Of a DNA stretch of 64,000 nt, positions 1-64,000 are shown in pieces. The stretch spans positions 1 through 64,000 of IMG/VR virus record IMGVR_UViG_3300020473_000025; one strand, given 5' to 3'. The stretch comes from a virus. Its lineage: Duplodnaviria; Caudoviricetes. Position 1 is the stretch's first letter; each line of letters begins with the position of its first letter. Position numbers and translations under genes: made by a program. The notes below the pieces were generated by a model that was given only the letters and a program-made list of their open reading frames with translations, was not told where the DNA came from and made no database searches.

Positions 1-1011
1 GATCTATTTGCCTACACTGCAAAGCAGGATGGTAAGATTACAGACAAAGATGATCGCACAGTCACTATTACTTATAAGGATGGAACTGAAGTCACAAAAC
101 CTATTGGCACGCAGTATGCGAAAGTGGCAGATGGTTCAGCCAAACACGTACTTAAATGTGATCTAGAAGTAGGGCGTAGTATTAAAGCAGGGGATGTCAT
201 TACGTATAATGATGCATTCTTTGAACCCGACTTCTTTGATCCTAAACAGGTGAGCTATAAAGCAGGTGCAATGGCTAAAGTAGTACTGATGGAGACATCG
301 GATACGTTAGAGGATGGGTCGGCGATTTCACCTCGTTTGTCTAAAGCGCTAGCAACACCTACGGTCAAAACCCGTGCTATTTTAGTACGCTTTGATCAAC
401 AAGTTATTAACCTTGTTAAAGTAGGCGATACGCTTGAAGCTGACGGTATTTTATGTACCATTGAGGATGGCCTTACGGATGACGGTGCGTTATTCGATGA
501 AGAGACGTTAGCAAGTTTACAAGCGCTAGCGGCTAATAACCCAAAGGCCAAACTTAAAGGTGAAGTTGAAAACATCGAGGTCTTGTATAATGGCGATAAG
601 TCAGATATGAGTCCTACGTTGCAAACCATCGCCAATCGTTCAGATAGACAACGCAGTCAACTGGCTAAGCAGTATAAAGATGGTCGTGCTACTAATGGTC
701 GTGTTACCGAACCTGTAATCATTGAGAAACAACGCATCGAGTTAGATCATGCATTAATCATTGTTACACTAACAACGCTAGCCTCTCACGAGGCGGGTGA
801 TAAATTGGTATTAGGTAATAACCTAAAATCGGTCACTTCTCGTGTATTGCAAGGTACACATGAGACCAAAAACGGCACGCCCATCGACATGATTTTTGCA
901 TACCAGAGTATCTCTAACCGTATCGCTTTGGCTACAGAAATCATCGGAACAACCAACACAGTACTTGGTGTGATATCCAAGCAAGCACTGGCACTGTATG
1001 AGGGGGAGTAA
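1..1011 (+). CDS. Virion RNA polymerase beta-like subunit, C-terminal part (phiKZ gp178-like); 5' end lies outside the window
   Basis: Frame +1 is open from base 1. RpoB-like motifs ED(G)SAIS, GDKLV.GNNLKSV and PIDMIF...S..NR are present, and the gene precedes the gp177-175-like block. Confidence 0.85.
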   Translation, partial: DLFAYTAKQDGKITDKDDRTVTITYKDGTEVTKPIGTQYAKVADGSAKHVLKCDLEVGRSIKAGDVITYNDAFFEPDFFDPKQVSYKAGAMAKVVLMETSDTLEDGSAISPRLSKALATPTVKTRAILVRFDQQVINLVKVGDTLEADGILCTIEDGLTDDGALFDEETLASLQALAANNPKAKLKGEVENIEVLYNGDKSDMSPTLQTIANRSDRQRSQLAKQYKDGRATNGRVTEPVIIEKQRIELDHALIIVTLTTLASHEAGDKLVLGNNLKSVTSRVLQGTHETKNGTPIDMIFAYQSISNRIALATEIIGTTNTVLGVISKQALALYEGE

Positions 1012-1059
1012 TTCTCCCCCATTGGGTTTCACGTATAAATAACATGAATTAGGTGTAAC

Positions 1060-1254
1060 ATGAAAACAAACGATAAATTTCACGATAACGTTGTAGTGTT
1101 AGGTAGCGCTACACAGTTAGCAGTGAATGTCATTAAAGAGGTAGCGGGTAATGAGATTGCCGATACTGTTGAAAAACAACCTCTCTCTACCATGCTAGCG
1201 GATACGTGTGTTGCTAGTATTAACAGTCAATTAACTAAGAAGGGAGCAGTGTAA
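1060..1254 (+). CDS. Small hypothetical protein
   Basis: ORF with AGGTG ribosome-binding site; stop overlaps the next start (TAATG). Confidence 0.7.
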   Translation: MKTNDKFHDNVVVLGSATQLAVNVIKEVAGNEIADTVEKQPLSTMLADTCVASINSQLTKKGAV

Positions 1255-2684
1255 TGTTACACCGTCATGTTTTAGATGCATGTCTTTTAACAGCATCCGT
1301 TAATACCGATGCGGCTATATGCCTCACGCCTAAAGTAGGCACGCCGTTATCAGATCTAATTCAATCTGGTAGTACGTTAGTTGAGGCATCTGATGATGCA
1401 GTTGACTTAACAGAGTCTATCAGCTTTAACTCCATGTTAAAAGATTCAGGTGGCAGCATTCCTCATGATCTTGCCATGGAAGAAATTGTTAAACTAGCAA
1501 GCGACGCTGTGTCTACTATGCTTAACATTACTCGCAATGTAGTACGTCCTATCATCGTAGATCAAACAGAAATGCTAGATGTCTTTTTAGATGAAGAGTT
1601 GAAGCATGGTCATCGCCATGAGATTCTACCTGTCTTCTTAGAAAACGCGTTTGCTAACCCCTCTATTACGTCATTAACTGACCGCTATGCGGAAACGCCA
1701 GTACGTGATGTTTTACGTGGTACTGCATTGTTCCCAGAACGCGATGGTGCAGAGCTGCGTGAACTAATCAAGACAGGCATTAGCCGTATTGATGTAGACA
1801 TTGCTACAATTCTTGATGATCTCCCACCTGAGTTTTTGGTAAATCACTACAACCATATGTTCCGTGGTTTACCTAAACCGCCAGAGTCAGGTATAGATGA
1901 ACAGGCACAGCAACGTATTGATCGTGTCGGTGCAATGATCAGCTTCTTTATTGCTAAGCGTTTCCACGAAGAAACACCAGAAGGTGTTGAAGTAAGCGCT
2001 GCGGAGTTCGCAGAAGCGGTAGCTATTCAGATGTCTCAAGCGGGTCGTCGTATTTACCGCATCGTTTCACAACGTGAAGCATTCATTCGTCAACAACGTT
2101 TGATTCTGTCTATGCCAACGGCAAGTCAAACTAACCGCCCAATTATCGTAGTAGGTGAGGTGTATAACCAATACCTTAAAGAAGGTGGTAAACCTGAGTG
2201 GTTGATGGGTGCGTGTCTAGCAGGCGAGCGAGCACCAACCCCTAACACACTTAATGCTGAATCAGAAATGTTCCAGCGTATGTACGAGCGTGCTGAGCGT
2301 CTACATAAGTCTCAGAACAACGCCAAGCGTGTATCTGCGATAGTATCTGGTATGCGCAAGCAATTGTTAGCATACATCAGTGCAGTTGATGAATCGGATA
2401 AATCAATCATCATCGACACAAAAGAAGTACTGCGCAAACGTGCTAATGAAGTGTTAGAAAGCGTTGCAGTTCATGCTAACCTGTCTACTTACGAATATGT
2501 ACGTAAGGTAGTTTGTTCAGTATTCTTCCCACACACGCAGTCTTTCCGTATCCTAAGCGATATTGATGCACACGCTGCGAAGAATCCATCGTTGACACCA
2601 CGTGAAGCAGCAACATTGACAACTATCGATTTAGTATGTGAATGGGTTGCATCTCAAATCGAAGTCAAACGCAACGTAAAGTAA
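1254..2684 (+). CDS. Conserved phiKZ-like protein (gp177-like, probably virion-associated)
   Basis: 476 aa ORF with GGAG RBS; lies between the vRNAP gene and the protease. Assignment is by synteny. Confidence 0.55.
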   Translation: MLHRHVLDACLLTASVNTDAAICLTPKVGTPLSDLIQSGSTLVEASDDAVDLTESISFNSMLKDSGGSIPHDLAMEEIVKLASDAVSTMLNITRNVVRPIIVDQTEMLDVFLDEELKHGHRHEILPVFLENAFANPSITSLTDRYAETPVRDVLRGTALFPERDGAELRELIKTGISRIDVDIATILDDLPPEFLVNHYNHMFRGLPKPPESGIDEQAQQRIDRVGAMISFFIAKRFHEETPEGVEVSAAEFAEAVAIQMSQAGRRIYRIVSQREAFIRQQRLILSMPTASQTNRPIIVVGEVYNQYLKEGGKPEWLMGACLAGERAPTPNTLNAESEMFQRMYERAERLHKSQNNAKRVSAIVSGMRKQLLAYISAVDESDKSIIIDTKEVLRKRANEVLESVAVHANLSTYEYVRKVVCSVFFPHTQSFRILSDIDAHAAKNPSLTPREAATLTTIDLVCEWVASQIEVKRNVK

Positions 2685-2693
2685 GGAGCTTGT

Positions 2694-3416
2694 ATGGAAG
2701 CGTCTATGTATCGTCGGGATGCTAAACGCGTCCAACAGGCGCTGCAGCGGGTAAAGGATAGCCTTAAAGTTGTCCAACCCCTTGCAGTACACGTGCCTAA
2801 GCGTTACGCGGCTAAAGAACTTGCTATTGTAGGTTCAACCGTGTCAGTAGTGGGGATATATGGGATAGTAGTAGATGATAAATACTACGGCGTATCTCTA
2901 GTTAACGCAATGATGACGTTAACCCCTTCTAACATCAACACTATTGTGATTGATGAAGTAGAATATTATTCGTTAGAATTCCAACCAGGCGATACATTCA
3001 TGCCTAATGTGAATCTAGTTAAAGAAGGTACACTTGTGTACCAGATCTTTGATGAGATTGTCGCAAAGGGTAACACGCCATGGTATCTAGGCTATCGTGA
3101 TCTAGGGCAGTTGTTTGATACCGCACTGCATCACGGTGGGGCTAACTTGAATACTAACCACGCAATCTTGGAAATGATCACGGCAGCAAGAGCACGTTCT
3201 CCTCGCGATCGCACCGTATTCTACCGACACCAATTCAAAAACACACAACAGTTGTCAGATAAACCACCTGAAATCATTGCACTGAGAAGTGTACAGGATG
3301 GTGCGTCTAACACCACAGCTAAACTAATGGGTGCTTACCTAGACGAAGGGATTAATTCTGCGCTTGTAGACCCCTCACAACGTCTAGAGCGAGTTGAAGA
3401 CCTGTTAAGGAGATAA
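2694..3416 (+). CDS. Conserved phiKZ-like protein (gp176-like)
   Basis: 240 aa ORF with AAGGAG RBS, directly upstream of the prohead protease. Confidence 0.55.
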   Translation: MEASMYRRDAKRVQQALQRVKDSLKVVQPLAVHVPKRYAAKELAIVGSTVSVVGIYGIVVDDKYYGVSLVNAMMTLTPSNINTIVIDEVEYYSLEFQPGDTFMPNVNLVKEGTLVYQIFDEIVAKGNTPWYLGYRDLGQLFDTALHHGGANLNTNHAILEMITAARARSPRDRTVFYRHQFKNTQQLSDKPPEIIALRSVQDGASNTTAKLMGAYLDEGINSALVDPSQRLERVEDLLRR

Positions 3417-3417
3417 G

Positions 3418-4176
3418 ATGTCGAACATTGCCAAATATAGCTGTACCGCCTTAGCAGGAACAAATAAGGTAGGTCGCTTAAAAACCGATGAACACGGTTA
3501 TCGTCAAATGGTACTAGGTGCCTATGACTTTGATAACTCAGCAGGTGCTACGTATCCGTTTGAATCAGCCAAATCGTTGTTTGAAAGCTCTAGCAGTTTG
3601 ATGCGTCGTATTGCTAACGGCCAGTGCCGTGGTGAATATGGTCATCCTAAACCACTACCTGGTATGACTAACCAACAATTCCTTGAGCGTATCTTACGTA
3701 TTGAAGAGTCGGCTATCTGTGTACATTTTAAAGAAGTGTGGATTGATAAAGACAATGTCAAAGACGAGAACGGTAAACCTGTTATCGCAGTAATGGGTAA
3801 GGTGAAACCGTGTGGACCCCACGGCCCAGCGTTAGAACAGCAGTTAAGTAACACTGAAGAGAATGTAGCATTCTCCGTGCGTTCATTGACTAACGACCGT
3901 ATGGTGGGTGGAAAGCTTAACAAGCACATGAAAGTGTTAGTGTGTTGGGACTATGTTAACGAACCAGGTATATCGGTTGCTAACAAGTATCAGGCACCTG
4001 CGCTAGAAGGCATTGCTGATGATATTGAAATTGTACCTTCTATGTTAGATGCTGTAGAAAGACAGCAGCAGCTTAGCGGTGTCTCAATGGAGAATTCAGT
4101 AAGCTCTACTATGGTGCGTTCAGAGTTAGGTTGGTCTAAAGTCCAAAACCTAAACTTTGCATCACAGTCCTGGTAA
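3418..4176 (+). CDS. Prohead (head maturation) serine protease, phiKZ gp175 / T4 gp21 family
   Basis: Motifs GEYGHP, FSVRS and WDYVNEPG; C-terminal ALE and SME candidate self-cleavage sites. Confidence 0.9.
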   Translation: MSNIAKYSCTALAGTNKVGRLKTDEHGYRQMVLGAYDFDNSAGATYPFESAKSLFESSSSLMRRIANGQCRGEYGHPKPLPGMTNQQFLERILRIEESAICVHFKEVWIDKDNVKDENGKPVIAVMGKVKPCGPHGPALEQQLSNTEENVAFSVRSLTNDRMVGGKLNKHMKVLVCWDYVNEPGISVANKYQAPALEGIADDIEIVPSMLDAVERQQQLSGVSMENSVSSTMVRSELGWSKVQNLNFASQSW

Positions 4177-4183
4177 GACCATG

Positions 4184-4218
4184 TATAACCCTGCCAATGC
4201 GGTAGGGTTATATGCCGT
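4184..4218 (+). terminator. Hairpin + TATGCCGT element
   Basis: TATAACCCTGCC-loop-GGTAGGGTTATA followed by TGCCGT; no U-tract. Confidence 0.65.
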
Positions 4219-4231
4219 CAGGAAATAATAG

Positions 4232-4242
4232 ACCTATATTAC
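4232..4242 (+). promoter_or_regulatory. Early (vRNAP-type) promoter motif ACCTATATTAC
   Basis: Contains TATATTAC, the early promoter motif described for phiKZ; the motif recurs in this window. Confidence 0.75.
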
Positions 4243-4280
4243 CAGTATGTATTTACAATACTAACTAAGGATAAATATAA

Positions 4281-4793
4281 ATGCAACCACAGCCCTTTAA
4301 AGCTACGTTTAACGAGTTCTTTAGAAGCGTCTATCCTGTCAACCTAGGAATAGACCCACAACAACGTGGGTTGATTAAAACCTTTTTCTACGTTGGTGGT
4401 CTACTATTTAAAAATAGCGCCATTAAAGGCGGTAGTGACGATATTTCCATGGAGCAGAATGTTAAGACCCTAGTAGATATTCAACACCATCTAAGACGTT
4501 ACGGGCGTCAATTGAACCGTACATCACACCCACCTATAAAGGGTAAGTTGGGTGAAACATTTAAAACGTTCATTGCAAAAGACATAACACCCGAATTGCC
4601 TAAAGGCAAGCCTATGTTAGATTGCTACAACGCCTACGTAGCAGGGATGTTATCCATGTTAGAAATTCTAACAGAAAGTTCAGACATCGATAATGAAGAC
4701 ATAGCCATTACCCGCTTTGATATCATCAACGATGACCTTATGGCTAACACAGGGATTGAAGCTTGGCACGTGCCTGAATGGCCCATGGACTAA
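4281..4793 (+). CDS. Hypothetical early protein with an apparent internal duplication
   Basis: AAGGA RBS, downstream of an early motif; the two halves end in TFFYVGG and NAYVAGM. Confidence 0.7.
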   Translation: MQPQPFKATFNEFFRSVYPVNLGIDPQQRGLIKTFFYVGGLLFKNSAIKGGSDDISMEQNVKTLVDIQHHLRRYGRQLNRTSHPPIKGKLGETFKTFIAKDITPELPKGKPMLDCYNAYVAGMLSMLEILTESSDIDNEDIAITRFDIINDDLMANTGIEAWHVPEWPMD

Positions 4794-4840
4794 TTGAAAT
4801 CCATCTGTCTAGTTTACTATCCGACTGTAATTAAAAACAC

Positions 4841-4851
4841 ACCTATATTAC
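4841..4851 (+). promoter_or_regulatory. Early promoter motif ACCTATATTAC
   Basis: Exact motif in an intergenic region. Confidence 0.75.
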
Positions 4852-4951
4852 TTTTGTGAGCGTAGAGTGAATAAGACACCTATGTGATAAAAGTACTTAA
4901 ATCAGAAAACATTGATCCGATCAATCAATAAACAAATAGGAAGACTATAAA

Positions 4952-5503
4952 ATGGCTGAAGCCCAAAAGAAAAGCCCAATGCAACAATTCGTTCTATCTC
5001 AAGCTACAACTGAAGCACTTGAGAAAGTTGCCACTGTTGGTATCGACGCAAAGAAAATCGAAGCGTCTAACGTTATCACTAGCCATGTTGAATCAGTGTC
5101 TAATGGCGTTATCTCTTACGATGTACCTAAAGACGTTGCAGCGGGTCTATTGCCTGAAGGCTTGACAATGGAAACTGTTGACCAGGTTGGCGAGTTCCAC
5201 AAGAAGTGTGCAACAGCACTAGCGCAAAGTGTATCTGAAGTAGGTATCGATGCGATGGCGCAGGATAACGAAGTAACAACAGTAACCGGCTCATTACCAG
5301 TAGGTAAGTATACCAAGCTAGAAGCTACAGTACACCGCTCTAAAGACATCAGCTATCCTAAAGATGGCCAGCGTGTCACCGAAGCACGTCCAGGTCATGT
5401 AGACCTTAAAGTAACATCGAGCTACGGTAAGAGCTCGTCTAGCCACGTATCAGCGGTACGTACGCACGCGGCGGCACTAGCTAAACAGCTATTGTCTAAA
5501 TAG
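4952..5503 (+). CDS. Hypothetical early protein
   Basis: 183 aa ORF flanked by its own early motif and a hairpin terminator; AGGA RBS. Confidence 0.75.
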   Translation: MAEAQKKSPMQQFVLSQATTEALEKVATVGIDAKKIEASNVITSHVESVSNGVISYDVPKDVAAGLLPEGLTMETVDQVGEFHKKCATALAQSVSEVGIDAMAQDNEVTTVTGSLPVGKYTKLEATVHRSKDISYPKDGQRVTEARPGHVDLKVTSSYGKSSSSHVSAVRTHAAALAKQLLSK

Positions 5504-5525
5504 GGATAGTCTATACGTAAGCCAA

Positions 5526-5575
5526 GGATGGTAGAGACGTTACAGTCTCTACCATCTATGCCGTATTCTTTTTTT
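5526..5575 (+). terminator. Hairpin + TATGCCGT + T-run
   Basis: GATGGTAGAGAC-loop-GTCTCTACCATC, then TATGCCGTATTCTTTTTTT. Confidence 0.75.
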
Positions 5576-5662
5576 ACATGTTTTATTAGATCTTATGAGC
5601 CCTCCTTAGCAGGGCTATATTCATATTCAGGTGTTATGAATCTACTAACGAGGAGACGTATC

Positions 5663-6070
5663 ATGCATACTGAAAAGTTACGTCTGGTGATCAGCTCGCC
5701 ATTCATTCACGCTGCATTAAACAGCGACACCCATGCGTTGGCGTCTATGTTCAATCCACAGTGTCTGGCGATTGGTGAAACGATCACTAGTCAAGATCAC
5801 ATGCGTGCAAAAGCACTTTATAATGCAGTAAGTACACAGGCACCAAGTTGTACGTTTGACAAGTATGCTTATGTCCATTACTGGATACACCGTCACCAAT
5901 ATACGGGATGGGATGAAGTAACCATGGTAAACCAGCTTATAGATAACATAATCAATAACCATGCCGCTTACTTATTCTTAAACGAAGCTTATTACTTCGA
6001 TACTGACCAGGTGGTGACGCTTTACCAACAAACACTACAGGCATTAGATAACCTAACAGCTAGTGCGTAA
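5663..6070 (+). CDS. Hypothetical protein (start moved from 5528 to ATG 5663)
   Basis: GAGGAG RBS precedes ATG 5663; the upstream part of the ORF track overlaps a terminator. Confidence 0.65.
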   Translation: MHTEKLRLVISSPFIHAALNSDTHALASMFNPQCLAIGETITSQDHMRAKALYNAVSTQAPSCTFDKYAYVHYWIHRHQYTGWDEVTMVNQLIDNIINNHAAYLFLNEAYYFDTDQVVTLYQQTLQALDNLTASA

Positions 6071-6117
6071 TTACTATGACAAGCTTGTATCACGTGCTTA
6101 ATTAAGGAGCCTTACTA

Positions 6118-6426
6118 ATGTCAAGAAAAGATAACTTCCTCACAGTTGCTAATAGCTTTTTAGGTAAAATACCTCTACCTAAGGAACAGCTGGAAAAGGA
6201 ACAAAAGTTCATTAACACCGCTGCCGATAACGCTAGCTTCCAAACGGAAACTGACGCTCAGCTAGCAAGCCGCTTTAAACATTACGTTACTACTGTAATG
6301 GCTACAGCAAATCGTTTAATGAACGAATCTGATAAATGGGACGCAGTCACTCTTCGTGAACTGACTACTCAGTATCAGAATGAAGCACTGCAGCAATTTG
6401 CAACGCTTCAAGCGAAAAAAGCTTAA
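6118..6426 (+). CDS. Hypothetical helical protein
   Basis: TAAGGAG RBS, 102 aa. Confidence 0.75.
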   Translation: MSRKDNFLTVANSFLGKIPLPKEQLEKEQKFINTAADNASFQTETDAQLASRFKHYVTTVMATANRLMNESDKWDAVTLRELTTQYQNEALQQFATLQAKKA

Positions 6427-6436
6427 CGTAACGCCA

Positions 6437-6473
6437 TGACGCAGAGGGGTAAAACCTTCTGCGTTATGTCCGT
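6437..6473 (+). terminator. Hairpin + TATGTCCGT variant element
   Basis: GACGCAGAGG-loop-CCTTCTGCGTT followed by ATGTCCGT. Confidence 0.6.
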
Positions 6474-6497
6474 ATTAACCATATAAGGATACGACGT

Positions 6498-7100
6498 ATG
6501 ACTACTCCACTTATAATACTGGCGGAACATTTACCTGCGTTTAAACACTATATACCGCCTACACATCAACAGTGGGTAGATATAGATCGTGTTAGCACAC
6601 TAGGCATACCCTGCACCAATTTAAGTGATGAACCTGTACTGACCAACACTACCACAGAAGAAACCGTCATTGCCCTAAGAAGCGCGTTAGCTAACGCTGC
6701 TGCAGAAGATTTCATCAACATCCCCACTTACCTTAAAATGGCTTGGCTGGAAACCTCTAGGCGGATGACATTATTCGACACCATGAAATCTAGAGAAGAC
6801 CTGATAGACTCTACACTTATCTATCTTAGTGAATTAGAGTCTGTGGATGTCTCTGAGCTCATTTATGAGCAAACTGATCTACTTCATAGACTTATGCCTA
6901 AAGTCAACATACAGGGGCTTACAGAGCGTATAATGAGTATATACATGGAGATGAATAAGTTAGTTTACGATAGTGATTTAATATTAACCTCTCCAGCCAT
7001 TGCCGAAACTGTCTTATATCAAGTAGGATTACTTGATGTGGATCCTGTAGATTTTGTCAATAGACTAATAGCCCACCTTGTATTTAAACAAAACCTATAA
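6498..7100 (+). CDS. Hypothetical protein
   Basis: TAAGGA RBS, 200 aa. Confidence 0.7.
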   Translation: MTTPLIILAEHLPAFKHYIPPTHQQWVDIDRVSTLGIPCTNLSDEPVLTNTTTEETVIALRSALANAAAEDFINIPTYLKMAWLETSRRMTLFDTMKSREDLIDSTLIYLSELESVDVSELIYEQTDLLHRLMPKVNIQGLTERIMSIYMEMNKLVYDSDLILTSPAIAETVLYQVGLLDVDPVDFVNRLIAHLVFKQNL

Positions 7101-7102
7101 CG

Positions 7103-7154
7103 ACGGCATAAAAGAGCACGATTAAATCGTGCTCTTGTTATTATGCTTTTTTTT
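7103..7154. terminator. Bidirectional hairpin element between convergent genes
   Basis: ACGGCATA, hairpin AAGAGCACGAT/ATCGTGCTCTT, then TTATGC and a T-run. Confidence 0.7.
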
Positions 7155-8015
7155 TTATGCCGCTGGGCTAGAAGCTCGCTCTACTAATTCAGCAAAGCCG
7201 TTATCTACAGCGTCAAGATCAGCAGTGATCTTATCAACAAACGCAGCGCGGTTGTTCGGGTTAACACCTGAAAGTGACATGGTGTCTAGGATAGACTGTG
7301 CCACGGCATCAACCGTTGTACCTACTTGAGTAAGACCAGTAAACTCGATCGAGTGAAGTACTGACTCACCAGGAGCAGTAAGATCACGACGACCAATGTT
7401 TTCACCACCAGTCTTAGGCATCATGTTGGTAACTAACCAAGCATTGTTTACACGTGTGTGTGTTGGATCAGGTTCGATGAAGATCATGGTCATGCTGACG
7501 TAGTCAGGCAATAGATCCGCAGGAACATTCTCTGCCAAGTTAACAACACGTGGTACTTTAGTTTCAGGATCCATCAACAGGTTCAGCATCCAACCCTCGA
7601 AGAATTTGTTGATCACACGACCATACTTCTCAGGGAAACCAAATACAGGAACAGAACGTTCACGTGTAACGTTAGCGATGTCTTCTTGGAACTCACCGCC
7701 ACCACCTACTGCGTTTTCAACAAACTCAGCAGTTAGCGTTGAAGTCAACCCTTCAATGGTTTGTGCGTGAAGCTCAACCAGGTTCTTCAGCGTTGAAATC
7801 CAAACATCACTGTCAGGTAAGTCGCTAAAACCACGAGGGGCTTCAAGAAGTACCGGGATGATGTTACGCTTAACGTAGGCAGCGTTAGAGTGAACACTGT
7901 TGTAGTCCACTAAAAAGCCGTTCTGACCATTTTTGGTAAGGTCTACGCCTGTGTCTTTTGAGGTCGCTAAGTGGCCAACCCCTGCCTTTAGTACTGCTTC
8001 AGTTACACGAGCCAT
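7155..8015 (-). CDS. Tail tube protein (phiKZ gp30-like)
   Basis: Directly downstream of and coupled to the sheath gene; FIEPDPT...AWL..NMMPKTGG pattern. Confidence 0.8.
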   Translation of the reverse strand: MARVTEAVLKAGVGHLATSKDTGVDLTKNGQNGFLVDYNSVHSNAAYVKRNIIPVLLEAPRGFSDLPDSDVWISTLKNLVELHAQTIEGLTSTLTAEFVENAVGGGGEFQEDIANVTRERSVPVFGFPEKYGRVINKFFEGWMLNLLMDPETKVPRVVNLAENVPADLLPDYVSMTMIFIEPDPTHTRVNNAWLVTNMMPKTGGENIGRRDLTAPGESVLHSIEFTGLTQVGTTVDAVAQSILDTMSLSGVNPNNRAAFVDKITADLDAVDNGFAELVERASSPAA

Positions 8016-10060
8016 TATACTAGGTCCTCACTTCTGAATGCATTTACCGTGAAGGTACCTACAGTCTTCATGTTGTTACCGTAGGCGTTGATGTTACAGC
8101 TCCAGCTATAACCGCGATTGCTGTCATCTTCAGTTAAGAAGGTTTCAGGAATCACTGTCAAACGCCCGTCGAAACGACCTACAGTACGTTCGCTAATTAA
8201 CGCGTTAGAACGTTCAATGAACTGTGCGTTAGTTAACTTAGAATTACCTGAAAGATCACGCCATACACGTTGACATACTTTCTCAAGCTCAGTGAAGAAC
8301 ATCATGTTGATCGCTGAGTTAAGTACAGAAGTATCATCGTCGTATACAGTCTGAATTGCCGGGTAGAAGAATGAACGGCGGTCGTAGGCTTGTGACCAAA
8401 CCATGCCGTTATTCCAGTCGGCGTTACGAACACGTGCTGGTTTGTACGTGTTGTTCAATGCACGTAGTAGAGTAATTTGATTAGTCGGAGACTGATCAAA
8501 ACCACGACCTGCTGCTGCGATACCAGAGCTCGCACCCATGAACGCTGCTACCTTTTGCGCTAAGTCAACTGTCTGAGGTACAAGACCTTTGAAGTTACCG
8601 CCATTAAGCGTACCAGCCTGTTCTACAACGATACAACGACAAGTAGCAGTACCGTAGAATGCAGATTCAGGATAAAGACGCGCGGCTGTACGAAGTGCTA
8701 CACCGGTAGATGAATCTTCATCTACTGTGTTTTGCGGCTCAGTGATATCTTGCGTAGAAAGTACTACGTAGATGTCTTTACGAAGACCGATAGGTGTTAG
8801 CAACTTACGCTTGGTGTCTAGGCTGTAGCCTGGATCCCAGTATGCGCTGATTGGATAAGTTGCATCATCCATTAAGTTGTGCGGGCTGTTCTCAAAGTTA
8901 GCAACGTCGTCACCAACTAATTGATCAAAGTTCGCCCAGCTTAGGTCACCGTCATCACCACCTTTAAGGTAGTGAGTAGCAGTTTCAGATAGCAGGATAC
9001 CGCCATCGGCAGGACCTACTACTTCAATCGCATGGTAAGGAGTACCATCGTAATCCACACCACCCATGAAGTTAAGCGAGTGCATGTCTGTACCCAGACC
9101 ACCTACCGCTGCATCTTCAGCACCATGAAGGGCTGTAAGTACTGCTTCGATGTTTTGCTGGTAAACTTCGATGTCGCCAAACGGACCATAGACAGCCGGG
9201 AAGCCATCGCTGGTGTTTAGATCGGTATATGCTGCATTAACGACACGGTCAAAAGAAAGTTGAGTATCCAACTTGGGATTGATAACACCGTCTTTGAATG
9301 CAAACTCAACGTACTGGCCACTTGTTAGTGTTTGTTGTACCAGCGGAGAAGAGTTCTCACTTGGACGTTCAACGATTTGAAGACGATACAAGTATGCGCC
9401 TTGGTCATCGATGATGTCGCCGTCAACTTCAACAGAAGACTTAGCAGTAGGTGCGTAAAGGCGGAAACCTAAGTTATTGCCGTACTTACCTACATGGTGT
9501 GCTGGGATCTCCATAATAGGAAATACCGTTGACGTTGCTTCAGGTGCACCAGTTAGGTCACCTGTGCTTTGAGATGCTTGTCCAAGCAATTCACCTTCAG
9601 CCATAGGCTCGGTAAACCAGCGAACTTTGTAACCGTTAACGATATCACCAGTAGGTTGCTTTTGACCAAACTGATCAAGAACAAAACTACCATCACCACC
9701 GCGTTGGTACTCTTGGACTTCCGCTGCAACGATTTCTACGTTAAGACGTAGACGTGCTTGTTTTGCGTCTGCAGGCACAACACGTTGAACCATGATGCTG
9801 TTACCTTGCGTCTGAATGGTATTAGCCATTACAGTTGCTTGGTTAGCATACGCTTCAGTGTAATCAAAAGTCTTTTCACCAAATGTGCCGGTAAGGGCTG
9901 TGCCGATACCAAGTACAGGGGTAGTGGGACCACGTTCACAAAGAAGATGGATCATCGGTAAGTGCATCGGCAATGCTTCTGCAACCGGCTCTAATTGACC
10001 ACGAGACTGGTCATTAATGCCGCGCAAATTAGCAAATGGAGCTGCGCTCGTAATTGTCAT
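8015..10060 (-). CDS. Contractile tail sheath protein (phiKZ gp29-like)
   Basis: 681 aa; sheath-like YL.GG.DG, WDPGY and QTVYDDDTSVLNS segments; paired with the tube gene. Confidence 0.85.
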   Translation of the reverse strand: MTITSAAPFANLRGINDQSRGQLEPVAEALPMHLPMIHLLCERGPTTPVLGIGTALTGTFGEKTFDYTEAYANQATVMANTIQTQGNSIMVQRVVPADAKQARLRLNVEIVAAEVQEYQRGGDGSFVLDQFGQKQPTGDIVNGYKVRWFTEPMAEGELLGQASQSTGDLTGAPEATSTVFPIMEIPAHHVGKYGNNLGFRLYAPTAKSSVEVDGDIIDDQGAYLYRLQIVERPSENSSPLVQQTLTSGQYVEFAFKDGVINPKLDTQLSFDRVVNAAYTDLNTSDGFPAVYGPFGDIEVYQQNIEAVLTALHGAEDAAVGGLGTDMHSLNFMGGVDYDGTPYHAIEVVGPADGGILLSETATHYLKGGDDGDLSWANFDQLVGDDVANFENSPHNLMDDATYPISAYWDPGYSLDTKRKLLTPIGLRKDIYVVLSTQDITEPQNTVDEDSSTGVALRTAARLYPESAFYGTATCRCIVVEQAGTLNGGNFKGLVPQTVDLAQKVAAFMGASSGIAAAGRGFDQSPTNQITLLRALNNTYKPARVRNADWNNGMVWSQAYDRRSFFYPAIQTVYDDDTSVLNSAINMMFFTELEKVCQRVWRDLSGNSKLTNAQFIERSNALISERTVGRFDGRLTVIPETFLTEDDSNRGYSWSCNINAYGNNMKTVGTFTVNAFRSEDLV

Positions 10061-10276
10061 TTCCGACTCCTTAAATCGCCTTAGTGTAAGGCATGAAATT
10101 TCAAAACTAATTTAGCTAAATTAATTCGTGTGCGTTTCAATACGCTGCAATCGATGTCTAGTATTAGACCTAGCCAATTCTATGTATCGGTCAACGTCTA
10201 TCACGCATCATAGACATATGTAAATAATTAACACCATAGCATAAGGTTACTAGCCCGCTATCTATAAGGAAAACCC

Positions 10277-11197
10277 ATGTACAGATCTAGCTATAATACC
10301 ATGGTTACAAGTAACTATCGTCGCGATAAACTTCAACAGCAGATAGAAGCGGCTATAGTTAAAAATGAATTAACCCAGGTGCACGCATCAAAGAATACGC
10401 CACTTTACATTATAACTCCAGAGGTAAAAGATGTAGATGCTTTTGCTCATCCTTTGTCGGTCACCATGTCAACACGTGATGATCAGACCGCGTTTGTAAT
10501 CGACACGCGTCCTTTTGTAAAGGGAACAACTGATGGTTTCTCTGTAAAAGATACGTTGGATTACGAAGCGTTAAATGCACGTGCTATGTTAGAAATTGTA
10601 ATGTTTGAAGACGGCCACGCCAAAGAACTATACCTAGCAGGTGATGCGCCTATGTGGGCAATGGTTAACTGGTTAGCTAACCGTATCTCTGCTAACATTG
10701 GATTGGACCCAGTGTCGCAAGTAAATCTGCAAATCATCATTGCACTACATTACGTGGGGATGCATGGTTTCATGGCAGACGATCTTAGCGATTCTGATAG
10801 AGGTCGTATTGCAACACGTATTGGTCGTGTGTTGCGCATGCCGGTTGATAAGGTATTAGAGATCTGGGGTGAGCGAGCGCTAACAGGTCAACTTGCTCAG
10901 ACCGTAAACTTTGCCCATGAGCGCATTGAATCATCACGTATTAAACTGCTAACTCCGGCCATGATTCTTCAACTTGCTACCGGTACCTCAGGATGGCGCG
11001 GCGCGCATGCACGTGAAGTAGTTGGCGTAGCGTTGGAGCACGCACCTACGTGGCACTTCATGGTGTATGCGGCTATTAACAGCAATGCTTATAAGCGTTC
11101 TGCGGTTAGCGAACTACTCTATAAACAGTATAGAGATAAAGACGCCCTTAGTACTTATAGTAAAACGCTGGGTCTATTGGCTAACGGTGAGCGATAA
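10277..11197 (+). CDS. Virion structural protein (phiKZ gp28-like)
   Basis: Divergent from the sheath gene as in phiKZ-like phages; AAGGA RBS. Confidence 0.6.
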   Translation: MYRSSYNTMVTSNYRRDKLQQQIEAAIVKNELTQVHASKNTPLYIITPEVKDVDAFAHPLSVTMSTRDDQTAFVIDTRPFVKGTTDGFSVKDTLDYEALNARAMLEIVMFEDGHAKELYLAGDAPMWAMVNWLANRISANIGLDPVSQVNLQIIIALHYVGMHGFMADDLSDSDRGRIATRIGRVLRMPVDKVLEIWGERALTGQLAQTVNFAHERIESSRIKLLTPAMILQLATGTSGWRGAHAREVVGVALEHAPTWHFMVYAAINSNAYKRSAVSELLYKQYRDKDALSTYSKTLGLLANGER

Positions 11198-11238
11198 GAT
11201 CGCTCCCTGTTTCTTTAAACTAACAGGAGCATCCTCAC

Positions 11239-13836
11239 GTGTTAGACTTTTTAAGTAATTACGGATATAAACACATGTGGTGTAATCCTTTCATGGATAC
11301 GCCTTCTGTGTTTCAGCCCCACCGTTTAAGTGACAAACGCGGTGTAAAAGAAACAATACGTCTACCGTGGGATACTCAAAGACTACCCACGGATAAAGAT
11401 ACTTATCACGTTTACAAAATAGGTCAACTTCCACCTAGTACTTTTGGTATACAGACTTCAATTAGTCAGTGGACCGACCTTGCTACGGTGGCTAGTGAGA
11501 ACAACTTATTAATTGACCTGTATGTTCAAAACGGTAGAGTGTTGGCTAAGTCGCTTGCTTACATCATGGTGAGTAAAAACAGAACAGTCATCATTGCAGT
11601 AAGGGCACACAAAAGCCTACCCCTACTTAATGAACAGCGTCTTTACGTTAGATTTTATCACAACAGTTATATTAGTTCAGATAGAAGCACCCCCCATCCA
11701 AATGCGTTTATCCATATAGAAGGTGGTATTGTCGATACACCTCAAAATAGATTGACGTTGCTTAATGCTTTTTATAACTACCAAAACGAGCCAGGCCATG
11801 TTCGTCTGATGAAAAACGGCTACGAGTATGGATATTTAGCGCCTGCTGACGTAGAGCTTGATGATGTCATTGAGTTTACCTATCAAAGTACGGTGACACG
11901 TGTAGTAGATTTCCTAATAAAAGATCTTCCTACGTTTCATTCAACGCTAGATAGTAAACTTAAGTATTTGTTACACCCGCCTAAGAGTACGGTTAACCGT
12001 ATCGCCTATCATGACGATATTGACATTCTTTTACTAGTACCGTCAGAGACCCGTGCAGATAAATTCAAAGGTGTGTATTATCACTTTAACACCAGAGAAG
12101 CTATCCGCATGGTAACACATCACGATTACAGCATCCCTAGTATTCATGTTGATGCATTTTTAAACGATCACAACGAGTGGTTAAACACAAACAATGCTAT
12201 TTTGCGTTTGCATATTAAAGAGTCAGGCTACGACCGTCCTTTAGTCTTAGAAGACAACCGTATACATGAGATGTACAAGCTAGATGATGATGCAATTGTT
12301 AATGTGTTAACGGGTGTCAATTCAAGCGTTAATGTGTGGAACGCTGCTCACCTAGAAGCATCGTCTTACCCCGCTATCATGCGTTATGAGGAAGTGTCTG
12401 GTGAAGTACCACGAGTTATTGACTCTACGCCGTTCACGGATTTAGTGGTTGATACGCTAGGTTACAATGCCCTAGTCAAAGTACTAGGCGATTCACCTGT
12501 GGAAACGGTAGAAGACGGTGGTGTAGATGAGGTTAAATTACCTGTCTTATATCAGTCTGATGCCACGGTATACGAATATACTGGGGAGGGTCGCTTACTT
12601 GGGTTTTATTACCATGCACAGGGAACGGAGTATTACCCCCGTCATCCTGAAACTAAGCGTGTGGAAATGGTTCGAGGAAAGATGTCAAAGGACATCGATC
12701 AGGATCTAAATTACACGTATGTCGACCACGACGTAAATAAAGAATATCGCTTTTATGTACTAACGGCGGTAGACGAGTCAGAGGTTGAGGGTGAGTGGGT
12801 TGACGTAACCGGCGATGACACTTATTACGCGGTTGAAGATGATCGAATTATCTGGAAAGTTGATACACGTTTATCGACACCGTTAGTGCGTAGTAATGCT
12901 GAGGGGTTAGGCTTTAGCGTCCCTCTCAATGTAACTGCTGGTGTGATTACGGTACCTTTGGTAGCCAACTTTAATAAAGATGGTGAAGAGGTAACTAACG
13001 AACCTATCGTATTGCCGTTTGGTAAAGTTGACGTGTGGTTAAATGGTTATCCGTTGATACGCAAGATTGATTACCATGTAACGGATAGTAATATCGTAGT
13101 CATTACAAACAAATCATGGGTAGTGGAAGGTCAACAACAGCTAGTTACGGTAAGGGCATCGGGACATCTAACGCCAGGGATGGGTGAGGATGTCGACTAT
13201 GAGATTGGGCATATCCGCCACGGTAAGCTTTCACGTAACAATCGTTTTGATGTACGTGATGATCGCTCTTTTCGTGTAGTTGCTAACGGGGCGTTAAAAG
13301 TTCCTAGTGAATTAAGTTTCGCTGAGGATGATAGCTCGGTTAACATTGCTGATGTGAGGGAAGGTGCGCCTTACATTATCGAGTATAACCACCCCCCTAT
13401 GTGGGAGTTGAAAGATCATCGTAATTACGTTAATCGCGAGTCGGCGGCGGTTATAGATAATCAACTGTCTAACTTACTTAGCGATCTATTACCAGAAGCG
13501 CAGTTATCAGCCCCTATAGCGGTCGCAGAGCGTTATGTTCTGTATAGTCCGCTAATGAGTGCCATGATAATAGATATGGTCAACAAACGACTTACAGCGC
13601 TTGATGGAAGAATGACCGATAAAGATATTGAAGGTATTGTTCATCCTTATTTGGTCTACCTCCCGTATGATCCAACGCAATTAGATCTGGCTAAAGATCT
13701 AGTATCCATCCATCCACATTGTTATCGTGAGGTTGTATCGGTGACAATCCATGAATACTCCGTATTGGATCGTATTTCTCGTTTATATTTAAACGGGCGA
13801 GTTGACTTAACACAATTTGTCTGTGTAGGAGCTTAA
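11239..13836 (+). CDS. Virion structural/baseplate protein (phiKZ gp27-like)
   Basis: 865 aa; N-terminal MWCNP; GTG start with AGGAG RBS; synteny. Confidence 0.65.
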   Translation: MLDFLSNYGYKHMWCNPFMDTPSVFQPHRLSDKRGVKETIRLPWDTQRLPTDKDTYHVYKIGQLPPSTFGIQTSISQWTDLATVASENNLLIDLYVQNGRVLAKSLAYIMVSKNRTVIIAVRAHKSLPLLNEQRLYVRFYHNSYISSDRSTPHPNAFIHIEGGIVDTPQNRLTLLNAFYNYQNEPGHVRLMKNGYEYGYLAPADVELDDVIEFTYQSTVTRVVDFLIKDLPTFHSTLDSKLKYLLHPPKSTVNRIAYHDDIDILLLVPSETRADKFKGVYYHFNTREAIRMVTHHDYSIPSIHVDAFLNDHNEWLNTNNAILRLHIKESGYDRPLVLEDNRIHEMYKLDDDAIVNVLTGVNSSVNVWNAAHLEASSYPAIMRYEEVSGEVPRVIDSTPFTDLVVDTLGYNALVKVLGDSPVETVEDGGVDEVKLPVLYQSDATVYEYTGEGRLLGFYYHAQGTEYYPRHPETKRVEMVRGKMSKDIDQDLNYTYVDHDVNKEYRFYVLTAVDESEVEGEWVDVTGDDTYYAVEDDRIIWKVDTRLSTPLVRSNAEGLGFSVPLNVTAGVITVPLVANFNKDGEEVTNEPIVLPFGKVDVWLNGYPLIRKIDYHVTDSNIVVITNKSWVVEGQQQLVTVRASGHLTPGMGEDVDYEIGHIRHGKLSRNNRFDVRDDRSFRVVANGALKVPSELSFAEDDSSVNIADVREGAPYIIEYNHPPMWELKDHRNYVNRESAAVIDNQLSNLLSDLLPEAQLSAPIAVAERYVLYSPLMSAMIIDMVNKRLTALDGRMTDKDIEGIVHPYLVYLPYDPTQLDLAKDLVSIHPHCYREVVSVTIHEYSVLDRISRLYLNGRVDLTQFVCVGA

Positions 13837-13841
13837 CTGTT

Positions 13842-15536
13842 ATGTTAAATGAATCAGCCCCGGTCTTTAATGTAGACCTTAATCGCGGGTTTCGTATCTG
13901 GCATATTAGTGAAATATATCAGATCGGCCAGGAGGACACAGACGGTGTCAACAACCACGTCCCTAATGTAGACGACATGGTGGTGGATTGGACGCGTGGT
14001 ATTTTGCGCGTCACTTACATCAATCTTCAAACCGGCGAAAGTCGTTTAGAGATTTGGCGTGTACCTACAGAAACAGGTATTGCAGATAGAGATATTATCT
14101 TGGGTCTTGCTCCTGGATCTATCACCGAACATTATCGTGTTTATGTGGATAGCTCGGTTGTACCTCACGTCATGTCGTTTGATAGTCGCCTGCATATTTA
14201 CGGTAGCAATGTATCGCATGTTAAGGTGTTTAAAGGACATGATATCGATGATAAGACAGGTGTTGTCATTTCAGCTCGCTATGATCAAAATGGCGTGTTG
14301 ATCTCTGATAACATTGAAGTGGTAGATGTGGTACCCGCCGAGGATAACAATCCAGCAATCAAACAACCACGCACTGCTCACTCATCGATTGAAGTTACTG
14401 ATGGTGAGGTGTTGACACTAGTAGCGTATAATCAAAACTCATCAGTTGCTGCAGTATCGCGCTTGCTTGCTAAAAACACATCGTTCATTAAAGCATCGGC
14501 AGCGGCTACTGAATACATTGTTGATGTGTATATTGAATCGCCGTTTCTATCCAAGACGCTTCAAAACACACTCCATTACCCACACAACCTACCATTAAAT
14601 TCAATGAACCTGGTAGGGGTGGTGAAGTACAACAATGGGCGTAAGGTGCGTTATCCGATTAACAATCAATCTCGCATGCGTTTATTCGGTATTGAAAACT
14701 ACATTCCGTCAGTGGTTGGTCAGTCAGTGCCGTTGGTGTTGTCGTACCGTTTAGACAGTGATGAGACAACGTTCTCTCATTCCTTTAAAAATGGTGCTAT
14801 CTCAATTCCATATAAAGCAATCACTACCGATGAAGATTTACGCTACAACGTGAAACTCTACGTGGTGCCTAAGTGGATAAGCGACTCGGTGGGGTATACG
14901 TTAGAGTATTACCTCTATTCGATGGAGCGTGATATTGCAATTAATGTCACGCAGTATGTTGAGACTGATGCTACACAGACCACATCGTTTAATCCGACGC
15001 TTTATGGTGCACTTCAGAAGCTTGTTGTGGTAATTCAACTTAAAGATGTTGATAGCACTTATCAGAGCTACAGGCACGTGCAGCGCTTTAACATTACGTT
15101 GTTGGGTCGACCTCACACCACTGATGCACCTTATCTCATTGATTACAACGCAGATGGTGATTTGGTCTACGGTGTAGGTCTGTTTGCCCATACGTGTCGT
15201 GATGGTGATGATCCCTCTAAGTGGAATATTGATATCTCGCAAGGTGAGATTGACACCCATAAGTGGCTGCAGAAGATGTACGCCAACATCGACCCGCTGG
15301 TTATTCGTGAAGAGGAAGCAGAAGCGCCTATTCCAAACCATATGTTAGTCACGATTGATAATGATGAATTCCTCATCCCTATCGAAGATTACCGTGAGCT
15401 AATTCAGGTTGATTTTGAGCCAAATGTTAACTGTATGCTTACTATCCAATGGATACGTCAAACACCTACTAATGATCTCCATCTAGGTATTAGCAGTTTA
15501 AATATTGTTAATGATGAAGACAACGACGTGGGTTAA
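13842..15536 (+). CDS. Virion structural/baseplate protein (phiKZ gp26-like)
   Basis: 564 aa beta-rich ORF; N-terminal W..SEIY...VPNVDD.V.D; synteny. Confidence 0.6.
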   Translation: MLNESAPVFNVDLNRGFRIWHISEIYQIGQEDTDGVNNHVPNVDDMVVDWTRGILRVTYINLQTGESRLEIWRVPTETGIADRDIILGLAPGSITEHYRVYVDSSVVPHVMSFDSRLHIYGSNVSHVKVFKGHDIDDKTGVVISARYDQNGVLISDNIEVVDVVPAEDNNPAIKQPRTAHSSIEVTDGEVLTLVAYNQNSSVAAVSRLLAKNTSFIKASAAATEYIVDVYIESPFLSKTLQNTLHYPHNLPLNSMNLVGVVKYNNGRKVRYPINNQSRMRLFGIENYIPSVVGQSVPLVLSYRLDSDETTFSHSFKNGAISIPYKAITTDEDLRYNVKLYVVPKWISDSVGYTLEYYLYSMERDIAINVTQYVETDATQTTSFNPTLYGALQKLVVVIQLKDVDSTYQSYRHVQRFNITLLGRPHTTDAPYLIDYNADGDLVYGVGLFAHTCRDGDDPSKWNIDISQGEIDTHKWLQKMYANIDPLVIREEEAEAPIPNHMLVTIDNDEFLIPIEDYRELIQVDFEPNVNCMLTIQWIRQTPTNDLHLGISSLNIVNDEDNDVG

Positions 15537-15590
15537 CCGCATAAAAGCCTAACCACCTAGCCGTGAGGCCGGGTGGTTAGCTTATGCCGT
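15537..15590. terminator. Bidirectional hairpin element
   Basis: CCGCATA...CTAACCACC-loop-GGTGGTTAG-CT-TATGCCGT between convergent genes. Confidence 0.7.
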
Positions 15591-15593
15591 AGT

Positions 15594-16733
15594 TTATTTA
15601 TTATACGCTTCGGTGGCTTTAATTGCACCTTTGGTTACGCGATCTAACTGATCAGCAAGACCTGTTATGTAGCGAGATATCTTAACCGCTGGAACAGTTA
15701 CTGCCGTGTTAACGCGTGCACCTAAGCGCATAAAGCTTTGTGCGTATACTGAATCGTTAGACTTACTATCAAATTTACTAATTCGATTTTCTAACGTCTT
15801 GCTAACGCCGTTGTCTTTAGCACTATTAAGGTGGTTGTTAAGATTCGCATACGTAGCCTTACCAGCCACTGCTTCTAACGCTGCCATAGCCTCAGCCGCT
15901 GTTGTCATTAGAGAAAGATCTTTATATTCTTTCTCTTCTTTCTTAAAGAAGAAAACAGGTTGAGATTGTCTGAAGTCAACTACTAAGCGAGCATTACCAG
16001 GTAGAATGTCTTTAGACTCGTAACCATCACCGTACTTACGCATGGGGATATACTTCATGATTACGTTTTCTACAAGGTCATCAATAGCTTCTTCAACAGC
16101 AATGATTGACTTAGCGTCTTCTGCTTTAGTAAAGGCGGCAGCGATCTTTTCACCTTCTGCAGTCAGCGCCTTAGATAGATCGATTAAAGCACGACTCACC
16201 TCGACTACATTATCCAGGTTAATTTCATCTTCAATGGCGAGTGCTTCAAGGTTAGCGTCGACGCTGACTTGGATGTCGGCCTTTTCAAGATCTTTGAATT
16301 GCTTCAATCGATTCTTTAAACGCTCCTGCATGTCTTCACCGCGCGAGGCGAGTTTCAAGACCCAGATGACTACAGTTGCAACAGCCATTTCAATGGCTTT
16401 CTTAATCGTTTTGTAGATACGTTCAATGGTTTCAGTGACCTTATTTTCAGTCGACACGTCTAGTGCCTCTAATCCAACTTGACTAGCAAGACCGGTCAAC
16501 GCAGTTTTAGTTAGAGGTTCGTGGTATTGGGCAGGGTCAGTACAGGCCGCATGAATGGCTTCTAAACCTTTAGCTACACCTAGTAATGTGTCAGCGTCTT
16601 CAAGATGCTGTTCAAATTCCATATCGATAATTTGCTCGTTGATTTCTTCAACATCGTAAGAGACAGTGGATTCTTGACTTACAGTAGGGGCCGGGGTGTT
16701 AATGGATAAAAGTGATGAGGTGCGCGTAGACAT
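15594..16733 (-). CDS. Putative internal head protein with propeptide (paralog of 16743-17789)
   Basis: Acidic N-terminus with GLE/STE sites matching the S/A/G-x-E protease motif; shares blocks with its neighbour. Confidence 0.6.
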   Translation of the reverse strand: MSTRTSSLLSINTPAPTVSQESTVSYDVEEINEQIIDMEFEQHLEDADTLLGVAKGLEAIHAACTDPAQYHEPLTKTALTGLASQVGLEALDVSTENKVTETIERIYKTIKKAIEMAVATVVIWVLKLASRGEDMQERLKNRLKQFKDLEKADIQVSVDANLEALAIEDEINLDNVVEVSRALIDLSKALTAEGEKIAAAFTKAEDAKSIIAVEEAIDDLVENVIMKYIPMRKYGDGYESKDILPGNARLVVDFRQSQPVFFFKKEEKEYKDLSLMTTAAEAMAALEAVAGKATYANLNNHLNSAKDNGVSKTLENRISKFDSKSNDSVYAQSFMRLGARVNTAVTVPAVKISRYITGLADQLDRVTKGAIKATEAYNK

Positions 16734-16742
16734 GTATTTCTC

Positions 16743-17789
16743 CTACTTCTTGTCTGGACTTTGGCGAGTTAGAATATCCAACAGTGACTCCAACTCTAAA
16801 ATAGTTGTAGTAAAGTAGCCAATGATGGTTCTAGGTGGTTTCTGAAGCATAGCGGCGATAGGTGCAGCCATCTTCAATAATTCAGTAGTGACGTCACGAT
16901 TGCCAGACATAATGTCAAAGTCAGTCTTCATTAACTTATCAACCTGACCAGCAAACTCTTGAACGTTCTTTGTCATTTTCAGCACATTTTCTAAATCTAA
17001 TAGATCAATAGCATCGGCGACATCTTTTGCCTTAAACGTCATTTCCTTTACTTCAACGCCTTCTGTTTGCAGAAAGGCAAAGTTAGGCACAGGGTGGGTG
17101 AGGTCCATGACAATACGGCGGTTACCAGGATAAACATCTTTAGAGGTATAAACATGTTTCTTACCTTCAAGCTTGTAATGCTTGAGTATGTAATCCATCA
17201 AGTCGTCTGATAATGTAGTCAACGCGTTAACGTCACCCATGCGTTTTGCATTATTAAACTTGTAGATTATCTTTTCGCTTGATGCTTTGATAGAAGGCAG
17301 TGGTGCTACTACAGATTGTAGACGCTTAACAACTTTATCAAGATCAACGGTATCCCCAATGGCCAATGATGTTAACTGAGTACCGTAAGGAATAGTGATA
17401 TCTACTTCTTCTTTTTCTTTAAGTTCTTTGTTGGTTTTCCGAAGTCTGCCCTTTAGCCCACGCAAGCGATCTAAGACTATTTCAGTCCAACGTACAATAA
17501 CTTCATAAGCACGTTTAAAGGTAGCTTTAATGGCTTTAATGATACGCTCTATGGTATCTGTCACTTTATCTTCTAAAGACACACCGTATGTGGCTATACC
17601 TAAAGATTCTATCTGGTGCTCAATAGCTATTTTAGCGACAGGTGAATTCCAGTCATCATGTTCTTTACACAGTGACGATATTTGTTCAAGTTGAATGCCT
17701 ATGTTAAATAACGACTGTAGATCGTTATCTAGTGATTCTAACGTGAGTGTTAAAAAAACCATTTCACGCGATACCTTAGTCTCTAACAT
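16743..17789 (-). CDS. Putative internal head protein with propeptide (paralog of 15594-16733)
   Basis: VSLE-DKVTDTIERI versus VSTE-NKVTETIERI; shared Y.SKD..PGN.R.V.D. Confidence 0.6.
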   Translation of the reverse strand: MLETKVSREMVFLTLTLESLDNDLQSLFNIGIQLEQISSLCKEHDDWNSPVAKIAIEHQIESLGIATYGVSLEDKVTDTIERIIKAIKATFKRAYEVIVRWTEIVLDRLRGLKGRLRKTNKELKEKEEVDITIPYGTQLTSLAIGDTVDLDKVVKRLQSVVAPLPSIKASSEKIIYKFNNAKRMGDVNALTTLSDDLMDYILKHYKLEGKKHVYTSKDVYPGNRRIVMDLTHPVPNFAFLQTEGVEVKEMTFKAKDVADAIDLLDLENVLKMTKNVQEFAGQVDKLMKTDFDIMSGNRDVTTELLKMAAPIAAMLQKPPRTIIGYFTTTILELESLLDILTRQSPDKK

Positions 17790-17908
17790 GACTATTTCTT
17801 CCTTAGGTCTATGGTGCTTGAGATCATAGATTATTAAGTCTGGCGTGTCGTATTAGACACTTACCATCAACCATTATGACTAACCTTTTTAACCAGTAAG
17901 TAACGAAT

Positions 17909-20053
17909 ATGATCAACTTCTTATCAGATTATAAAAAATATAAGAATTCTATAGTAGATTTAAATACTACTAATGAGTCGTTTCTTAGACTTGCCACTGT
18001 ATATAAAAAGATGGGAATCGAAAACAACGTCTTTCATCTAACGTTACTACAGCCTGAGCTACAGGGTATCGATCCATTTTCAGAAGAGCTAAGCCAAGAG
18101 CAGAAAGTAATGATCACCATGGAGTGTAAATATAACCCATGGTACTTTTTAAGAGAAGTGGTACGCATACCACCCCAATCAGGCAACACGCCCGTATCTT
18201 ATATTGCCAATAGAGGTAACATTGCATTAACGTGGTCATTTTTCAACCATATTGATTTTGGTCTCATACAGCCACGTCAAACGGGTAAATCGGTCTCTAC
18301 TGACTGTTTGATGACAAACCTAATATACCTATCCATGTTATCATCGCGTATCAACATGATAACTAAAGATGCTAACCTGCGCTCTGCTAACGTCGAACGT
18401 CTTAAACGTATCCGCGATCTATTGCCTCCTTATCTTATCGTTAAAGATAAGAGTGATGCTAATAACCAACATCTACTTACGTATAACACACTAGATAACA
18501 CGTACAGTACAGCGGTTGCTCAGTCGTCAGAGGCGGCTGCAATTAACGTAGGTCGTGGAACAACCGCACCTATCACTCAAGTGGATGAGGGGCCGTTTAT
18601 TCGTTTTATTGGTTCACTTATACCTGCAGCGTTAGCGGCCGGTACAGCAGCACGTGAAGAAGCTAAACGCAATAACCAACCATACGGTAACATCTTTACA
18701 ACAACCTCTGGTAAGAAAGATGACCGTGATGGTAAATACATGTACGACATGTTAACTGGTGGCGCGGTGTGGAATGAGGTCTTCCTAGACGCCGTAAATA
18801 TAGAAGATTTCCATCGTCTAGTCAGAATGAACTGTACTAACCATAAAGTTATTATTAACGGTACATTCTCACATCGTCAATTAGGTAAGAGTGACGACTG
18901 GCTATACCGCGCTATTGCCAACGCCAACGCCAAAGGTGAGGAAGCTGACCGTGATTTCTTTAACCGTTGGACTAGTGGCACGCAGCGTTCACCACTTACT
19001 ACTAAACAGAATAACACCATATTTGAGTCAGAACGTGAACCAGATCATACTGAAGTTACAGATGAAGGCTACATGATACGCTGGTACATACCTGAGTATC
19101 AAATAAACCAACGCATGGCGACAGGCAAATACGTAGCCGGTATGGATACTTCAGAGGGTGTGGGTCGAGACTCGATTACCATGGTGTTAGTGGATGTTAG
19201 AGATTTATCTGTTGTTGCCGCAATGGATATTAACGAAGCTAACATTATCCGCTTTAGTAAATGGGTAAGTTCATTCCTTATCGCTTATGAAAATGTAACC
19301 TTGGTTATTGAGCGTAAATCAACCGGGGTTGTCATTATAGATGCGTTGATGATTGAACTACCATCAGTCGGTATTGATCCCTTCAAGCGTTTGTATAACA
19401 CCATTGTCCAACACCATCTGGAACGTAAGACGGATTACGAGCGTATACTTAAAGATACACGCTATCGTGATGAATCGTTCTATATCAGCCATAAGACAGA
19501 CTTTGGGTTCTCTACTAACGCAAAGAGCCGTGAGTTGTTATTTGGTAACGTGTTGCAAAACGCAGCAACCAATGCGGGACACCTTGTAAAAGACACTACA
19601 TTATCGAGTCAATTGCGTGGTCTGGTAGAGAAGAATGGTCGAATAGACCACGAAGCATCGGGTAATGATGATTTGGTTATTGCTTGGCTATTGTCTGTCT
19701 GGTTCGTTACATTCGGTAATCACCTTGACTTCTACACTATCGATCCAGGTCAGTGTATGATATTAGTAGGTGAACGTTCTGGCAATGGCGATTATGATCG
19801 TGCTATTGCTGAAAAGAACAACCGTACCCGTAGCCGTATTGATCATGTGTTAGAAGAGATAACCCTCTGTCAGTCAGGCTTTAAACTTGCCCGTCTGGAA
19901 GCGGAACTTAAACAACTTACCTATCAGACTAAATCTGACGGGGGTGATATACTTAGCTTTGATGCGCTAATGAAACAAGCCAATGACCGCAAGAAAGCTA
20001 AGCGTTCGCAAACTAAGAACACCAGCAAATCTAGGGAACTACTATTTTGGTAG
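17909..20053 (+). CDS. terL: Terminase large subunit (phiKZ gp25-like)
   Basis: Walker A PRQTGKS, Walker B QVDEG, motif III TTT; nuclease motifs GMDTSEG, IERKSTG and NDDLVIAW. Confidence 0.93.
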   Translation: MINFLSDYKKYKNSIVDLNTTNESFLRLATVYKKMGIENNVFHLTLLQPELQGIDPFSEELSQEQKVMITMECKYNPWYFLREVVRIPPQSGNTPVSYIANRGNIALTWSFFNHIDFGLIQPRQTGKSVSTDCLMTNLIYLSMLSSRINMITKDANLRSANVERLKRIRDLLPPYLIVKDKSDANNQHLLTYNTLDNTYSTAVAQSSEAAAINVGRGTTAPITQVDEGPFIRFIGSLIPAALAAGTAAREEAKRNNQPYGNIFTTTSGKKDDRDGKYMYDMLTGGAVWNEVFLDAVNIEDFHRLVRMNCTNHKVIINGTFSHRQLGKSDDWLYRAIANANAKGEEADRDFFNRWTSGTQRSPLTTKQNNTIFESEREPDHTEVTDEGYMIRWYIPEYQINQRMATGKYVAGMDTSEGVGRDSITMVLVDVRDLSVVAAMDINEANIIRFSKWVSSFLIAYENVTLVIERKSTGVVIIDALMIELPSVGIDPFKRLYNTIVQHHLERKTDYERILKDTRYRDESFYISHKTDFGFSTNAKSRELLFGNVLQNAATNAGHLVKDTTLSSQLRGLVEKNGRIDHEASGNDDLVIAWLLSVWFVTFGNHLDFYTIDPGQCMILVGERSGNGDYDRAIAEKNNRTRSRIDHVLEEITLCQSGFKLARLEAELKQLTYQTKSDGGDILSFDALMKQANDRKKAKRSQTKNTSKSRELLFW

Positions 20054-20103
20054 TCCCTACCAACATTTAAACCTTTACCAAGTTAAACAAAAAAAGGATA
20101 ACC

Positions 20104-21141
20104 ATGAGCTTACTTAACGAAGTACGTATTACCATCGACCGCAATCGAGAAGAGACCGTTGATATCTGTAAGAAAGAAGCTATCTATAAACCGCATTTGC
20201 GCTTACTGGTGTTAATGCGTCAAGAGCAGGGTATCATTGAAGATCCATCGATGAGTGACATTGACCAGTGTCTAGTGATGGATAAGATGTTCTTTGAACG
20301 TCATCTTAAAGACATCAAGATCAATTCAGATCGCATCCTAACACATCTAGCAGAAGTCCACAAGTCCAAGTGGTACCTTCGCCTACCTAGTTGGTTAGAT
20401 ATCCCTAGAATGCTTGTCGTAGCCGATAAAGAGTATAACGACCAGGTACGCATGGACGTTCAAACTCCTTACTTTGAGTTAGAACAAATCCCAAGCCTAT
20501 CTACCGTCATCTCACACGTTCAACCGTCTAATTACCATGTTGAAGATGTATTGACACCGTTTGGTGAAGTAAAGACTACAGTTAAGATTACACCACCTCT
20601 TGACCTTAGCCAGATCTTGTCTATCTTCCATACAGTGTCGACGCTTAAATGCGAGTATACGAAAGAGCCAATTGGAAACCAGGGTTTATCTCTATCTCAG
20701 GAAGAGCTTAACTTTATTCAAGATGGCACACTGCCAGAAAACATTAGCGTATTACGTGAACTAGCTACAATAGCTACATCGGCAACACCTTATACAGCAA
20801 GTTTATATTTCTTCCTACGTCGCTTTAAAGCACTAGATGATATAGACGCATACCAGCTTATTAGCTATAAGAGCCAGTGTATGGATAAAGACGCTAAAGC
20901 GGCAATCATGGTGCGCGAGAAGAATAAGACATTCCTTACATCGCGTCAAATTAAGAATGCGCTTAAGAAGCTGTGTTCACACTACGCCTTTGCAGCAGAT
21001 ATCGATCAAAAGGCGCTATATGCTCAGGACTACGAAATGTTTAATACACTTCGTTTTCACAACAAACCCTACGAAGCATTGTTAGAGTATCACCGCGAGA
21101 CTGATTACCTAACTGAAGCTTTAAAACGACAAGCAGCATAA
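20104..21141 (+). CDS. Hypothetical protein
   Basis: 345 aa ORF with AAGGA RBS. Confidence 0.7.
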   Translation: MSLLNEVRITIDRNREETVDICKKEAIYKPHLRLLVLMRQEQGIIEDPSMSDIDQCLVMDKMFFERHLKDIKINSDRILTHLAEVHKSKWYLRLPSWLDIPRMLVVADKEYNDQVRMDVQTPYFELEQIPSLSTVISHVQPSNYHVEDVLTPFGEVKTTVKITPPLDLSQILSIFHTVSTLKCEYTKEPIGNQGLSLSQEELNFIQDGTLPENISVLRELATIATSATPYTASLYFFLRRFKALDDIDAYQLISYKSQCMDKDAKAAIMVREKNKTFLTSRQIKNALKKLCSHYAFAADIDQKALYAQDYEMFNTLRFHNKPYEALLEYHRETDYLTEALKRQAA

Positions 21142-21143
21142 CA

Positions 21144-21195
21144 ACGGCATAACCTACCTCTACCCGTCAAAAGGTAGAGGTAGGGTCTCTATGCC
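21144..21195. terminator. Bidirectional hairpin element
   Basis: ACGGCATA-A-CCTACCTCTACC-loop-GGTAGAGGTAGG...TATGCC between convergent genes. Confidence 0.7.
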
Positions 21196-21693
21196 TTATT
21201 GGTCAAATATCTTTTTAAAGTACTCCACATAGACCGAGTCGTAGCGGGTACCGGTTATTTGATTTTCTAATCGCTCGTACGCGTTTTGTTGTTGGGGGGT
21301 TAACGTACGATAAGTTAATGCCTGAATAATATCTTTATCGTTTATAAGACGACGAAGGTATACAGACACGAACTGTCTTCTTAACGGATCATGCAGAGGT
21401 AGTGTGTAGAGCGCGCCGATAAACTCCATCAACGTCTCATCGTCAAGTAGTTGGATTGTCTCATAGGGAATTTTAATTCCCTGGTGCAGCCACTCAACGA
21501 GTTTAACAAACGGGACCTGCTCCCCGTAATAATGAAGGATCTTATCTTGTAGCGCGTCTAAACCTTCAAGGTAGGTTCTAGGTGGTTGTTTAAATGTTTT
21601 GTTCTTATACAACCTATACACATCACTAGCATAAACCGTTATAAGTACATGTAGACTATACATGGTGACGACCCCTGGTGGGCTGTTGAACAT
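21196..21693 (-). CDS. Hypothetical protein
   Basis: 165 aa ORF directly downstream of 21697-22908. Confidence 0.65.
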   Translation of the reverse strand: MFNSPPGVVTMYSLHVLITVYASDVYRLYKNKTFKQPPRTYLEGLDALQDKILHYYGEQVPFVKLVEWLHQGIKIPYETIQLLDDETLMEFIGALYTLPLHDPLRRQFVSVYLRRLINDKDIIQALTYRTLTPQQQNAYERLENQITGTRYDSVYVEYFKKIFDQ

Positions 21694-21696
21694 ATG

Positions 21697-22908
21697 CTAG
21701 TCGTAATGCTTCATGGTCAAAGATCTAAGAACAAGATAAAGCAGGATACCTGTTCTAACACTTGCCTTTACTGACGCGTTACGCGAATCAACCGAATCTT
21801 CAGCAATCTCACCAGCCAATTCACGGATCTCCATAAGGTCATCTTGTACACTACGTGAAGACATGTAAATGGCCCGCATCTTAACTAACACTAGTGGTAG
21901 ATTGGTAATGTCCACCTTATTCTGTTGTAGATAGTGAAACGCGTGAATGATGGTTTTATCCAGTAACGGCGTAATGACCTTATCTTTACTATCTGAAACA
22001 TTGTCACTCATATAACGCAAACTATTAACCAGTTGCTCAGGTGGCATTGTGTGGATAGCTTTAGCAATGATGTCTACTAGCTCTTGTTTAATGAACGTCT
22101 CATCATCACTTACTATGCGGTGTAAGTATTGTCTAAAACGCGTATAGTCGTTACGCTTGTCTTTTACAATACTCTCGCCATCGATATCTACAGAAGAAGA
22201 AACCGTAGTGATCTTAGCATCTTGTTCTCTAACTTTGTGGAATACCTCAACAACCGCTTTAAATACCTCACGTATACGTGACTGTATATCGTTAACCATG
22301 TACACCACGGCATCGTCAGGCGCAAACGTACGGTAAGTGTTATAGTGGATGCCTGTCTTAGCCAAGATGCTCTCAGAACGGTCTTTAACCAACGCACCCC
22401 ACGAACCATGAACTTTTAATGAGAATTTCTTAGACAAACTTGCATATGTCATCATCGCTACACTCTTATCAGCAGGGTAGCGGAAATAGTGACTCATTAA
22501 AGAACTCAGGAACTTATAATGAAGCATGCTTAGCAACGCAATTTGAACTTGTTCTTTCTCTTTACTACTTACATCACTTTCTTCAAAACGATGCAAGCAC
22601 CAGATAATAGACAAGTTAACCAGGTCGCTACTTACCTTAAAGCTAGTGTCAATAGAATCTAATGAGTAGACATCTGCTTTAAGCGCTACTTCATCAATCT
22701 GTAATACTTCGTCAAACCACGTAATTTTGTCATCATTGGTATAGCGGATAGGGTAGACGCCAATTAGCGCATCCCCAAAGAAATTAATCGAATCGTCTGT
22801 CTTAGTTACAAACCCATTGACATAGCCGATGATACGTCTAACCAGACCGCGATTAAAGACGACGTCTTGACCGATGTCATTAAAGACGGTTTTAAGTGTA
22901 CCTGTCAT
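21697..22908 (-). CDS. Conserved phiKZ-like protein, probably virion-associated
   Basis: 403 aa, AAGGA RBS; the LSKKF.LK..GSW and NDIQSRIR pattern is recalled from phiKZ-like core genes. Confidence 0.55.
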   Translation of the reverse strand: MTGTLKTVFNDIGQDVVFNRGLVRRIIGYVNGFVTKTDDSINFFGDALIGVYPIRYTNDDKITWFDEVLQIDEVALKADVYSLDSIDTSFKVSSDLVNLSIIWCLHRFEESDVSSKEKEQVQIALLSMLHYKFLSSLMSHYFRYPADKSVAMMTYASLSKKFSLKVHGSWGALVKDRSESILAKTGIHYNTYRTFAPDDAVVYMVNDIQSRIREVFKAVVEVFHKVREQDAKITTVSSSVDIDGESIVKDKRNDYTRFRQYLHRIVSDDETFIKQELVDIIAKAIHTMPPEQLVNSLRYMSDNVSDSKDKVITPLLDKTIIHAFHYLQQNKVDITNLPLVLVKMRAIYMSSRSVQDDLMEIRELAGEIAEDSVDSRNASVKASVRTGILLYLVLRSLTMKHYD

Positions 22909-23030
22909 ACGGGTATCCTTTAATTATTTAATAGAAATATACGGAGTAATCATAAAAATACACCTTCAACGTATATCTATAGGGTAGTTAACGCTATCTA
23001 GTGTTGAGGAAATTTGATACAGGAAGAAAT

Positions 23031-23357
23031 ATGTCAGACCCAGTAGAACGTATACATAAAGCGCTAAAAATAGTTGAAAAGCAAACGGCAATTGTACCAC
23101 AAGAAGATATTACGCTTGCGATACTTCGTAACGTGGATAGTAAGTTTCACGACCACGTGTTGGAATCACAATTAGGACTAGGTTCGGGTGTGGGTATTAG
23201 AAACCAAGAACGACTTGAACAAGCCGGTTGGATTTTTGAAGATTTTAAGATCATCACTACAAAAGGTAAAGTCAATATACCTTACTTAGTAGGTAAAAAA
23301 CGTAAACAAATCAAGAAGTTATTAGCTTCTGTTGATGACGATCCAAAATTAGTTTAG
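23031..23357 (+). CDS. Hypothetical protein
   Basis: AGGA RBS before ATG 23031. Confidence 0.6.
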   Translation: MSDPVERIHKALKIVEKQTAIVPQEDITLAILRNVDSKFHDHVLESQLGLGSGVGIRNQERLEQAGWIFEDFKIITTKGKVNIPYLVGKKRKQIKKLLASVDDDPKLV

Positions 23358-23430
23358 CGGTCAATTTAGACAAATACTATACCCCGGGGTTTTAAAAAAC
23401 CCCCTGTAGTTTTTGGTGTGGAGAGGACGC

Positions 23431-23967
23431 ATGACGACGATAGTCTGGGATGGACAGCAGTTGGCTAGTGATAGCCAGTTGACTGTGAATTGGAATGTAA
23501 TATCACAAGAACCTTTTATCAAGCTACAACTCTTAAAAGGGACCTTTATTAATCCGGAGACTAAGGAAGAAGATGCCTTAGTGGGGATGGGTTTTTCAGG
23601 CGACGCCGCCCAAATCTATCCATTTAGAGACTGGCTATTAGCTGGTTGCAAGCGAGAAGAATACGCGGAAGAATTTAAAGAATGCTGCGTCATTCTAGTA
23701 TGCCGTAATTCAGTATGGCAATTTCACTACAGTCCCGACCCGCTACCGGTCAGGAACACTGTAGCAGTTGGATCAGGTTGCGATTTTGCAACATCTGCAT
23801 TATCATTAGGTAAAACAGCGCCAGAGGCTGTAAGGCACGCTATCAAACATGATGTTTATAGTAGTGGGCCAGTGGTATGTTTAAGTATTGACGAAGCAGG
23901 AAACCCTTTCCTCCATCATTGCAACGATGATGTTTCGTTAGAAGCCGCCGCCTCTTTAGAGTGGTAG
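23431..23967 (+). CDS. HslV / proteasome-beta-like Ntn threonine peptidase
   Basis: M-TTIV N-terminus after a GAGG RBS; LASDSQ, GFSG, AVGSG and D.YS.G motifs. Confidence 0.8.
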   Translation: MTTIVWDGQQLASDSQLTVNWNVISQEPFIKLQLLKGTFINPETKEEDALVGMGFSGDAAQIYPFRDWLLAGCKREEYAEEFKECCVILVCRNSVWQFHYSPDPLPVRNTVAVGSGCDFATSALSLGKTAPEAVRHAIKHDVYSSGPVVCLSIDEAGNPFLHHCNDDVSLEAAASLEW

Positions 23968-24010
23968 ATCCAATCTTTTTCTCATTAAAATTATAAAACG
24001 GTAGCCGATT

Positions 24011-24613
24011 ATGCAACTTAATACGTTAATCAGTCAGGAAGTCAGAGTATGTCACACCCCAGAATCAGTAGATGTGTTTCAGGGGGAGGGGTTGAGTGTA
24101 AAGCACCTTATGCATTTAAACAAGACGGATAGCTACGTAGACCATGCAATTATGGTCTTAGTTTATGTGCAGGGTAGTATTGTACCAATGTACGTCACAA
24201 TGTTTAACCACCCAACACACAACGTTTTTGAAGAGAAGTATCAATTCAATAACTTAGTCGAGCATATCAATCAGGGTTATAAGCAGAGTCATGATCTGCT
24301 TGTTATGTTAACGACCACGGAGCCTTTAAAGGTTATTACACAGGGAAGCCAGCTTAAAGTTAAGTCTGGCGATGTCGATGTTGCTATCTTCACTAATAGC
24401 CCAGTGGATACCCAGGACCCAGTAAATATACCTAACGTCAAGGGTGCATTTTATCTTGCTAACTTGTTCTTTGACAAATGCGGTTTAGATGACCATATCA
24501 GACAACAGTTTCTAACTACACTGTTAGAGATGTTATCGTTTGATAGAACGGGGCGTCTAGATCGCCATGCTAATAGCGTTAGACCTCTATCAGGTACTAT
24601 TAGATTACATTGA
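24011..24613 (+). CDS. Hypothetical protein
   Basis: 200 aa ORF. Confidence 0.65.
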   Translation: MQLNTLISQEVRVCHTPESVDVFQGEGLSVKHLMHLNKTDSYVDHAIMVLVYVQGSIVPMYVTMFNHPTHNVFEEKYQFNNLVEHINQGYKQSHDLLVMLTTTEPLKVITQGSQLKVKSGDVDVAIFTNSPVDTQDPVNIPNVKGAFYLANLFFDKCGLDDHIRQQFLTTLLEMLSFDRTGRLDRHANSVRPLSGTIRLH

Positions 24614-24621
24614 TGCAATTT

Positions 24622-24690
24622 AGACCACGTGGCATCTAGCACGTGGTCTTATGCCGTCACGGCATAGAGTAGGCCCGAAGACCTACCCTA
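24622..24690. terminator. Two back-to-back hairpin + TATGCCGT elements, one per strand
   Basis: AGACCACGTG-loop-CACGTGGTCT TATGCCGT C ACGGCATA GAGTAGG-loop-CCTACCC. Confidence 0.7.
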
Positions 24691-24694
24691 GAAA

Positions 24695-25480
24695 TTAAAC
24701 ACCTGAAGATGTTAGTTTGATATGGCGATGATAACTTTCTTTATCATCGCAGAACAGTATCTTTTTCATCTTCGTATCGCGATATTCGGTATATAGTTCT
24801 TCAGCATCAGCATAACCTTCTACAATATCACGGTAAATGCCCAATGACATTCCACCATGTAGCCTGGCAGTATCAATACTAATAATAGACTGATTGTAGA
24901 TGTAGCTCTTTACTGCAAACTCTACTAGTTTAGTAAACGCGGGAATGGTACGTGGGTTGAGGTTTTGCATATCAGGGTCGTTACTTACCACACAACGCAA
25001 GACAGCATTATTACTTAAAACACTTTCGGCTTCAACATGAATAGTGTTCTCATCAATTAGCGTTACAGATGATGTACTATTTGTCTCATAACCGTTAGCA
25101 GCGTCGATGATGTTAAGTGATTCTCTAATCATAGACGAACTAGTAGCATACGTACTAGTTGCTTCGTTCTCATTAAACCCAAGACTCATCACTGAGATAA
25201 TGCTACGGCCTTGTGTGGCCGTTTTAGGAATAACGTAGACCTGGTGGCTTCCGTCATCGTAAGTCTTCTTAGCAGAGCGTAGAGAGAGCTCTATCTGTAT
25301 ACCACCTACTAGATTACAATCTACAAGAACGCGAGGTTTAACTACCTTAGCGATAATCTGAGATTCGACGGATACCGGATAGTTGATAGTATTAAAACGT
25401 TTGTCTATAAAGACCTGACGTAGTATTTCCGCTGGGATTTTAAATGTGCAGTCCTGTACGGCTTTTTGAATGGGGCTCAT
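24695..25480 (-). CDS. Conserved phiKZ-like protein divergent from PhuZ (possibly virion neck/structural)
   Basis: 261 aa; RVLVDCNLVGG and AVKSYIYN pattern recalled from phiKZ-like core genes. Confidence 0.55.
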   Translation of the reverse strand: MSPIQKAVQDCTFKIPAEILRQVFIDKRFNTINYPVSVESQIIAKVVKPRVLVDCNLVGGIQIELSLRSAKKTYDDGSHQVYVIPKTATQGRSIISVMSLGFNENEATSTYATSSSMIRESLNIIDAANGYETNSTSSVTLIDENTIHVEAESVLSNNAVLRCVVSNDPDMQNLNPRTIPAFTKLVEFAVKSYIYNQSIISIDTARLHGGMSLGIYRDIVEGYADAEELYTEYRDTKMKKILFCDDKESYHRHIKLTSSGV

Positions 25481-25663
25481 GGTTATATCCCGTTAGCTGT
25501 AGATGACATATGAGTTAATTAATACATTTTCCGTTTATTTATGAAGACCTAGTACTGTGGTAAGCATTAAACTAAAAAATGTATATCTCATAGTCGAGGG
25601 GGTTATTAAATTTGTATTCACTTCATACTTTATCGAACAATCTAGGAATAAGAGGCGATTTTA

Positions 25664-26629
25664 ATGAGTAAACACACCTTAAGAATCTACGCGGCAGGCG
25701 GCTGCGCGACTAACTTAGCGAAGCCCTTTGTTGGTTTAGAATCGTCTGACATCTACGCTGATATCGATCCTGTTTTTGTAGACACTAGCATGTCTAACAT
25801 CGAAGGACCTATCACTGAAGAAATGTGCTACATCCTACCTGACGTAGATGGCTCAGGTAAGGTACGTCGTGAAAACCACCAACGTATCTCTGATTCGATC
25901 AAAGACATTGTGTCAATTCACCCTCCAGGTGACTTTAACATTGTTATGTTTTCAGCCGCAGGCGGTTCAGGTTCAGTAGCTGGACCATTGATTGCTCGTC
26001 ATCTTCTTGAAATTGAAGCACCATTGATCTGTATTGTAGTGGGTTCTACAGACTCTGCTATCACGTGTACTAACACACTTAATACACTGAAATCATTAGA
26101 TAGCATCTCACAAGCTGCAGAGCTACCTATCACGCTGTTCTACGAAGAGAACGGTGCTGGTGTTAAACGTTCAGAAATTGACAAGCGTGTTAAAGGCGCT
26201 ATCGGTTCTATCAGCGCGTTGGTATCTGGTAACAACCGTGAGCTGGATACTAAAGACATTTCAACATGGGTGTATTACAACCGTGCGTCTAAAGTTGAAC
26301 CACAACTAAGCCAGTTAGCTATTCTTCGTGACAACACAGCAGTAGAAGGTCTTAATGAACCTATCTCTATTGCTTCATTGTTAGCGGACCCTGACACGGT
26401 GATGCCTGAGGCCGCGCCCGATTATCAATGTATCGGTTATCATCGTGATCAGTCTGGTGAGATCCCTGACATGCACCTTGTGATTTCCGTGAACGGCATT
26501 GAGCGTATCTACGAAGGTATTGCTAAAGCGCATGGTACTTACGAGAAGTCTACGTCTAAGCGTTCTCTAGACAGAAAGACTTTCGTCGGTGGTGGCGATC
26601 AAGTAACTAAAGATGGCATGGTGCTCTAA
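25664..26629 (+). CDS. phuZ: Phage tubulin PhuZ
   Basis: AGGCATN, DTS, DGSGK.R, tubulin signature GGSGS, ELD..D; C-terminal DGMVL. Confidence 0.93.
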   Translation: MSKHTLRIYAAGGCATNLAKPFVGLESSDIYADIDPVFVDTSMSNIEGPITEEMCYILPDVDGSGKVRRENHQRISDSIKDIVSIHPPGDFNIVMFSAAGGSGSVAGPLIARHLLEIEAPLICIVVGSTDSAITCTNTLNTLKSLDSISQAAELPITLFYEENGAGVKRSEIDKRVKGAIGSISALVSGNNRELDTKDISTWVYYNRASKVEPQLSQLAILRDNTAVEGLNEPISIASLLADPDTVMPEAAPDYQCIGYHRDQSGEIPDMHLVISVNGIERIYEGIAKAHGTYEKSTSKRSLDRKTFVGGGDQVTKDGMVL

Positions 26630-26642
26630 GTACCCATCCAGA

Positions 26643-26681
26643 ACGCATACCGCCTCCCTGATAGGGAGGCGTCTATGCCGC
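26643..26681 (+). terminator. Hairpin + TATGCCG element
   Basis: CGCCTCCCT-GAT-AGGGAGGCG-TC-TATGCCGC; no U-tract. Confidence 0.65.
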
Positions 26682-26698
26682 TTGTCAGTATTTTTCAG

Positions 26699-26709
26699 AC
26701 CTACATTAC
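26699..26709 (+). promoter_or_regulatory. Early promoter motif ACCTACATTAC upstream of the small-gene array
   Basis: One mismatch to ACCTATATTAC. Confidence 0.7.
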
Positions 26710-26749
26710 TAGAGCAGTATAAGTAATATTACAGTGTGGAGATCGTACA

Positions 26750-27097
26750 ATGACAGTGCCTAACTACTTCCTGTTCGATATAACAACAGCCCGTGAAATC
26801 GCAAAGCCCTTTATTATAGATTTACAAAAACATCTAAGCGGTAGACCAGAAGTTAATATTGACAAAGTATTAAATCAGTGGTTTGCCGAACGCCTAGTAA
26901 TAATGGGCGTATTGCATCATGACAACCCAATTGAAACTGACATGCCCCTAGGTGTGATCCTTTTCCTTAATAGCCTACCTGACGTTATTAAAGGTTCAGT
27001 TGATCAACAGCTCTTTCGTGCCGTAAGTAATCACTGGCATCCGGACACATCAGTTAAAACGTATATTAAAGACCAGACGTTGGTCATTAATGCCTAA
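26750..27097 (+). CDS. Small array protein 1
   Basis: GGAG RBS; YFLFDI ... KDQTLVIN. Confidence 0.7.
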   Translation: MTVPNYFLFDITTAREIAKPFIIDLQKHLSGRPEVNIDKVLNQWFAERLVIMGVLHHDNPIETDMPLGVILFLNSLPDVIKGSVDQQLFRAVSNHWHPDTSVKTYIKDQTLVINA

Positions 27098-27112
27098 AAG
27101 GACCTACCCCCT

Positions 27113-27715
27113 ATGGCGATAAGTATAATACTCCCTTTACATGAATTTATAGATAACGTAGTACTACGTTCATCGCTATTCTTCTATAACGTTGATCGCC
27201 CTAACCCGGTCAAACGTAATCACGCTAAAGCTATTGTTCATCAGCTAGTTGACGATGCGTTAAGTCACTCGTTCGCATGGGCACCGAGCGTTGATAAAAC
27301 ATCGAGTCTATTAGAGGAATTTTACCCGTGGATGACAACGCATCCTGTTTTTGGATCACGTTTCTATCAGCAATGCATAGACCCGGTTGATGCTAGATTA
27401 ACTGAGATCTTAGGTACTTATGTAACTTACAACACACCTGATGTATGGAGCGTAAGAAAGGATGGCGATAGTATCGTTCTAGAAAACCTAGGTTCCCATA
27501 TGAACAACGCTGCTCAAGGTTTTGCTGATAAGTTACAAAGCCTACTTCAAGAAGAATACGCGACGCGTTTAGGTTCATTACCAATACATCGCAATAATGC
27601 AACTACGGGTGATGATCTTAAACATCAAGTAGACTCTACATATGGTGGCCTGACAAACACCGTATTGCGTTTAATGGTTGACAAAGATCTTAATTTGACA
27701 GGACAGCCCCAGTGA
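27113..27715 (+). CDS. Small array protein 2 (with C-terminal extension)
   Basis: AAGGA RBS; ISIILPL ... DGDSIVLEN. Confidence 0.7.
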   Translation: MAISIILPLHEFIDNVVLRSSLFFYNVDRPNPVKRNHAKAIVHQLVDDALSHSFAWAPSVDKTSSLLEEFYPWMTTHPVFGSRFYQQCIDPVDARLTEILGTYVTYNTPDVWSVRKDGDSIVLENLGSHMNNAAQGFADKLQSLLQEEYATRLGSLPIHRNNATTGDDLKHQVDSTYGGLTNTVLRLMVDKDLNLTGQPQ

Positions 27716-28176
27716 GCCAGATCTCTATCATAGTTAGTTTTGATGATGTGCATTCGTTGTGTTTTAAATACTTAGAACCTATTATAGGTGGTGCGTATTT
27801 GCAGTGTATGGACTATACACTGGTATTGGATTATGAAGTAGAGGTGTTTTTGCTTGGTGAAGATAACCGCTATATGGTTGGTGAAGATGTGACCGAGTCG
27901 TGGTTAGAAGAACTATGTCCAATGCCTGATATTCGCAGTGCATTAAAGAAAGATATACGACGCTCTATACAAGGCATTATTACCCGTACCCTAGGCGGCG
28001 ATAAAATTAACAACCACCATTACGAGTATCAGCGTCTAGGTGATCAGTTTGAATATCTCATTGTAGATAAAGGCGATGTCAGAGATGCCGAGCTTGCAAT
28101 GTTGCGACGTTCAAATAACGACCTTAAACAGAGAATACAGAATATGGAGGAAGGTTGGTGGGTCCAAGATACCTAA
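27712..28176 (+). CDS. Small array protein 3
   Basis: GTGA overlap with the previous stop; ISIIVSF ... GDQFEYLIVD. Confidence 0.7.
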   Translation: MSQISIIVSFDDVHSLCFKYLEPIIGGAYLQCMDYTLVLDYEVEVFLLGEDNRYMVGEDVTESWLEELCPMPDIRSALKKDIRRSIQGIITRTLGGDKINNHHYEYQRLGDQFEYLIVDKGDVRDAELAMLRRSNNDLKQRIQNMEEGWWVQDT

Positions 28177-28538
28177 TATTAAATATCTCGCATGCGCGTG
28201 CTACTGAGAATCATTTAAACGGCTCCCTTGCAACTTACAAACTTAAATTCACAGATTTACTAACAATGACAATTGAGGCATTGACTAACCTTGAAGACTA
28301 TTATACTAGCGATGAAAAGATCACCGATTACGGATTGATGTATCGGTGTCTTAATCAATACAACGACAGACATCGTAAGGAATACACCTTTGAGGATATT
28401 CATGACATCTGCACGATAGCGCTTAGAATATACAAGACCATTTACCCGGCCATTGGTACATTCTTCCAGCAATATACGTTCAGTAGACTTATTGTCTCAC
28501 AGTGTCTTGGAGATGATCTATATGTTGAGTGCTGTTGA
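28155..28538 (+). CDS. Small array protein 4
   Basis: GGAGG RBS, overlapping start; YLILNI ... GDDLYVEC. Confidence 0.7.
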   Translation: MVGPRYLILNISHARATENHLNGSLATYKLKFTDLLTMTIEALTNLEDYYTSDEKITDYGLMYRCLNQYNDRHRKEYTFEDIHDICTIALRIYKTIYPAIGTFFQQYTFSRLIVSQCLGDDLYVECC

Positions 28539-28932
28539 GCCAGAAGATAAATTCTTCATCATTGACGTTAGGCAGTATATGTTAAAGCTTGATCAGCAAG
28601 ACGTTCAAGCACTTAACAGCATCAAGATGAATTATCACGATGTATTGCTGTTAGCAGCGACCAGTGCATTAGCTAGTCAGTTTGATAAAGTCAAAGTCAA
28701 GGATCACGTGGAGGGTGAGCTCTACACATTGCTTGATGAGTATGATGAACAGGGCGTGTCGGCTGATAACTACCGTACGTTTATGCATGTTATCAATATC
28801 ACGCTACAAGTAGCATGGCCTATAACCCAGTCTGTAGATAATCTACAACGTAACATTCCCAACATTGAGTTTGTAGATGTTAATATAGTGGGTGAAACTA
28901 CTATTGTTTACACATACCACATGGTAGGATAA
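28522..28932 (+). CDS. Small array protein 5 (start moved to ATG 28522)
   Basis: GGAG RBS at about 28509; FFIIDV ... GETTIVYTY. Confidence 0.7.
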   Translation: MLSAVEPEDKFFIIDVRQYMLKLDQQDVQALNSIKMNYHDVLLLAATSALASQFDKVKVKDHVEGELYTLLDEYDEQGVSADNYRTFMHVINITLQVAWPITQSVDNLQRNIPNIEFVDVNIVGETTIVYTYHMVG

Positions 28933-28943
28933 GAGAATACACA

Positions 28944-29315
28944 ATGATAGTGATTATCGATTTACCTATGGATAGGCCACCCTATCCTCCTGATCCCTCG
29001 CTGACAGCCGCAGATATAATTGAAGCGGCTACCGCGTTGTGGGTTAATCAATTCATCGATGATGATAACTTTGATACACGTACGGTTGATCAGGTTGTTG
29101 ATCATATCTGTAGTCGTATGGGTTTGAGTAGTGGTAAAAGTGAAGTACAGGAGATGATGTGTCATTATGTTAATGACATTATACTGGAAACCTACGAAGC
29201 GGTGGATAAGTCTCTACGCCGCATCATGACAACCTTTGGTAATCGACCATTGATTGACTACGTAGGTACTAGCTTCCCCACACTGCTTGTCCAAGTTCAT
29301 CTAGATGACCGCTAA
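28944..29315 (+). CDS. Small array protein 6
   Basis: IVIIDL ... FPTLLVQVH. Confidence 0.7.
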   Translation: MIVIIDLPMDRPPYPPDPSLTAADIIEAATALWVNQFIDDDNFDTRTVDQVVDHICSRMGLSSGKSEVQEMMCHYVNDIILETYEAVDKSLRRIMTTFGNRPLIDYVGTSFPTLLVQVHLDDR

Positions 29316-29661
29316 TATACTTCTTTTGGACTGTAGTAATTTACAGTCCATTTATGACGTTATGATACCGATATGGCGTTATGAGACTAGACGTCCTATC
29401 CCCGCGTCGTTGGATAGTTTAACTTCTGAGATAATTAACTACTATAAAACCTATAGGGTTAAACCCGCTACGAGTTATACATCAGTTGCTAGTTATCTAC
29501 AGGAGCAATATGAGTTCCCGGTGATAACTCCTATTGTGGAACCTCACTTTGCGGCCTTCTGTAAAGAACTTTATAAATACCATAAACTGGCATTTGTATT
29601 GAGCTGCGACTATTACTATATATGTATCAAGCACAATACCATGTATTTAGAATTGGAATAA
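29305..29661 (+). CDS. Small array protein 7
   Basis: Overlapping start; ILLLDC ... HNTMYLELE. Confidence 0.7.
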   Translation: MTANILLLDCSNLQSIYDVMIPIWRYETRRPIPASLDSLTSEIINYYKTYRVKPATSYTSVASYLQEQYEFPVITPIVEPHFAAFCKELYKYHKLAFVLSCDYYYICIKHNTMYLELE

Positions 29662-29664
29662 GTT

Positions 29665-30051
29665 ATGGATAATAATCAACAACCCTACCCACCTACCAGT
29701 CCTGTAGTATATATTGTCTCAGTAGAGCGTGGCGTCAAACGACTGTATGAGGCTATATCGGCTGAGGAAACCGTCGTTGAAGATTTTAAGAGACTAGTAG
29801 CTATGGCTGTCAACGCCGCCTCGTTATCAGTAAACGATGTGGAAAACGATCGACATAATGCTATAAACGACTACCTACACCCATTAGGTCTAACCGTCCG
29901 TGAGAGAGAGAACTACATCGCCCATGTGGATATGTTTATTCAGGATCTAATAACGGGCTTTCACCAACTCGGTATACGTGATCTAGGGGGTGTTGAGTTT
30001 GTCGGGTTTGATGGAATGGATATTGTCGTTAATGTCTATGCGCAACAATAA
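29665..30051 (+). CDS. Small array protein 8
   Basis: VYIVSV ... DGMDIVVNVY. Confidence 0.7.
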   Translation: MDNNQQPYPPTSPVVYIVSVERGVKRLYEAISAEETVVEDFKRLVAMAVNAASLSVNDVENDRHNAINDYLHPLGLTVRERENYIAHVDMFIQDLITGFHQLGIRDLGGVEFVGFDGMDIVVNVYAQQ

Positions 30052-30071
30052 TAACAAAAGGAGCACGTACA

Positions 30072-30416
30072 GTGCTTAAATTTATGATTCTAACCCTTGA
30101 TAGCCTATCAGGGTTAATTGCTAGATACAGTGCAGAGGTGAATCCCGATTCACCTGTCGTTAATAACAAAACGCTGGGTTGGTTAAATTCAGACATCGAT
30201 GATTTGATTCAAGGTGGATTTGAACAGCAGACAGACGTCGTACATGCCACGCTAACGTCAATCATCGATGGTATAAGTCACTACCTTAACAAATACAATA
30301 TTGAAGTAACTGACTTTAGAACGATAGAGATTGTCAGTTGTGACGGTACGATACTAGTTTATTTTGGAGAGTTTAATTATGGTGATATTCCCAAATCACA
30401 ATGTAAGCATACGTGA
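30072..30416 (+). CDS. Small array protein 9
   Basis: AGGAG RBS, GTG start; FMILTL ... DGTILVYFG. Confidence 0.65.
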   Translation: MLKFMILTLDSLSGLIARYSAEVNPDSPVVNNKTLGWLNSDIDDLIQGGFEQQTDVVHATLTSIIDGISHYLNKYNIEVTDFRTIEIVSCDGTILVYFGEFNYGDIPKSQCKHT

Positions 30417-30789
30417 CGTTGTTAGCTTCTCGCTATATGACAATACCACAATAGGTACTGTCTTTAGCAGGGTGCGTATTATTGGGGTGGTGGATTACGA
30501 TACCGCCTCTAACGCCATCGATCCGGTAGCGCTACACGAGGATATCATCACTAACCTACCTGAGGGTAGTATCGATGACCCTACAGCGTATAGCTACGTA
30601 AAGGTGCAGATGGAAAATGGCAGTAAGACGTTCATCGGCATGCCGTGGATTAACATGTCAACCCTTGAACGTGTTGGTAGTAGTAAACTGCAGCTAACTA
30701 TCGATGAAGTTAATAGTGACGACGTCCCGCGTATCCTAGCTGCGTTAACCTCAAATGGCTTTACGGTATCAGATACTAAGATCTTATAA
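30379..30789 (+). CDS. Conserved phiKZ-like protein upstream of the DNA polymerase
   Basis: GGAG RBS before ATG 30379; DDPT.Y.YV.V....G....IG.PWI pattern. Confidence 0.65.
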   Translation: MVIFPNHNVSIRDVVSFSLYDNTTIGTVFSRVRIIGVVDYDTASNAIDPVALHEDIITNLPEGSIDDPTAYSYVKVQMENGSKTFIGMPWINMSTLERVGSSKLQLTIDEVNSDDVPRILAALTSNGFTVSDTKIL

Positions 30790-30829
30790 TACAAAGGTAA
30801 ACTTTTACAGACCTTTATTTATATAGTAT

Positions 30830-30981
30830 GAGCGTTGTTGAGTTTGAGACCCTCCTCAGTGTTCTTGATCTTGAGCCAGAAGATCGATCCCTAAAGGTAG
30901 TCACGCACCTTTATATTTGTCAAACGTAGTGTTTACCCTTCCTACACCTCTCCTCTAGGGTGTAGGAAGGTTTTATGCCGT
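30830..30981 (+). ncRNA. Candidate structured small RNA
   Basis: Starts at a TATAGTATG motif, has several hairpins, lacks an RBS and ends in a hairpin + TATGCCGT element. Confidence 0.35.
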
Positions 30982-30989
30982 CTTTTTTT
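30937..30989 (+). terminator. Hairpin + TATGCCGT + T-run
   Basis: CCTTCCTACACC-loop-GGTGTAGGAAGG TTT TATGCCGT CTTTTTTT. Confidence 0.75.
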
Positions 30990-31053
30990 GTTTTCGTTTT
31001 TACACCCTCAACCAATACCATGAGCAGAAGAATTAACTAAGACGAGTGTCAAT

Positions 31054-33189
31054 ATGGAAAACCCATTTGTTCTCCCTACCCAAGAGTATGGTCGAGATTT
31101 GAATGTCCTGGAACGTTACTATCAGGATACCGCAAGATACCTAGCCTTAGAGACAGGTTGTTCACATGACGAGTGTTATCAGTGGGTTAAAGAAACTACC
31201 CACCCTTCAAGTGGTAAGTTACCTTTAAAAGATCCAAAGGTACTAAGCCTTAAACGAGATAAGCCAGGTGAGCGTGATAAGTGGGAAACTACATTCCTTG
31301 GCTACCTTCAAAAGGTAAACAACGAGAACTTAATCATCAGCCCTACACTAGCAGCATATAGACACCCCGACCAACACGAGTCTATCCTTGCTAAGTATAT
31401 CCGTAAGAATGTAGATAAGCGTAATGCTGTTAAGAAAAAGAAATTCCAGTCTACGATGGCAGGTAATGACGCTGAGGCTGGCTTTTACGACATCCTGCAA
31501 TCTACATTTAAAATCAAGAACAACTCAGTGAGTGGTGGTCATGCATCAGCCTTTACACCGCTTTATAACAAATCAACCCATTCTACGTTGACATCTACCT
31601 GCCGTTCGGCTACCGGGTACGCCAACGCCAACAACGAACGCTTCTTATACGGTAACCGTCACTATTACGATGTGGATGTGGCAATCCAGAACATCATCTC
31701 AATAATCAACAATAGCGATTATAAGACAATAGCAGAAGCGGTAGAGAAATATAATCTACACATCCCTAGTGTAGAGGAAGTCTGTGAGACGATTAAATAT
31801 TCAACAGACCTTTACTGGCGCAACCTGCAGTGGTCTAGCCGTATCCACAGTCTGATATCTAAACTGTCTGATATGGAACGTGTAGCGTATACTTACACGG
31901 GTAATTTCTACCATCTACGTGAATTAAACCCAGAGTTCACTAGAACGTTCCTAGATCGGTTTACTACGTGTTCAGACACCACGATAGACAATCCGGAAAC
32001 AGTCATCAGTGAAATGGATGGGGATCTTGAAGCGTATGTGGGTATCCTGCACGCTCACGACTTAAAGAATAAACCTATCTTTAAGATCAAAGAATCTGAA
32101 CCTGAGACTTATGCACGCATTGCTAGTTCAGTTAACAATATCTTTGGCTTACTGCGAGAATATACAGTATTGTTTAAAGCGTTCTGGGTGACCCTCAACC
32201 CGCCTGCATCGGTAGCGGTATTACCCGACGCTATACGTCGTGGTGTATTGGTGTCGGATACAGACTCTACTATCTTCACTGTTCAAGACTGGACCATGTG
32301 GTATAAGAATGGGGTGGTTGACTTCGACGCTAAAACAACGAGCGTATGGGCGTTTGTTGTATACATCGCTCAGATGACTACCATGCACTTACTCGCTCTG
32401 TTGTCATCTAACATGGGTGTGGCTAAACCTGACTTGTATAAGTTATCAATGAAGAACGAATACATGATGCCCGCGTTGTCATTGACAAGTCGTGCTAAAC
32501 ACTACGCCTACTACATTAGTGCGCAGGAAGGTAACGTCTATAAGAAGATGAAAACGGATATCAAGGGGGTTGAGCTTAAATCTACTAAAGCCCCTAAAGA
32601 AATCATTGAAAAACTACACAAGTACATCATGAAGCCGATGGACTGGACGCTGGAAGGTAAGAAAATCCCTATTAAAGAAATGATGCAAGAAGTTGCTGAT
32701 CAAGAGCACGCTATCATTGACAGCCTTAATCAGGGTAAGATCGATTATCTAACCACCGCCGGTATTAAAGCGGCTGAATCGTACGCTAACCCACAGGGAT
32801 CTAATTACATCTATTACGACTTTTGGAATACTGTCTTTGGTCCTAAGTATGGTGAGGTGCCACCACCGCCGTATAGTACGGTAAAGGTATCGTTAAATGC
32901 TACCTCTAAGACAAAAGTAGCAGAGTGGATACGTAGTATCAAAGATGTCGAATTAGCAGAGCGTCTTGAAGACTGGATGGGTAAGAATAACAAGCTAACA
33001 GGGATAACGCAGTTCTTAATCCCCATGGATGTTATTAGTACCAAAGGGATGCCTGAGGAAATAATCCAATGTATGGATATACGGAAGATTGTGTTCACCA
33101 CCATGGCACCATTCTATCTGGTGTTAGAGACGTATGGGGTGTATATGAAAGATAAGAACATCACTAAGCTTGTTAGCGATATCATGTAG
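31054..33189 (+). CDS. Family B DNA polymerase, polymerase-domain subunit (phiKZ gp50-like split PolB)
   Basis: Motif B K...NS..G (KIKNNSVSG), motif C SDTDS, AKHY and IKGV. No exonuclease domain is visible. Confidence 0.88.
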   Translation: MENPFVLPTQEYGRDLNVLERYYQDTARYLALETGCSHDECYQWVKETTHPSSGKLPLKDPKVLSLKRDKPGERDKWETTFLGYLQKVNNENLIISPTLAAYRHPDQHESILAKYIRKNVDKRNAVKKKKFQSTMAGNDAEAGFYDILQSTFKIKNNSVSGGHASAFTPLYNKSTHSTLTSTCRSATGYANANNERFLYGNRHYYDVDVAIQNIISIINNSDYKTIAEAVEKYNLHIPSVEEVCETIKYSTDLYWRNLQWSSRIHSLISKLSDMERVAYTYTGNFYHLRELNPEFTRTFLDRFTTCSDTTIDNPETVISEMDGDLEAYVGILHAHDLKNKPIFKIKESEPETYARIASSVNNIFGLLREYTVLFKAFWVTLNPPASVAVLPDAIRRGVLVSDTDSTIFTVQDWTMWYKNGVVDFDAKTTSVWAFVVYIAQMTTMHLLALLSSNMGVAKPDLYKLSMKNEYMMPALSLTSRAKHYAYYISAQEGNVYKKMKTDIKGVELKSTKAPKEIIEKLHKYIMKPMDWTLEGKKIPIKEMMQEVADQEHAIIDSLNQGKIDYLTTAGIKAAESYANPQGSNYIYYDFWNTVFGPKYGEVPPPPYSTVKVSLNATSKTKVAEWIRSIKDVELAERLEDWMGKNNKLTGITQFLIPMDVISTKGMPEEIIQCMDIRKIVFTTMAPFYLVLETYGVYMKDKNITKLVSDIM

Positions 33190-33197
33190 GAGGATGT

Positions 33198-33587
33198 GTG
33201 GCAGATAATTTTCTAGCATACCCTAGCCATAGAAAAGGAAGCAGTATCAATAAAGTACTGTCTTCTTTCAAAGAAGGTCAGCGTGTCATTGCTGTGGTTG
33301 ATATTACAGAGGGTGAGTTTGACATGCCCTATGCAAAGGCAAATGATGTATTGCGTATTAAAACAATTCATCTAGACGGTAGAGTAAATCCCATCGAGGT
33401 CTATCACGAACTTGGGGCGGTAGAATATAGAACAGCACTGGAGATACCTAAAGGTTTAGATTATAGCCTTGGGGATAAAGCGTTCTTTGTTAGCGAGCAA
33501 GAGATAGCCGCTACAGTTACCAATCCGTTTATGGATAGACTTCCACCTACAGGCGGTCGATACGTTAACCCAAACTATCGTAAGTAA
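33198..33587 (+). CDS. Hypothetical protein
   Basis: GGAGG RBS with GTG start. Confidence 0.7.
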   Translation: MADNFLAYPSHRKGSSINKVLSSFKEGQRVIAVVDITEGEFDMPYAKANDVLRIKTIHLDGRVNPIEVYHELGAVEYRTALEIPKGLDYSLGDKAFFVSEQEIAATVTNPFMDRLPPTGGRYVNPNYRK

Positions 33588-33590
33588 GAC

Positions 33591-33639
33591 AGCATAACCA
33601 GGAAGATCTAGCACGATGCTAGATCTTCCTGTATGCCGT
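33591..33639. terminator. Bidirectional hairpin element
   Basis: AGCATA..CAGGAAGATCTAGCA-CGA-TGCTAGATCTTCCTG-TATGCCGT; long stem, no U-tract. Confidence 0.7.
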
Positions 33640-34727
33640 TATAAGAGGAGTTTAAGTCCCTCAAGCTCTATCTCTAAAAGATCCCTAATAACGCCGTGAG
33701 GAGCGACCAGCGTGGTCTTATCGCTACGGGCTCGTCTTAGTTCACGTTTGAGTGCATTTTCAAAGTCTCTGTCCTGACCTTGCTGCGTGGTTAGATACCA
33801 CGATGTAGCATGTTTGATCCAAGGTAACCATATCAACCAAAGTATCCAGCTCACCTGTCTGGTGCTAACTAAACGGTTAAATGGTAACGCATCTCGCATG
33901 CGTTGATCTAATCGCAATGGTACATTGTCTAATACGTCATCTATGGACGCATTCATTCTGATTAGTTCATCAATAACATCAGGGTATTCTTTATCAACGC
34001 CCCCATCGAAACTAGGAATAGCTAGAATAGGCTTAATCGCACTTTTAGTTTGCGTTTCCCCAAGATAGTGGCGCAAGTAACGGTTCATTAAGCTAATAGA
34101 TACCTGATGATTTAACATATTTGCTAGTACGTACTGATAGACAAACTGATTAGTAGAGCCGCGTTGGTCTATGGGCTTAAGATTTTCATAATGTGCCCAT
34201 GTTCTATACTGGACGGCAAGTAATGGAATGTCTATTGCAATAACGCTATAACCTACCTCTTCGTGTTGTTTTTGTCCGTCAGGGAGGTTCAAGTTTAAGT
34301 CACTGCTAGGATGATATAAGACACGCACTGCGTTAGCATTAGACCAATCAGCAAGTAAACCACTACTGGCCCACTGTGGGCGCGTTAACGTTGTAGCTAC
34401 CAGGATGTCTACGATGTTACCACCATAGAACTCACCTTCCAAAGGTGGGTAGGTGGATATCTCGGTGCTAATCTGTTGACCATGTGCAATATCAGTTTCA
34501 ATGTCTTCTAGGTAATCGTAGTAGCGCATCATGTTCATAGCGTTCATGGATGGTAGGTTATCTAGAAGCTTAACAAGGGGCTGTGTGTCTTTTAAACGTC
34601 GAGGTGCGCTTATTGCCTTGGCTTTAACACGCTCTAAGGCTTTGTCTAATCCGCGTTGGGCTTGGAAAAGACCCGCAAAAACCTTTTGGTTGCGGTTAGG
34701 GGAATCTGGAGTAAAAAGCCGTTGCAT
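33639..34727 (-). CDS. Conserved phiKZ-like protein (gp52-like), divergent from chimallin
   Basis: 362 aa; VIAIDIPLLAVQYR.W ... FV.QYVL.NML; synteny. Confidence 0.6.
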   Translation of the reverse strand: MQRLFTPDSPNRNQKVFAGLFQAQRGLDKALERVKAKAISAPRRLKDTQPLVKLLDNLPSMNAMNMMRYYDYLEDIETDIAHGQQISTEISTYPPLEGEFYGGNIVDILVATTLTRPQWASSGLLADWSNANAVRVLYHPSSDLNLNLPDGQKQHEEVGYSVIAIDIPLLAVQYRTWAHYENLKPIDQRGSTNQFVYQYVLANMLNHQVSISLMNRYLRHYLGETQTKSAIKPILAIPSFDGGVDKEYPDVIDELIRMNASIDDVLDNVPLRLDQRMRDALPFNRLVSTRQVSWILWLIWLPWIKHATSWYLTTQQGQDRDFENALKRELRRARSDKTTLVAPHGVIRDLLEIELEGLKLLL

Positions 34728-34777
34728 GGGTCACCTGTGGATGAGTGAAGTGATGTAAAGTTTTAATGTTTTCGAGT

Positions 34778-34788
34778 CATACTATAGA
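34778..34788 (-). promoter_or_regulatory. CTATAGTATG(A) late-type (TATG) promoter candidate
   Basis: Reads TCATACTATAG on +; the same word lies upstream of the intron HNH ORF and a near-identical one at 30821. Confidence 0.45.
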
Positions 34789-34870
34789 GACAGGTAGCTG
34801 TCAGTGTACTTATACTTGGTATAGGTGCCTAACCTGTGTCCCTCTGTGAGGCGATTCAACCTAATTAAAC

Positions 34871-34881
34871 ACCTATATCAT
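34871..34881 (+). promoter_or_regulatory. Early promoter motif variant ACCTATATCAT upstream of chimallin
   Basis: Two mismatches to the consensus, in the same AAACACCTATAT context as 4841. Confidence 0.6.
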
Positions 34882-34956
34882 TCTAGTGGTCTATCCGGGA
34901 ATGGAAGATCTATTAGCTAATTTTAAGTTTGACAACATAATAAAAGGTATACCATT

Positions 34957-36825
34957 ATGGCTGTAAATAAAGATAACAAGTCTACTCCGTCTAACCCTGC
35001 TATGGCAGAAGCAATGAAAGAGTCAGGCGCGCAGCAAAGCCGTTCAACAAACCAAACCCAACCCAGTCGAGGAAGAAACGTGGAAGGTCCAAAATCCCTA
35101 GCCGGTCTTAATTCTTTATTCAGCAACCCAATGACGCGTAGCACTGCAGGCGAAGTCACTGGTGAGCTAACTCAAACGCTTCGTAAGATCCTATCTTCAG
35201 AGCGCAACAGCGTACTTGAGAAAGTAACGATTGAACCTGTGGACGGCGATAGCCATTCACTAGCCCTTTCTGTAATTGTATTACAGTTCCCATTCAACGA
35301 GCACGTTGCCTGCTATACCTACATTGTAGAAGGTTCTGGTGACGGTCTTGCAGATCGCGTTCCAACTATTGCCGGACAGCAAGTAAACATCAAGACTGTT
35401 CCTGGTGACGTATACGACGATAACATGTGGGAACAAGTTAACATGTATCTTCGCAGCAAGTACGGTAGTGAACGCAGCTTCATCGATGTTGGTGCTAACG
35501 TAATTCCACGTACAGTTACCGCTGACCATGAGAAAGAAATCCGCAGCCTGTTATACTTCGGTATCACTGCGTGTTACACTACTCTACTTAAAATCAATGG
35601 CGATGCCAGCAACAGCATTAGCGTAGCTGATATCAACACCGGCGACGTACTAGCAGCGCAACTTCGCTACAATCCAGGCGACACACAAACGGCTGCTGGT
35701 CAAACTGTACGCTCAGATCTATCTATCGCACTACGCGGTATTATGCAGACAGGTGAAGCGGTATCTGCTAAGCAGACCATTCCACTAACCACTGTTGATG
35801 GTTACATGGATCTAACTTACGTTCCACGTCAGCAACAACAAATGGCGTATGGTCAGCCTGTTGATCACCGTCAATACGTACCGCGTCTAGTAATGACTAA
35901 CGTATCTTCTGGTCTAAGCGTTAACACGCTAGAGCTTGAACTACTAGGTCTTTCTACTACGGTACTAGCAGCCCAGCACCACGCATGGGTTAAGTGCTTC
36001 AAGCCTGTATACGGTGCAAGCAAGAATGACATCCATGACATCGGTGCACTAGGCTTTGAAGTTGATTTCGCAAACAATGGCGAGTACGGTCGTATCTCTA
36101 CTAAGAGCGATTCATTCTCAGACCAAAGTCTGTTTGAGCTAGTACAACGCAGCATGTACAACGAAGTACTGTTCTCTTGGGATATCCCTGAGACAGGTGA
36201 CCTAAGCTGGTTACAAGAAACGTTCCTAGCCGCAGCGGCTGGTAACAGCAAAGCAATTAACACTCTGTTCAATGCAGCAGATACGTTAACTGGTGGTGCG
36301 TTTACTCGTAACTACGACGGTGCTCCTCCTCTAATGAGTGAGATTACTCGTGTACATCTTGGTACTTACCTAGATGAAAACAATACTCTACGTGATCTAC
36401 GTGATCTTGATTACCTAGCGATGCTAAACATCTACGGTGATAAAGACCTAGGTCTAGTTGAAGCATTTGGTAACACATACGACCAGACTGATCGTCCTCA
36501 AGAACTACGTCTGGCAGAGCGTGCTAAAATCATCGAAGCTACACTAGGTGATACAGTAACCATCACTGGTTACGCACGTCGTGTTACATTCAATCCTAAG
36601 TTCATTGAAGCGCTTGCTATGGCTTGTGCAGAAGCTGGACTTAAGATCCGCCCTGAGGGTATCTACGGTAACGACATGGGTGCCATTCGTGGTAACACGT
36701 CAGCTGTTGGTATGGGTATTGGTCAAAACGCCGGTGGTGCTGTCTTCCAACAAGGTGGTGCTAACTGGGGCGGTTCTGGTATGGGTTACGGTGCTCGTAA
36801 CTCTGGTGGACTGTGGAACCGCTAA
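34957..36825 (+). CDS. chmA: Chimallin, major phage nucleus shell protein
   Basis: 622 aa with disordered N- and Gly-rich C-termini; RSDL, GYMD..Y, DIGAL..E, G.Y......RDLR.LDYLA and GYARRV.F motifs; lies between a gp52-like gene and the nvRNAP gp55-like gene. Confidence 0.88.
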   Translation: MAVNKDNKSTPSNPAMAEAMKESGAQQSRSTNQTQPSRGRNVEGPKSLAGLNSLFSNPMTRSTAGEVTGELTQTLRKILSSERNSVLEKVTIEPVDGDSHSLALSVIVLQFPFNEHVACYTYIVEGSGDGLADRVPTIAGQQVNIKTVPGDVYDDNMWEQVNMYLRSKYGSERSFIDVGANVIPRTVTADHEKEIRSLLYFGITACYTTLLKINGDASNSISVADINTGDVLAAQLRYNPGDTQTAAGQTVRSDLSIALRGIMQTGEAVSAKQTIPLTTVDGYMDLTYVPRQQQQMAYGQPVDHRQYVPRLVMTNVSSGLSVNTLELELLGLSTTVLAAQHHAWVKCFKPVYGASKNDIHDIGALGFEVDFANNGEYGRISTKSDSFSDQSLFELVQRSMYNEVLFSWDIPETGDLSWLQETFLAAAAGNSKAINTLFNAADTLTGGAFTRNYDGAPPLMSEITRVHLGTYLDENNTLRDLRDLDYLAMLNIYGDKDLGLVEAFGNTYDQTDRPQELRLAERAKIIEATLGDTVTITGYARRVTFNPKFIEALAMACAEAGLKIRPEGIYGNDMGAIRGNTSAVGMGIGQNAGGAVFQQGGANWGGSGMGYGARNSGGLWNR

Positions 36826-36846
36826 GTTAAAATTAGCTAAGTAGTT

Positions 36847-36885
36847 AGAAAGAGGGTCTTCGGATCCTCTTTCTTTTTTATGCCC
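36847..36885 (+). terminator. UUCG hairpin terminator + TATGCCC
   Basis: AGAAAGAGGGTC-TTCG-GATCCTCTTTCT TTTT TATGCCC. Confidence 0.8.
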
Positions 36886-36910
36886 GTTTATAATAAAATA
36901 AGGACTTTTC

Positions 36911-37429
36911 GTGGCAAAGCCTATAGTTGAATCAATCTTAACAATAACAACACCTCGCCCATCAGATATCAAAACACTTGAAGAACAGCAAGGTATTATT
37001 CTCAAACCCATTAACGGTTTTAAAGATGCATGGGTTAGTCGATGTGGTAAAATCATCAAACTACACTACCCGCTAATGGGTGATGCGTGTTATTACTACG
37101 CCACCCTCACGGTGCGCCGTCAAGATCAACGTTTGATGGTAACACTCAAAAGCAGCGCTGGCTCTACCATGCGAACGCTATCTGGTTTAGTCGCTCGTGC
37201 CTATCTAGAAGCGCCTATAGACCCCTCGCGTTTTGATTTAATCAACATTGACGAGGACAGAAGTAATTGTCATGCCGATAACCTAGCATGGCGGCTTAAA
37301 TCTCACACTACCAACTACTATTACGAGGTGAAAGATACGCGTGATGGTTCAGTTATGGAGTTTGATACTAAGAAAGATTTTCATGATTGGGTAAGTAAAA
37401 CGTTTACGTTTAACAGAAAGAAAAGGTAG
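36911..37429 (+). CDS. Degenerate NUMOD4/HNH homing-endonuclease-like protein
   Basis: KPINGF...WVS..G, LVARAYL, NIDEDRSNCHADNLAW and a C-terminal V.D..DG...EF module. Confidence 0.7.
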   Translation: MAKPIVESILTITTPRPSDIKTLEEQQGIILKPINGFKDAWVSRCGKIIKLHYPLMGDACYYYATLTVRRQDQRLMVTLKSSAGSTMRTLSGLVARAYLEAPIDPSRFDLINIDEDRSNCHADNLAWRLKSHTTNYYYEVKDTRDGSVMEFDTKKDFHDWVSKTFTFNRKKR

Positions 37430-37483
37430 GTTTTTACAGGGGTGAGTAACATTATGTTTATTATCTAAAGGTAATGTGCTTAG

Positions 37484-37494
37484 ACCTATATTAC
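37484..37494 (+). promoter_or_regulatory. Early promoter motif ACCTATATTAC
   Basis: Exact motif upstream of nvRNAP beta' exon 1. Confidence 0.75.
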
Positions 37495-37537
37495 TAAAAA
37501 AGAATAAGCCCTTAACAAATTAAAATAAGGAGAGATC

Positions 37538-38896
37538 ATGCAGGCTGATATCAGTGCGGTAGCTGACCCGACTAACGCACCCATCGATCAACTTAAAGGT
37601 CCTATTAGTTGGAACTATGACGATCGACAAGGTGGTGTTCATCTGGCGCTAGAAGATCATGATAAGATCTTTAATAACCTGTCCAACCCCCCTATCATCG
37701 TCAATGACGTCAACACGCTGTCTCAGGAAGACAAACAGAAATTCAATGATCTAATATCTACGCGATACGAGGGTGATTCATTATCTATCGTACCGTCGTG
37801 TGACTGTGGTGAATTATCAGGCGGTTATAACTTAGGTAAGGTTTGCGGTGTCTGTCAGACTGAAGTCCAGCAGTCTACAGAAAAGCGCATCGAGTCTACG
37901 TTATGGATGAAAGCACCGGATGGTGTTCATGGGTTTATTAACCCTAACGTCTGGTTGATGTTTGAGAAATACTTCTCAAGTAAGCAGTTGTGTCTTGTCG
38001 AGTGGTTGTGTAATCCTAACCTACGTTACGACAATGAGAAGAATGAGTCATTAAACCGCTTGAAGCGTTACAACTTTAAACGTGGCTATAATAACTTCAT
38101 TGAAAACTTTGACACAATAATGAATGCACTGTATGACATATTCGCTATACACAAGCGATTAGAGATACAAGACTTTAAAACCACGATGCGTAAGTATAGA
38201 CATTGTCTATTTAGTCAATACGTGCCGGTGCCTTCTAAAGTCGCATTCGTAACAGAGAAAAACGATTCAACCGTTACCTCTGATACGCAGACATCGTTAG
38301 CGATGGATGCTATACGTACCATGTCGTCTATCAAACAGGCACTACGTCCTCTTATGCCTAAACAGCTAGAGAACCGTACCCTTAAGTGTGTTAAACAGCT
38401 TGCTGTCTATTATGAAGAAACTTACAAGACACGTCTTGCCTCTAAAGATGGTTTCATTCGTAAACACATGATATCAGGTAGATTGCATTATACGGCACGT
38501 GCTGTTATTGTATCGTTGAGTGAACCCCACGAGTACGATGAGCTACATCTTCCATGGGGGTTATCGGTAGGATTACTACGTACGCACCTGACTAATAAGT
38601 TGTTAAAGTTAGGGTATACGCCACGTGCTGCTGCTTGTCTATTGCAAGAGTCTATTAGCCGCTATCATCCACTTGTAGATACGCTGTTAAATGAACTTAT
38701 AGACGAGTCCCCGTGTCTATCGGAAATAGCAGAACACGAACTTACCATGCCTAAGAAGAAAGGTCTGTATGTAATCATCCAGCGTAACCCATCACTACAT
38801 AGACTGTCAGCACAGTTCATGCGGGTTACTAAGATCATTAAAGACCCTAGCATCCAGACTATATCAATGTCAGTATTATCATTGACTGGTCCCAAC
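37538..38896 (+). CDS. Non-virion RNAP beta' N-terminal subunit (phiKZ gp55-like), exon 1
   Basis: Zn-finger CDCG...CGVC; K.G.IRKH..SGR...ARAVI and QRNPSLHR motifs; ends ...GPN just before the ADFDGD codons. Confidence 0.88.
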
Positions 38897-38939
38897 AGAT
38901 TAGTTGCTTAAATAAAATGTAAAGAAAAAAGTACCTTAG

Positions 38940-38950
38940 CTATAGTATGA
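38940..38950 (+). promoter_or_regulatory. Intron-internal CTATAGTATGA late-type promoter candidate for the HNH ORF
   Basis: TATG motif about 22 nt before the ATG, followed by a GAGG RBS in a TAGTT/AACTA mini-hairpin. Confidence 0.45.
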
Positions 38951-38971
38951 GATATAGTTGAGGAACTAAAA

Positions 38972-40207
38972 ATGAGTAAAGAAAATTGGAAACCTGTCAA
39001 GGGTTTCAGAAATGTAGAATGTTCGTACGACGGTAAGGTTAGGACGTTTAAATTTGATCGATATGCTGGTAGCAAGATCTATCACTATCCGTCAATTAGA
39101 GAAACTCCAACATCTAAAGGTACTTATCTGACGGTGTCGGTGGTACCAGAAGATAAAGAACACTTTGTCACTGCGCTCGTCCATGTCCTCGTGGCTGAAG
39201 CCCACGTTGATAAACCAGATACTGATGAGTTATTAGAAGTTAACCATGAAGATGGGGATAAACATAATAACCACGCAGATAATCTGGAATGGATGACACG
39301 CTCCGATAACCTTAAACACGCTTATAGGACAGGTCTTAGATCTGACTCTAGAGAAGTTAAGGTAGAAGATCTCGAAACAGGTGAGGTTCAAACCTTCTAC
39401 GCTATTGCTGAGTTTGCAAGAGCGTATGGATTAAGTGAGAACAAAGCATTAACCATCGCTAATGGATCAATGCGTCATCCGTGGAAAGGTCGTTATCGGA
39501 TAACGATATCAGGCGACTTTACCGTCAGAAAGCAAAAACATGTTAAAGATCTTGTAGCTAAGGACTATGTAACTGGTGAATTGATAATAGCCGATTCTAG
39601 ACTAAGTTTAGGGTTGATGTTAAAGATACATCCAGCTTCTATCACCTATCATCGCACCAGGCGACCTGATCAGCTTCTCGCTGGTTATGTAATGCGTGAA
39701 CTCGAAGAAGATATACAATGGCCTTCTTTTACTAAAGAAGAAGCCATAGCTTCTAGAGACGCGTATATGTGTCGGCCAAAAGCAAAGGATAAGCAGTTTG
39801 GCGTGGTGGTGAAAGACTACATAACTAATTCTGTTACAGAATATAAAGACATGGTGGAAGCAGAGAAAGCAACAGGCGTTAATCGTGGTACTATTAGTTT
39901 TGTATTGCGTCGTGGATCAGACATGCCCTTTAAAGGTATGGTGTTTCGATATTTAGGTGATGATAAACCATGGCCTGAGTTTCCCGATGATGTGGTAGAA
40001 GTTCTACCTCTTGTCAAGAAACCAGAATACCCATTGGCTTATATTCACGATAAAGAGACAGATGAAACAACCCTGTATGCTTCCATTGCTGACTTTGCGA
40101 GGCAGAACGGGTTTAATGCTGTCTCGGCGTCTAACGGCTTTAAGCAAAAGGGCGAGTTTAAAAACCGCTATAGCTATACTCCTCTACATTTAGAAACATT
40201 TATTTAA
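38972..40207 (+). CDS. Intron-encoded NUMOD4-HNH homing endonuclease with repeated C-terminal DNA-binding modules
   Basis: WKPVKGF, VHVLVAEA, VNHEDGDKHNNHADNLEW...N..HA; four V.D..TG-type modules. Confidence 0.9.
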   Translation: MSKENWKPVKGFRNVECSYDGKVRTFKFDRYAGSKIYHYPSIRETPTSKGTYLTVSVVPEDKEHFVTALVHVLVAEAHVDKPDTDELLEVNHEDGDKHNNHADNLEWMTRSDNLKHAYRTGLRSDSREVKVEDLETGEVQTFYAIAEFARAYGLSENKALTIANGSMRHPWKGRYRITISGDFTVRKQKHVKDLVAKDYVTGELIIADSRLSLGLMLKIHPASITYHRTRRPDQLLAGYVMRELEEDIQWPSFTKEEAIASRDAYMCRPKAKDKQFGVVVKDYITNSVTEYKDMVEAEKATGVNRGTISFVLRRGSDMPFKGMVFRYLGDDKPWPEFPDDVVEVLPLVKKPEYPLAYIHDKETDETTLYASIADFARQNGFNAVSASNGFKQKGEFKNRYSYTPLHLETFI

Positions 40208-40622
40208 GTAACCACAGTTGCGCCTACCAGTAATGGTGGGTCGAGTGACTCTTTGAACTGCTGGTAAATCCTAAAGCTTCTCTTACTACAGCATAGCTTG
40301 AAAAGGCAAGTGCGAATGTTGATGAAAATCAGAAAGAAAAGAGAAGATGACCTATGGCGAAAGTCTAAGGGTTGCTAACAATGGAAGCTCAGCATCTAAG
40401 ACCCTCTATGTTTCAGTGGGTGAAGATCAACGACTATCCCGGTAGCGGGAGTAGGACACCAAGTGGGTCCGAAGTGGAGAGCACCCTACCAGGTTAAGCT
40501 GGGGGTGAAGATATAGTCTAGCCTGTCTGTGAATTGACACAGAATACATGCCAGTATGGATGAAAGTCCCAGCAGCATGTAATGATGCGGGTAGGTATTA
40601 ACGACACCTATTGAATAACGCG

Positions 40623-40823
40623 GCCGATTTTGACGGCGACGCTTTGAACATTCTCTTAATCACTGATAAAGAGATGATGCGTAAGATGTACCGACTGTCA
40701 CCCCATTATGGTATTTTATCGCTTCAAGAACCATCCAAGGTCTCTGGTTGCGTAGGTATGCCTAAACCGGTGGTAAGTACTATTGATAACTGGTTGAAGA
40801 AAGGTCCTAAAGTTCCAGCTTAA
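40623..40823 (+). CDS. nvRNAP beta' N-terminal subunit, exon 2 (ADFDGD catalytic motif)
   Basis: Encodes ADFDGDALN; no RBS of its own. Confidence 0.88.
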   Translation, partial: ADFDGDALNILLITDKEMMRKMYRLSPHYGILSLQEPSKVSGCVGMPKPVVSTIDNWLKKGPKVPA

Positions 40824-40928
40824 CCAGAATAAAAGGATTGGCGTGCAGAACGGATCTGCATGCTTTATTAAAACCTAATACGGTAATTGCTCTCATAGAG
40901 AGCTTCGTATTAAACAGGAGTCATTATA

Positions 40929-41363
40929 ATGGCACGTAAGAAAAGTATCTACACCGTAGATCAAAAGAGACAACTCACCACCACACGTATGTTGATACGT
41001 CTAGCCATGCAACGTAAAACTATTTACTATAGTGAGTTAGCTGAGCGTTTAGGGTACAATGTACCGAACATGGCGTTAGGTAAGGTGTTAAGTCCGACGC
41101 TTGAGCGGGTTAACCAGTGGTGTTGGGAGCGACAGCAGCCATGGCTTACCGCGTTGGTCGTTAGAAGCTCAGGGAACCATACAGGGCTTCCTGGTGAAGG
41201 TTTCTTTAATGAGATGCAAGAGCTAGGTGCGTATACCCCTGAAGTTGATACCCACAAGGTACGTCGTGCTTGGGCTGAGCCGTATATTAAAAGTATATGG
41301 GATTTCTGGGGTCCTGATGATAGTGATATTTTGTGTAAGGCACGTGTGCTATCACCAACATAA
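40929..41363 (+). CDS. Putative winged-helix / nucleic-acid-binding protein
   Basis: AGGAG RBS; YSELA..LG...P.LTALVV.....G.PGEGF pattern. Confidence 0.55.
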   Translation: MARKKSIYTVDQKRQLTTTRMLIRLAMQRKTIYYSELAERLGYNVPNMALGKVLSPTLERVNQWCWERQQPWLTALVVRSSGNHTGLPGEGFFNEMQELGAYTPEVDTHKVRRAWAEPYIKSIWDFWGPDDSDILCKARVLSPT

Positions 41364-41380
41364 ATAGAAAGTATAAAGAT

Positions 41381-41418
41381 TGGGAGCCAGGGCTCCCATC
41401 TATGCCGTATTCTTTTTT
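41381..41418 (+). terminator. Hairpin + TATGCCGT + T-run
   Basis: TGGGAGCC-loop-GGCTCCCA TC TATGCCGTATTCTTTTTT; same tail as at 5557. Confidence 0.7.
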
Positions 41419-41439
41419 ATCAATTTAACCCGATTACAG

Positions 41440-41450
41440 ACCTATATTAC
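41440..41450 (+). promoter_or_regulatory. Early promoter motif ACCTATATTAC
   Basis: Exact motif. Confidence 0.75.
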
Positions 41451-41474
41451 CAACGTGTTAATAAACTATATATA

Positions 41475-41882
41475 GTGAGAACACCCATGTCTGTTATTGA
41501 TAATTTACTTACGACGTTTAAACGCCGCAGCTTTAAACGTAGTGCTCGTACCCACTTACCTGCTATGAGTTACATTGTAAATAGCATCAACTATGATGTT
41601 AGCAATGTGGTAGGTTATTTTACTATTGATACTGTAGTGTATCTAGGAGACAGCAGTATAAAAGAGACGGTAGATGTCTTTAGTCCAGAAACCCTCACAT
41701 TAGAAAACGACCCCCTAGATACTTATGCGTGGTTAGTAAGTTATCTCCAAGCATACGTTAGACGTGGGTCTACTAACCTGATTGTTATAGACAAACTTAT
41801 GGATCAAGAAAACCATTCTCGGTTTGTTAATCTGTGTAGTGCCTATTCGGTTAAGTTACTTATCCGAAAACCCATCATTTAA
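41475..41882 (+). CDS. Hypothetical early protein
   Basis: ORF after an early motif; contains LIVID. Confidence 0.65.
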   Translation: MRTPMSVIDNLLTTFKRRSFKRSARTHLPAMSYIVNSINYDVSNVVGYFTIDTVVYLGDSSIKETVDVFSPETLTLENDPLDTYAWLVSYLQAYVRRGSTNLIVIDKLMDQENHSRFVNLCSAYSVKLLIRKPII

Positions 41883-41904
41883 AGTAAAATAAAGGAACCC
41901 TTTT

Positions 41905-42312
41905 ATGTTAGATTTATCTCAACCGTGTGTATTGAACATCAGCTTCGCAAGTTTGCTAAAACGTCTTGAGTTTGACACACCTATGGGGTGGATAACCCAA
42001 CCTACCTTTAACATCAACCTACCCTACCCTGTAGACTTTAAAACTATCGGTGTGTATATAGAGCAGACTATACAAAAGGTAGAAGCAGTGCCGCTAGCTA
42101 ACGATGCAACATATCAAGAAATAGCAAATCTGGCTAACGAGCGTCTTGAGAAAATGGCGCTTGAGTTTGACCGTGAGGAGCTAGTAAAGAATCTTGAAGC
42201 CCAGATGGAGTTAGAGTTAAAATCTCTTCGGTTAATATATGAAGTAGATGTTAACCGGACGGGTATGATTATATCAATCGAAATAGCGTCCCGTGACGAT
42301 CTAGAACAATAA
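41905..42312 (+). CDS. Hypothetical protein
   Basis: AAGGA RBS. Confidence 0.7.
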   Translation: MLDLSQPCVLNISFASLLKRLEFDTPMGWITQPTFNINLPYPVDFKTIGVYIEQTIQKVEAVPLANDATYQEIANLANERLEKMALEFDREELVKNLEAQMELELKSLRLIYEVDVNRTGMIISIEIASRDDLEQ

Positions 42313-42319
42313 TCCGTTT

Positions 42320-42363
42320 AAGCTAGGTGGATGATCCACCTAGCTCTTTACTATTTATTTTTT
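42320..42363 (+). terminator. Intrinsic-type terminator
   Basis: AGCTAGGTGGAT/ATCCACCTAGCT hairpin followed by a T-rich tract. Confidence 0.65.
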
Positions 42364-42385
42364 TGATATTCTTAAGGTAATTACA

Positions 42386-43471
42386 ATGAAGACAGTAGCA
42401 GGCGTTCTGCGGAGCGGTATACGTGAAGAAGAAATAAGTGTAGAAACATTCAACGATATTGCTATATCGCAAGAAGTACTACATGAGCACGAGCTTAATC
42501 TATCGGATTTTAACGTCTCAGAAGAAGGATTAGTTGAACGCCTTAAGCTGATTAAAGAAAGCTTAGGTTCAAATATCCGTTTCATGACCGGTAATCTAAC
42601 ACAGCATATTAAACATGCTAAGAAGTTAGAAGATCGCCTCTCTCTGATTCAAGGAGAAACAAAGGGTGAGATAAAGGCCAAGAGTGAATTGGGCTTCATT
42701 CTACCCAAAGACGGCACTGTTGATAACGTAATTGATCAATTTGCGTACTTAACGAGCCTGGCAGAAGACATTAATACAGTGACGTCATCTTTCTTAAAGG
42801 CCGGTGCTGTTGCAAGTGACAAAGCGCTAGTTAGCAATCTAGCATTAATCTTTGGCGGTTATGGTATTGCTATAAATAAAGCGGTAGTACTTTCTAAAGG
42901 TGACGAGTTAAAAGACTTCCATAAGCTGATAAAGAATATAACAAGTGCTTTGGATTTAAAACCTTTAAAGAAAAACATCACTAAAGAAATGGAAGTGACT
43001 AAGCATGGGGTGGTTGGAGTAGCGCCGCTACTTGCTAGCGATAGAGCGTTGTGTATGAAAGAATATGGTACGTTAGACTCTTTAGAGCTAGTGCGCTATT
43101 TCGTTGGTGTGGCAAACAACCTTAAAGGCTCAGCACCTACAACAATGCCCGCTCTTACCAAAGCAGAATGTCTAACAGTGGTTAAGGCTGTCAAAGAGAA
43201 CCAGAAAGACTTAGAGGTTATGATTAACTCACTAAGAGAAGTATCAAAGAATCTGATACCTGCTCTTCACGTCTATGAGAACAATAGTATCTTGGAAGTG
43301 GCGTTATCAGGTATGGTTGACCGCGTTAACGTTAAAGGTGAATCCGGTAGTCTAATTCGCTTCATCTTGAAGGGTTGTCAGGAGCCTGCGTTGCGCTACG
43401 TTAATCTTTATAACCGCATTTCTGGTCTGATGTTGTCTATTGTAGAAAAATCTATAAAAACAGCTCTCTAA
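42386..43471 (+). CDS. Putative internal head protein with propeptide
   Basis: Acidic N-terminus with SVE, SQE and SEE candidate cleavage sites, followed by a helical body. Confidence 0.5.
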   Translation: MKTVAGVLRSGIREEEISVETFNDIAISQEVLHEHELNLSDFNVSEEGLVERLKLIKESLGSNIRFMTGNLTQHIKHAKKLEDRLSLIQGETKGEIKAKSELGFILPKDGTVDNVIDQFAYLTSLAEDINTVTSSFLKAGAVASDKALVSNLALIFGGYGIAINKAVVLSKGDELKDFHKLIKNITSALDLKPLKKNITKEMEVTKHGVVGVAPLLASDRALCMKEYGTLDSLELVRYFVGVANNLKGSAPTTMPALTKAECLTVVKAVKENQKDLEVMINSLREVSKNLIPALHVYENNSILEVALSGMVDRVNVKGESGSLIRFILKGCQEPALRYVNLYNRISGLMLSIVEKSIKTAL

Positions 43472-43480
43472 GCGCATGGA

Positions 43481-43512
43481 AGGGCTAGACAGTAATCTAG
43501 CCCTCTTTTATT
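43481..43512 (+). terminator. Intrinsic-type terminator
   Basis: AGGGCTAGA-loop-TCTAGCCCT followed by CTTTTTATT. Confidence 0.65.
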
Positions 43513-43541
43513 ACTAAGTTCCAAAATGAGAGGAAGCTTAA

Positions 43542-43955
43542 ATGGACAAGTTCAATATACATGGAATCTTTGAAGCCCTTTGCTTTAACCCGTCGTATGA
43601 AGAGGCAGCTGGTATCACGTATCATGTAGGCTTAATCATGGCGGCTAAAGAAACAACCTTTAGAGGTGCGGAGACGCTACGTAGCGTAGTACATGACGGG
43701 CCGTTAGATAGCGAATCAGTACCTAGCAAGGTTGAGCAGGGTTGGTTGCTTGAAAAGGATATGGTAGAGCAAATTTCAGTTGACGGTAAGCAAGGTTTTC
43801 AAAGTGCAACACCTAAAGGTCAGGCCGTTTGTAAAGTCTTAGATGTTGCTAAACACTTAAGTGAAATACGACCTATCGATGTTGTACGTGCGGTTAATAC
43901 CTATTTAAAAGAACCATCGTATGTATATACCCCTAATTTAAGTAAGGAATGTTAA
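43542..43955 (+). CDS. Hypothetical phage protein
   Basis: GAGG RBS; GPLDS..VPSK ... G.Q.AT.KG pattern. Confidence 0.65.
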   Translation: MDKFNIHGIFEALCFNPSYEEAAGITYHVGLIMAAKETTFRGAETLRSVVHDGPLDSESVPSKVEQGWLLEKDMVEQISVDGKQGFQSATPKGQAVCKVLDVAKHLSEIRPIDVVRAVNTYLKEPSYVYTPNLSKEC

Positions 43956-44773
43956 CGATGGTTATCCCAGGTAAACTCTCTTTAAAGACACTAGCAGTTA
44001 TTGCCTCGGTGGAAGCTAAAGCTGAAAGTAAGTCTTTTTTTAATCGAATCCCTCAGTTCTTAGAACAGTTACGTGAAAAGGTTGCAAGTGACATCACTAT
44101 GACTAAAGGGGAAAGTCCTAGTGAACAGCTAAACCCGAAAGCATTCACTAAGATGCTTAAGGATGTTAACTACGCGACAATCTCAGAGCTTGCTGTCTTT
44201 AGACCAACCGGTATGCGTGGTGGTTATCAAGACTACGTAGAGATGCTGGCTGAGTTTCAAGAGCAGATTGGTGGAATTGAAGAGCGCTTACTTACACCAT
44301 TGAAACGTACCGTTGCTCAAATGCTGGTAGAGCCTAAACGTTTATCTCAGGCATTCCCGGTCAATTATAAAGTGGTTGACATAGAAAAACTTCAGAAGTT
44401 ATTTAACAAAGAAGTAGATCTTCAAGACTCAGGTGACAAGATTACCTATAGTGATGCAGTTAACCGCAATAAAGACTGGGAAGGTATTGTATCTACAGTA
44501 AACCTGTTAGATGATCAATATCAAAGAGAGCCTAATAGCGATATCTTAAAATCAGTAGGTGAGTTAACAGAACACATCAATCTGTTGATCCAGCGTATTG
44601 GCGATCAGCCTGACGTTTATGTAGTTAAAGGTACGACCTTATCTGCACTGGTAGATGCTACCTATCAAGCAGCTAAAGAAGTTGAACTCTACGCTGCACA
44701 TGGCTTTAACCTAGCCACTACCAAGAAAGCATTAGTTGACAGCTATCGTCAAGTTAAAGAAGCTATCGAATAA
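43949..44773 (+). CDS. Hypothetical protein, possibly a head protein (N-terminal ASVE site)
   Basis: 274 aa; AAGGA RBS. Confidence 0.6.
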   Translation: MLTMVIPGKLSLKTLAVIASVEAKAESKSFFNRIPQFLEQLREKVASDITMTKGESPSEQLNPKAFTKMLKDVNYATISELAVFRPTGMRGGYQDYVEMLAEFQEQIGGIEERLLTPLKRTVAQMLVEPKRLSQAFPVNYKVVDIEKLQKLFNKEVDLQDSGDKITYSDAVNRNKDWEGIVSTVNLLDDQYQREPNSDILKSVGELTEHINLLIQRIGDQPDVYVVKGTTLSALVDATYQAAKEVELYAAHGFNLATTKKALVDSYRQVKEAIE

Positions 44774-44780
44774 AGTACTG

Positions 44781-44815
44781 CACCTAGAGTCAGATGACTC
44801 TAGGTGTTATGCCGT
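44781..44815 (+). terminator. Hairpin + TATGCCGT element
   Basis: CACCTAGAGTCA/TGACTCTAGGTG T TATGCCGT; no U-tract. Confidence 0.65.
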
Positions 44816-44946
44816 CGTGTAAATTTATACACCGGAACGAGTATAATATGACCTACCCTATGACATCACTAAACGCATTACCTGCTCAGACAAGCATCTA
44901 TGCCCATATGCCATAGTGTGGAAAAAGCCATTCAACGTAATTTCAA

Positions 44947-44957
44947 CTATACATTAT
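44947..44957 (+). promoter_or_regulatory. Possible early promoter variant CTATACATTAT
   Basis: Shares the TACATTAT core with 50529 and 55352. Confidence 0.4.
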
Positions 44958-45016
44958 CTAATGGACTAAACTAACATGCCATCGTCTTAAACGAGAACAT
45001 TACTAAAGAGGTTAAC

Positions 45017-45475
45017 ATGAAAAATACATTTAAACCGATCCTTCAAGATCACAAACAAGTGAGTACTTTACTTTCGTCATTACCTAAAGGTGACGACAGT
45101 GATGCAATACATATCCAGGCCCTCAACCCTGAAGCAATGAACAGAGGTCCGCAAGATGTTGTTATTATTTGCGATGCAGTAGGTTACACAGATGCGTTGA
45201 TAAATGCATTTAAAGGTTTACATGGATTATTTACTCACCATGTTCCTCTCACCGCACGTGAAGTAATGAGTGAAATCAACAACACCGTTAATCCGGGTAA
45301 GTTGAACTTCACATTCCTACCTATTGATGCTAAGACCATCACCCAGCAGGAATTCATCGAAGCATTGCATGCTAAAGCCATTGATAGTCAGACCAAAGAT
45401 CTGCAGTTAGTAACTATCGATTACTTAAAACAATTAGACGAAAAAGATATGGCATTCATTTTCAAGAGTGCCTAA
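45017..45475 (+). CDS. Hypothetical protein with a DnaB-like LVTIDYL segment
   Basis: GAGG RBS. Confidence 0.65.
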   Translation: MKNTFKPILQDHKQVSTLLSSLPKGDDSDAIHIQALNPEAMNRGPQDVVIICDAVGYTDALINAFKGLHGLFTHHVPLTAREVMSEINNTVNPGKLNFTFLPIDAKTITQQEFIEALHAKAIDSQTKDLQLVTIDYLKQLDEKDMAFIFKSA

Positions 45476-45476
45476 T

Positions 45477-45511
45477 GGATGGGGTGGGGCGACCTGCCCT
45501 ATCTATGCCGT
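45477..45511 (+). terminator. Hairpin + TATGCCGT element
   Basis: GATGGGGTGGG-GCGA-CCTGCCCTATC TATGCCGT; no U-tract. Confidence 0.6.
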
Positions 45512-45588
45512 AAAGGACACGCTATCAAAACTTACATGCTAGTGTTACTTTATGAAACCCTTTAACCTAAATTTCAAGGAGCTAATCT

Positions 45589-46200
45589 ATGCCTGTGATT
45601 ATAGAAGGCGGCGACGAAACATTCAGAGCCGTGGCCTATACTCCACCAAGCCCGTCCCTAACCGGGTTCTTATCTCAGCAACTAGATCAGTTCTCAGCTC
45701 AGATTCACCAAGGTGCACAACACTACGTTGATTTAGCACGCCAGACTTTTGACTCATTTAACAGTTCAGAAGCAATGCGTTTAGCTAAAGCGGTGCGACG
45801 TAAAGTAGACAGCCTGTGGACACGTGAGGGTATTTTTGCAATGACTGATATCGGTCAAATACAAAATGCCAACCTGACCATGCAGCGGTGGATTATGGCA
45901 GAGCCAACTATTCGTAACATGTACCATCAGCAGCGCTGTGAGGGCTTTGCTGATAGCTATATGGATATGCATCCAGGGGATGTAGGTGAGAACCATTACG
46001 ATTACCGCAGGGTGATGGACGGCTTGGTCGTAGAGCAAGAAGATGAGCTAGTAAGTGTCCAATACTTTGATGAGGTCCATGACGGTGACGAGCTTGATAT
46101 CGACGAGCAGGTAGCCATCTTACGTACTTGGGATAGTATCAAAAATGCTATTCACGAGAACAAAGAAGATCCTACCAGTCCCTTCAATGCGAGCCTGTAA
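45589..46200 (+). CDS. Conserved phiKZ-like core protein
   Basis: AAGGAG RBS; MQRWIMA.P ... YDYRRVMDG ... DPTS pattern. Confidence 0.65.
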   Translation: MPVIIEGGDETFRAVAYTPPSPSLTGFLSQQLDQFSAQIHQGAQHYVDLARQTFDSFNSSEAMRLAKAVRRKVDSLWTREGIFAMTDIGQIQNANLTMQRWIMAEPTIRNMYHQQRCEGFADSYMDMHPGDVGENHYDYRRVMDGLVVEQEDELVSVQYFDEVHDGDELDIDEQVAILRTWDSIKNAIHENKEDPTSPFNASL

Positions 46201-46210
46201 TAATAAATCT

Positions 46211-46238
46211 AAAGGTGGGCTTCGGTCCATCTTTTTTT
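46211..46238 (+). terminator. UUCG hairpin intrinsic terminator
   Basis: AAAGGTGGGC-TTCG-GTCCATCTTTTTTT. Confidence 0.75.
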
Positions 46239-46254
46239 GTTAAGGATACTAGTA

Positions 46255-46656
46255 ATGTCACAAAAAGTCCTACCTACCCTTACGGTTGATGGCTTTGTAA
46301 AAACAGTCCCTCAAACGTGCGACTACCTGTTGGCTTATTTCTTTTTAAGTCAATACTCACAAAGCAATATGTATTATGGTAAAATATCATCACTAGCCTA
46401 CATTATACAAGAACACGGTCATGACGAGCAAACCATGCTGTTGCGTATTCAAAGTACATTAACAACATTGTTTAATCGTTACTTTGATTCAGTAGAAGCC
46501 TCTGCAAGTATAGACAGAGATAAGGATAACGCTGCGCAGTATGAGATTATAACGAATCTAAATGTACGGCGTGGTAATGTTAGTTATAGCGTAGGGCGAC
46601 AAGTTAGTCTAATTAACTCTGTAGTGCAGAAAATCGTGGAATTAAATAATGGATAA
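46255..46656 (+). CDS. Conserved phiKZ-like protein (size and pattern reminiscent of gp25-type baseplate proteins)
   Basis: AAGGA RBS before ATG 46255; the function is a weak guess. Confidence 0.5.
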   Translation: MSQKVLPTLTVDGFVKTVPQTCDYLLAYFFLSQYSQSNMYYGKISSLAYIIQEHGHDEQTMLLRIQSTLTTLFNRYFDSVEASASIDRDKDNAAQYEIITNLNVRRGNVSYSVGRQVSLINSVVQKIVELNNG

Positions 46657-47218
46657 TTCAAAATCAAAACAGCAAGAGATTAATGACAATATCTTGCTAA
46701 ACAGTCATGTACGTGATGCCATGAAGGTGTTGAACGAAGCGGTGGAAGAACACCCTACTATTGAGTTGGATTTGTTTGTTCGTACTTTCTTACCCGCCAT
46801 AGGTCAAGAGCACGATGAAGCGTTAAACATGGGGCCGTGGTTAACAGTAGCAAAAGGCCCTTACAATCCAGTTGATGTTGTTAGTAACGGGCAAGTGGTC
46901 TTTACTGTACCACCGTTATTAAATCGCCGACACACCCGTATCAACGAGCGTAGTCAAGATTCATTAACTACCCTTGCTGTTGTAGCTCAACAGAAATCAG
47001 ATGCTCACCCACTTATGGGTCAAACTTATCTACGAAATGGTCTGATGAACTACGTAGGTAAAACACGTGTTAATCCTAACGCATTGGCAGAGTGGAATCG
47101 TGTATTGACTAAATATGGTTACGAGCCAATAGAAACAGAAGCCGTGCCTGAATCAGTCAAACCCGCCTCTGTATCAACTGCATCTCTGTACGACCCTGAT
47201 GATGTGGATGAATTATAA
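46649..47218 (+). CDS. Conserved phiKZ-like protein
   Basis: W..VA.GPY..VDV......VFTVPPL pattern; acidic tail. Confidence 0.6.
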   Translation: MDNSKSKQQEINDNILLNSHVRDAMKVLNEAVEEHPTIELDLFVRTFLPAIGQEHDEALNMGPWLTVAKGPYNPVDVVSNGQVVFTVPPLLNRRHTRINERSQDSLTTLAVVAQQKSDAHPLMGQTYLRNGLMNYVGKTRVNPNALAEWNRVLTKYGYEPIETEAVPESVKPASVSTASLYDPDDVDEL

Positions 47219-47231
47219 GGATGTATAGCCT

Positions 47232-48377
47232 ATGCGTAGCAAAGGTAAACACTTAGAGATAGCTTGTCTGTCTGATATACACCTAGGGCATGGTTTAGTC
47301 CCTACCAGCGATATTATCAATCGACTGTATAAAGCATTACCTAACAATACTGAGTCTGATAAACTAGACATTATATTCCTTGCAGGTGATGTTTTTGATA
47401 AACTGTTATTTCTACCTGACGCACCAGTATTAGATATTCAGATTTGGATAGCCGATTTGTTTGAGTTGTGTCATCGTCACAACATCGCACTTCGGGTATT
47501 AGAAGGCACGCCTAGTCACGACCGTGGGCAGGGTAAGCAGTTTGAAATGATTTACTTGACGGTAGGGTATGATAGGGATGATAAGTTCGTTGACTTTAAA
47601 TACATTCCTACATTGTCTATTGAATACATTGAGTTATTAGATATCAATGTACTCTACGTGCCAGATGAGTGGGACCACGACCCTGATATAACTTGGGAGT
47701 CAGTAAAGAACTTGCTGAAAGATCAAGGGTTAGAGCAAGTAGACTTTGCAGTCATGCATGGTAACTTCGAGTATCATCTACCTGACCATCTTAAAATACC
47801 CTGCCATCAGTCAGAACGTTATCTAGAAGTTGTTAAACATTATATCTTTATAGGTCACTTTCATACACACAGCGTGTATGATCGCATCATTACACAGGGG
47901 TCGTTTGATCGACTAGGGCATGGTGAAGAAGAACCTAAAGGTCACGTGAGGGTCAGGGTTAGCGAAGACGGCAATCACGATCGTGTTGAGTTTAGAATCA
48001 ATCATGATGCCACCATGTTTGTTACTATAGATGCAACCGGCATGGATGCAGCTGCGGTAATTAACAAAATCAAAGCACAGGACAACCTACCTAAGGGTAG
48101 TCACGTGCGTATTCAATGTACTAACGATGGTGATGTTAAAAACGCCATTAGTACACTTAGGGAACATTTTCCACACTACACAATGAAACTAAAAGTTGTC
48201 AGTGAGGAGAAAGTCGTTAACAGTGACGTTACAGGGTTAACCGCTAAGTATGAAGCGGTGGAAATATCATCTTCTAACGTCACTAAACTATTAGAAGAAA
48301 AATGCATAACCATGGGGTTAGATACTAACCGTATCGAACAGGTTAAAGCATTATTAGATAGAGTACAAGCCCAATGA
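47232..48377 (+). CDS. sbcD: SbcD/Mre11-like metallophosphoesterase nuclease
   Basis: SDIHLG, AGDVFD, LEGTPSHD, MHG, GHFH and QGSFDRL motifs. Confidence 0.9.
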   Translation: MRSKGKHLEIACLSDIHLGHGLVPTSDIINRLYKALPNNTESDKLDIIFLAGDVFDKLLFLPDAPVLDIQIWIADLFELCHRHNIALRVLEGTPSHDRGQGKQFEMIYLTVGYDRDDKFVDFKYIPTLSIEYIELLDINVLYVPDEWDHDPDITWESVKNLLKDQGLEQVDFAVMHGNFEYHLPDHLKIPCHQSERYLEVVKHYIFIGHFHTHSVYDRIITQGSFDRLGHGEEEPKGHVRVRVSEDGNHDRVEFRINHDATMFVTIDATGMDAAAVINKIKAQDNLPKGSHVRIQCTNDGDVKNAISTLREHFPHYTMKLKVVSEEKVVNSDVTGLTAKYEAVEISSSNVTKLLEEKCITMGLDTNRIEQVKALLDRVQAQ

Positions 48378-48913
48378 AACCAGAAACAAGATTAAAAATA
48401 GCCCTTCACCATACTATCATTACGTGTTCTAATTTCAAAGACAAAGATATTGATAAAATCCTTATCATGTTATCGAATTGGGACCTTGAAGTGGGTAAAC
48501 CGGTAGGTGGTGTTTACAGTAAAGTAGATGTCCTTTTCCAAAAGACATTCCCAACCCCTGACTCACTTGTTGAGTTTATGGTGTCGGTAGAATACGGATA
48601 CATTAACCAGCACAATCTAAATCACTACAGAAACATCATTGAGTTCTTAATGAGAACGTATGGTGAGTCTTTAGAAAGCATGACTGAAGTCAAAACGTTT
48701 CTTAAAGCCATTGAGCGTAAAGCAGAAGGGCCAAAAGAAAACTATTGCTGGGATAGTAAAACAATATTACTGGATAAACCTGCTTATAAAAGCGAGATAG
48801 GGTGGTTGTTGTTAGGACCTGGATTTAAATTGCGTCAGGGTCAACTATCTAAAGAAGCAATGCACGCGCGTATAGATGCGTTGCTAGGAGAAAACAATGG
48901 ATCTAACACGTGA
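48374..48913 (+). CDS. Hypothetical protein, translationally coupled on both sides
   Basis: ATGA overlap with sbcD; overlaps the next start. Confidence 0.65.
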   Translation: MKPETRLKIALHHTIITCSNFKDKDIDKILIMLSNWDLEVGKPVGGVYSKVDVLFQKTFPTPDSLVEFMVSVEYGYINQHNLNHYRNIIEFLMRTYGESLESMTEVKTFLKAIERKAEGPKENYCWDSKTILLDKPAYKSEIGWLLLGPGFKLRQGQLSKEAMHARIDALLGENNGSNT

Positions 48914-49697
48914 GTTAGGTGAGTATGGTATTAACATAGGTACGTCAGTTGCTTTAGAAGAAGGGTTCAGTCAATTAGAGACGTTCCCTAAAACCTTTTG
49001 GGTAAACATACGTACCTTGCTCAGAAACACCTACGGTGCTATCAGCGATAACGTGGGTATTAGCGACATTGCTTTAATTGAAGCGATGTATGAAGAAATG
49101 GAAGGATTGGAAGCTGCTATTGTTGCATTGAGTAAGGAACAGACCTCTGTGATATTCTACCATACCTCACACGCGACAATAGATAAACAGTTTCCTAAAG
49201 CTCAGCTTAAGAAGTTAAAGACACCTGGACAGTTACAGTATCGTGTTATAGAACGTTCAGTGTGTAAGAAACTTCTTTCACAAAACACTAACATCCGCCA
49301 GTTTGACGTTGCTGTAAGAGGTGACAGTTCAACAGCCATGATGTTAAGTCATTACCCTATCGACTTGTTATCCCACACTTACTTTGATCGCCTAAGTCTT
49401 ATAGAGAGCCACACAGGTGCGATAAAGAAAAAGGACAAATGGAATACCAAGTTGACCGGGGGTAAGCAGTTAACTCACATGCCTTTCAACAGCATGACCT
49501 TACAGGTGTATGGGGATGGTGCAACTAATTTTAATACCATGCCCCACCGTATTAAAGTCACGCTTAATGAGTTAGCTAAGGAGAAACGCTGGCACGCGTT
49601 AACGACCAAAGATAAAATGCTGTATGATATCAACACCTTAACGGATAAGATAGCAGCCAGTTTTTACAAGCAACTGCTGGCTGTGAGTGTCAGATAA
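48897..49697 (+). CDS. Conserved phiKZ-like core protein (gp66-like)
   Basis: R..G.Y.I..GTS.ALE, W.N.RTL.RN, SHYP.DLL, L.ESHTG and W.TKL pattern. Confidence 0.65.
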   Translation: MDLTRELGEYGINIGTSVALEEGFSQLETFPKTFWVNIRTLLRNTYGAISDNVGISDIALIEAMYEEMEGLEAAIVALSKEQTSVIFYHTSHATIDKQFPKAQLKKLKTPGQLQYRVIERSVCKKLLSQNTNIRQFDVAVRGDSSTAMMLSHYPIDLLSHTYFDRLSLIESHTGAIKKKDKWNTKLTGGKQLTHMPFNSMTLQVYGDGATNFNTMPHRIKVTLNELAKEKRWHALTTKDKMLYDINTLTDKIAASFYKQLLAVSVR

Positions 49698-49750
49698 TAC
49701 ATAGACCAGCAATAACATGAAGACAAATTAGCCCATAAAGGAACCCTCTA

Positions 49751-50452
49751 ATGGCCGATAATAACTTTCGCCGTCCACCTCGCAAGAAGAATGTGTTGGA
49801 CGAGACAAAACTACGCCTTAGCGCTGATCCCGTATCTGGCTCTAAGCGTCGCCCTTCTCTTGCGTTTAGTGTGGTAAAGAACAACCCACGCATTGACATC
49901 TATACCAATGTAGAGGGTGATAAGAACAACGGTAACATCCGTGCAGCAATGGACGCGCCAGTATTCTTTGCTCTAATTGGATTGGTTGAAAAGGCCATTG
50001 AATCAGAGCCAGGTCAGCGTTTTGTAATTCAAAACAAGAACTATAAATGGTTTGGTCAAGGTAAGAAATCTGATACACCGATCAACCTGAGTGATACCTT
50101 AGTAGGTAAGGATGCTGAAGGTCGTATCTTTATCAGCGTTATTGATAAAGAAGATAATAGCCGTCCTAAGATTAAGTTTATCTTTAGTTCAGGCTACTGG
50201 CATGATTTATTCCATGGTGATGGTTCACCATTTAGCGAAGCGGAAGATAGCGTACTGTGTGCTAAGGCATTTGCTGAAATGCTTAAAGGCCTAGTACCGT
50301 TAGTTATGGCTAACGAATATACTCCACCACCACCTCGCGATCAACAAGGTGGATCTGGTTATGGCGGCGGCAATAAAGGCGGCGGTAATAACTACAACGG
50401 TGGTGGTCAGTCTTCGTCGCCAACCATTGACTTTGATGATGATATCTTTTAA
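49751..50452 (+). CDS. ChmC-like nucleus-associated nucleic-acid-binding protein (phiKZ gp67-like)
   Basis: Directly upstream of the sigma-like subunit; NNPRI core, G/N-rich disordered tail and acidic DFDDDIF end. Confidence 0.7.
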   Translation: MADNNFRRPPRKKNVLDETKLRLSADPVSGSKRRPSLAFSVVKNNPRIDIYTNVEGDKNNGNIRAAMDAPVFFALIGLVEKAIESEPGQRFVIQNKNYKWFGQGKKSDTPINLSDTLVGKDAEGRIFISVIDKEDNSRPKIKFIFSSGYWHDLFHGDGSPFSEAEDSVLCAKAFAEMLKGLVPLVMANEYTPPPPRDQQGGSGYGGGNKGGGNNYNGGGQSSSPTIDFDDDIF

Positions 50453-50470
50453 TCATCACGGTTAATTATT

Positions 50471-50503
50471 TAAAAGGTAGGCGCTGGCCTACCTTTTATG
50501 CCC
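50471..50503 (+). terminator. Hairpin + TATGCCC element
   Basis: TAAAAGGTAGGC-loop-GCCTACCTTTTA TGCCC. Confidence 0.65.
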
Positions 50504-50516
50504 ACCAGTGTATGCC

Positions 50517-50539
50517 AAACAACTTAACACCTACATTAT
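50517..50539 (+). promoter_or_regulatory. Early-type promoter; 23-bp exact repeat of 55340-55362
   Basis: AAACAACTTAACACCTACATTAT. Confidence 0.75.
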
Positions 50540-50578
50540 TTAATCGAACCTTTCCCCTAACGATCAAAAGAGGTATAT

Positions 50579-52141
50579 ATGAAAATCACTATTGCACAGC
50601 GCAAGCCAAACGGAATAGCGTCTGTACTGACTAGCCATGGTGATCGTAGTCATGAGTGGGTGTTAAGCCCGTATGAGCGTACGTCCTTTCAAAACCCTGA
50701 TAACATTTTCAACAATGCCAATGCGTACTTAGAAAAACTAGATAAAGAAACGCAGCATCGCATTTGGTCAATCTATGACGATATCTATTTAGCATTTGAA
50801 GAGATAGAAAACATAGATGTACTTCAAGAAACAGTAACGGAACTTGTAAACCGGTTATACTCATTTATTGACGTAGATGCACTGCGTTTATGGTGTAATC
50901 TCTACGGTGTGTATAACATGCCGCCTGATCTACAAGATACATATAGCGAGGGCTTTACACGAGAGCTTACCTATTTAAGAAGTGACTATAAAGGTCTATT
51001 ATTCTTAACTACTGCATTGCGTTACATGGTGCCTATTTGGGGTGAATACATTAAACGTAATAAGGCAGAGATAGGTACAGCATATAAAGAATACATGGCA
51101 ACAGCGTTAATAGGTCAGTCTGATTTATACGAGACCCCTGAGATTGCACGACTAATCGAATACATCGAAGCACGTATTGGCAATCAAGATACATTGAAAC
51201 CTACTACCATACATGGCGGTCTAGGTAGTGTGCAGCAGACAGATTGGTTATTGTCACGTACGCTATTAGGTCGTATCGCTGTAGCAGAAACGGATAAACC
51301 CGATGGGTCTATCATCTCTACTATCTATAACGTTATTACCAATCTCATTGAAAATATGGATAAGACGTTTGGTTCAGGTGGGATGATATTAGACATAGAT
51401 CGTTATCGACCTAAGCGTGGTGAGGAGCGCGAGGATAATGATTCAGTTGCAGAGAACCTGCAAGTATCGCAGCGTGTATCGGATGTACATCCTATCATAG
51501 CCGAGACCTATGTATCCAAGTACGTGGACATGGCTAAGGAGCTGTCTCCGACAGTACCGATACGACTAGTAAAAGAATGTGTAGTACGGTTAACCAAGGC
51601 GGACGATTTAGACATTGAACCGTTCAGAGTTAACCTGGTGGCGATAATTGCTTCAGAGGCGGTTTCCATACGTTCTCTGCATTCACTACACCACCCGGAG
51701 TTATTGCGACTAATAGGTGTTGCACAGGCTATATTGATCCATCATGGATTTGATGATCTAGCCCATGTGTTAACAGCCCGTTGCCAGCCGCAAGATCCAA
51801 CCATCATTAAGGGTGATGCGTATAGTAACAATACGCGTTCACGACTTACTAAAGACAATGTAGATGCCTTGATGAGACTTTATCCACATTACAAGTTAAA
51901 GACTCGTCCAGGTGAGCGTAAGAAAACAGATTGCGAGGGTGTTGAATTTATAGAGGGATTCAATAAACATACCCAAGCGTATGATTGGTTTTACAATTCA
52001 CCTGACACATTACTACAAAAGTCTACCCCGCCAGCAGTAAATGGCAAACCGTTATTGATCTCTACAGATATTAGAAACCAACTGGCTAGTATGCTTCTAA
52101 CGTTCTTAGATCACACGGCACAGTCTGAGCAGACTGTTTAA
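50579..52141 (+). CDS. nvRNAP promoter-specificity (sigma-like) subunit, phiKZ gp68-like
   Basis: 520 aa; TY...DY..L ... PIWGEY pattern; synteny. Confidence 0.75.
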   Translation: MKITIAQRKPNGIASVLTSHGDRSHEWVLSPYERTSFQNPDNIFNNANAYLEKLDKETQHRIWSIYDDIYLAFEEIENIDVLQETVTELVNRLYSFIDVDALRLWCNLYGVYNMPPDLQDTYSEGFTRELTYLRSDYKGLLFLTTALRYMVPIWGEYIKRNKAEIGTAYKEYMATALIGQSDLYETPEIARLIEYIEARIGNQDTLKPTTIHGGLGSVQQTDWLLSRTLLGRIAVAETDKPDGSIISTIYNVITNLIENMDKTFGSGGMILDIDRYRPKRGEEREDNDSVAENLQVSQRVSDVHPIIAETYVSKYVDMAKELSPTVPIRLVKECVVRLTKADDLDIEPFRVNLVAIIASEAVSIRSLHSLHHPELLRLIGVAQAILIHHGFDDLAHVLTARCQPQDPTIIKGDAYSNNTRSRLTKDNVDALMRLYPHYKLKTRPGERKKTDCEGVEFIEGFNKHTQAYDWFYNSPDTLLQKSTPPAVNGKPLLISTDIRNQLASMLLTFLDHTAQSEQTV

Positions 52142-52183
52142 ACCCCCTTTTAAAAAATAACTACGTAAATAGGAAGTGCGAAA

Positions 52184-53674
52184 ATGCTACAATCTAACAT
52201 GACAGTACAACGTTTGATGTTCTTCGAGATGGGCAGCTACCATGCGTTAGCTCTCCGCCCATACCAAACACACACGGATGCTCAGTCTATAGGTATTTTC
52301 AATGACGTGACTAACGGTGGTACTAACTTAAGTACCAATGCAGTAGCGCAAGGTTGTGATGGTTTAGTAAGACCGTCAGCACAAGCTGCTGGAATGGCAA
52401 ACATAGCAGGAGGGTGGGATGAGCGTCGCTTTGTATTCCTCATGCATGTCTCTTTTGAGAAAATGGGTGTCACTATTTATCAAGTATTATCTGGTTATAC
52501 TGACCGTTTTGATCTTAGCCTAAATGGGACATTGAGTCCTGACATGATGTTGCACTTCAATAACTCTGTTGAAATTAGACAGACTGCTATATTAGGTGCA
52601 AACGGTCGCCAGATGCAAATGTCAGTACGCGATGCGTCACACATCCTTACAGATAGCGTGGGTGGAGTTAATCGAAATGGATATCCAGGAGGCTGGGGTG
52701 CGAGCACACAGAGCTTGAACTATTCATGCAGCATGCGTCCAATGGATATCTTCCATAGAAGTGGAGTTCCTAGCGTACTTCATGAAAGCTCCTATACCAG
52801 CAACGCTGTTGATGGTCGTGTAAGTTTCCTACAAGGACCTAAGAAGAGCCGACGCTCTAACTCATCAGCCCCTGTATATCTAAGTCGTCTGCTAACTGCA
52901 CAGCAAACAGCAGAAAGAAACAGCTTAGACGCAATGGACGATGACCAAACGATCCACAACGCAGCAGCGGGTCAGGTAATTGAGCAAAGCATGATGGATG
53001 ATGGTTTCATCTCAACACTAGATGGTCATAGTCAGATCATGTCAACTGCAGCAATTAGCTACGGTGAGTTATGCTCATTCAACCCTCACGTAGATGACAT
53101 CGCTGAAGTTATTAAACGTAAAGCTGGTGCACCAATGCGCCACGGTCGTGATTCAAACCACTGGAACGGTGCTAACAATGAAACACTTATTGCTACAATC
53201 CTAAGTCATTCAGTACCCGCACTGATGCTGGATCTGATGCTATTAGGTGTAGAGTTTACAGCAACTAACAGTACAATAGATAGTGATTACGCAGTTGCCG
53301 TAACTGGTGCTAACAGCTTTGCTGAAGGCATTGACTTACAACCGTACGTAGCACGTTTCATTGACCGTTTGAAGTTTGAGATACTATCGGATATTTCGCG
53401 CCGTAACCGCATCTCGTTCGGTATCCACATGCGTTGTGACATAGTGGCAGACACAACCATAGATATCACGTTAGACGGCAATACAGAGCGTTTTACGATG
53501 CCTAGTTTCTGTGACGCACTAGCAACACCTGTATTTACCACACAACGTACCGACCTAGATAACGTTGCTAACGACATCATGTCAATTAGTAACAACCTAG
53601 AGACCACGGCAGCAATGCACTACGACCATGGTCAATCACCTATAATAACCCCCTTTGACAATCAAGGAGTATAA
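52184..53674 (+). CDS. PicA/Imp1-like nuclear import factor (phiKZ gp69-like)
   Basis: 496 aa; RPY, I.GGW.E.RF.F, GYTD, FN(N)S, RP.DIF and PSFCD.L..P; lies after the gp68-like gene. Confidence 0.7.
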   Translation: MLQSNMTVQRLMFFEMGSYHALALRPYQTHTDAQSIGIFNDVTNGGTNLSTNAVAQGCDGLVRPSAQAAGMANIAGGWDERRFVFLMHVSFEKMGVTIYQVLSGYTDRFDLSLNGTLSPDMMLHFNNSVEIRQTAILGANGRQMQMSVRDASHILTDSVGGVNRNGYPGGWGASTQSLNYSCSMRPMDIFHRSGVPSVLHESSYTSNAVDGRVSFLQGPKKSRRSNSSAPVYLSRLLTAQQTAERNSLDAMDDDQTIHNAAAGQVIEQSMMDDGFISTLDGHSQIMSTAAISYGELCSFNPHVDDIAEVIKRKAGAPMRHGRDSNHWNGANNETLIATILSHSVPALMLDLMLLGVEFTATNSTIDSDYAVAVTGANSFAEGIDLQPYVARFIDRLKFEILSDISRRNRISFGIHMRCDIVADTTIDITLDGNTERFTMPSFCDALATPVFTTQRTDLDNVANDIMSISNNLETTAAMHYDHGQSPIITPFDNQGV

Positions 53675-53676
53675 CC

Positions 53677-54897
53677 ATGAGCCGCCTGATAAATCTTTAT
53701 AAAACCATACTGACCTCGGCGGGTCTTGAGTCTGATGCGCAAGGACGTATCTATCAAAAGTTAGCAGGGGAATCAATACCCTGTACAGTAGGTGAGAAAT
53801 TGCTTTTGCTGCCAACCAAAGAAGTATTGAAAGATACTGACTGGACAAGCGCTATTGCATTTCACCCACTTAGTGAGAATGTGGCTCGTGGTGAGTCACC
53901 TATTATCAAGAAGCTTAAAGAGCTACTACTTACACGTGCTACTCGTGTATTAGATGGTTTAGCGTTTCAACTGCTATCAATGGCGGCGAATACGCAAACA
54001 CATGAGAAGTTCTCACCGGCACAACTTGAATACCTGACGTACCTTAAAGATGCTGATGGTAAGATGGTAGATGCTTATCGTAAGATGATAGGTTCGGTGA
54101 CCATCGACGGCAAGCACCGTTTGATTAACATGTACCTAAAACGCTCAGGTACACTCAACGACACTAAGTACGCCCGTCTTTGTATTACTAGCTTACCAAT
54201 ACTGGATAAGTCTGATGAGGGTGAGCGAACGCTGTTTGGCCATAAAGTAAGAAAGCGTGACTTTACCTCTATCCCTCAGCTATTTGAATACATCCTACCT
54301 GGTGTTAACGAAAACGCATACAGCTACGGTACGCATAATAAAACGGCACCGTTTTTCCATGCGCTAATGCTAAGTTACCTTAACATCGCTAAACAACTTA
54401 ACCAGCGTGTTGAGATGTTTAAAGAGCATCTAGTAGATGTAGATGACTTACTAATCGATGTAAGCTTTGAAGCTGAAATGGGTTGTCTATCAGACATGCG
54501 TGATGAGATCCCACCACTAGAAGGTAATCAGGGTGATGTTGAAAATAAAGCCCCAGATACTACAGCTAACGTGGCTAAACCTGCTAATGCACCAGCATCA
54601 GCGCCTAAACCAGTAGAACCTAAGCCATCGGCTCCTGCTAAGTCAGGCGGTGCTCGTGAATGGAATACACTATCGGGAAACCGTGGTCATGGTAACGGCT
54701 ACCAACCAGCAAACACTGGATGGAGTAATGCGGCGTATGCGCCACCACCAAGTGGTCGCGCTGCAGCAATGCAGAAACAACGCCAGGTTGCTTACAACAA
54801 CTCACCTTGGAATCAGGGTCAGAATGCTGGATGGGGTAACCCGCAACCACAGAACACAGGTTGGAACCAAGGTGGTTACAACGGTGGTGGTGTTTAA
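53677..54897 (+). CDS. Conserved nucleus-block protein (phiKZ gp70-like) with a low-complexity G/N/Q/W tail
   Basis: L.LPT, FHPLSEN..RGES, AP.FHALM and IP.L.GN.G motifs. Confidence 0.7.
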   Translation: MSRLINLYKTILTSAGLESDAQGRIYQKLAGESIPCTVGEKLLLLPTKEVLKDTDWTSAIAFHPLSENVARGESPIIKKLKELLLTRATRVLDGLAFQLLSMAANTQTHEKFSPAQLEYLTYLKDADGKMVDAYRKMIGSVTIDGKHRLINMYLKRSGTLNDTKYARLCITSLPILDKSDEGERTLFGHKVRKRDFTSIPQLFEYILPGVNENAYSYGTHNKTAPFFHALMLSYLNIAKQLNQRVEMFKEHLVDVDDLLIDVSFEAEMGCLSDMRDEIPPLEGNQGDVENKAPDTTANVAKPANAPASAPKPVEPKPSAPAKSGGAREWNTLSGNRGHGNGYQPANTGWSNAAYAPPPSGRAAAMQKQRQVAYNNSPWNQGQNAGWGNPQPQNTGWNQGGYNGGGV

Positions 54898-54906
54898 ATA
54901 ATAAAG

Positions 54907-54954
54907 ACGGCATAAGTAGAGGGGTCAATCCCTCTACTTGTCTTTTTTTGCCGT
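54907..54954. terminator. Bidirectional hairpin element
   Basis: ACGGCATA AGTAGAGGG-loop-CCCTCTACT TGTCTTTTTTTGCCGT. Confidence 0.7.
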
Positions 54955-54991
54955 CAGGCTGTCGTTTTTTACATAGTAAACAGATAATATG

Positions 54992-55327
54992 TTAAACTCT
55001 ATTAGCTAAATGCATAGACTTTAAACGTTCTATTTCTTCTATAGCAGGCATGATAACCGTGTTCTTGTCTTTATAGTCACTAGGGTGCTCATAGCCGTTT
55101 ACACGTAGCATGATCCAATGATACTTAGTGGCTACATCTAACTCTAACATAAGCCCGTAGAAGTCGGACTCCTGTCTATATACACGGTGTTCGTCAATCA
55201 CGGCAGTTTGGGTCTTTTCATGATTACGTAGATGCTTTAAATGCGTTTCAATCATGATGCGAAAATTAGGGTCGTAGTAAACATCAGCGCCATTAGTTCG
55301 CTGTAGTTCATGAATTTTTAACGTCAT
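54992..55327 (-). CDS. Small conserved protein, LysM / T4 gp53-like baseplate pattern
   Basis: GGAG RBS before ATG 55327; DFYGL......Y.WI.LRVNG..P pattern. Confidence 0.55.
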   Translation of the reverse strand: MTLKIHELQRTNGADVYYDPNFRIMIETHLKHLRNHEKTQTAVIDEHRVYRQESDFYGLMLELDVATKYHWIMLRVNGYEHPSDYKDKNTVIMPAIEEIERLKSMHLANRV

Positions 55328-55339
55328 CGAGCCTCTCCT

Positions 55340-55362
55340 AAACAACTTAACACCTACATTAT
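55340..55362 (+). promoter_or_regulatory. Early-type promoter; 23-bp exact repeat of 50517-50539
   Basis: AAACAACTTAACACCTACATTAT. Confidence 0.75.
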
Positions 55363-55408
55363 CTTAGAGCAACAAATAACATAAGCCCTTTACATAGGAT
55401 AATTAACC

Positions 55409-57469
55409 ATGTCCAATATTAATACATCCGAATTACATCCGGAGTTAATGGGTCTAGGTAATAACTTAGATTCATTTGGTAAACATAACTCAGCCTCTCG
55501 TAGAAAGATGTTCTCATCTCACTTGAGTCAGGCGTTGGTTATTGAGGGTTCGACCCCTAAGCGCATTCAAACAGGTGCTGAGCGTGAGCTTGGTAAATAC
55601 ACCAAAGCTATAAAGATGCCGGTTGATGCATCTATCATTAAAGTCATTCGGCGCTATCCTCGTCGACCCGGTGCTGATTCTATCAAAGAGAATCCAGCCA
55701 CGGCTATTATCTACGAAGATGTCAATACGCAGGAAGTTGATATCTTGATGGTTGAGAATTATTGCTCCGACCATAATACGTTTGGGTTCCAATACTACCC
55801 TACAGCGGCAATGGAGAAAATCTACCCAGGAATGCAGGTTCCTAAGGGTACGGTGCTTGCTAAATCCAAGTCGCTTAAGGATGACGGTAACTATGCTTAT
55901 GGCTTAGAAGCAAACGTTGCCTATATGTCTTTACCAGCTACCATTGAGGATGGTTTTATTATCAGTGAGTCTATGGCGGAAAGACTTACTACTACCATGA
56001 CCGGTTCTCGTGTAGCTAGCTGGGGTAAAGAGTATTACCCGCTTAACTTGTACGGTGATGAAAACAATTACAAGCCATTCCCAGACATCGGTGATAAAAT
56101 ACGTGAAGATGGACTATTGTTCGCTCTGCGTAAATACGATCCAGCGCTTGGGATGGTAGAGATGACGCCTAGGGCGTTGATGACCCCAGACTACACGTAT
56201 GATAAACTAACGTATGTTTCACCTGCTGCAGGTGCGACGGTTTATGACGTCGTGGTTGATATGGATCACAACCTACCCTACAGCATTACACCTGTAGGGA
56301 TGAATGCGCAGCCCGATAAGTACATGCGTCTGCGTGATCAGTTTTACGAATATATTTACAATGAATACCGTCGTCTTGCCAAACATCGTGGTAAGGGTCT
56401 TCAATTGTCAGGTAGATTTACTAACTGGGTAACACAGGCGATTGCTAATAAGCCTAATGCCTCGCCCCACAAGGTTACACGCAAGTATCGTTACACCCCA
56501 CTTGACGATCGTCGCGTAGAAATTAAATATGCGAAGAAAGTAAAAGCCACTAAAGGGTTTAAGCTTACTGATAGTTCAGGAAGTAAGGGCGTTGTAGTAG
56601 AAGTATGGGAGGATAGCCGACTACCTGTAGGTCAAAATGGTCTACGTGCAGATGTTATCATGGATCCTATCTCGCCGGTTAAGCGTATTAACTTGTCTCA
56701 GCTATACGAGCAGTATGTTAATGCAACTAGCCACATGGTGACATGTGTGGTTAGAGATCTGATGAGTAAGGGTGAATACCAGAAAGCATGGGATTATTTG
56801 AAAGAGTACTACAGTGTAGTATCGCCGCCAATGATTCAAACCATCAACGAGGTGCTAAATAACGATAACCGTATAATTACACACTTACACACCATTGCTG
56901 CTACGGGTATTTATCTCTACCTTCCTGTGGATAGTATACACATTGGACCTAAATTAATCCAAGACCTCCGCACTAAGTTTCCAGTAGATATACAGCCGGT
57001 TACTTATTCACCTGATGGTGTTAACCAGGTCACTACAATAGATCCTGTATTAATAGGGTCTAAGTACATGATGTTATTAGAAGCGGCACCAGATAACTGG
57101 TCATCGGTCTCTACCGCTAAACTACAGCATCATGGCTTACCTGCTAAAGCATCTAAGAGCGACCGCTATGGTTCACCTAACCGTGAGCTACCTGTGCGTA
57201 TCATGGGTGAGGATGAAGTTAGACTACTTAATGCTGCCCTAGGATCTGACGTAACTGCCGAACTGTTAGATGCGTCTGCATCGCCGTTAACACAGAAAGC
57301 TATTATCCGTTCGATCCTTAACGCAGACCAACCGTCTAACATTAATCAAACTGTTAACCGTCGCAAACACCCACTGGGTAGAAGTCGACCATTGGAATAT
57401 GTAAACCACCTATTAAGCTGCGCAGGTGTTAAATTTGTAAGAGGGACGTACGATCATGAGAAAGTTTAA
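55409..57469 (+). CDS. nvRNAP beta subunit (phiKZ gp71-73-like), uninterrupted
   Basis: SASR..M..SH..Q, EDGFIISES, FPDIGD.I, G.KL....GSKGVV, AD.IMDP....R.N and R.GE.E motifs. Confidence 0.9.
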   Translation: MSNINTSELHPELMGLGNNLDSFGKHNSASRRKMFSSHLSQALVIEGSTPKRIQTGAERELGKYTKAIKMPVDASIIKVIRRYPRRPGADSIKENPATAIIYEDVNTQEVDILMVENYCSDHNTFGFQYYPTAAMEKIYPGMQVPKGTVLAKSKSLKDDGNYAYGLEANVAYMSLPATIEDGFIISESMAERLTTTMTGSRVASWGKEYYPLNLYGDENNYKPFPDIGDKIREDGLLFALRKYDPALGMVEMTPRALMTPDYTYDKLTYVSPAAGATVYDVVVDMDHNLPYSITPVGMNAQPDKYMRLRDQFYEYIYNEYRRLAKHRGKGLQLSGRFTNWVTQAIANKPNASPHKVTRKYRYTPLDDRRVEIKYAKKVKATKGFKLTDSSGSKGVVVEVWEDSRLPVGQNGLRADVIMDPISPVKRINLSQLYEQYVNATSHMVTCVVRDLMSKGEYQKAWDYLKEYYSVVSPPMIQTINEVLNNDNRIITHLHTIAATGIYLYLPVDSIHIGPKLIQDLRTKFPVDIQPVTYSPDGVNQVTTIDPVLIGSKYMMLLEAAPDNWSSVSTAKLQHHGLPAKASKSDRYGSPNRELPVRIMGEDEVRLLNAALGSDVTAELLDASASPLTQKAIIRSILNADQPSNINQTVNRRKHPLGRSRPLEYVNHLLSCAGVKFVRGTYDHEKV

Positions 57470-59432
57470 TGTAAGAGAATTACAAAAGCTTAACTCTGAA
57501 GAAATGTGGGCAATGGATGATGAGATATTTACTATTATCTTTGATGATGGTGAATTAGTTACCTCTACTCGTCCTACTATTCTAAGTCACTACTACTGGG
57601 AAATGCAGCGTCATTTCCCAAATGCAACTATACTCAAGCGCCATCATATCGGCAACGGTCATTACACCCCTAAGCTTCATGAGGAGATCTTAAGTAATGT
57701 GTTGTTTGATACGTATTATGCGTTAAACGAAGTAGTTGACATCATGCTACTCAGTCGCATTGCTTATGAGATTACTAATAAACTTTACAACGACGCGACC
57801 AGTCAACTAGCTGGGTTTGTATCAACGGTAAGTATTTTAGATTACATTGAGATACATAACCATCCAATAACCGCAAAAGTTAGGGATGAGTTTAAACCCA
57901 ACGAACGGGCCATTGAACGTGGCTATGAACAGATTAAAGATCTACTGTATAAGAAAGAAGAAGAACTACCTAACAACAACGTTGCTGGGTTCTGTCATTC
58001 TAACGTCTTAAGCGTAGGTCAGATTGTTCAGTCGGTCGCAGCCCGTGGATTTGTAACAGATATCGATAGCCATATCCCGCCTAACCCAATCCCAACTAGC
58101 TACACAGAAGGGATGAATACGCTCCATGATTCGATGATTGAATCACGTTCAGGTTCCAAAGCATCGTTAGCACAGAAAGATCCACTGCAGACTACGCAGT
58201 ATTATAACCGCCGCATGCAGTTGGGTTGTGCGATAATACAAAATCTCCATAAAGGGGATTGTGGAACAACACGTACCGTGAAGTTCCGTGTATTGCCACA
58301 AAGTGTCAAGGTGTTAGTAGGTAAATATTACTACGACAATGACAACGAGCTAAAGGTGTTCACGGGCGATGAAGATCATTTGATCGGTGAGACAATTAAA
58401 CTGCGTTCACCGCTTGCGTGTGAGCATCCAGACCCTTACGGCGTATGTAGTAAGTGTATGGGTACGGTGGCCGCATCGGTTCCACCAGGTGCTAATCTAG
58501 GTCACGTGGCGGCTGTAGAGCTATGTGCGGTTATCTCGCAAAGCGTACTCTCTATTAAACACTTAGAGGTAAGCTCCGTTGCGATTGAGATTAGTCTAGA
58601 TGATCACCATCGTCGCTATCTGCGTCTCAATGCTAAAGGCGATAAGGTATTCATTAGAGATCAAGACCGATACGATCGTATGGAGTTGGTGCTTAATCAC
58701 AACGATGTTAAACATATTGGTGATATTAACACAATTGAAGATATTACTGATCTATCATCAAGCCGTATTTCATCGTGTCGTGATATTGTACTTAATGGGT
58801 ATCGTGGGGATGAGTTTGAAGATGTGTTATTGTCTGTGTCGTCAGGTAAGAACTATTCTTCACTATCGGGTGCAATGTTAAACTACTTGAAAGAACATGG
58901 CTGGTCTCTGAACGAGAAAGGGTTCTATGTTTGTGACCTTAGTCATTGGGACTTCAATGAACCTGCGTTTATTCTTCCAATGAAACACATGAACATGTTG
59001 GAGTATATGGATGTCATTAAGACATTTATTGAATCATCAAGTTCGCAGGAAGATAAAAGCGCAAGCATGTCTAGCCGTACAACGAAGAAGCCTAGAGATG
59101 ATAAGCGTAGCCGTATCGTTAATTGCGATTCATTGTCTCAAGCTTTGATGGACTTACATGTGTTGGTGTCTGAAAAGTTGGGTGTTAACGTGGTGCATCT
59201 GGAAATTATCATCCTGTCAATTTTAGCACGCGACCCTGATCGTATGGATCACCGTCTGCCGCGTCCTCAAGATCAAAAGGTCTTTGGAACGTATAAGCAG
59301 AATATGGAACTTAGATCGTTAACAGGCCAGGCTGCATGGATGAACCAGGCACAGATGATGATATCACCAACGTCGTTTGCTCTGACTAATCGACCTAAGC
59401 ATCCAATGGATACGGTGTTCATGGGTAAATAA
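57456..59432 (+). CDS. nvRNAP beta' C-terminal subunit (phiKZ gp74-like)
   Basis: RGF.TD, ESRS, Y..RR, DCGT, LRSP..C......VC.KC.G, SQ..LS.KH and VHLEII motifs. Confidence 0.9.
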   Translation: MRKFNVRELQKLNSEEMWAMDDEIFTIIFDDGELVTSTRPTILSHYYWEMQRHFPNATILKRHHIGNGHYTPKLHEEILSNVLFDTYYALNEVVDIMLLSRIAYEITNKLYNDATSQLAGFVSTVSILDYIEIHNHPITAKVRDEFKPNERAIERGYEQIKDLLYKKEEELPNNNVAGFCHSNVLSVGQIVQSVAARGFVTDIDSHIPPNPIPTSYTEGMNTLHDSMIESRSGSKASLAQKDPLQTTQYYNRRMQLGCAIIQNLHKGDCGTTRTVKFRVLPQSVKVLVGKYYYDNDNELKVFTGDEDHLIGETIKLRSPLACEHPDPYGVCSKCMGTVAASVPPGANLGHVAAVELCAVISQSVLSIKHLEVSSVAIEISLDDHHRRYLRLNAKGDKVFIRDQDRYDRMELVLNHNDVKHIGDINTIEDITDLSSSRISSCRDIVLNGYRGDEFEDVLLSVSSGKNYSSLSGAMLNYLKEHGWSLNEKGFYVCDLSHWDFNEPAFILPMKHMNMLEYMDVIKTFIESSSSQEDKSASMSSRTTKKPRDDKRSRIVNCDSLSQALMDLHVLVSEKLGVNVVHLEIIILSILARDPDRMDHRLPRPQDQKVFGTYKQNMELRSLTGQAAWMNQAQMMISPTSFALTNRPKHPMDTVFMGK

Positions 59433-59451
59433 AACAATAAAGGAGGGCATC

Positions 59452-62013
59452 GTGCCAACTCAGTATTACGCACATGTGGATGTAAAAAGTCACCATGTAC
59501 GGTTCCACACCATGATGCCAGAGTGTAAACGCGCCCTCTATGATTATTGCGAGCGGTTAATCGATTATGACCAAGGGTACGATCCTCGTACCCATAGTTA
59601 CTATAAGATACCTAAGCGTGTCTTTGCCGCATCACCGCATGATCGTAGAGAGCTGCGTTTCCATATTAACCAGTATAAAGATATACTTACACACCTTAAC
59701 GTAAAGGGAATCAAAACCGAACAATTATTAATCGAGCACTTTACTCCGGTAGAGGGTGATGATGTTACTAGTTTTGTAATAGACGACGACATTCAACCCT
59801 ACGAGTACCAATTGCCAGTTATTGACCATTTCCTTACACCCGGTGTGAGTAAGATAACCAATGCGCCAACGGGTAGTGGTAAGATGCAACCATTAGACAG
59901 TCTAATTAAGATACCTGGTGGTTGGAAACAAATGGGAGATATACAGGTAGGAGATAAGATCACAGCACCTGACGGTCACGACACTTTTGTAAATGGCGTA
60001 TTCCCTCAAGGGAAAATGCAGATTTATAAAGTTACGTTTGCAGATGGTCGATCAACTGAGGTTGGAGGTGAACATCTTTGGAAAATGTTTATTGCTAACT
60101 ACCATGATGCTGATAAGCGGTGGCGTATCGGTGATACCTTTGAGATGATGCGTGAACTTAAACGCTCACAGCCTAGAGTATATATACCGTTAATCCAGCC
60201 TGAGCAGGGTGAATACAAAGAACTGCCCATTCATCCATGGACACTCGGTGCTATGTTGGGTGACGGTTGTTTTACTACCACGCCCCCCACATTCACTACT
60301 ACCTATGTAGATATTTTCCATAAGCTATCAACATTGTTACCAGAACACGTCACATTAAGTTGTGGTGCAAACGGGCGAACTATTGGTTTTGGAAACAGCC
60401 ATGTGTTTAGAGATTACTTCAAACACTTAGGACTATGGGGCTGTCGTTCCGCTGATAAATTCATCCCTAAGATGTATTTAGAAGCTTCCGTAGAGCAGCG
60501 CTATGCGTTACTCCAGGGTTTAATGGATACCGATGGAGGTATTGATGTTAATTCATCCATGGACTACTCAAGTGTGTCTGAACAACTGGCCAAGGACGTT
60601 CAATACTTAGTCAGAAGTCTAGGGGGGATTGCAAAACTATCTAAGCGTCAAACCCACTATACCTATAAAGGAGAAAGGAAACCTGGCCAACCTAGCTTTA
60701 GAGTTAACATTCGCCATCCTAAACCATCTTCATTGTTTACTGTCCCTCATAAACTCGAAAGAGCCAATGACAACAGTCAGTATGCTAAGGGATTGAAGTT
60801 AAGAGTGGTGAATGTAGAGCCATCCCGAATGGCAGATGCGCAGTGTATATCGGTTACACACAAGGATCATCTTTACGTAACTGATGATTTTGTGGTTACT
60901 CATAATACCATGATGTCTTTATATTCTACATGGATGATAAAGAAAAGAACCATCCTGGTTGTGCCTGCTAAGTACATCACCGAAGGTAAATGGATTGGTG
61001 ATATCACTAAGACATTAAATGTACCTAGGGAAAAACTGTGTGTGGTGAAAGGATCTAAAGCCATGCGGGCGCTTATCGATTTAGGATTAGCAGATGCCTT
61101 GGAATATGATTTTATCATTATATCAGCGACTACCATGTATAACTTCTACAAGGCGTATGAGGAAGGAAAGCTGGAGGAAGAAGGGTATAACTGCGACCCC
61201 GATGAATTGTACACGGTTACTAAAACAGGGCTACGCGTAATAGATGAAGTGCATGAGAACTTCCATCTCAACTTTACGCAGGATCTGTACGGTCATGTGG
61301 CTAAGACGATTTACATGTCAGCGACGTTAGTTTCTGATAATGCTTTCATTAATTCAATGTTAGAAGTTGCCTATCCTGTTGGCGAACGTATAACACCGGA
61401 TTATGATGGCAAATATATCGCCTGTACAGCCCTCACATACCGTTGTAACAAGGTAGAGCTACTATCGCATAAGCGACGTAAGATGTACTCTCAGATGCTC
61501 TTTGAGGCGTCTATATTGAAGAAGAAGTTTCGTAGTGAAGCTTACGCTGAAATGATCTATGATATCGTGCTTAATGAATACATCAGTATCCGTGAGCCGG
61601 GGCAGAAGATGATGATCTTTGCCGATACCATAGAGATGTGTACCTATCTAACATCGTTTATAAAGCCACGTTTGACTGACTTAACTGTCAATAGGTTTGT
61701 GGGTGAGGATCCAGATGAGTATCTTTATGAATCTGATGTAATCATTACTACACCTAAGTCTGCAGGTACTGCGGTAGATATCAAAGGACTTAAAGTTACC
61801 TTACTGACATCTGCAATTGGCTCACGTCAATTAAACGCGCAGATACTGGGTCGTTTGAGAAAGCTAAGAGGTTTTGAAGATAACGTACCACGTTTCTTCT
61901 ACTTAGTTTGCGAGGATATAGATTCTCATGTTAAGTACCATGAAAGAAAACTTGCTACTTTCTCAGATAAAGTTAAAACTCACCGTACGCTGCAAACTGC
62001 GTATGTGCTATAA
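59452..62013 (+). CDS. SF2 (UvsW/DExH-like) helicase, phiKZ gp75-like, with an intein in Walker A
   Basis: APTGSGK|intein|T, DEVH, SAT and QILGRLR motifs. Confidence 0.9.
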   Translation: MPTQYYAHVDVKSHHVRFHTMMPECKRALYDYCERLIDYDQGYDPRTHSYYKIPKRVFAASPHDRRELRFHINQYKDILTHLNVKGIKTEQLLIEHFTPVEGDDVTSFVIDDDIQPYEYQLPVIDHFLTPGVSKITNAPTGSGKMQPLDSLIKIPGGWKQMGDIQVGDKITAPDGHDTFVNGVFPQGKMQIYKVTFADGRSTEVGGEHLWKMFIANYHDADKRWRIGDTFEMMRELKRSQPRVYIPLIQPEQGEYKELPIHPWTLGAMLGDGCFTTTPPTFTTTYVDIFHKLSTLLPEHVTLSCGANGRTIGFGNSHVFRDYFKHLGLWGCRSADKFIPKMYLEASVEQRYALLQGLMDTDGGIDVNSSMDYSSVSEQLAKDVQYLVRSLGGIAKLSKRQTHYTYKGERKPGQPSFRVNIRHPKPSSLFTVPHKLERANDNSQYAKGLKLRVVNVEPSRMADAQCISVTHKDHLYVTDDFVVTHNTMMSLYSTWMIKKRTILVVPAKYITEGKWIGDITKTLNVPREKLCVVKGSKAMRALIDLGLADALEYDFIIISATTMYNFYKAYEEGKLEEEGYNCDPDELYTVTKTGLRVIDEVHENFHLNFTQDLYGHVAKTIYMSATLVSDNAFINSMLEVAYPVGERITPDYDGKYIACTALTYRCNKVELLSHKRRKMYSQMLFEASILKKKFRSEAYAEMIYDIVLNEYISIREPGQKMMIFADTIEMCTYLTSFIKPRLTDLTVNRFVGEDPDEYLYESDVIITTPKSAGTAVDIKGLKVTLLTSAIGSRQLNAQILGRLRKLRGFEDNVPRFFYLVCEDIDSHVKYHERKLATFSDKVKTHRTLQTAYVL
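59884..60906 (+). mobile_element. Intein (341 aa) with LAGLIDADG endonuclease; class 3 signature
   Basis: Starts MQPLDS and ends VVTHN|T; LGAMLGDG and LLQGLMDTDG motifs; HLW, AQC and VTHN give the W-C-T triplet. Confidence 0.9.
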
Positions 62014-62022
62014 GAAGAGATC

Positions 62023-62127
62023 ATGCCAACAACAGGTAGTAGTAATCGTCCCTATAAGACAGCCTCAAAACAATTAAGTCCCAAGGTGCTAGCCGTGCTT
62101 AACCGTAGACTTAAAAAGTTAAAGTAG
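62023..62127 (+). CDS. 34-aa basic microprotein (absent from the ORF track)
   Basis: MPTTGSSNRPYKTASKQLSPKVLAVLNRRLKKLK; AAGAG upstream; fills the gap between the helicase stop and a hairpin. Confidence 0.5.
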   Translation: MPTTGSSNRPYKTASKQLSPKVLAVLNRRLKKLK

Positions 62128-62135
62128 ACGTATCT

Positions 62136-62164
62136 AGGCTCACCTCCTTTTGGGGGTGAGCCTA
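62136..62164 (+). terminator. Hairpin ending in TATG(ACC)
   Basis: TAGGCTCACCTCC-loop-GGGGGTGAGCCTA. Confidence 0.6.
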
Positions 62165-62184
62165 TGACCTATAAGGAGTTTTTT

Positions 62185-62823
62185 ATGTTGTATCATCTTG
62201 TTAATGGTGAGCAGGTTTCAGACCCTGAACCGTTCCCAGGTGAAGACATCTGTGTGATGATGATAGACAGCGACGTTTGCAAAATAGAAACCGTACCCTT
62301 TAATTCATTATTTACCATCGATAACTATAACGGCCTCTATACGGTTATAAAAGTAAATGAGGTAGCCGCTATCTCCCAGGTAGAAGGCATTGCTATACCT
62401 GATAAAATTTACGATGTCATGCAGTTAGATGATCTAGTTACTGTACTTTACATGTCAGGTAATGAGATAAGGTATAGAAAACTAATTATAAGTAACTCAT
62501 ATTCTGAATACACGCTGATTAAAGATGGGCTAGTAGCGTTAAACAACCATCCGTTTCCTACTTTAGAAACAGTAGATAGCGTTAGAGTATATAAGCGATT
62601 AAATCATGATGGTTTCACATCACAAAACTTTACGTTATCTACTAAAGAACGCATCACCGGTAACCACCCACTACGTCCACGTGGAATAAATTCAATCACG
62701 TCTTATCAAGATGGATGTATGATAGATGTTGAGTTTACCAATGGGGTCAAGGTTTATAGAAGAGAACTGACTATTACCCCTAACCAAAATACTAACACCG
62801 TAGATGTAGATAGGGGGGAGTAG
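62185..62823 (+). CDS. Hypothetical beta-rich protein, possibly frameshifted at G6 and continuing to 63008
   Basis: TAAGGAG RBS before ATG 62185; the -1 frame is open from 62814 to 63008. Confidence 0.6.
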   Translation: MLYHLVNGEQVSDPEPFPGEDICVMMIDSDVCKIETVPFNSLFTIDNYNGLYTVIKVNEVAAISQVEGIAIPDKIYDVMQLDDLVTVLYMSGNEIRYRKLIISNSYSEYTLIKDGLVALNNHPFPTLETVDSVRVYKRLNHDGFTSQNFTLSTKERITGNHPLRPRGINSITSYQDGCMIDVEFTNGVKVYRRELTITPNQNTNTVDVDRGE

Positions 62824-63007
62824 CATCATGGCACTCCGACTACGTATTTAAATCTAATTTAGCCTCTGTTAAAGCACACGGTATGGCGGTGTTATTTACT
62901 TATGTAGATATAGATAAAGATGGTCGTATTAATACTAATTCATTTAGACTAGAATATGTTACTGGTGGTGAAGTATTTGTAAAAGAGTTTAATACAGCAA
63001 CATCTTG

Positions 63008-63066
63008 ACGGCATAGAGGAAGAGCTAGCGCTACGCTAGCTCTTCCTAGTTATGCGCTTTCTTTTT
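63008..63066. terminator. Bidirectional hairpin element
   Basis: ACGGCATA G AGGAAGAGCTAGCG-CTA-CGCTAGCTCTTCCT AGT TATGCG + T-run. Confidence 0.7.
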
Positions 63067-63477
63067 TTATTTGAATATCTTACCTAACAGCATCTTAATG
63101 GCAACCATCAGGATGTTGTTAATTAGATAGCCACTGAAGTGATGGGACATCTCATCTTTCTTCAGCCATTTCAAATAAATATTATCAATGACTTCGCCAT
63201 CATACTCCAACACTAAATGACCAATGTAATCTTTCTCGGTCAAACAACGCCAGAACTTAGCTTTAAACAACAATATGCCTGTCCAAAACTTCCAGTAGCT
63301 CTCCCCGCAGATGTACCACCATACAGTAACTGCAAAATCATCACAGTCACCACGGTAGTGTCCGGTTTCATCCATCTCTAATATACGCCAACTGTCAACC
63401 TTAGAGTCGTATTTATATTTAAAACGAATGATAAGGTTTTTAATTTTACGTTGCGCTTCTTCACTAATACGCGGCAT
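63067..63477 (-). CDS. Transglutaminase-like cysteine peptidase (BTLCP-like)
   Basis: GDCDDFA, GHLVL and IDN give a Cys-His-Asp triad pattern; upstream Y..D....W. Confidence 0.7.
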   Translation of the reverse strand: MPRISEEAQRKIKNLIIRFKYKYDSKVDSWRILEMDETGHYRGDCDDFAVTVWWYICGESYWKFWTGILLFKAKFWRCLTEKDYIGHLVLEYDGEVIDNIYLKWLKKDEMSHHFSGYLINNILMVAIKMLLGKIFK

Positions 63478-63537
63478 ACTGCTTCCCCTAAATTGATTCT
63501 ATTATTAATTTTCCAATGTATTTATTATTGGATTGCT

Positions 63538-63999
63538 TTACAGCTTGACCCCATCAATTACGAGCGTAACTACTGTATTGATGAGATGGTCAATTGGGTT
63601 TTCTATTACTACGTCTCCGTGATCTGGTAGGTAGATCGAACAACCCAGCTCGTTTAAATAAAAATGAAAATCAAACAATTCAAATATGTTCGTGTTAAGT
63701 TTATTAGCTTCTTTAAACTTAACAGGTTCATCGATGGCCTCTTGATATAGATCTTCATCGCTATTTGATTCGTCAAATACTTCAAAGTGGGGCCAGTAGT
63801 TTTCGTTCTTATCAAGTTCATTAACTTTTAAGAGTAATTCCTCACAGAACGTTAGAAGTGATAATATATCCCCCCCACCTAATACAATATCCTCATCATA
63901 GTCGCTAACACGAGAATCGATTTGTAATTCTGGACTATATAGGCCGTTAGTTACAACAATACCGCCTACTCGCCCCTTGAAAACAGGCTGGATGAGTGA
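63538..63999 (-). CDS. Acidic hypothetical protein, 5' end outside the window
   Basis: Minus-strand frame open from the window end to TAA at 63538 (...VVTLVIDGVKL*). Confidence 0.6.
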   Translation of the reverse strand, partial: SLIQPVFKGRVGGIVVTNGLYSPELQIDSRVSDYDEDIVLGGGDILSLLTFCEELLLKVNELDKNENYWPHFEVFDESNSDEDLYQEAIDEPVKFKEANKLNTNIFELFDFHFYLNELGCSIYLPDHGDVVIENPIDHLINTVVTLVIDGVKL

Positions 64000-64000
64000 T

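Follow-up and report, generated by a model that had tools for sequence, protein, structure and literature searches.

Hairpins with a conserved TATGCCGT tail as probable transcription terminators of an uncultivated marine chimallivirus

Between its genes, the 64,000-nucleotide stretch of viral DNA analysed here (the window) repeatedly carries a hairpin that is followed closely by TATGCCGT or a near variant of it, which raises the question of what this tail signals and what reads it. As argued below, the sites are very probably chimallivirus transcription terminators, the same module as the stem-loop followed by YTTATKYYGT in phages phiKZ and 201phi2-1.

Identity of the phage

The window comes from an uncultivated chimallivirus of marine origin. 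Such jumbo phages form a nucleus and encode multisubunit RNA polymerases of their own. PHROG matches include the nuclear shell protein (1.9e-102) and the RNAP beta subunit (4.6e-218) as well as tail sheath, terminase and DNA polymerase, and the gene order is that of phiKZ. Its nuclear shell protein, chimallin, is ~30% identical to those of known phages. The phage is known from metagenomes only, and a near-identity search with positions 50000–58000 of the window found no match among GenBank phages. Neither Rfam at gathering thresholds nor a tRNA scan gave a match in the window.

Occurrence and anatomy of the signal

The heptamer TATGCCG occurs 18 times on the two strands of the window, compared with a mean of 6.20 in shuffled controls (sd 2.42, maximum 14), and none of 100 shuffles of the window reached 18. 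A strong hairpin lies 0–5 nt before 15 of these 18 exact copies, at 4211, 5557, 15583, 24650, 26674, 30974, 33632, 41401, 44808 and 45504 on the + strand and at 7110, 21151, 24666, 54914 and 63015 on the − strand. Of the other three, the copy at 7156 is a second one, 19 nt past a hairpin, and two are unrelated to the signal: that at 23699 lies within an ORF and has a weak fold, and that at 63472–63478 overlaps a start codon. In the 80,292-bp contig, a fold with dG <= -12 kcal/mol ends no more than 5 nt before 34 of 138 TATGC sites, as opposed to 195 of 4000 random positions under the same criterion (binomial p 3.6e-15). The repeated hairpin with TATGCCGT is thus confirmed as a real feature of the window; at all 17 forward and 7 reverse-complement positions listed by the sequence-only reading, the sequence or a near variant directly follows a hairpin.

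We curated 29 strand-specific sites, with hairpins of dG -12.3 to -27.9 kcal/mol (46 nt upstream folded) and a spacer of 0–5 nt from stem to tail. The tail is an exact TATKYYGT in 17 of them and differs by one or two mismatches in the remaining 12. At least five T in an 8-nt span starting 0–2 nt after the stem were present at only three sites, so that the claim of a missing U-tract holds for 26 of the 29; a terminator scan of positions 24000–43999 detected only two of the motif sites there, 30937 and 36847. When 21 hairpins were compared pairwise, likeness was limited to 21151/76822 (near-identical) and 33599/63017 (related); the earlier description of the stems as unrelated is therefore right for most of the hairpins and wrong for these two pairs. 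About six intergenic hairpins (38930, 40222, 40840, 42321, 43481 and 46210) have no motif, which shows that it is not obligatory, and the intergenic hairpin at 62135 has only TATGACCT.

The one-way sites lie on the + strand. The terminator at 4184–4218, in a same-direction junction, consists of a hairpin (4184–4210; dG -17.5) with TATGCCGT at 4211–4218 and a spacer of 0, and is followed by an early-promoter-like word at 4232. At 5527–5564, a 12-bp stem (5527–5556; dG -20.5) precedes TATGCCGT (5557–5564) and then ATTCTTTTTTT, and a variant at 6439–6473 combines a hairpin (6439–6464) with TATGTCCGT. Spacers rich in T are found at 30937–30981, where the hairpin (30937–30970), TTT and TATGCCGT (30974–30981) are followed by CTTTTTTT, and at 36847–36887, behind the chimallin gene, where the hairpin (36847–36874) and TTTT lead into TATGCCCGT (36879–36887). 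The terminator at 41381–41408 (hairpin 41381–41398, TATGCCGT 41401–41408, then ATTCTTTTTT) again precedes an early-promoter-like word, at 41440. Those at 44781–44815 (hairpin 44781–44806, TATGCCGT 44808–44815) and 45477–45511 (hairpin 45477–45503, TATGCCGT 45504–45511) have no T-run. In the variant at 50471–50504, the hairpin (50471–50498) overlaps TATGCCCA (50497), and a variant early-promoter-like word follows at 50530. Such words, 20–40 nt downstream, accompany several motif sites.

Two-way sites lie at convergent junctions. The first (7103–7149) has its hairpin at 7112–7136, with TATGCTTT on the + strand (7142) and TATGCCGT on the − strand (running from 7110 to 7103). It is followed by 15536–15590 (hairpin 15549–15580; TATGCCGT + at 15583, TATGCGGT − at 15543) and by 21144–21197 (hairpin 21153–21184; TATGCCTT + at 21190, TATGCCGT − at 21151), whose stem is near-identical to that at contig positions 76822–76861. 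At 24622–24692 two separate hairpins stand back to back, 24622–24649 with TATGCCGT on the + strand (24650) and about 24667–24690 with TATGCCGT on the − strand (24666). The 15-bp stem 33599–33631 of the site at 33589–33639 has TATGCCGT (+, 33632) and TATGCTGT (−, 33596) as its tails. At 54907–54955 (hairpin 54914–54939), the − tail is TATGCCGT (54914) and the + tail is the variant GTCTTTTTTTGCCGTC, in which a T-run replaces TATG and GCCGT is kept. The last, 63008–63058, has a 14-bp stem (63017–63047) with TATGCGCT (63051) and a T-run on the + strand and TATGCCGT (63015) on the − strand. The sole same-direction junction with tails on both strands is 26642–26681 (hairpin 26651–26671; TATGCCGC + at 26674, TATGCGTT − at 26649), which is followed by an early-promoter-like word at 26699.

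Junction geometry

Gene calls were crude (longest ORFs, with a spurious minus-strand ORF near 28260–28472 removed by hand). With these calls, all eight convergent junctions of the 80-kb contig have a hairpin flanked by tails on both strands; one of the + strand tails is a TTTTTTTGCCGTC variant. Same-direction junctions that carry the motif have it on the sense strand only in 12 of 13 cases, 32–209 nt ahead of the next start codon. At the eight divergent junctions no copy follows a fold of dG <= -12, the single weak case being 10243 on the − strand (dG -8.8). The strand logic of the sequence-only reading, both strands at convergent junctions and mostly the sense strand elsewhere, was borne out. 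This geometry, together with the RNA 3' ends mapped to the motif in phiKZ and 201phi2-1, supports the reading of the motif as a strand-specific mark of transcription-unit 3' ends.

The same geometry bears on whether the sites are DNA-level repeats unrelated to transcription, such as mobile REP-like elements or recombination or packaging sites. The near-identical hairpins 21151/76822 and another two related ones do resemble copies of a mobile element. However, the other stems are unrelated, the strand of the tail follows the direction of the upstream gene, stem changes preserve pairing, and RNA 3' ends map to the motif in relatives; such an origin is exceedingly improbable.

Geometry also contradicts the proposal that TATG is a late-promoter motif at which transcription re-initiates. 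TATG with its G as +1 is the core of nvRNAP late promoters, and every site would then be a coupled stop-start site, with RNA restarting at that G; the location of the motif 32–209 nt before the next start codon at same-direction junctions would suit this. We regard it as highly unlikely, because at 8/8 convergent junctions both copies are directed against the facing gene and would only yield antisense RNA, and because no strong copy is found at any of the eight divergent junctions, where promoters must lie. Several sites, moreover, have a separate early-promoter-like word 20–40 nt downstream. The motif shares with the phiKZ late promoter core T(-3)ATG(+1) all four bases and their location on the non-template strand, and both occur in one phage family. 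Unlike that promoter, the motif sits at gene ends, its conservation is four bases longer and reaches CCGT, whereas late promoters show 'no additional sequence conservation downstream' (PMC4666361), and the mapped RNA ends of 201phi2-1 lie 2–3 nt past the G rather than starting there.

Terminators of relatives

Whether this signal had been reported in relatives was left open by the sequence-only reading; it has been, in both phiKZ and 201phi2-1. According to Putzeys et al. (microLife 2024, PMC10914365), ONT-cappable-seq mapped 61 terminators in phiKZ, with the motif 5'-BCCYCCCCHWWDGGGRRGGBYTTATKYYGT-3', that is, a hairpin and YTTATKYYGT. The corresponding account of 201phi2-1 (Microb Biotechnol 2024, PMC11512511) gives 132 mapped termination sites, of which 15 were assigned as bidirectional, and a motif A (n=59) that 'strongly resembles' the phiKZ motif. 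The phiKZ sites were classed as intrinsic by ARNold (PMC10914365), and those of 201phi2-1 as a mixture of intrinsic and factor-dependent (PMC11512511). Eight selected strong 201phi2-1 terminators, which carry one or several of the motifs described there, work in uninfected P. chlororaphis in a reporter assay (PMC11512511), so host RNAP reads them too, perhaps with the help of host factors. The hairpin with TATGCCGT is accordingly a new example of a known chimallivirus terminator signal and not a new signal.

As in phiKZ, a stem-loop followed by (T)TATKYYGT lies past the stop codons in intergenic DNA, with two-way copies between convergent genes, in a phage of the same family and gene order. 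The phiKZ stems share the consensus CCYCCCC/GGGRRGG, whereas those of the window are mostly unrelated, and the phiKZ tails are T-rich enough for an intrinsic call by ARNold, whereas the window's tail is TATGCCGT and usually fails the U-tract test. The spacer is nearly constant in 201phi2-1 (TTTATG) and varies from 0 to 5 nt in the window. Motifs A and B of 201phi2-1 are described as forming an elongated hairpin where they co-occur (PMC11512511); in our reading this may be the two-way form, which would match the ACGGCATA...TATGCCGT pairs at the convergent junctions of the window. A canonical intrinsic (Rho-independent) terminator likewise has a G+C-rich hairpin in the nascent RNA and an RNA end a few nucleotides past the stem, and functions with host RNAP, as do those of 201phi2-1; it differs in having a U run directly after the stem, which 26 of the 29 curated sites lack, the conserved element being a specific 8-mer. 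Terminators of phiKZ and 201phi2-1 are RNA-mapped or reporter-tested, whereas those of the window are known from sequence. Their anatomy, strand logic, tail conservation with stem turnover and family spread are established here, and RNA 3' ends at the motif and activity in reporter assays would carry over from the papers on relatives.

When the eight printed 201phi2-1 termination coordinates were placed on NC_010821, all fell inside the motif. Seven of the RNAs end at TATGYY|GT and the remaining one a base earlier. In our reading all eight end 8 nt past the last G-C pair of the core stem; RNAfold adds A-U pairs at the base of the stem, which places the ends 4–8 nt after it. ONT-cappable-seq does not distinguish primary from processed 3' ends, and a constant distance from the core stem is also what 3'-exonuclease stops would give. 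The sites could then be stops of RNA processing or trimming, at which a nuclease or an RNA-binding protein recognises the hairpin and UAUGCCGU, transcription continues, and the stable 3' end is nuclease-made or protein-protected. This is quite unlikely: expression of a reporter placed behind the eight strong 201phi2-1 terminators is stopped in uninfected cells, a transcriptional read-out in the published assay (PMC11512511), and the motif is identical in phages of very different hosts with differing nucleases. In addition, in seven of the eight 201phi2-1 cases the conserved G and T are located past the mapped end and would have to be read before cleavage. As the G and T are not in the RNA, they also argue against the suggestion of an mRNA export tag bound by a ChmC-like protein. 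The candidate for that protein, the ORF at 49751, matches PHROG 3284 ('unknown function') and had no Pfam match and no PDB sequence match, so that its ChmC-like identity was not confirmed.

Conservation across the family

The tails at 30974, 33632 and 36879 do not vary in relatives with 99, 90 and 86% chimallin identity, and changes in the stems of these sites preserve pairing. The 30937 stem has been rewritten and still pairs in the relative with 86% chimallin identity. In the 33599 stem, relatives differ on both sides of two of the 15 pairs; 97.3% of the cells in its alignment are paired, compared with 31–44% when it is slid.

Beyond these relatives, we examined 30 diverse chimallivirus loci from outside the clade of the window. 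TATG[CT] is present in 141 of 486 tails after G+C-rich perfect hairpins, against a background of 0.6–2.7%, and the enrichment is significant (p<0.01) in 24 of the 30 loci. The most enriched 5-mers after hairpins are TATGC (96 observed, 2.46 expected), TTATG, ATGCC, TGCCG and GCCGT. Two stretches only, of T4 (40 kb) and AR9 (30 kb), served as negative controls. The enrichment holds at 37–58% G+C, and TATGCCGT is kept in phages of hosts that range from Pseudomonas to marine bacteria. The comparison shows the phiKZ terminator motif to be a family-wide trait that extends to marine phages. A literature search for TATGCCGT gave a PCR primer in the genome announcement of Klebsiella phage Miami as its sole phage match. 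Our literature searches found no paper that treats how widely the tail is conserved in the family or how it relates to the TATG promoter core.

Metatranscriptome contigs

RNA was available as seawater metatranscriptome contigs from a ~96%-identical relative, in which true RNA ends are not visible because the contigs are assembled. In the assembled contigs of run X2, all five internal breaks between 30600 and 50590 fall at motif terminators (five of the seven motif sites there): 30925/31037, 33592/33629, 36855/36893 (with adapter-tagged ends), 41363/41467 and 44714/44868. Runs from other studies break at 30917, 33631 and 36893. We take these breaks as a weak hint from RNA. The lack of RNA contig cover at 39271–40604 is due to a joint from 38892 to 40632 in the relative.

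Other contigs bridge terminators: X2 record 13 crosses 45504 and 50497, and X1 record 2 and X4 record 15 cross 36879, which would suit RNA processing without termination. The contigs of two studies that start at 36893, 11 nt past the G of TATG at 36882, could be taken for products of re-initiation; however, other contig starts lie 36–70 nt downstream, and those at 41440–41475 are consistent with a separate early-promoter-like word.

How the tail may work

If the sites are terminators, a stable stem-loop would form in the nascent RNA and be followed after 0–5 nt by UAUGCC|GU, and the polymerase would halt and release the RNA a few nucleotides past the stem. Release would most likely take place after two pyrimidines (CC) and before the conserved G, which in this phage is the probable 3' end. 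UAUGCC would then be the last stretch of the RNA-DNA hybrid and G and T the next template positions, with the tail substituting for the usual U-tract. One hairpin with a tail on both strands at convergent genes would block traffic from both sides. The U-poor tail of the window probably exposes a sequence requirement that is easily mistaken for a degenerate U-tract in the AT-rich phiKZ. The available text of the phiKZ and 201phi2-1 papers (PMC10914365, PMC11512511) gives no mechanism for the tail.

A further possibility, which refines the terminator explanation rather than opposing it, is that the tail is not a degenerate U-tract but a stop signal that the phage's polymerases recognise by its sequence, with Y|G as the pause site and the hairpin freeing the RNA without a U-tract. 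The phiKZ nvRNAP requires T(-3)ATG(+1) for initiation (PMC4666361), and in a 2026 structure these four bases of the non-template strand occupy a pocket of GP123, a core subunit; the sigma-like gp68 is permanently attached to this polymerase (PMC12809450, PMC7618050). The persistence of TATGCCGT over 37–58% G+C and across such different hosts, with a U-tract in only three of 29 sites, points the same way. In our reading the 201phi2-1 RNAs have Y at -1, G at +1 (7/8) and GG at -11/-10, a pattern like that of the E. coli consensus pause, G-10 Y-1 G+1 (cited in PMC6062546).

Several observations weigh against this. The eight selected 201phi2-1 terminators work, by the published assay, with host RNAP in uninfected P. 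chlororaphis; TATG lies at -6 to -3 relative to the mapped end, whereas promoters have it at -3 to +1, and it is no part of the pause consensus. A G at -10 was looked for in the sites of the window, where the spacer varies, and no preference was seen. Genes contain 346 sense-strand copies of TATG. Its observed/expected ratio is below 1 on both strands (0.72 sense, 0.51 antisense), and neither TATG nor TATGC nor TATGCC is avoided on the sense strand in particular, which reveals no effect of the tail alone. The notion of a non-canonical terminator specific to the phage RNAPs, advanced by the sequence-only reading, is upheld as regards termination and the usual lack of a U-tract and is not borne out, as far as the published 201phi2-1 data go, as regards a need for the phage RNAPs. 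A tail read by sequence by the phage polymerases is rather unlikely. We put forward only tentatively that UAUGCC|GU is a polymerase-specific pause-and-release signal that has replaced the U-tract, which would explain its constancy across the family, over this range of G+C and in very different hosts. In a post hoc comparison, a T-run follows the 8-mer in the terminators of units that start at an early-promoter-like word for vRNAP (5/5, against 3/26 of the others), a hint that the two phage polymerases differ in the stop signals they require.

Implications

For uncultivated chimalliviruses these sites provide an annotation rule, in which the end of a unit is recognised by a hairpin with TATGYYGT and an early start by a AGACCTAYATTAC-like word. 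Because its version is U-poor, this phage reveals the tail as a conserved sequence rather than just a weak U-tract. If phage polymerases do read it, the tail would represent a terminator signal of a new type among multisubunit RNAPs and could be used to engineer chimalliviruses, and its conservation across the family may reflect a polymerase-specific pause or release signal.

Source phage and its relatives

The window forms the first 64 kb of an 80,292-bp contig and contains PHROG matches for the nuclear shell protein (chimallin), a multisubunit RNA polymerase beta-like subunit, tail sheath, terminase and DNA polymerase, with the same gene order as phiKZ. Its chimallin shares only ~30% identity with any chimallin of GenBank phages, with Xanthomonas phage LucasX as the top match, and no near-identical phage was found in GenBank. 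Relatives with chimallin identities of 99, 90, 86–88 and 50% are present in IMG/VR, and contigs of a ~96% relative were recovered from four seawater metatranscriptome runs of three studies. Given this gene content and phiKZ-like gene order, the distance from GenBank phages and the IMG/VR and seawater relatives, the source is an uncultivated marine chimallivirus.

Structure of the hairpin and tail

The sequence-only reading described intergenic hairpins followed by TATGCCG(T), and the word or a near variant does lie directly behind a hairpin at every position that it listed. TATGCCG occurs 18 times, as opposed to 6.2±2.4 in shuffled sequences, and none of 100 dinucleotide shuffles reached 18; 15 of these copies start 0–5 nt behind a hairpin, and the three others are a second copy, 19 nt behind a hairpin, and two unrelated ones. 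Over the whole contig, folds with dG <= -12 ending within 5 nt upstream were found at 34 of 138 TATGC sites, compared with 195 of 4000 random positions (p 3.6e-15). We curated 29 strand-specific sites, namely 28 with TATGC and the TATGTCCGT variant at 6465. Four more TATGC sites that have such a fold and fall within long ORFs (8841, 15851, 54736 and 79209) were left out. The bases after TATGC, which were not fixed by this selection, are predominantly C (22 of 29 sites), G (19) and T (24). Stem and TATG are 0–5 nt apart, adjoining directly in 13 sites. The proposed lack of a U-tract also holds, since only 3 of the 29 sites pass a U-tract test.

The stems, described as unrelated in sequence, are so for the most part, with two exceptions. 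The two-way terminators at 21151–21186 and 76822–76861 (the latter in the contig) share a near-identical stem-loop (34/36 nt), and the stems of those at 33599–33631 and 63017–63047 are clearly related. Terminators seem to be copied or converted now and then within the genome. Strong intergenic hairpins without the motif are found at 42321–42345, 43481–43504, 46210–46239 and 62135–62164; three have T-rich tails (CTTTACTATTTATTTTTTT, CTTTTATTAC and TTTTTTG) and in the fourth TATGACCT overlaps the start codon at 62164. The motif class of terminators may coexist with a second class of a more ordinary kind.

Placement at gene junctions

Crude gene calls (longest ORFs, with one spurious minus-strand ORF removed) give eight convergent and eight divergent junctions in the contig. 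A hairpin followed by the tail on each strand is present at all eight convergent junctions, the plus-strand tail at 54948 being the variant TTTTTTTGCCGTC. Of the same-direction junctions with a copy, 12 have it only on the sense strand and one (26642–26681) on both strands, and no copy behind a strong fold was found at any of the eight divergent junctions. The motif is therefore tied to the end of the upstream gene, on the strand of that gene, which is the behaviour of a terminator and not of a promoter. Re-initiation from TATG, which had been offered as an alternative because phiKZ late promoters contain this word, finds no support in a tail that marks both strands wherever genes converge and has no strong copy where they diverge.

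A terminator motif of the family

For phiKZ, an ONT-cappable-seq study of RNA 3′ ends (Putzeys et al. 2024; PMC10914365) describes a stem-loop and YTTATKYYGT common to 61 terminators, as well as six two-way terminator regions between convergent genes. Likewise, the 201phi2-1 report (PMC11512511) gives 132 termination sites, with a motif A (n=59) that “strongly resembles” the phiKZ motif and that forms a longer hairpin together with motif B. TATGCCGT is one instance of TATKYYGT, a full match being present in 17 of the 29 curated sites. The convergent ACGGCATA...TATGCCGT pairs of the window would correspond to the A+B form provided that motif B is A in reverse complement, which is our reading of the 201phi2-1 text. 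The signal is real; it is the known terminator motif of the chimallivirus family in a new, distant member.

Scanning both strands for perfect G+C-rich stems of at least 8 bp and the 12–15 nt behind them recovers the tail in phiKZ, 201phi2-1, LucasX, RAY and Eowyn. The sequence-only reading had proposed a search in other Chimalliviridae, and we pooled 30 loci of the family, excluding the window's own clade (L006–L022) and the near-duplicates L029, L030, L036, L038 and L048. The top enriched 5-mers behind hairpins are TATGC (96 vs 2.46 expected), TTATG, ATGCC, TGCCG and GCCGT; TATG[CT] is present in 141 of 486 tails and reaches p<0.01 in 24 of the 30 loci. When four of the six non-significant loci were scanned for imperfect stems, clear cases appeared in L023, L033 and L041. 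Two control phages were used: in T4 (40 kb) the full motif was found in 0/20, and AR9 (30 kb) has no G+C-rich hairpins. Among close relatives, the tails at 30974, 33632 and 36879 are identical down to 86% chimallin identity, and changes in the stems of the same three sites keep the pairing. In the stem at 33599, both sides have changed in 2 of 15 pairs, and 97.3% of cells are paired, as opposed to 31–44% for slid partners; as only five sequences were compared, this lends modest support to selection on its structure.

RNA ends

Eight termination coordinates printed for 201phi2-1 were placed on NC_010821; seven coincide with the second Y of TATGYY|GT, and the eighth lies one base earlier. Counted from the final G-C pair of the core stem, all eight lie 8 nt downstream in our reading, and RNAfold, whose stems are extended by A-U pairs at the base, gives 4–8 nt. 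UAUGYY is thus retained in the RNA, with the conserved G and T as the two template positions that follow. A role of the word as a tag for mRNA export, suggested earlier, is not supported by conservation of bases that lie beyond the mapped RNA end, and these ends weigh in favour of a signal read during transcription over a tag on finished mRNA. Identical ends would, however, result from trimming at a constant distance from the stem. The 201phi2-1 ends have Y at -1, G at +1 and GG at -11/-10, similar to the E. coli consensus pause G-10 Y-1 G+1 (PMC6062546); a G at -10 was not seen in the window's sites, where the spacer is variable.

In metatranscriptome run X2, all five internal contig breaks between 30600 and 50590 lie at motif terminators, and the ends at 36855 and 36893 are adapter-tagged. 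Contigs of the runs from other studies break at 30917, 33631 and 36893, and some contigs bridge the sites at 36879, 45504 and 50497. As these data are assembled contigs of RNA runs alone, they are only a weak hint. In X2 and X6, the 33629–36855 contig, with chimallin and the gene divergent from it, has a word depth 5–10x that of adjoining contigs (281.9 vs 29.3 and 50.3 in X2); the excess fits RNA more than DNA carry-over, although contig depth is a poor measure.

The ORF at 38972–40207, directly after the gene adjoining chimallin, encodes HNH_3 and NUMOD1 domains of a homing endonuclease and is a mobile insertion; phiKZ, too, carries an HNH gene (PHIKZ056) at this place. The stretch 38893–40631 is absent in the seawater relative (contig joint in all four runs). 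Insertions also differ among relatives at 40814–40828, with 961 extra letters at 40814/40828 in two RNA runs, and at 41363–41413, where IMG/VR relatives and RNA contigs have ~550 extra bases after 41363, beginning GGAGTTGATTATGG... and apparently a small gene. The region, which adjoins a terminator, is a hot spot for the gain and loss of genes.

Probable early promoters and the polymerases

The word AGACCTAYATTAC occurs six times (window positions 4232, 4841, 26699, 37484 and 41440, and contig position 76032), always intergenic, on the plus strand and 35–111 nt before a start codon, and near-matches are found at 50530 and 55353. Early genes of phiKZ are preceded by its core, TATATTAC, and the word agrees with what is described for jumbo-phage early promoters (PMC7598289). 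It is probably the early (virion RNA polymerase) promoter of this phage. The word lies 20–40 nt downstream of several terminators; starts and stops are therefore separate elements.

A polymerase that reads TATG at promoters could also respond to it during elongation. The phiKZ late promoters are defined by TATG, with G as +1 (PMC4666361), in a 2026 structure the non-template TATG bases sit in a pocket of core subunit GP123 (PMC12809450), and the late-promoter core and the terminator tail thus have this word in common. On the other hand, TATG at the mapped end is three bases out of promoter register, and a signal reserved for phage enzymes is at odds with the 201phi2-1 report, which has eight selected strong terminators, with one or several motifs, functioning with host RNA polymerase in uninfected P. 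chlororaphis (PMC11512511). We regard such a double use of TATG as unlikely. The sites at 5557 and 41401 share the 18-mer TATGCCGTATTCTTTTTT.

A T-run follows the 8-mer in all five terminators that close early-word units (5557, 30974, 41401, the variant at 54948, and 76859 in the contig) as opposed to 3 of 26 other sites (one-sided Fisher p 3.3e-4), a post hoc comparison with classes that we assigned from the lists of sites and promoter words; 63051 is listed with the T-run sites as well. This post hoc pattern may bear on the reading of TATG by a polymerase, and the stop signals required by the early and late polymerases may differ.
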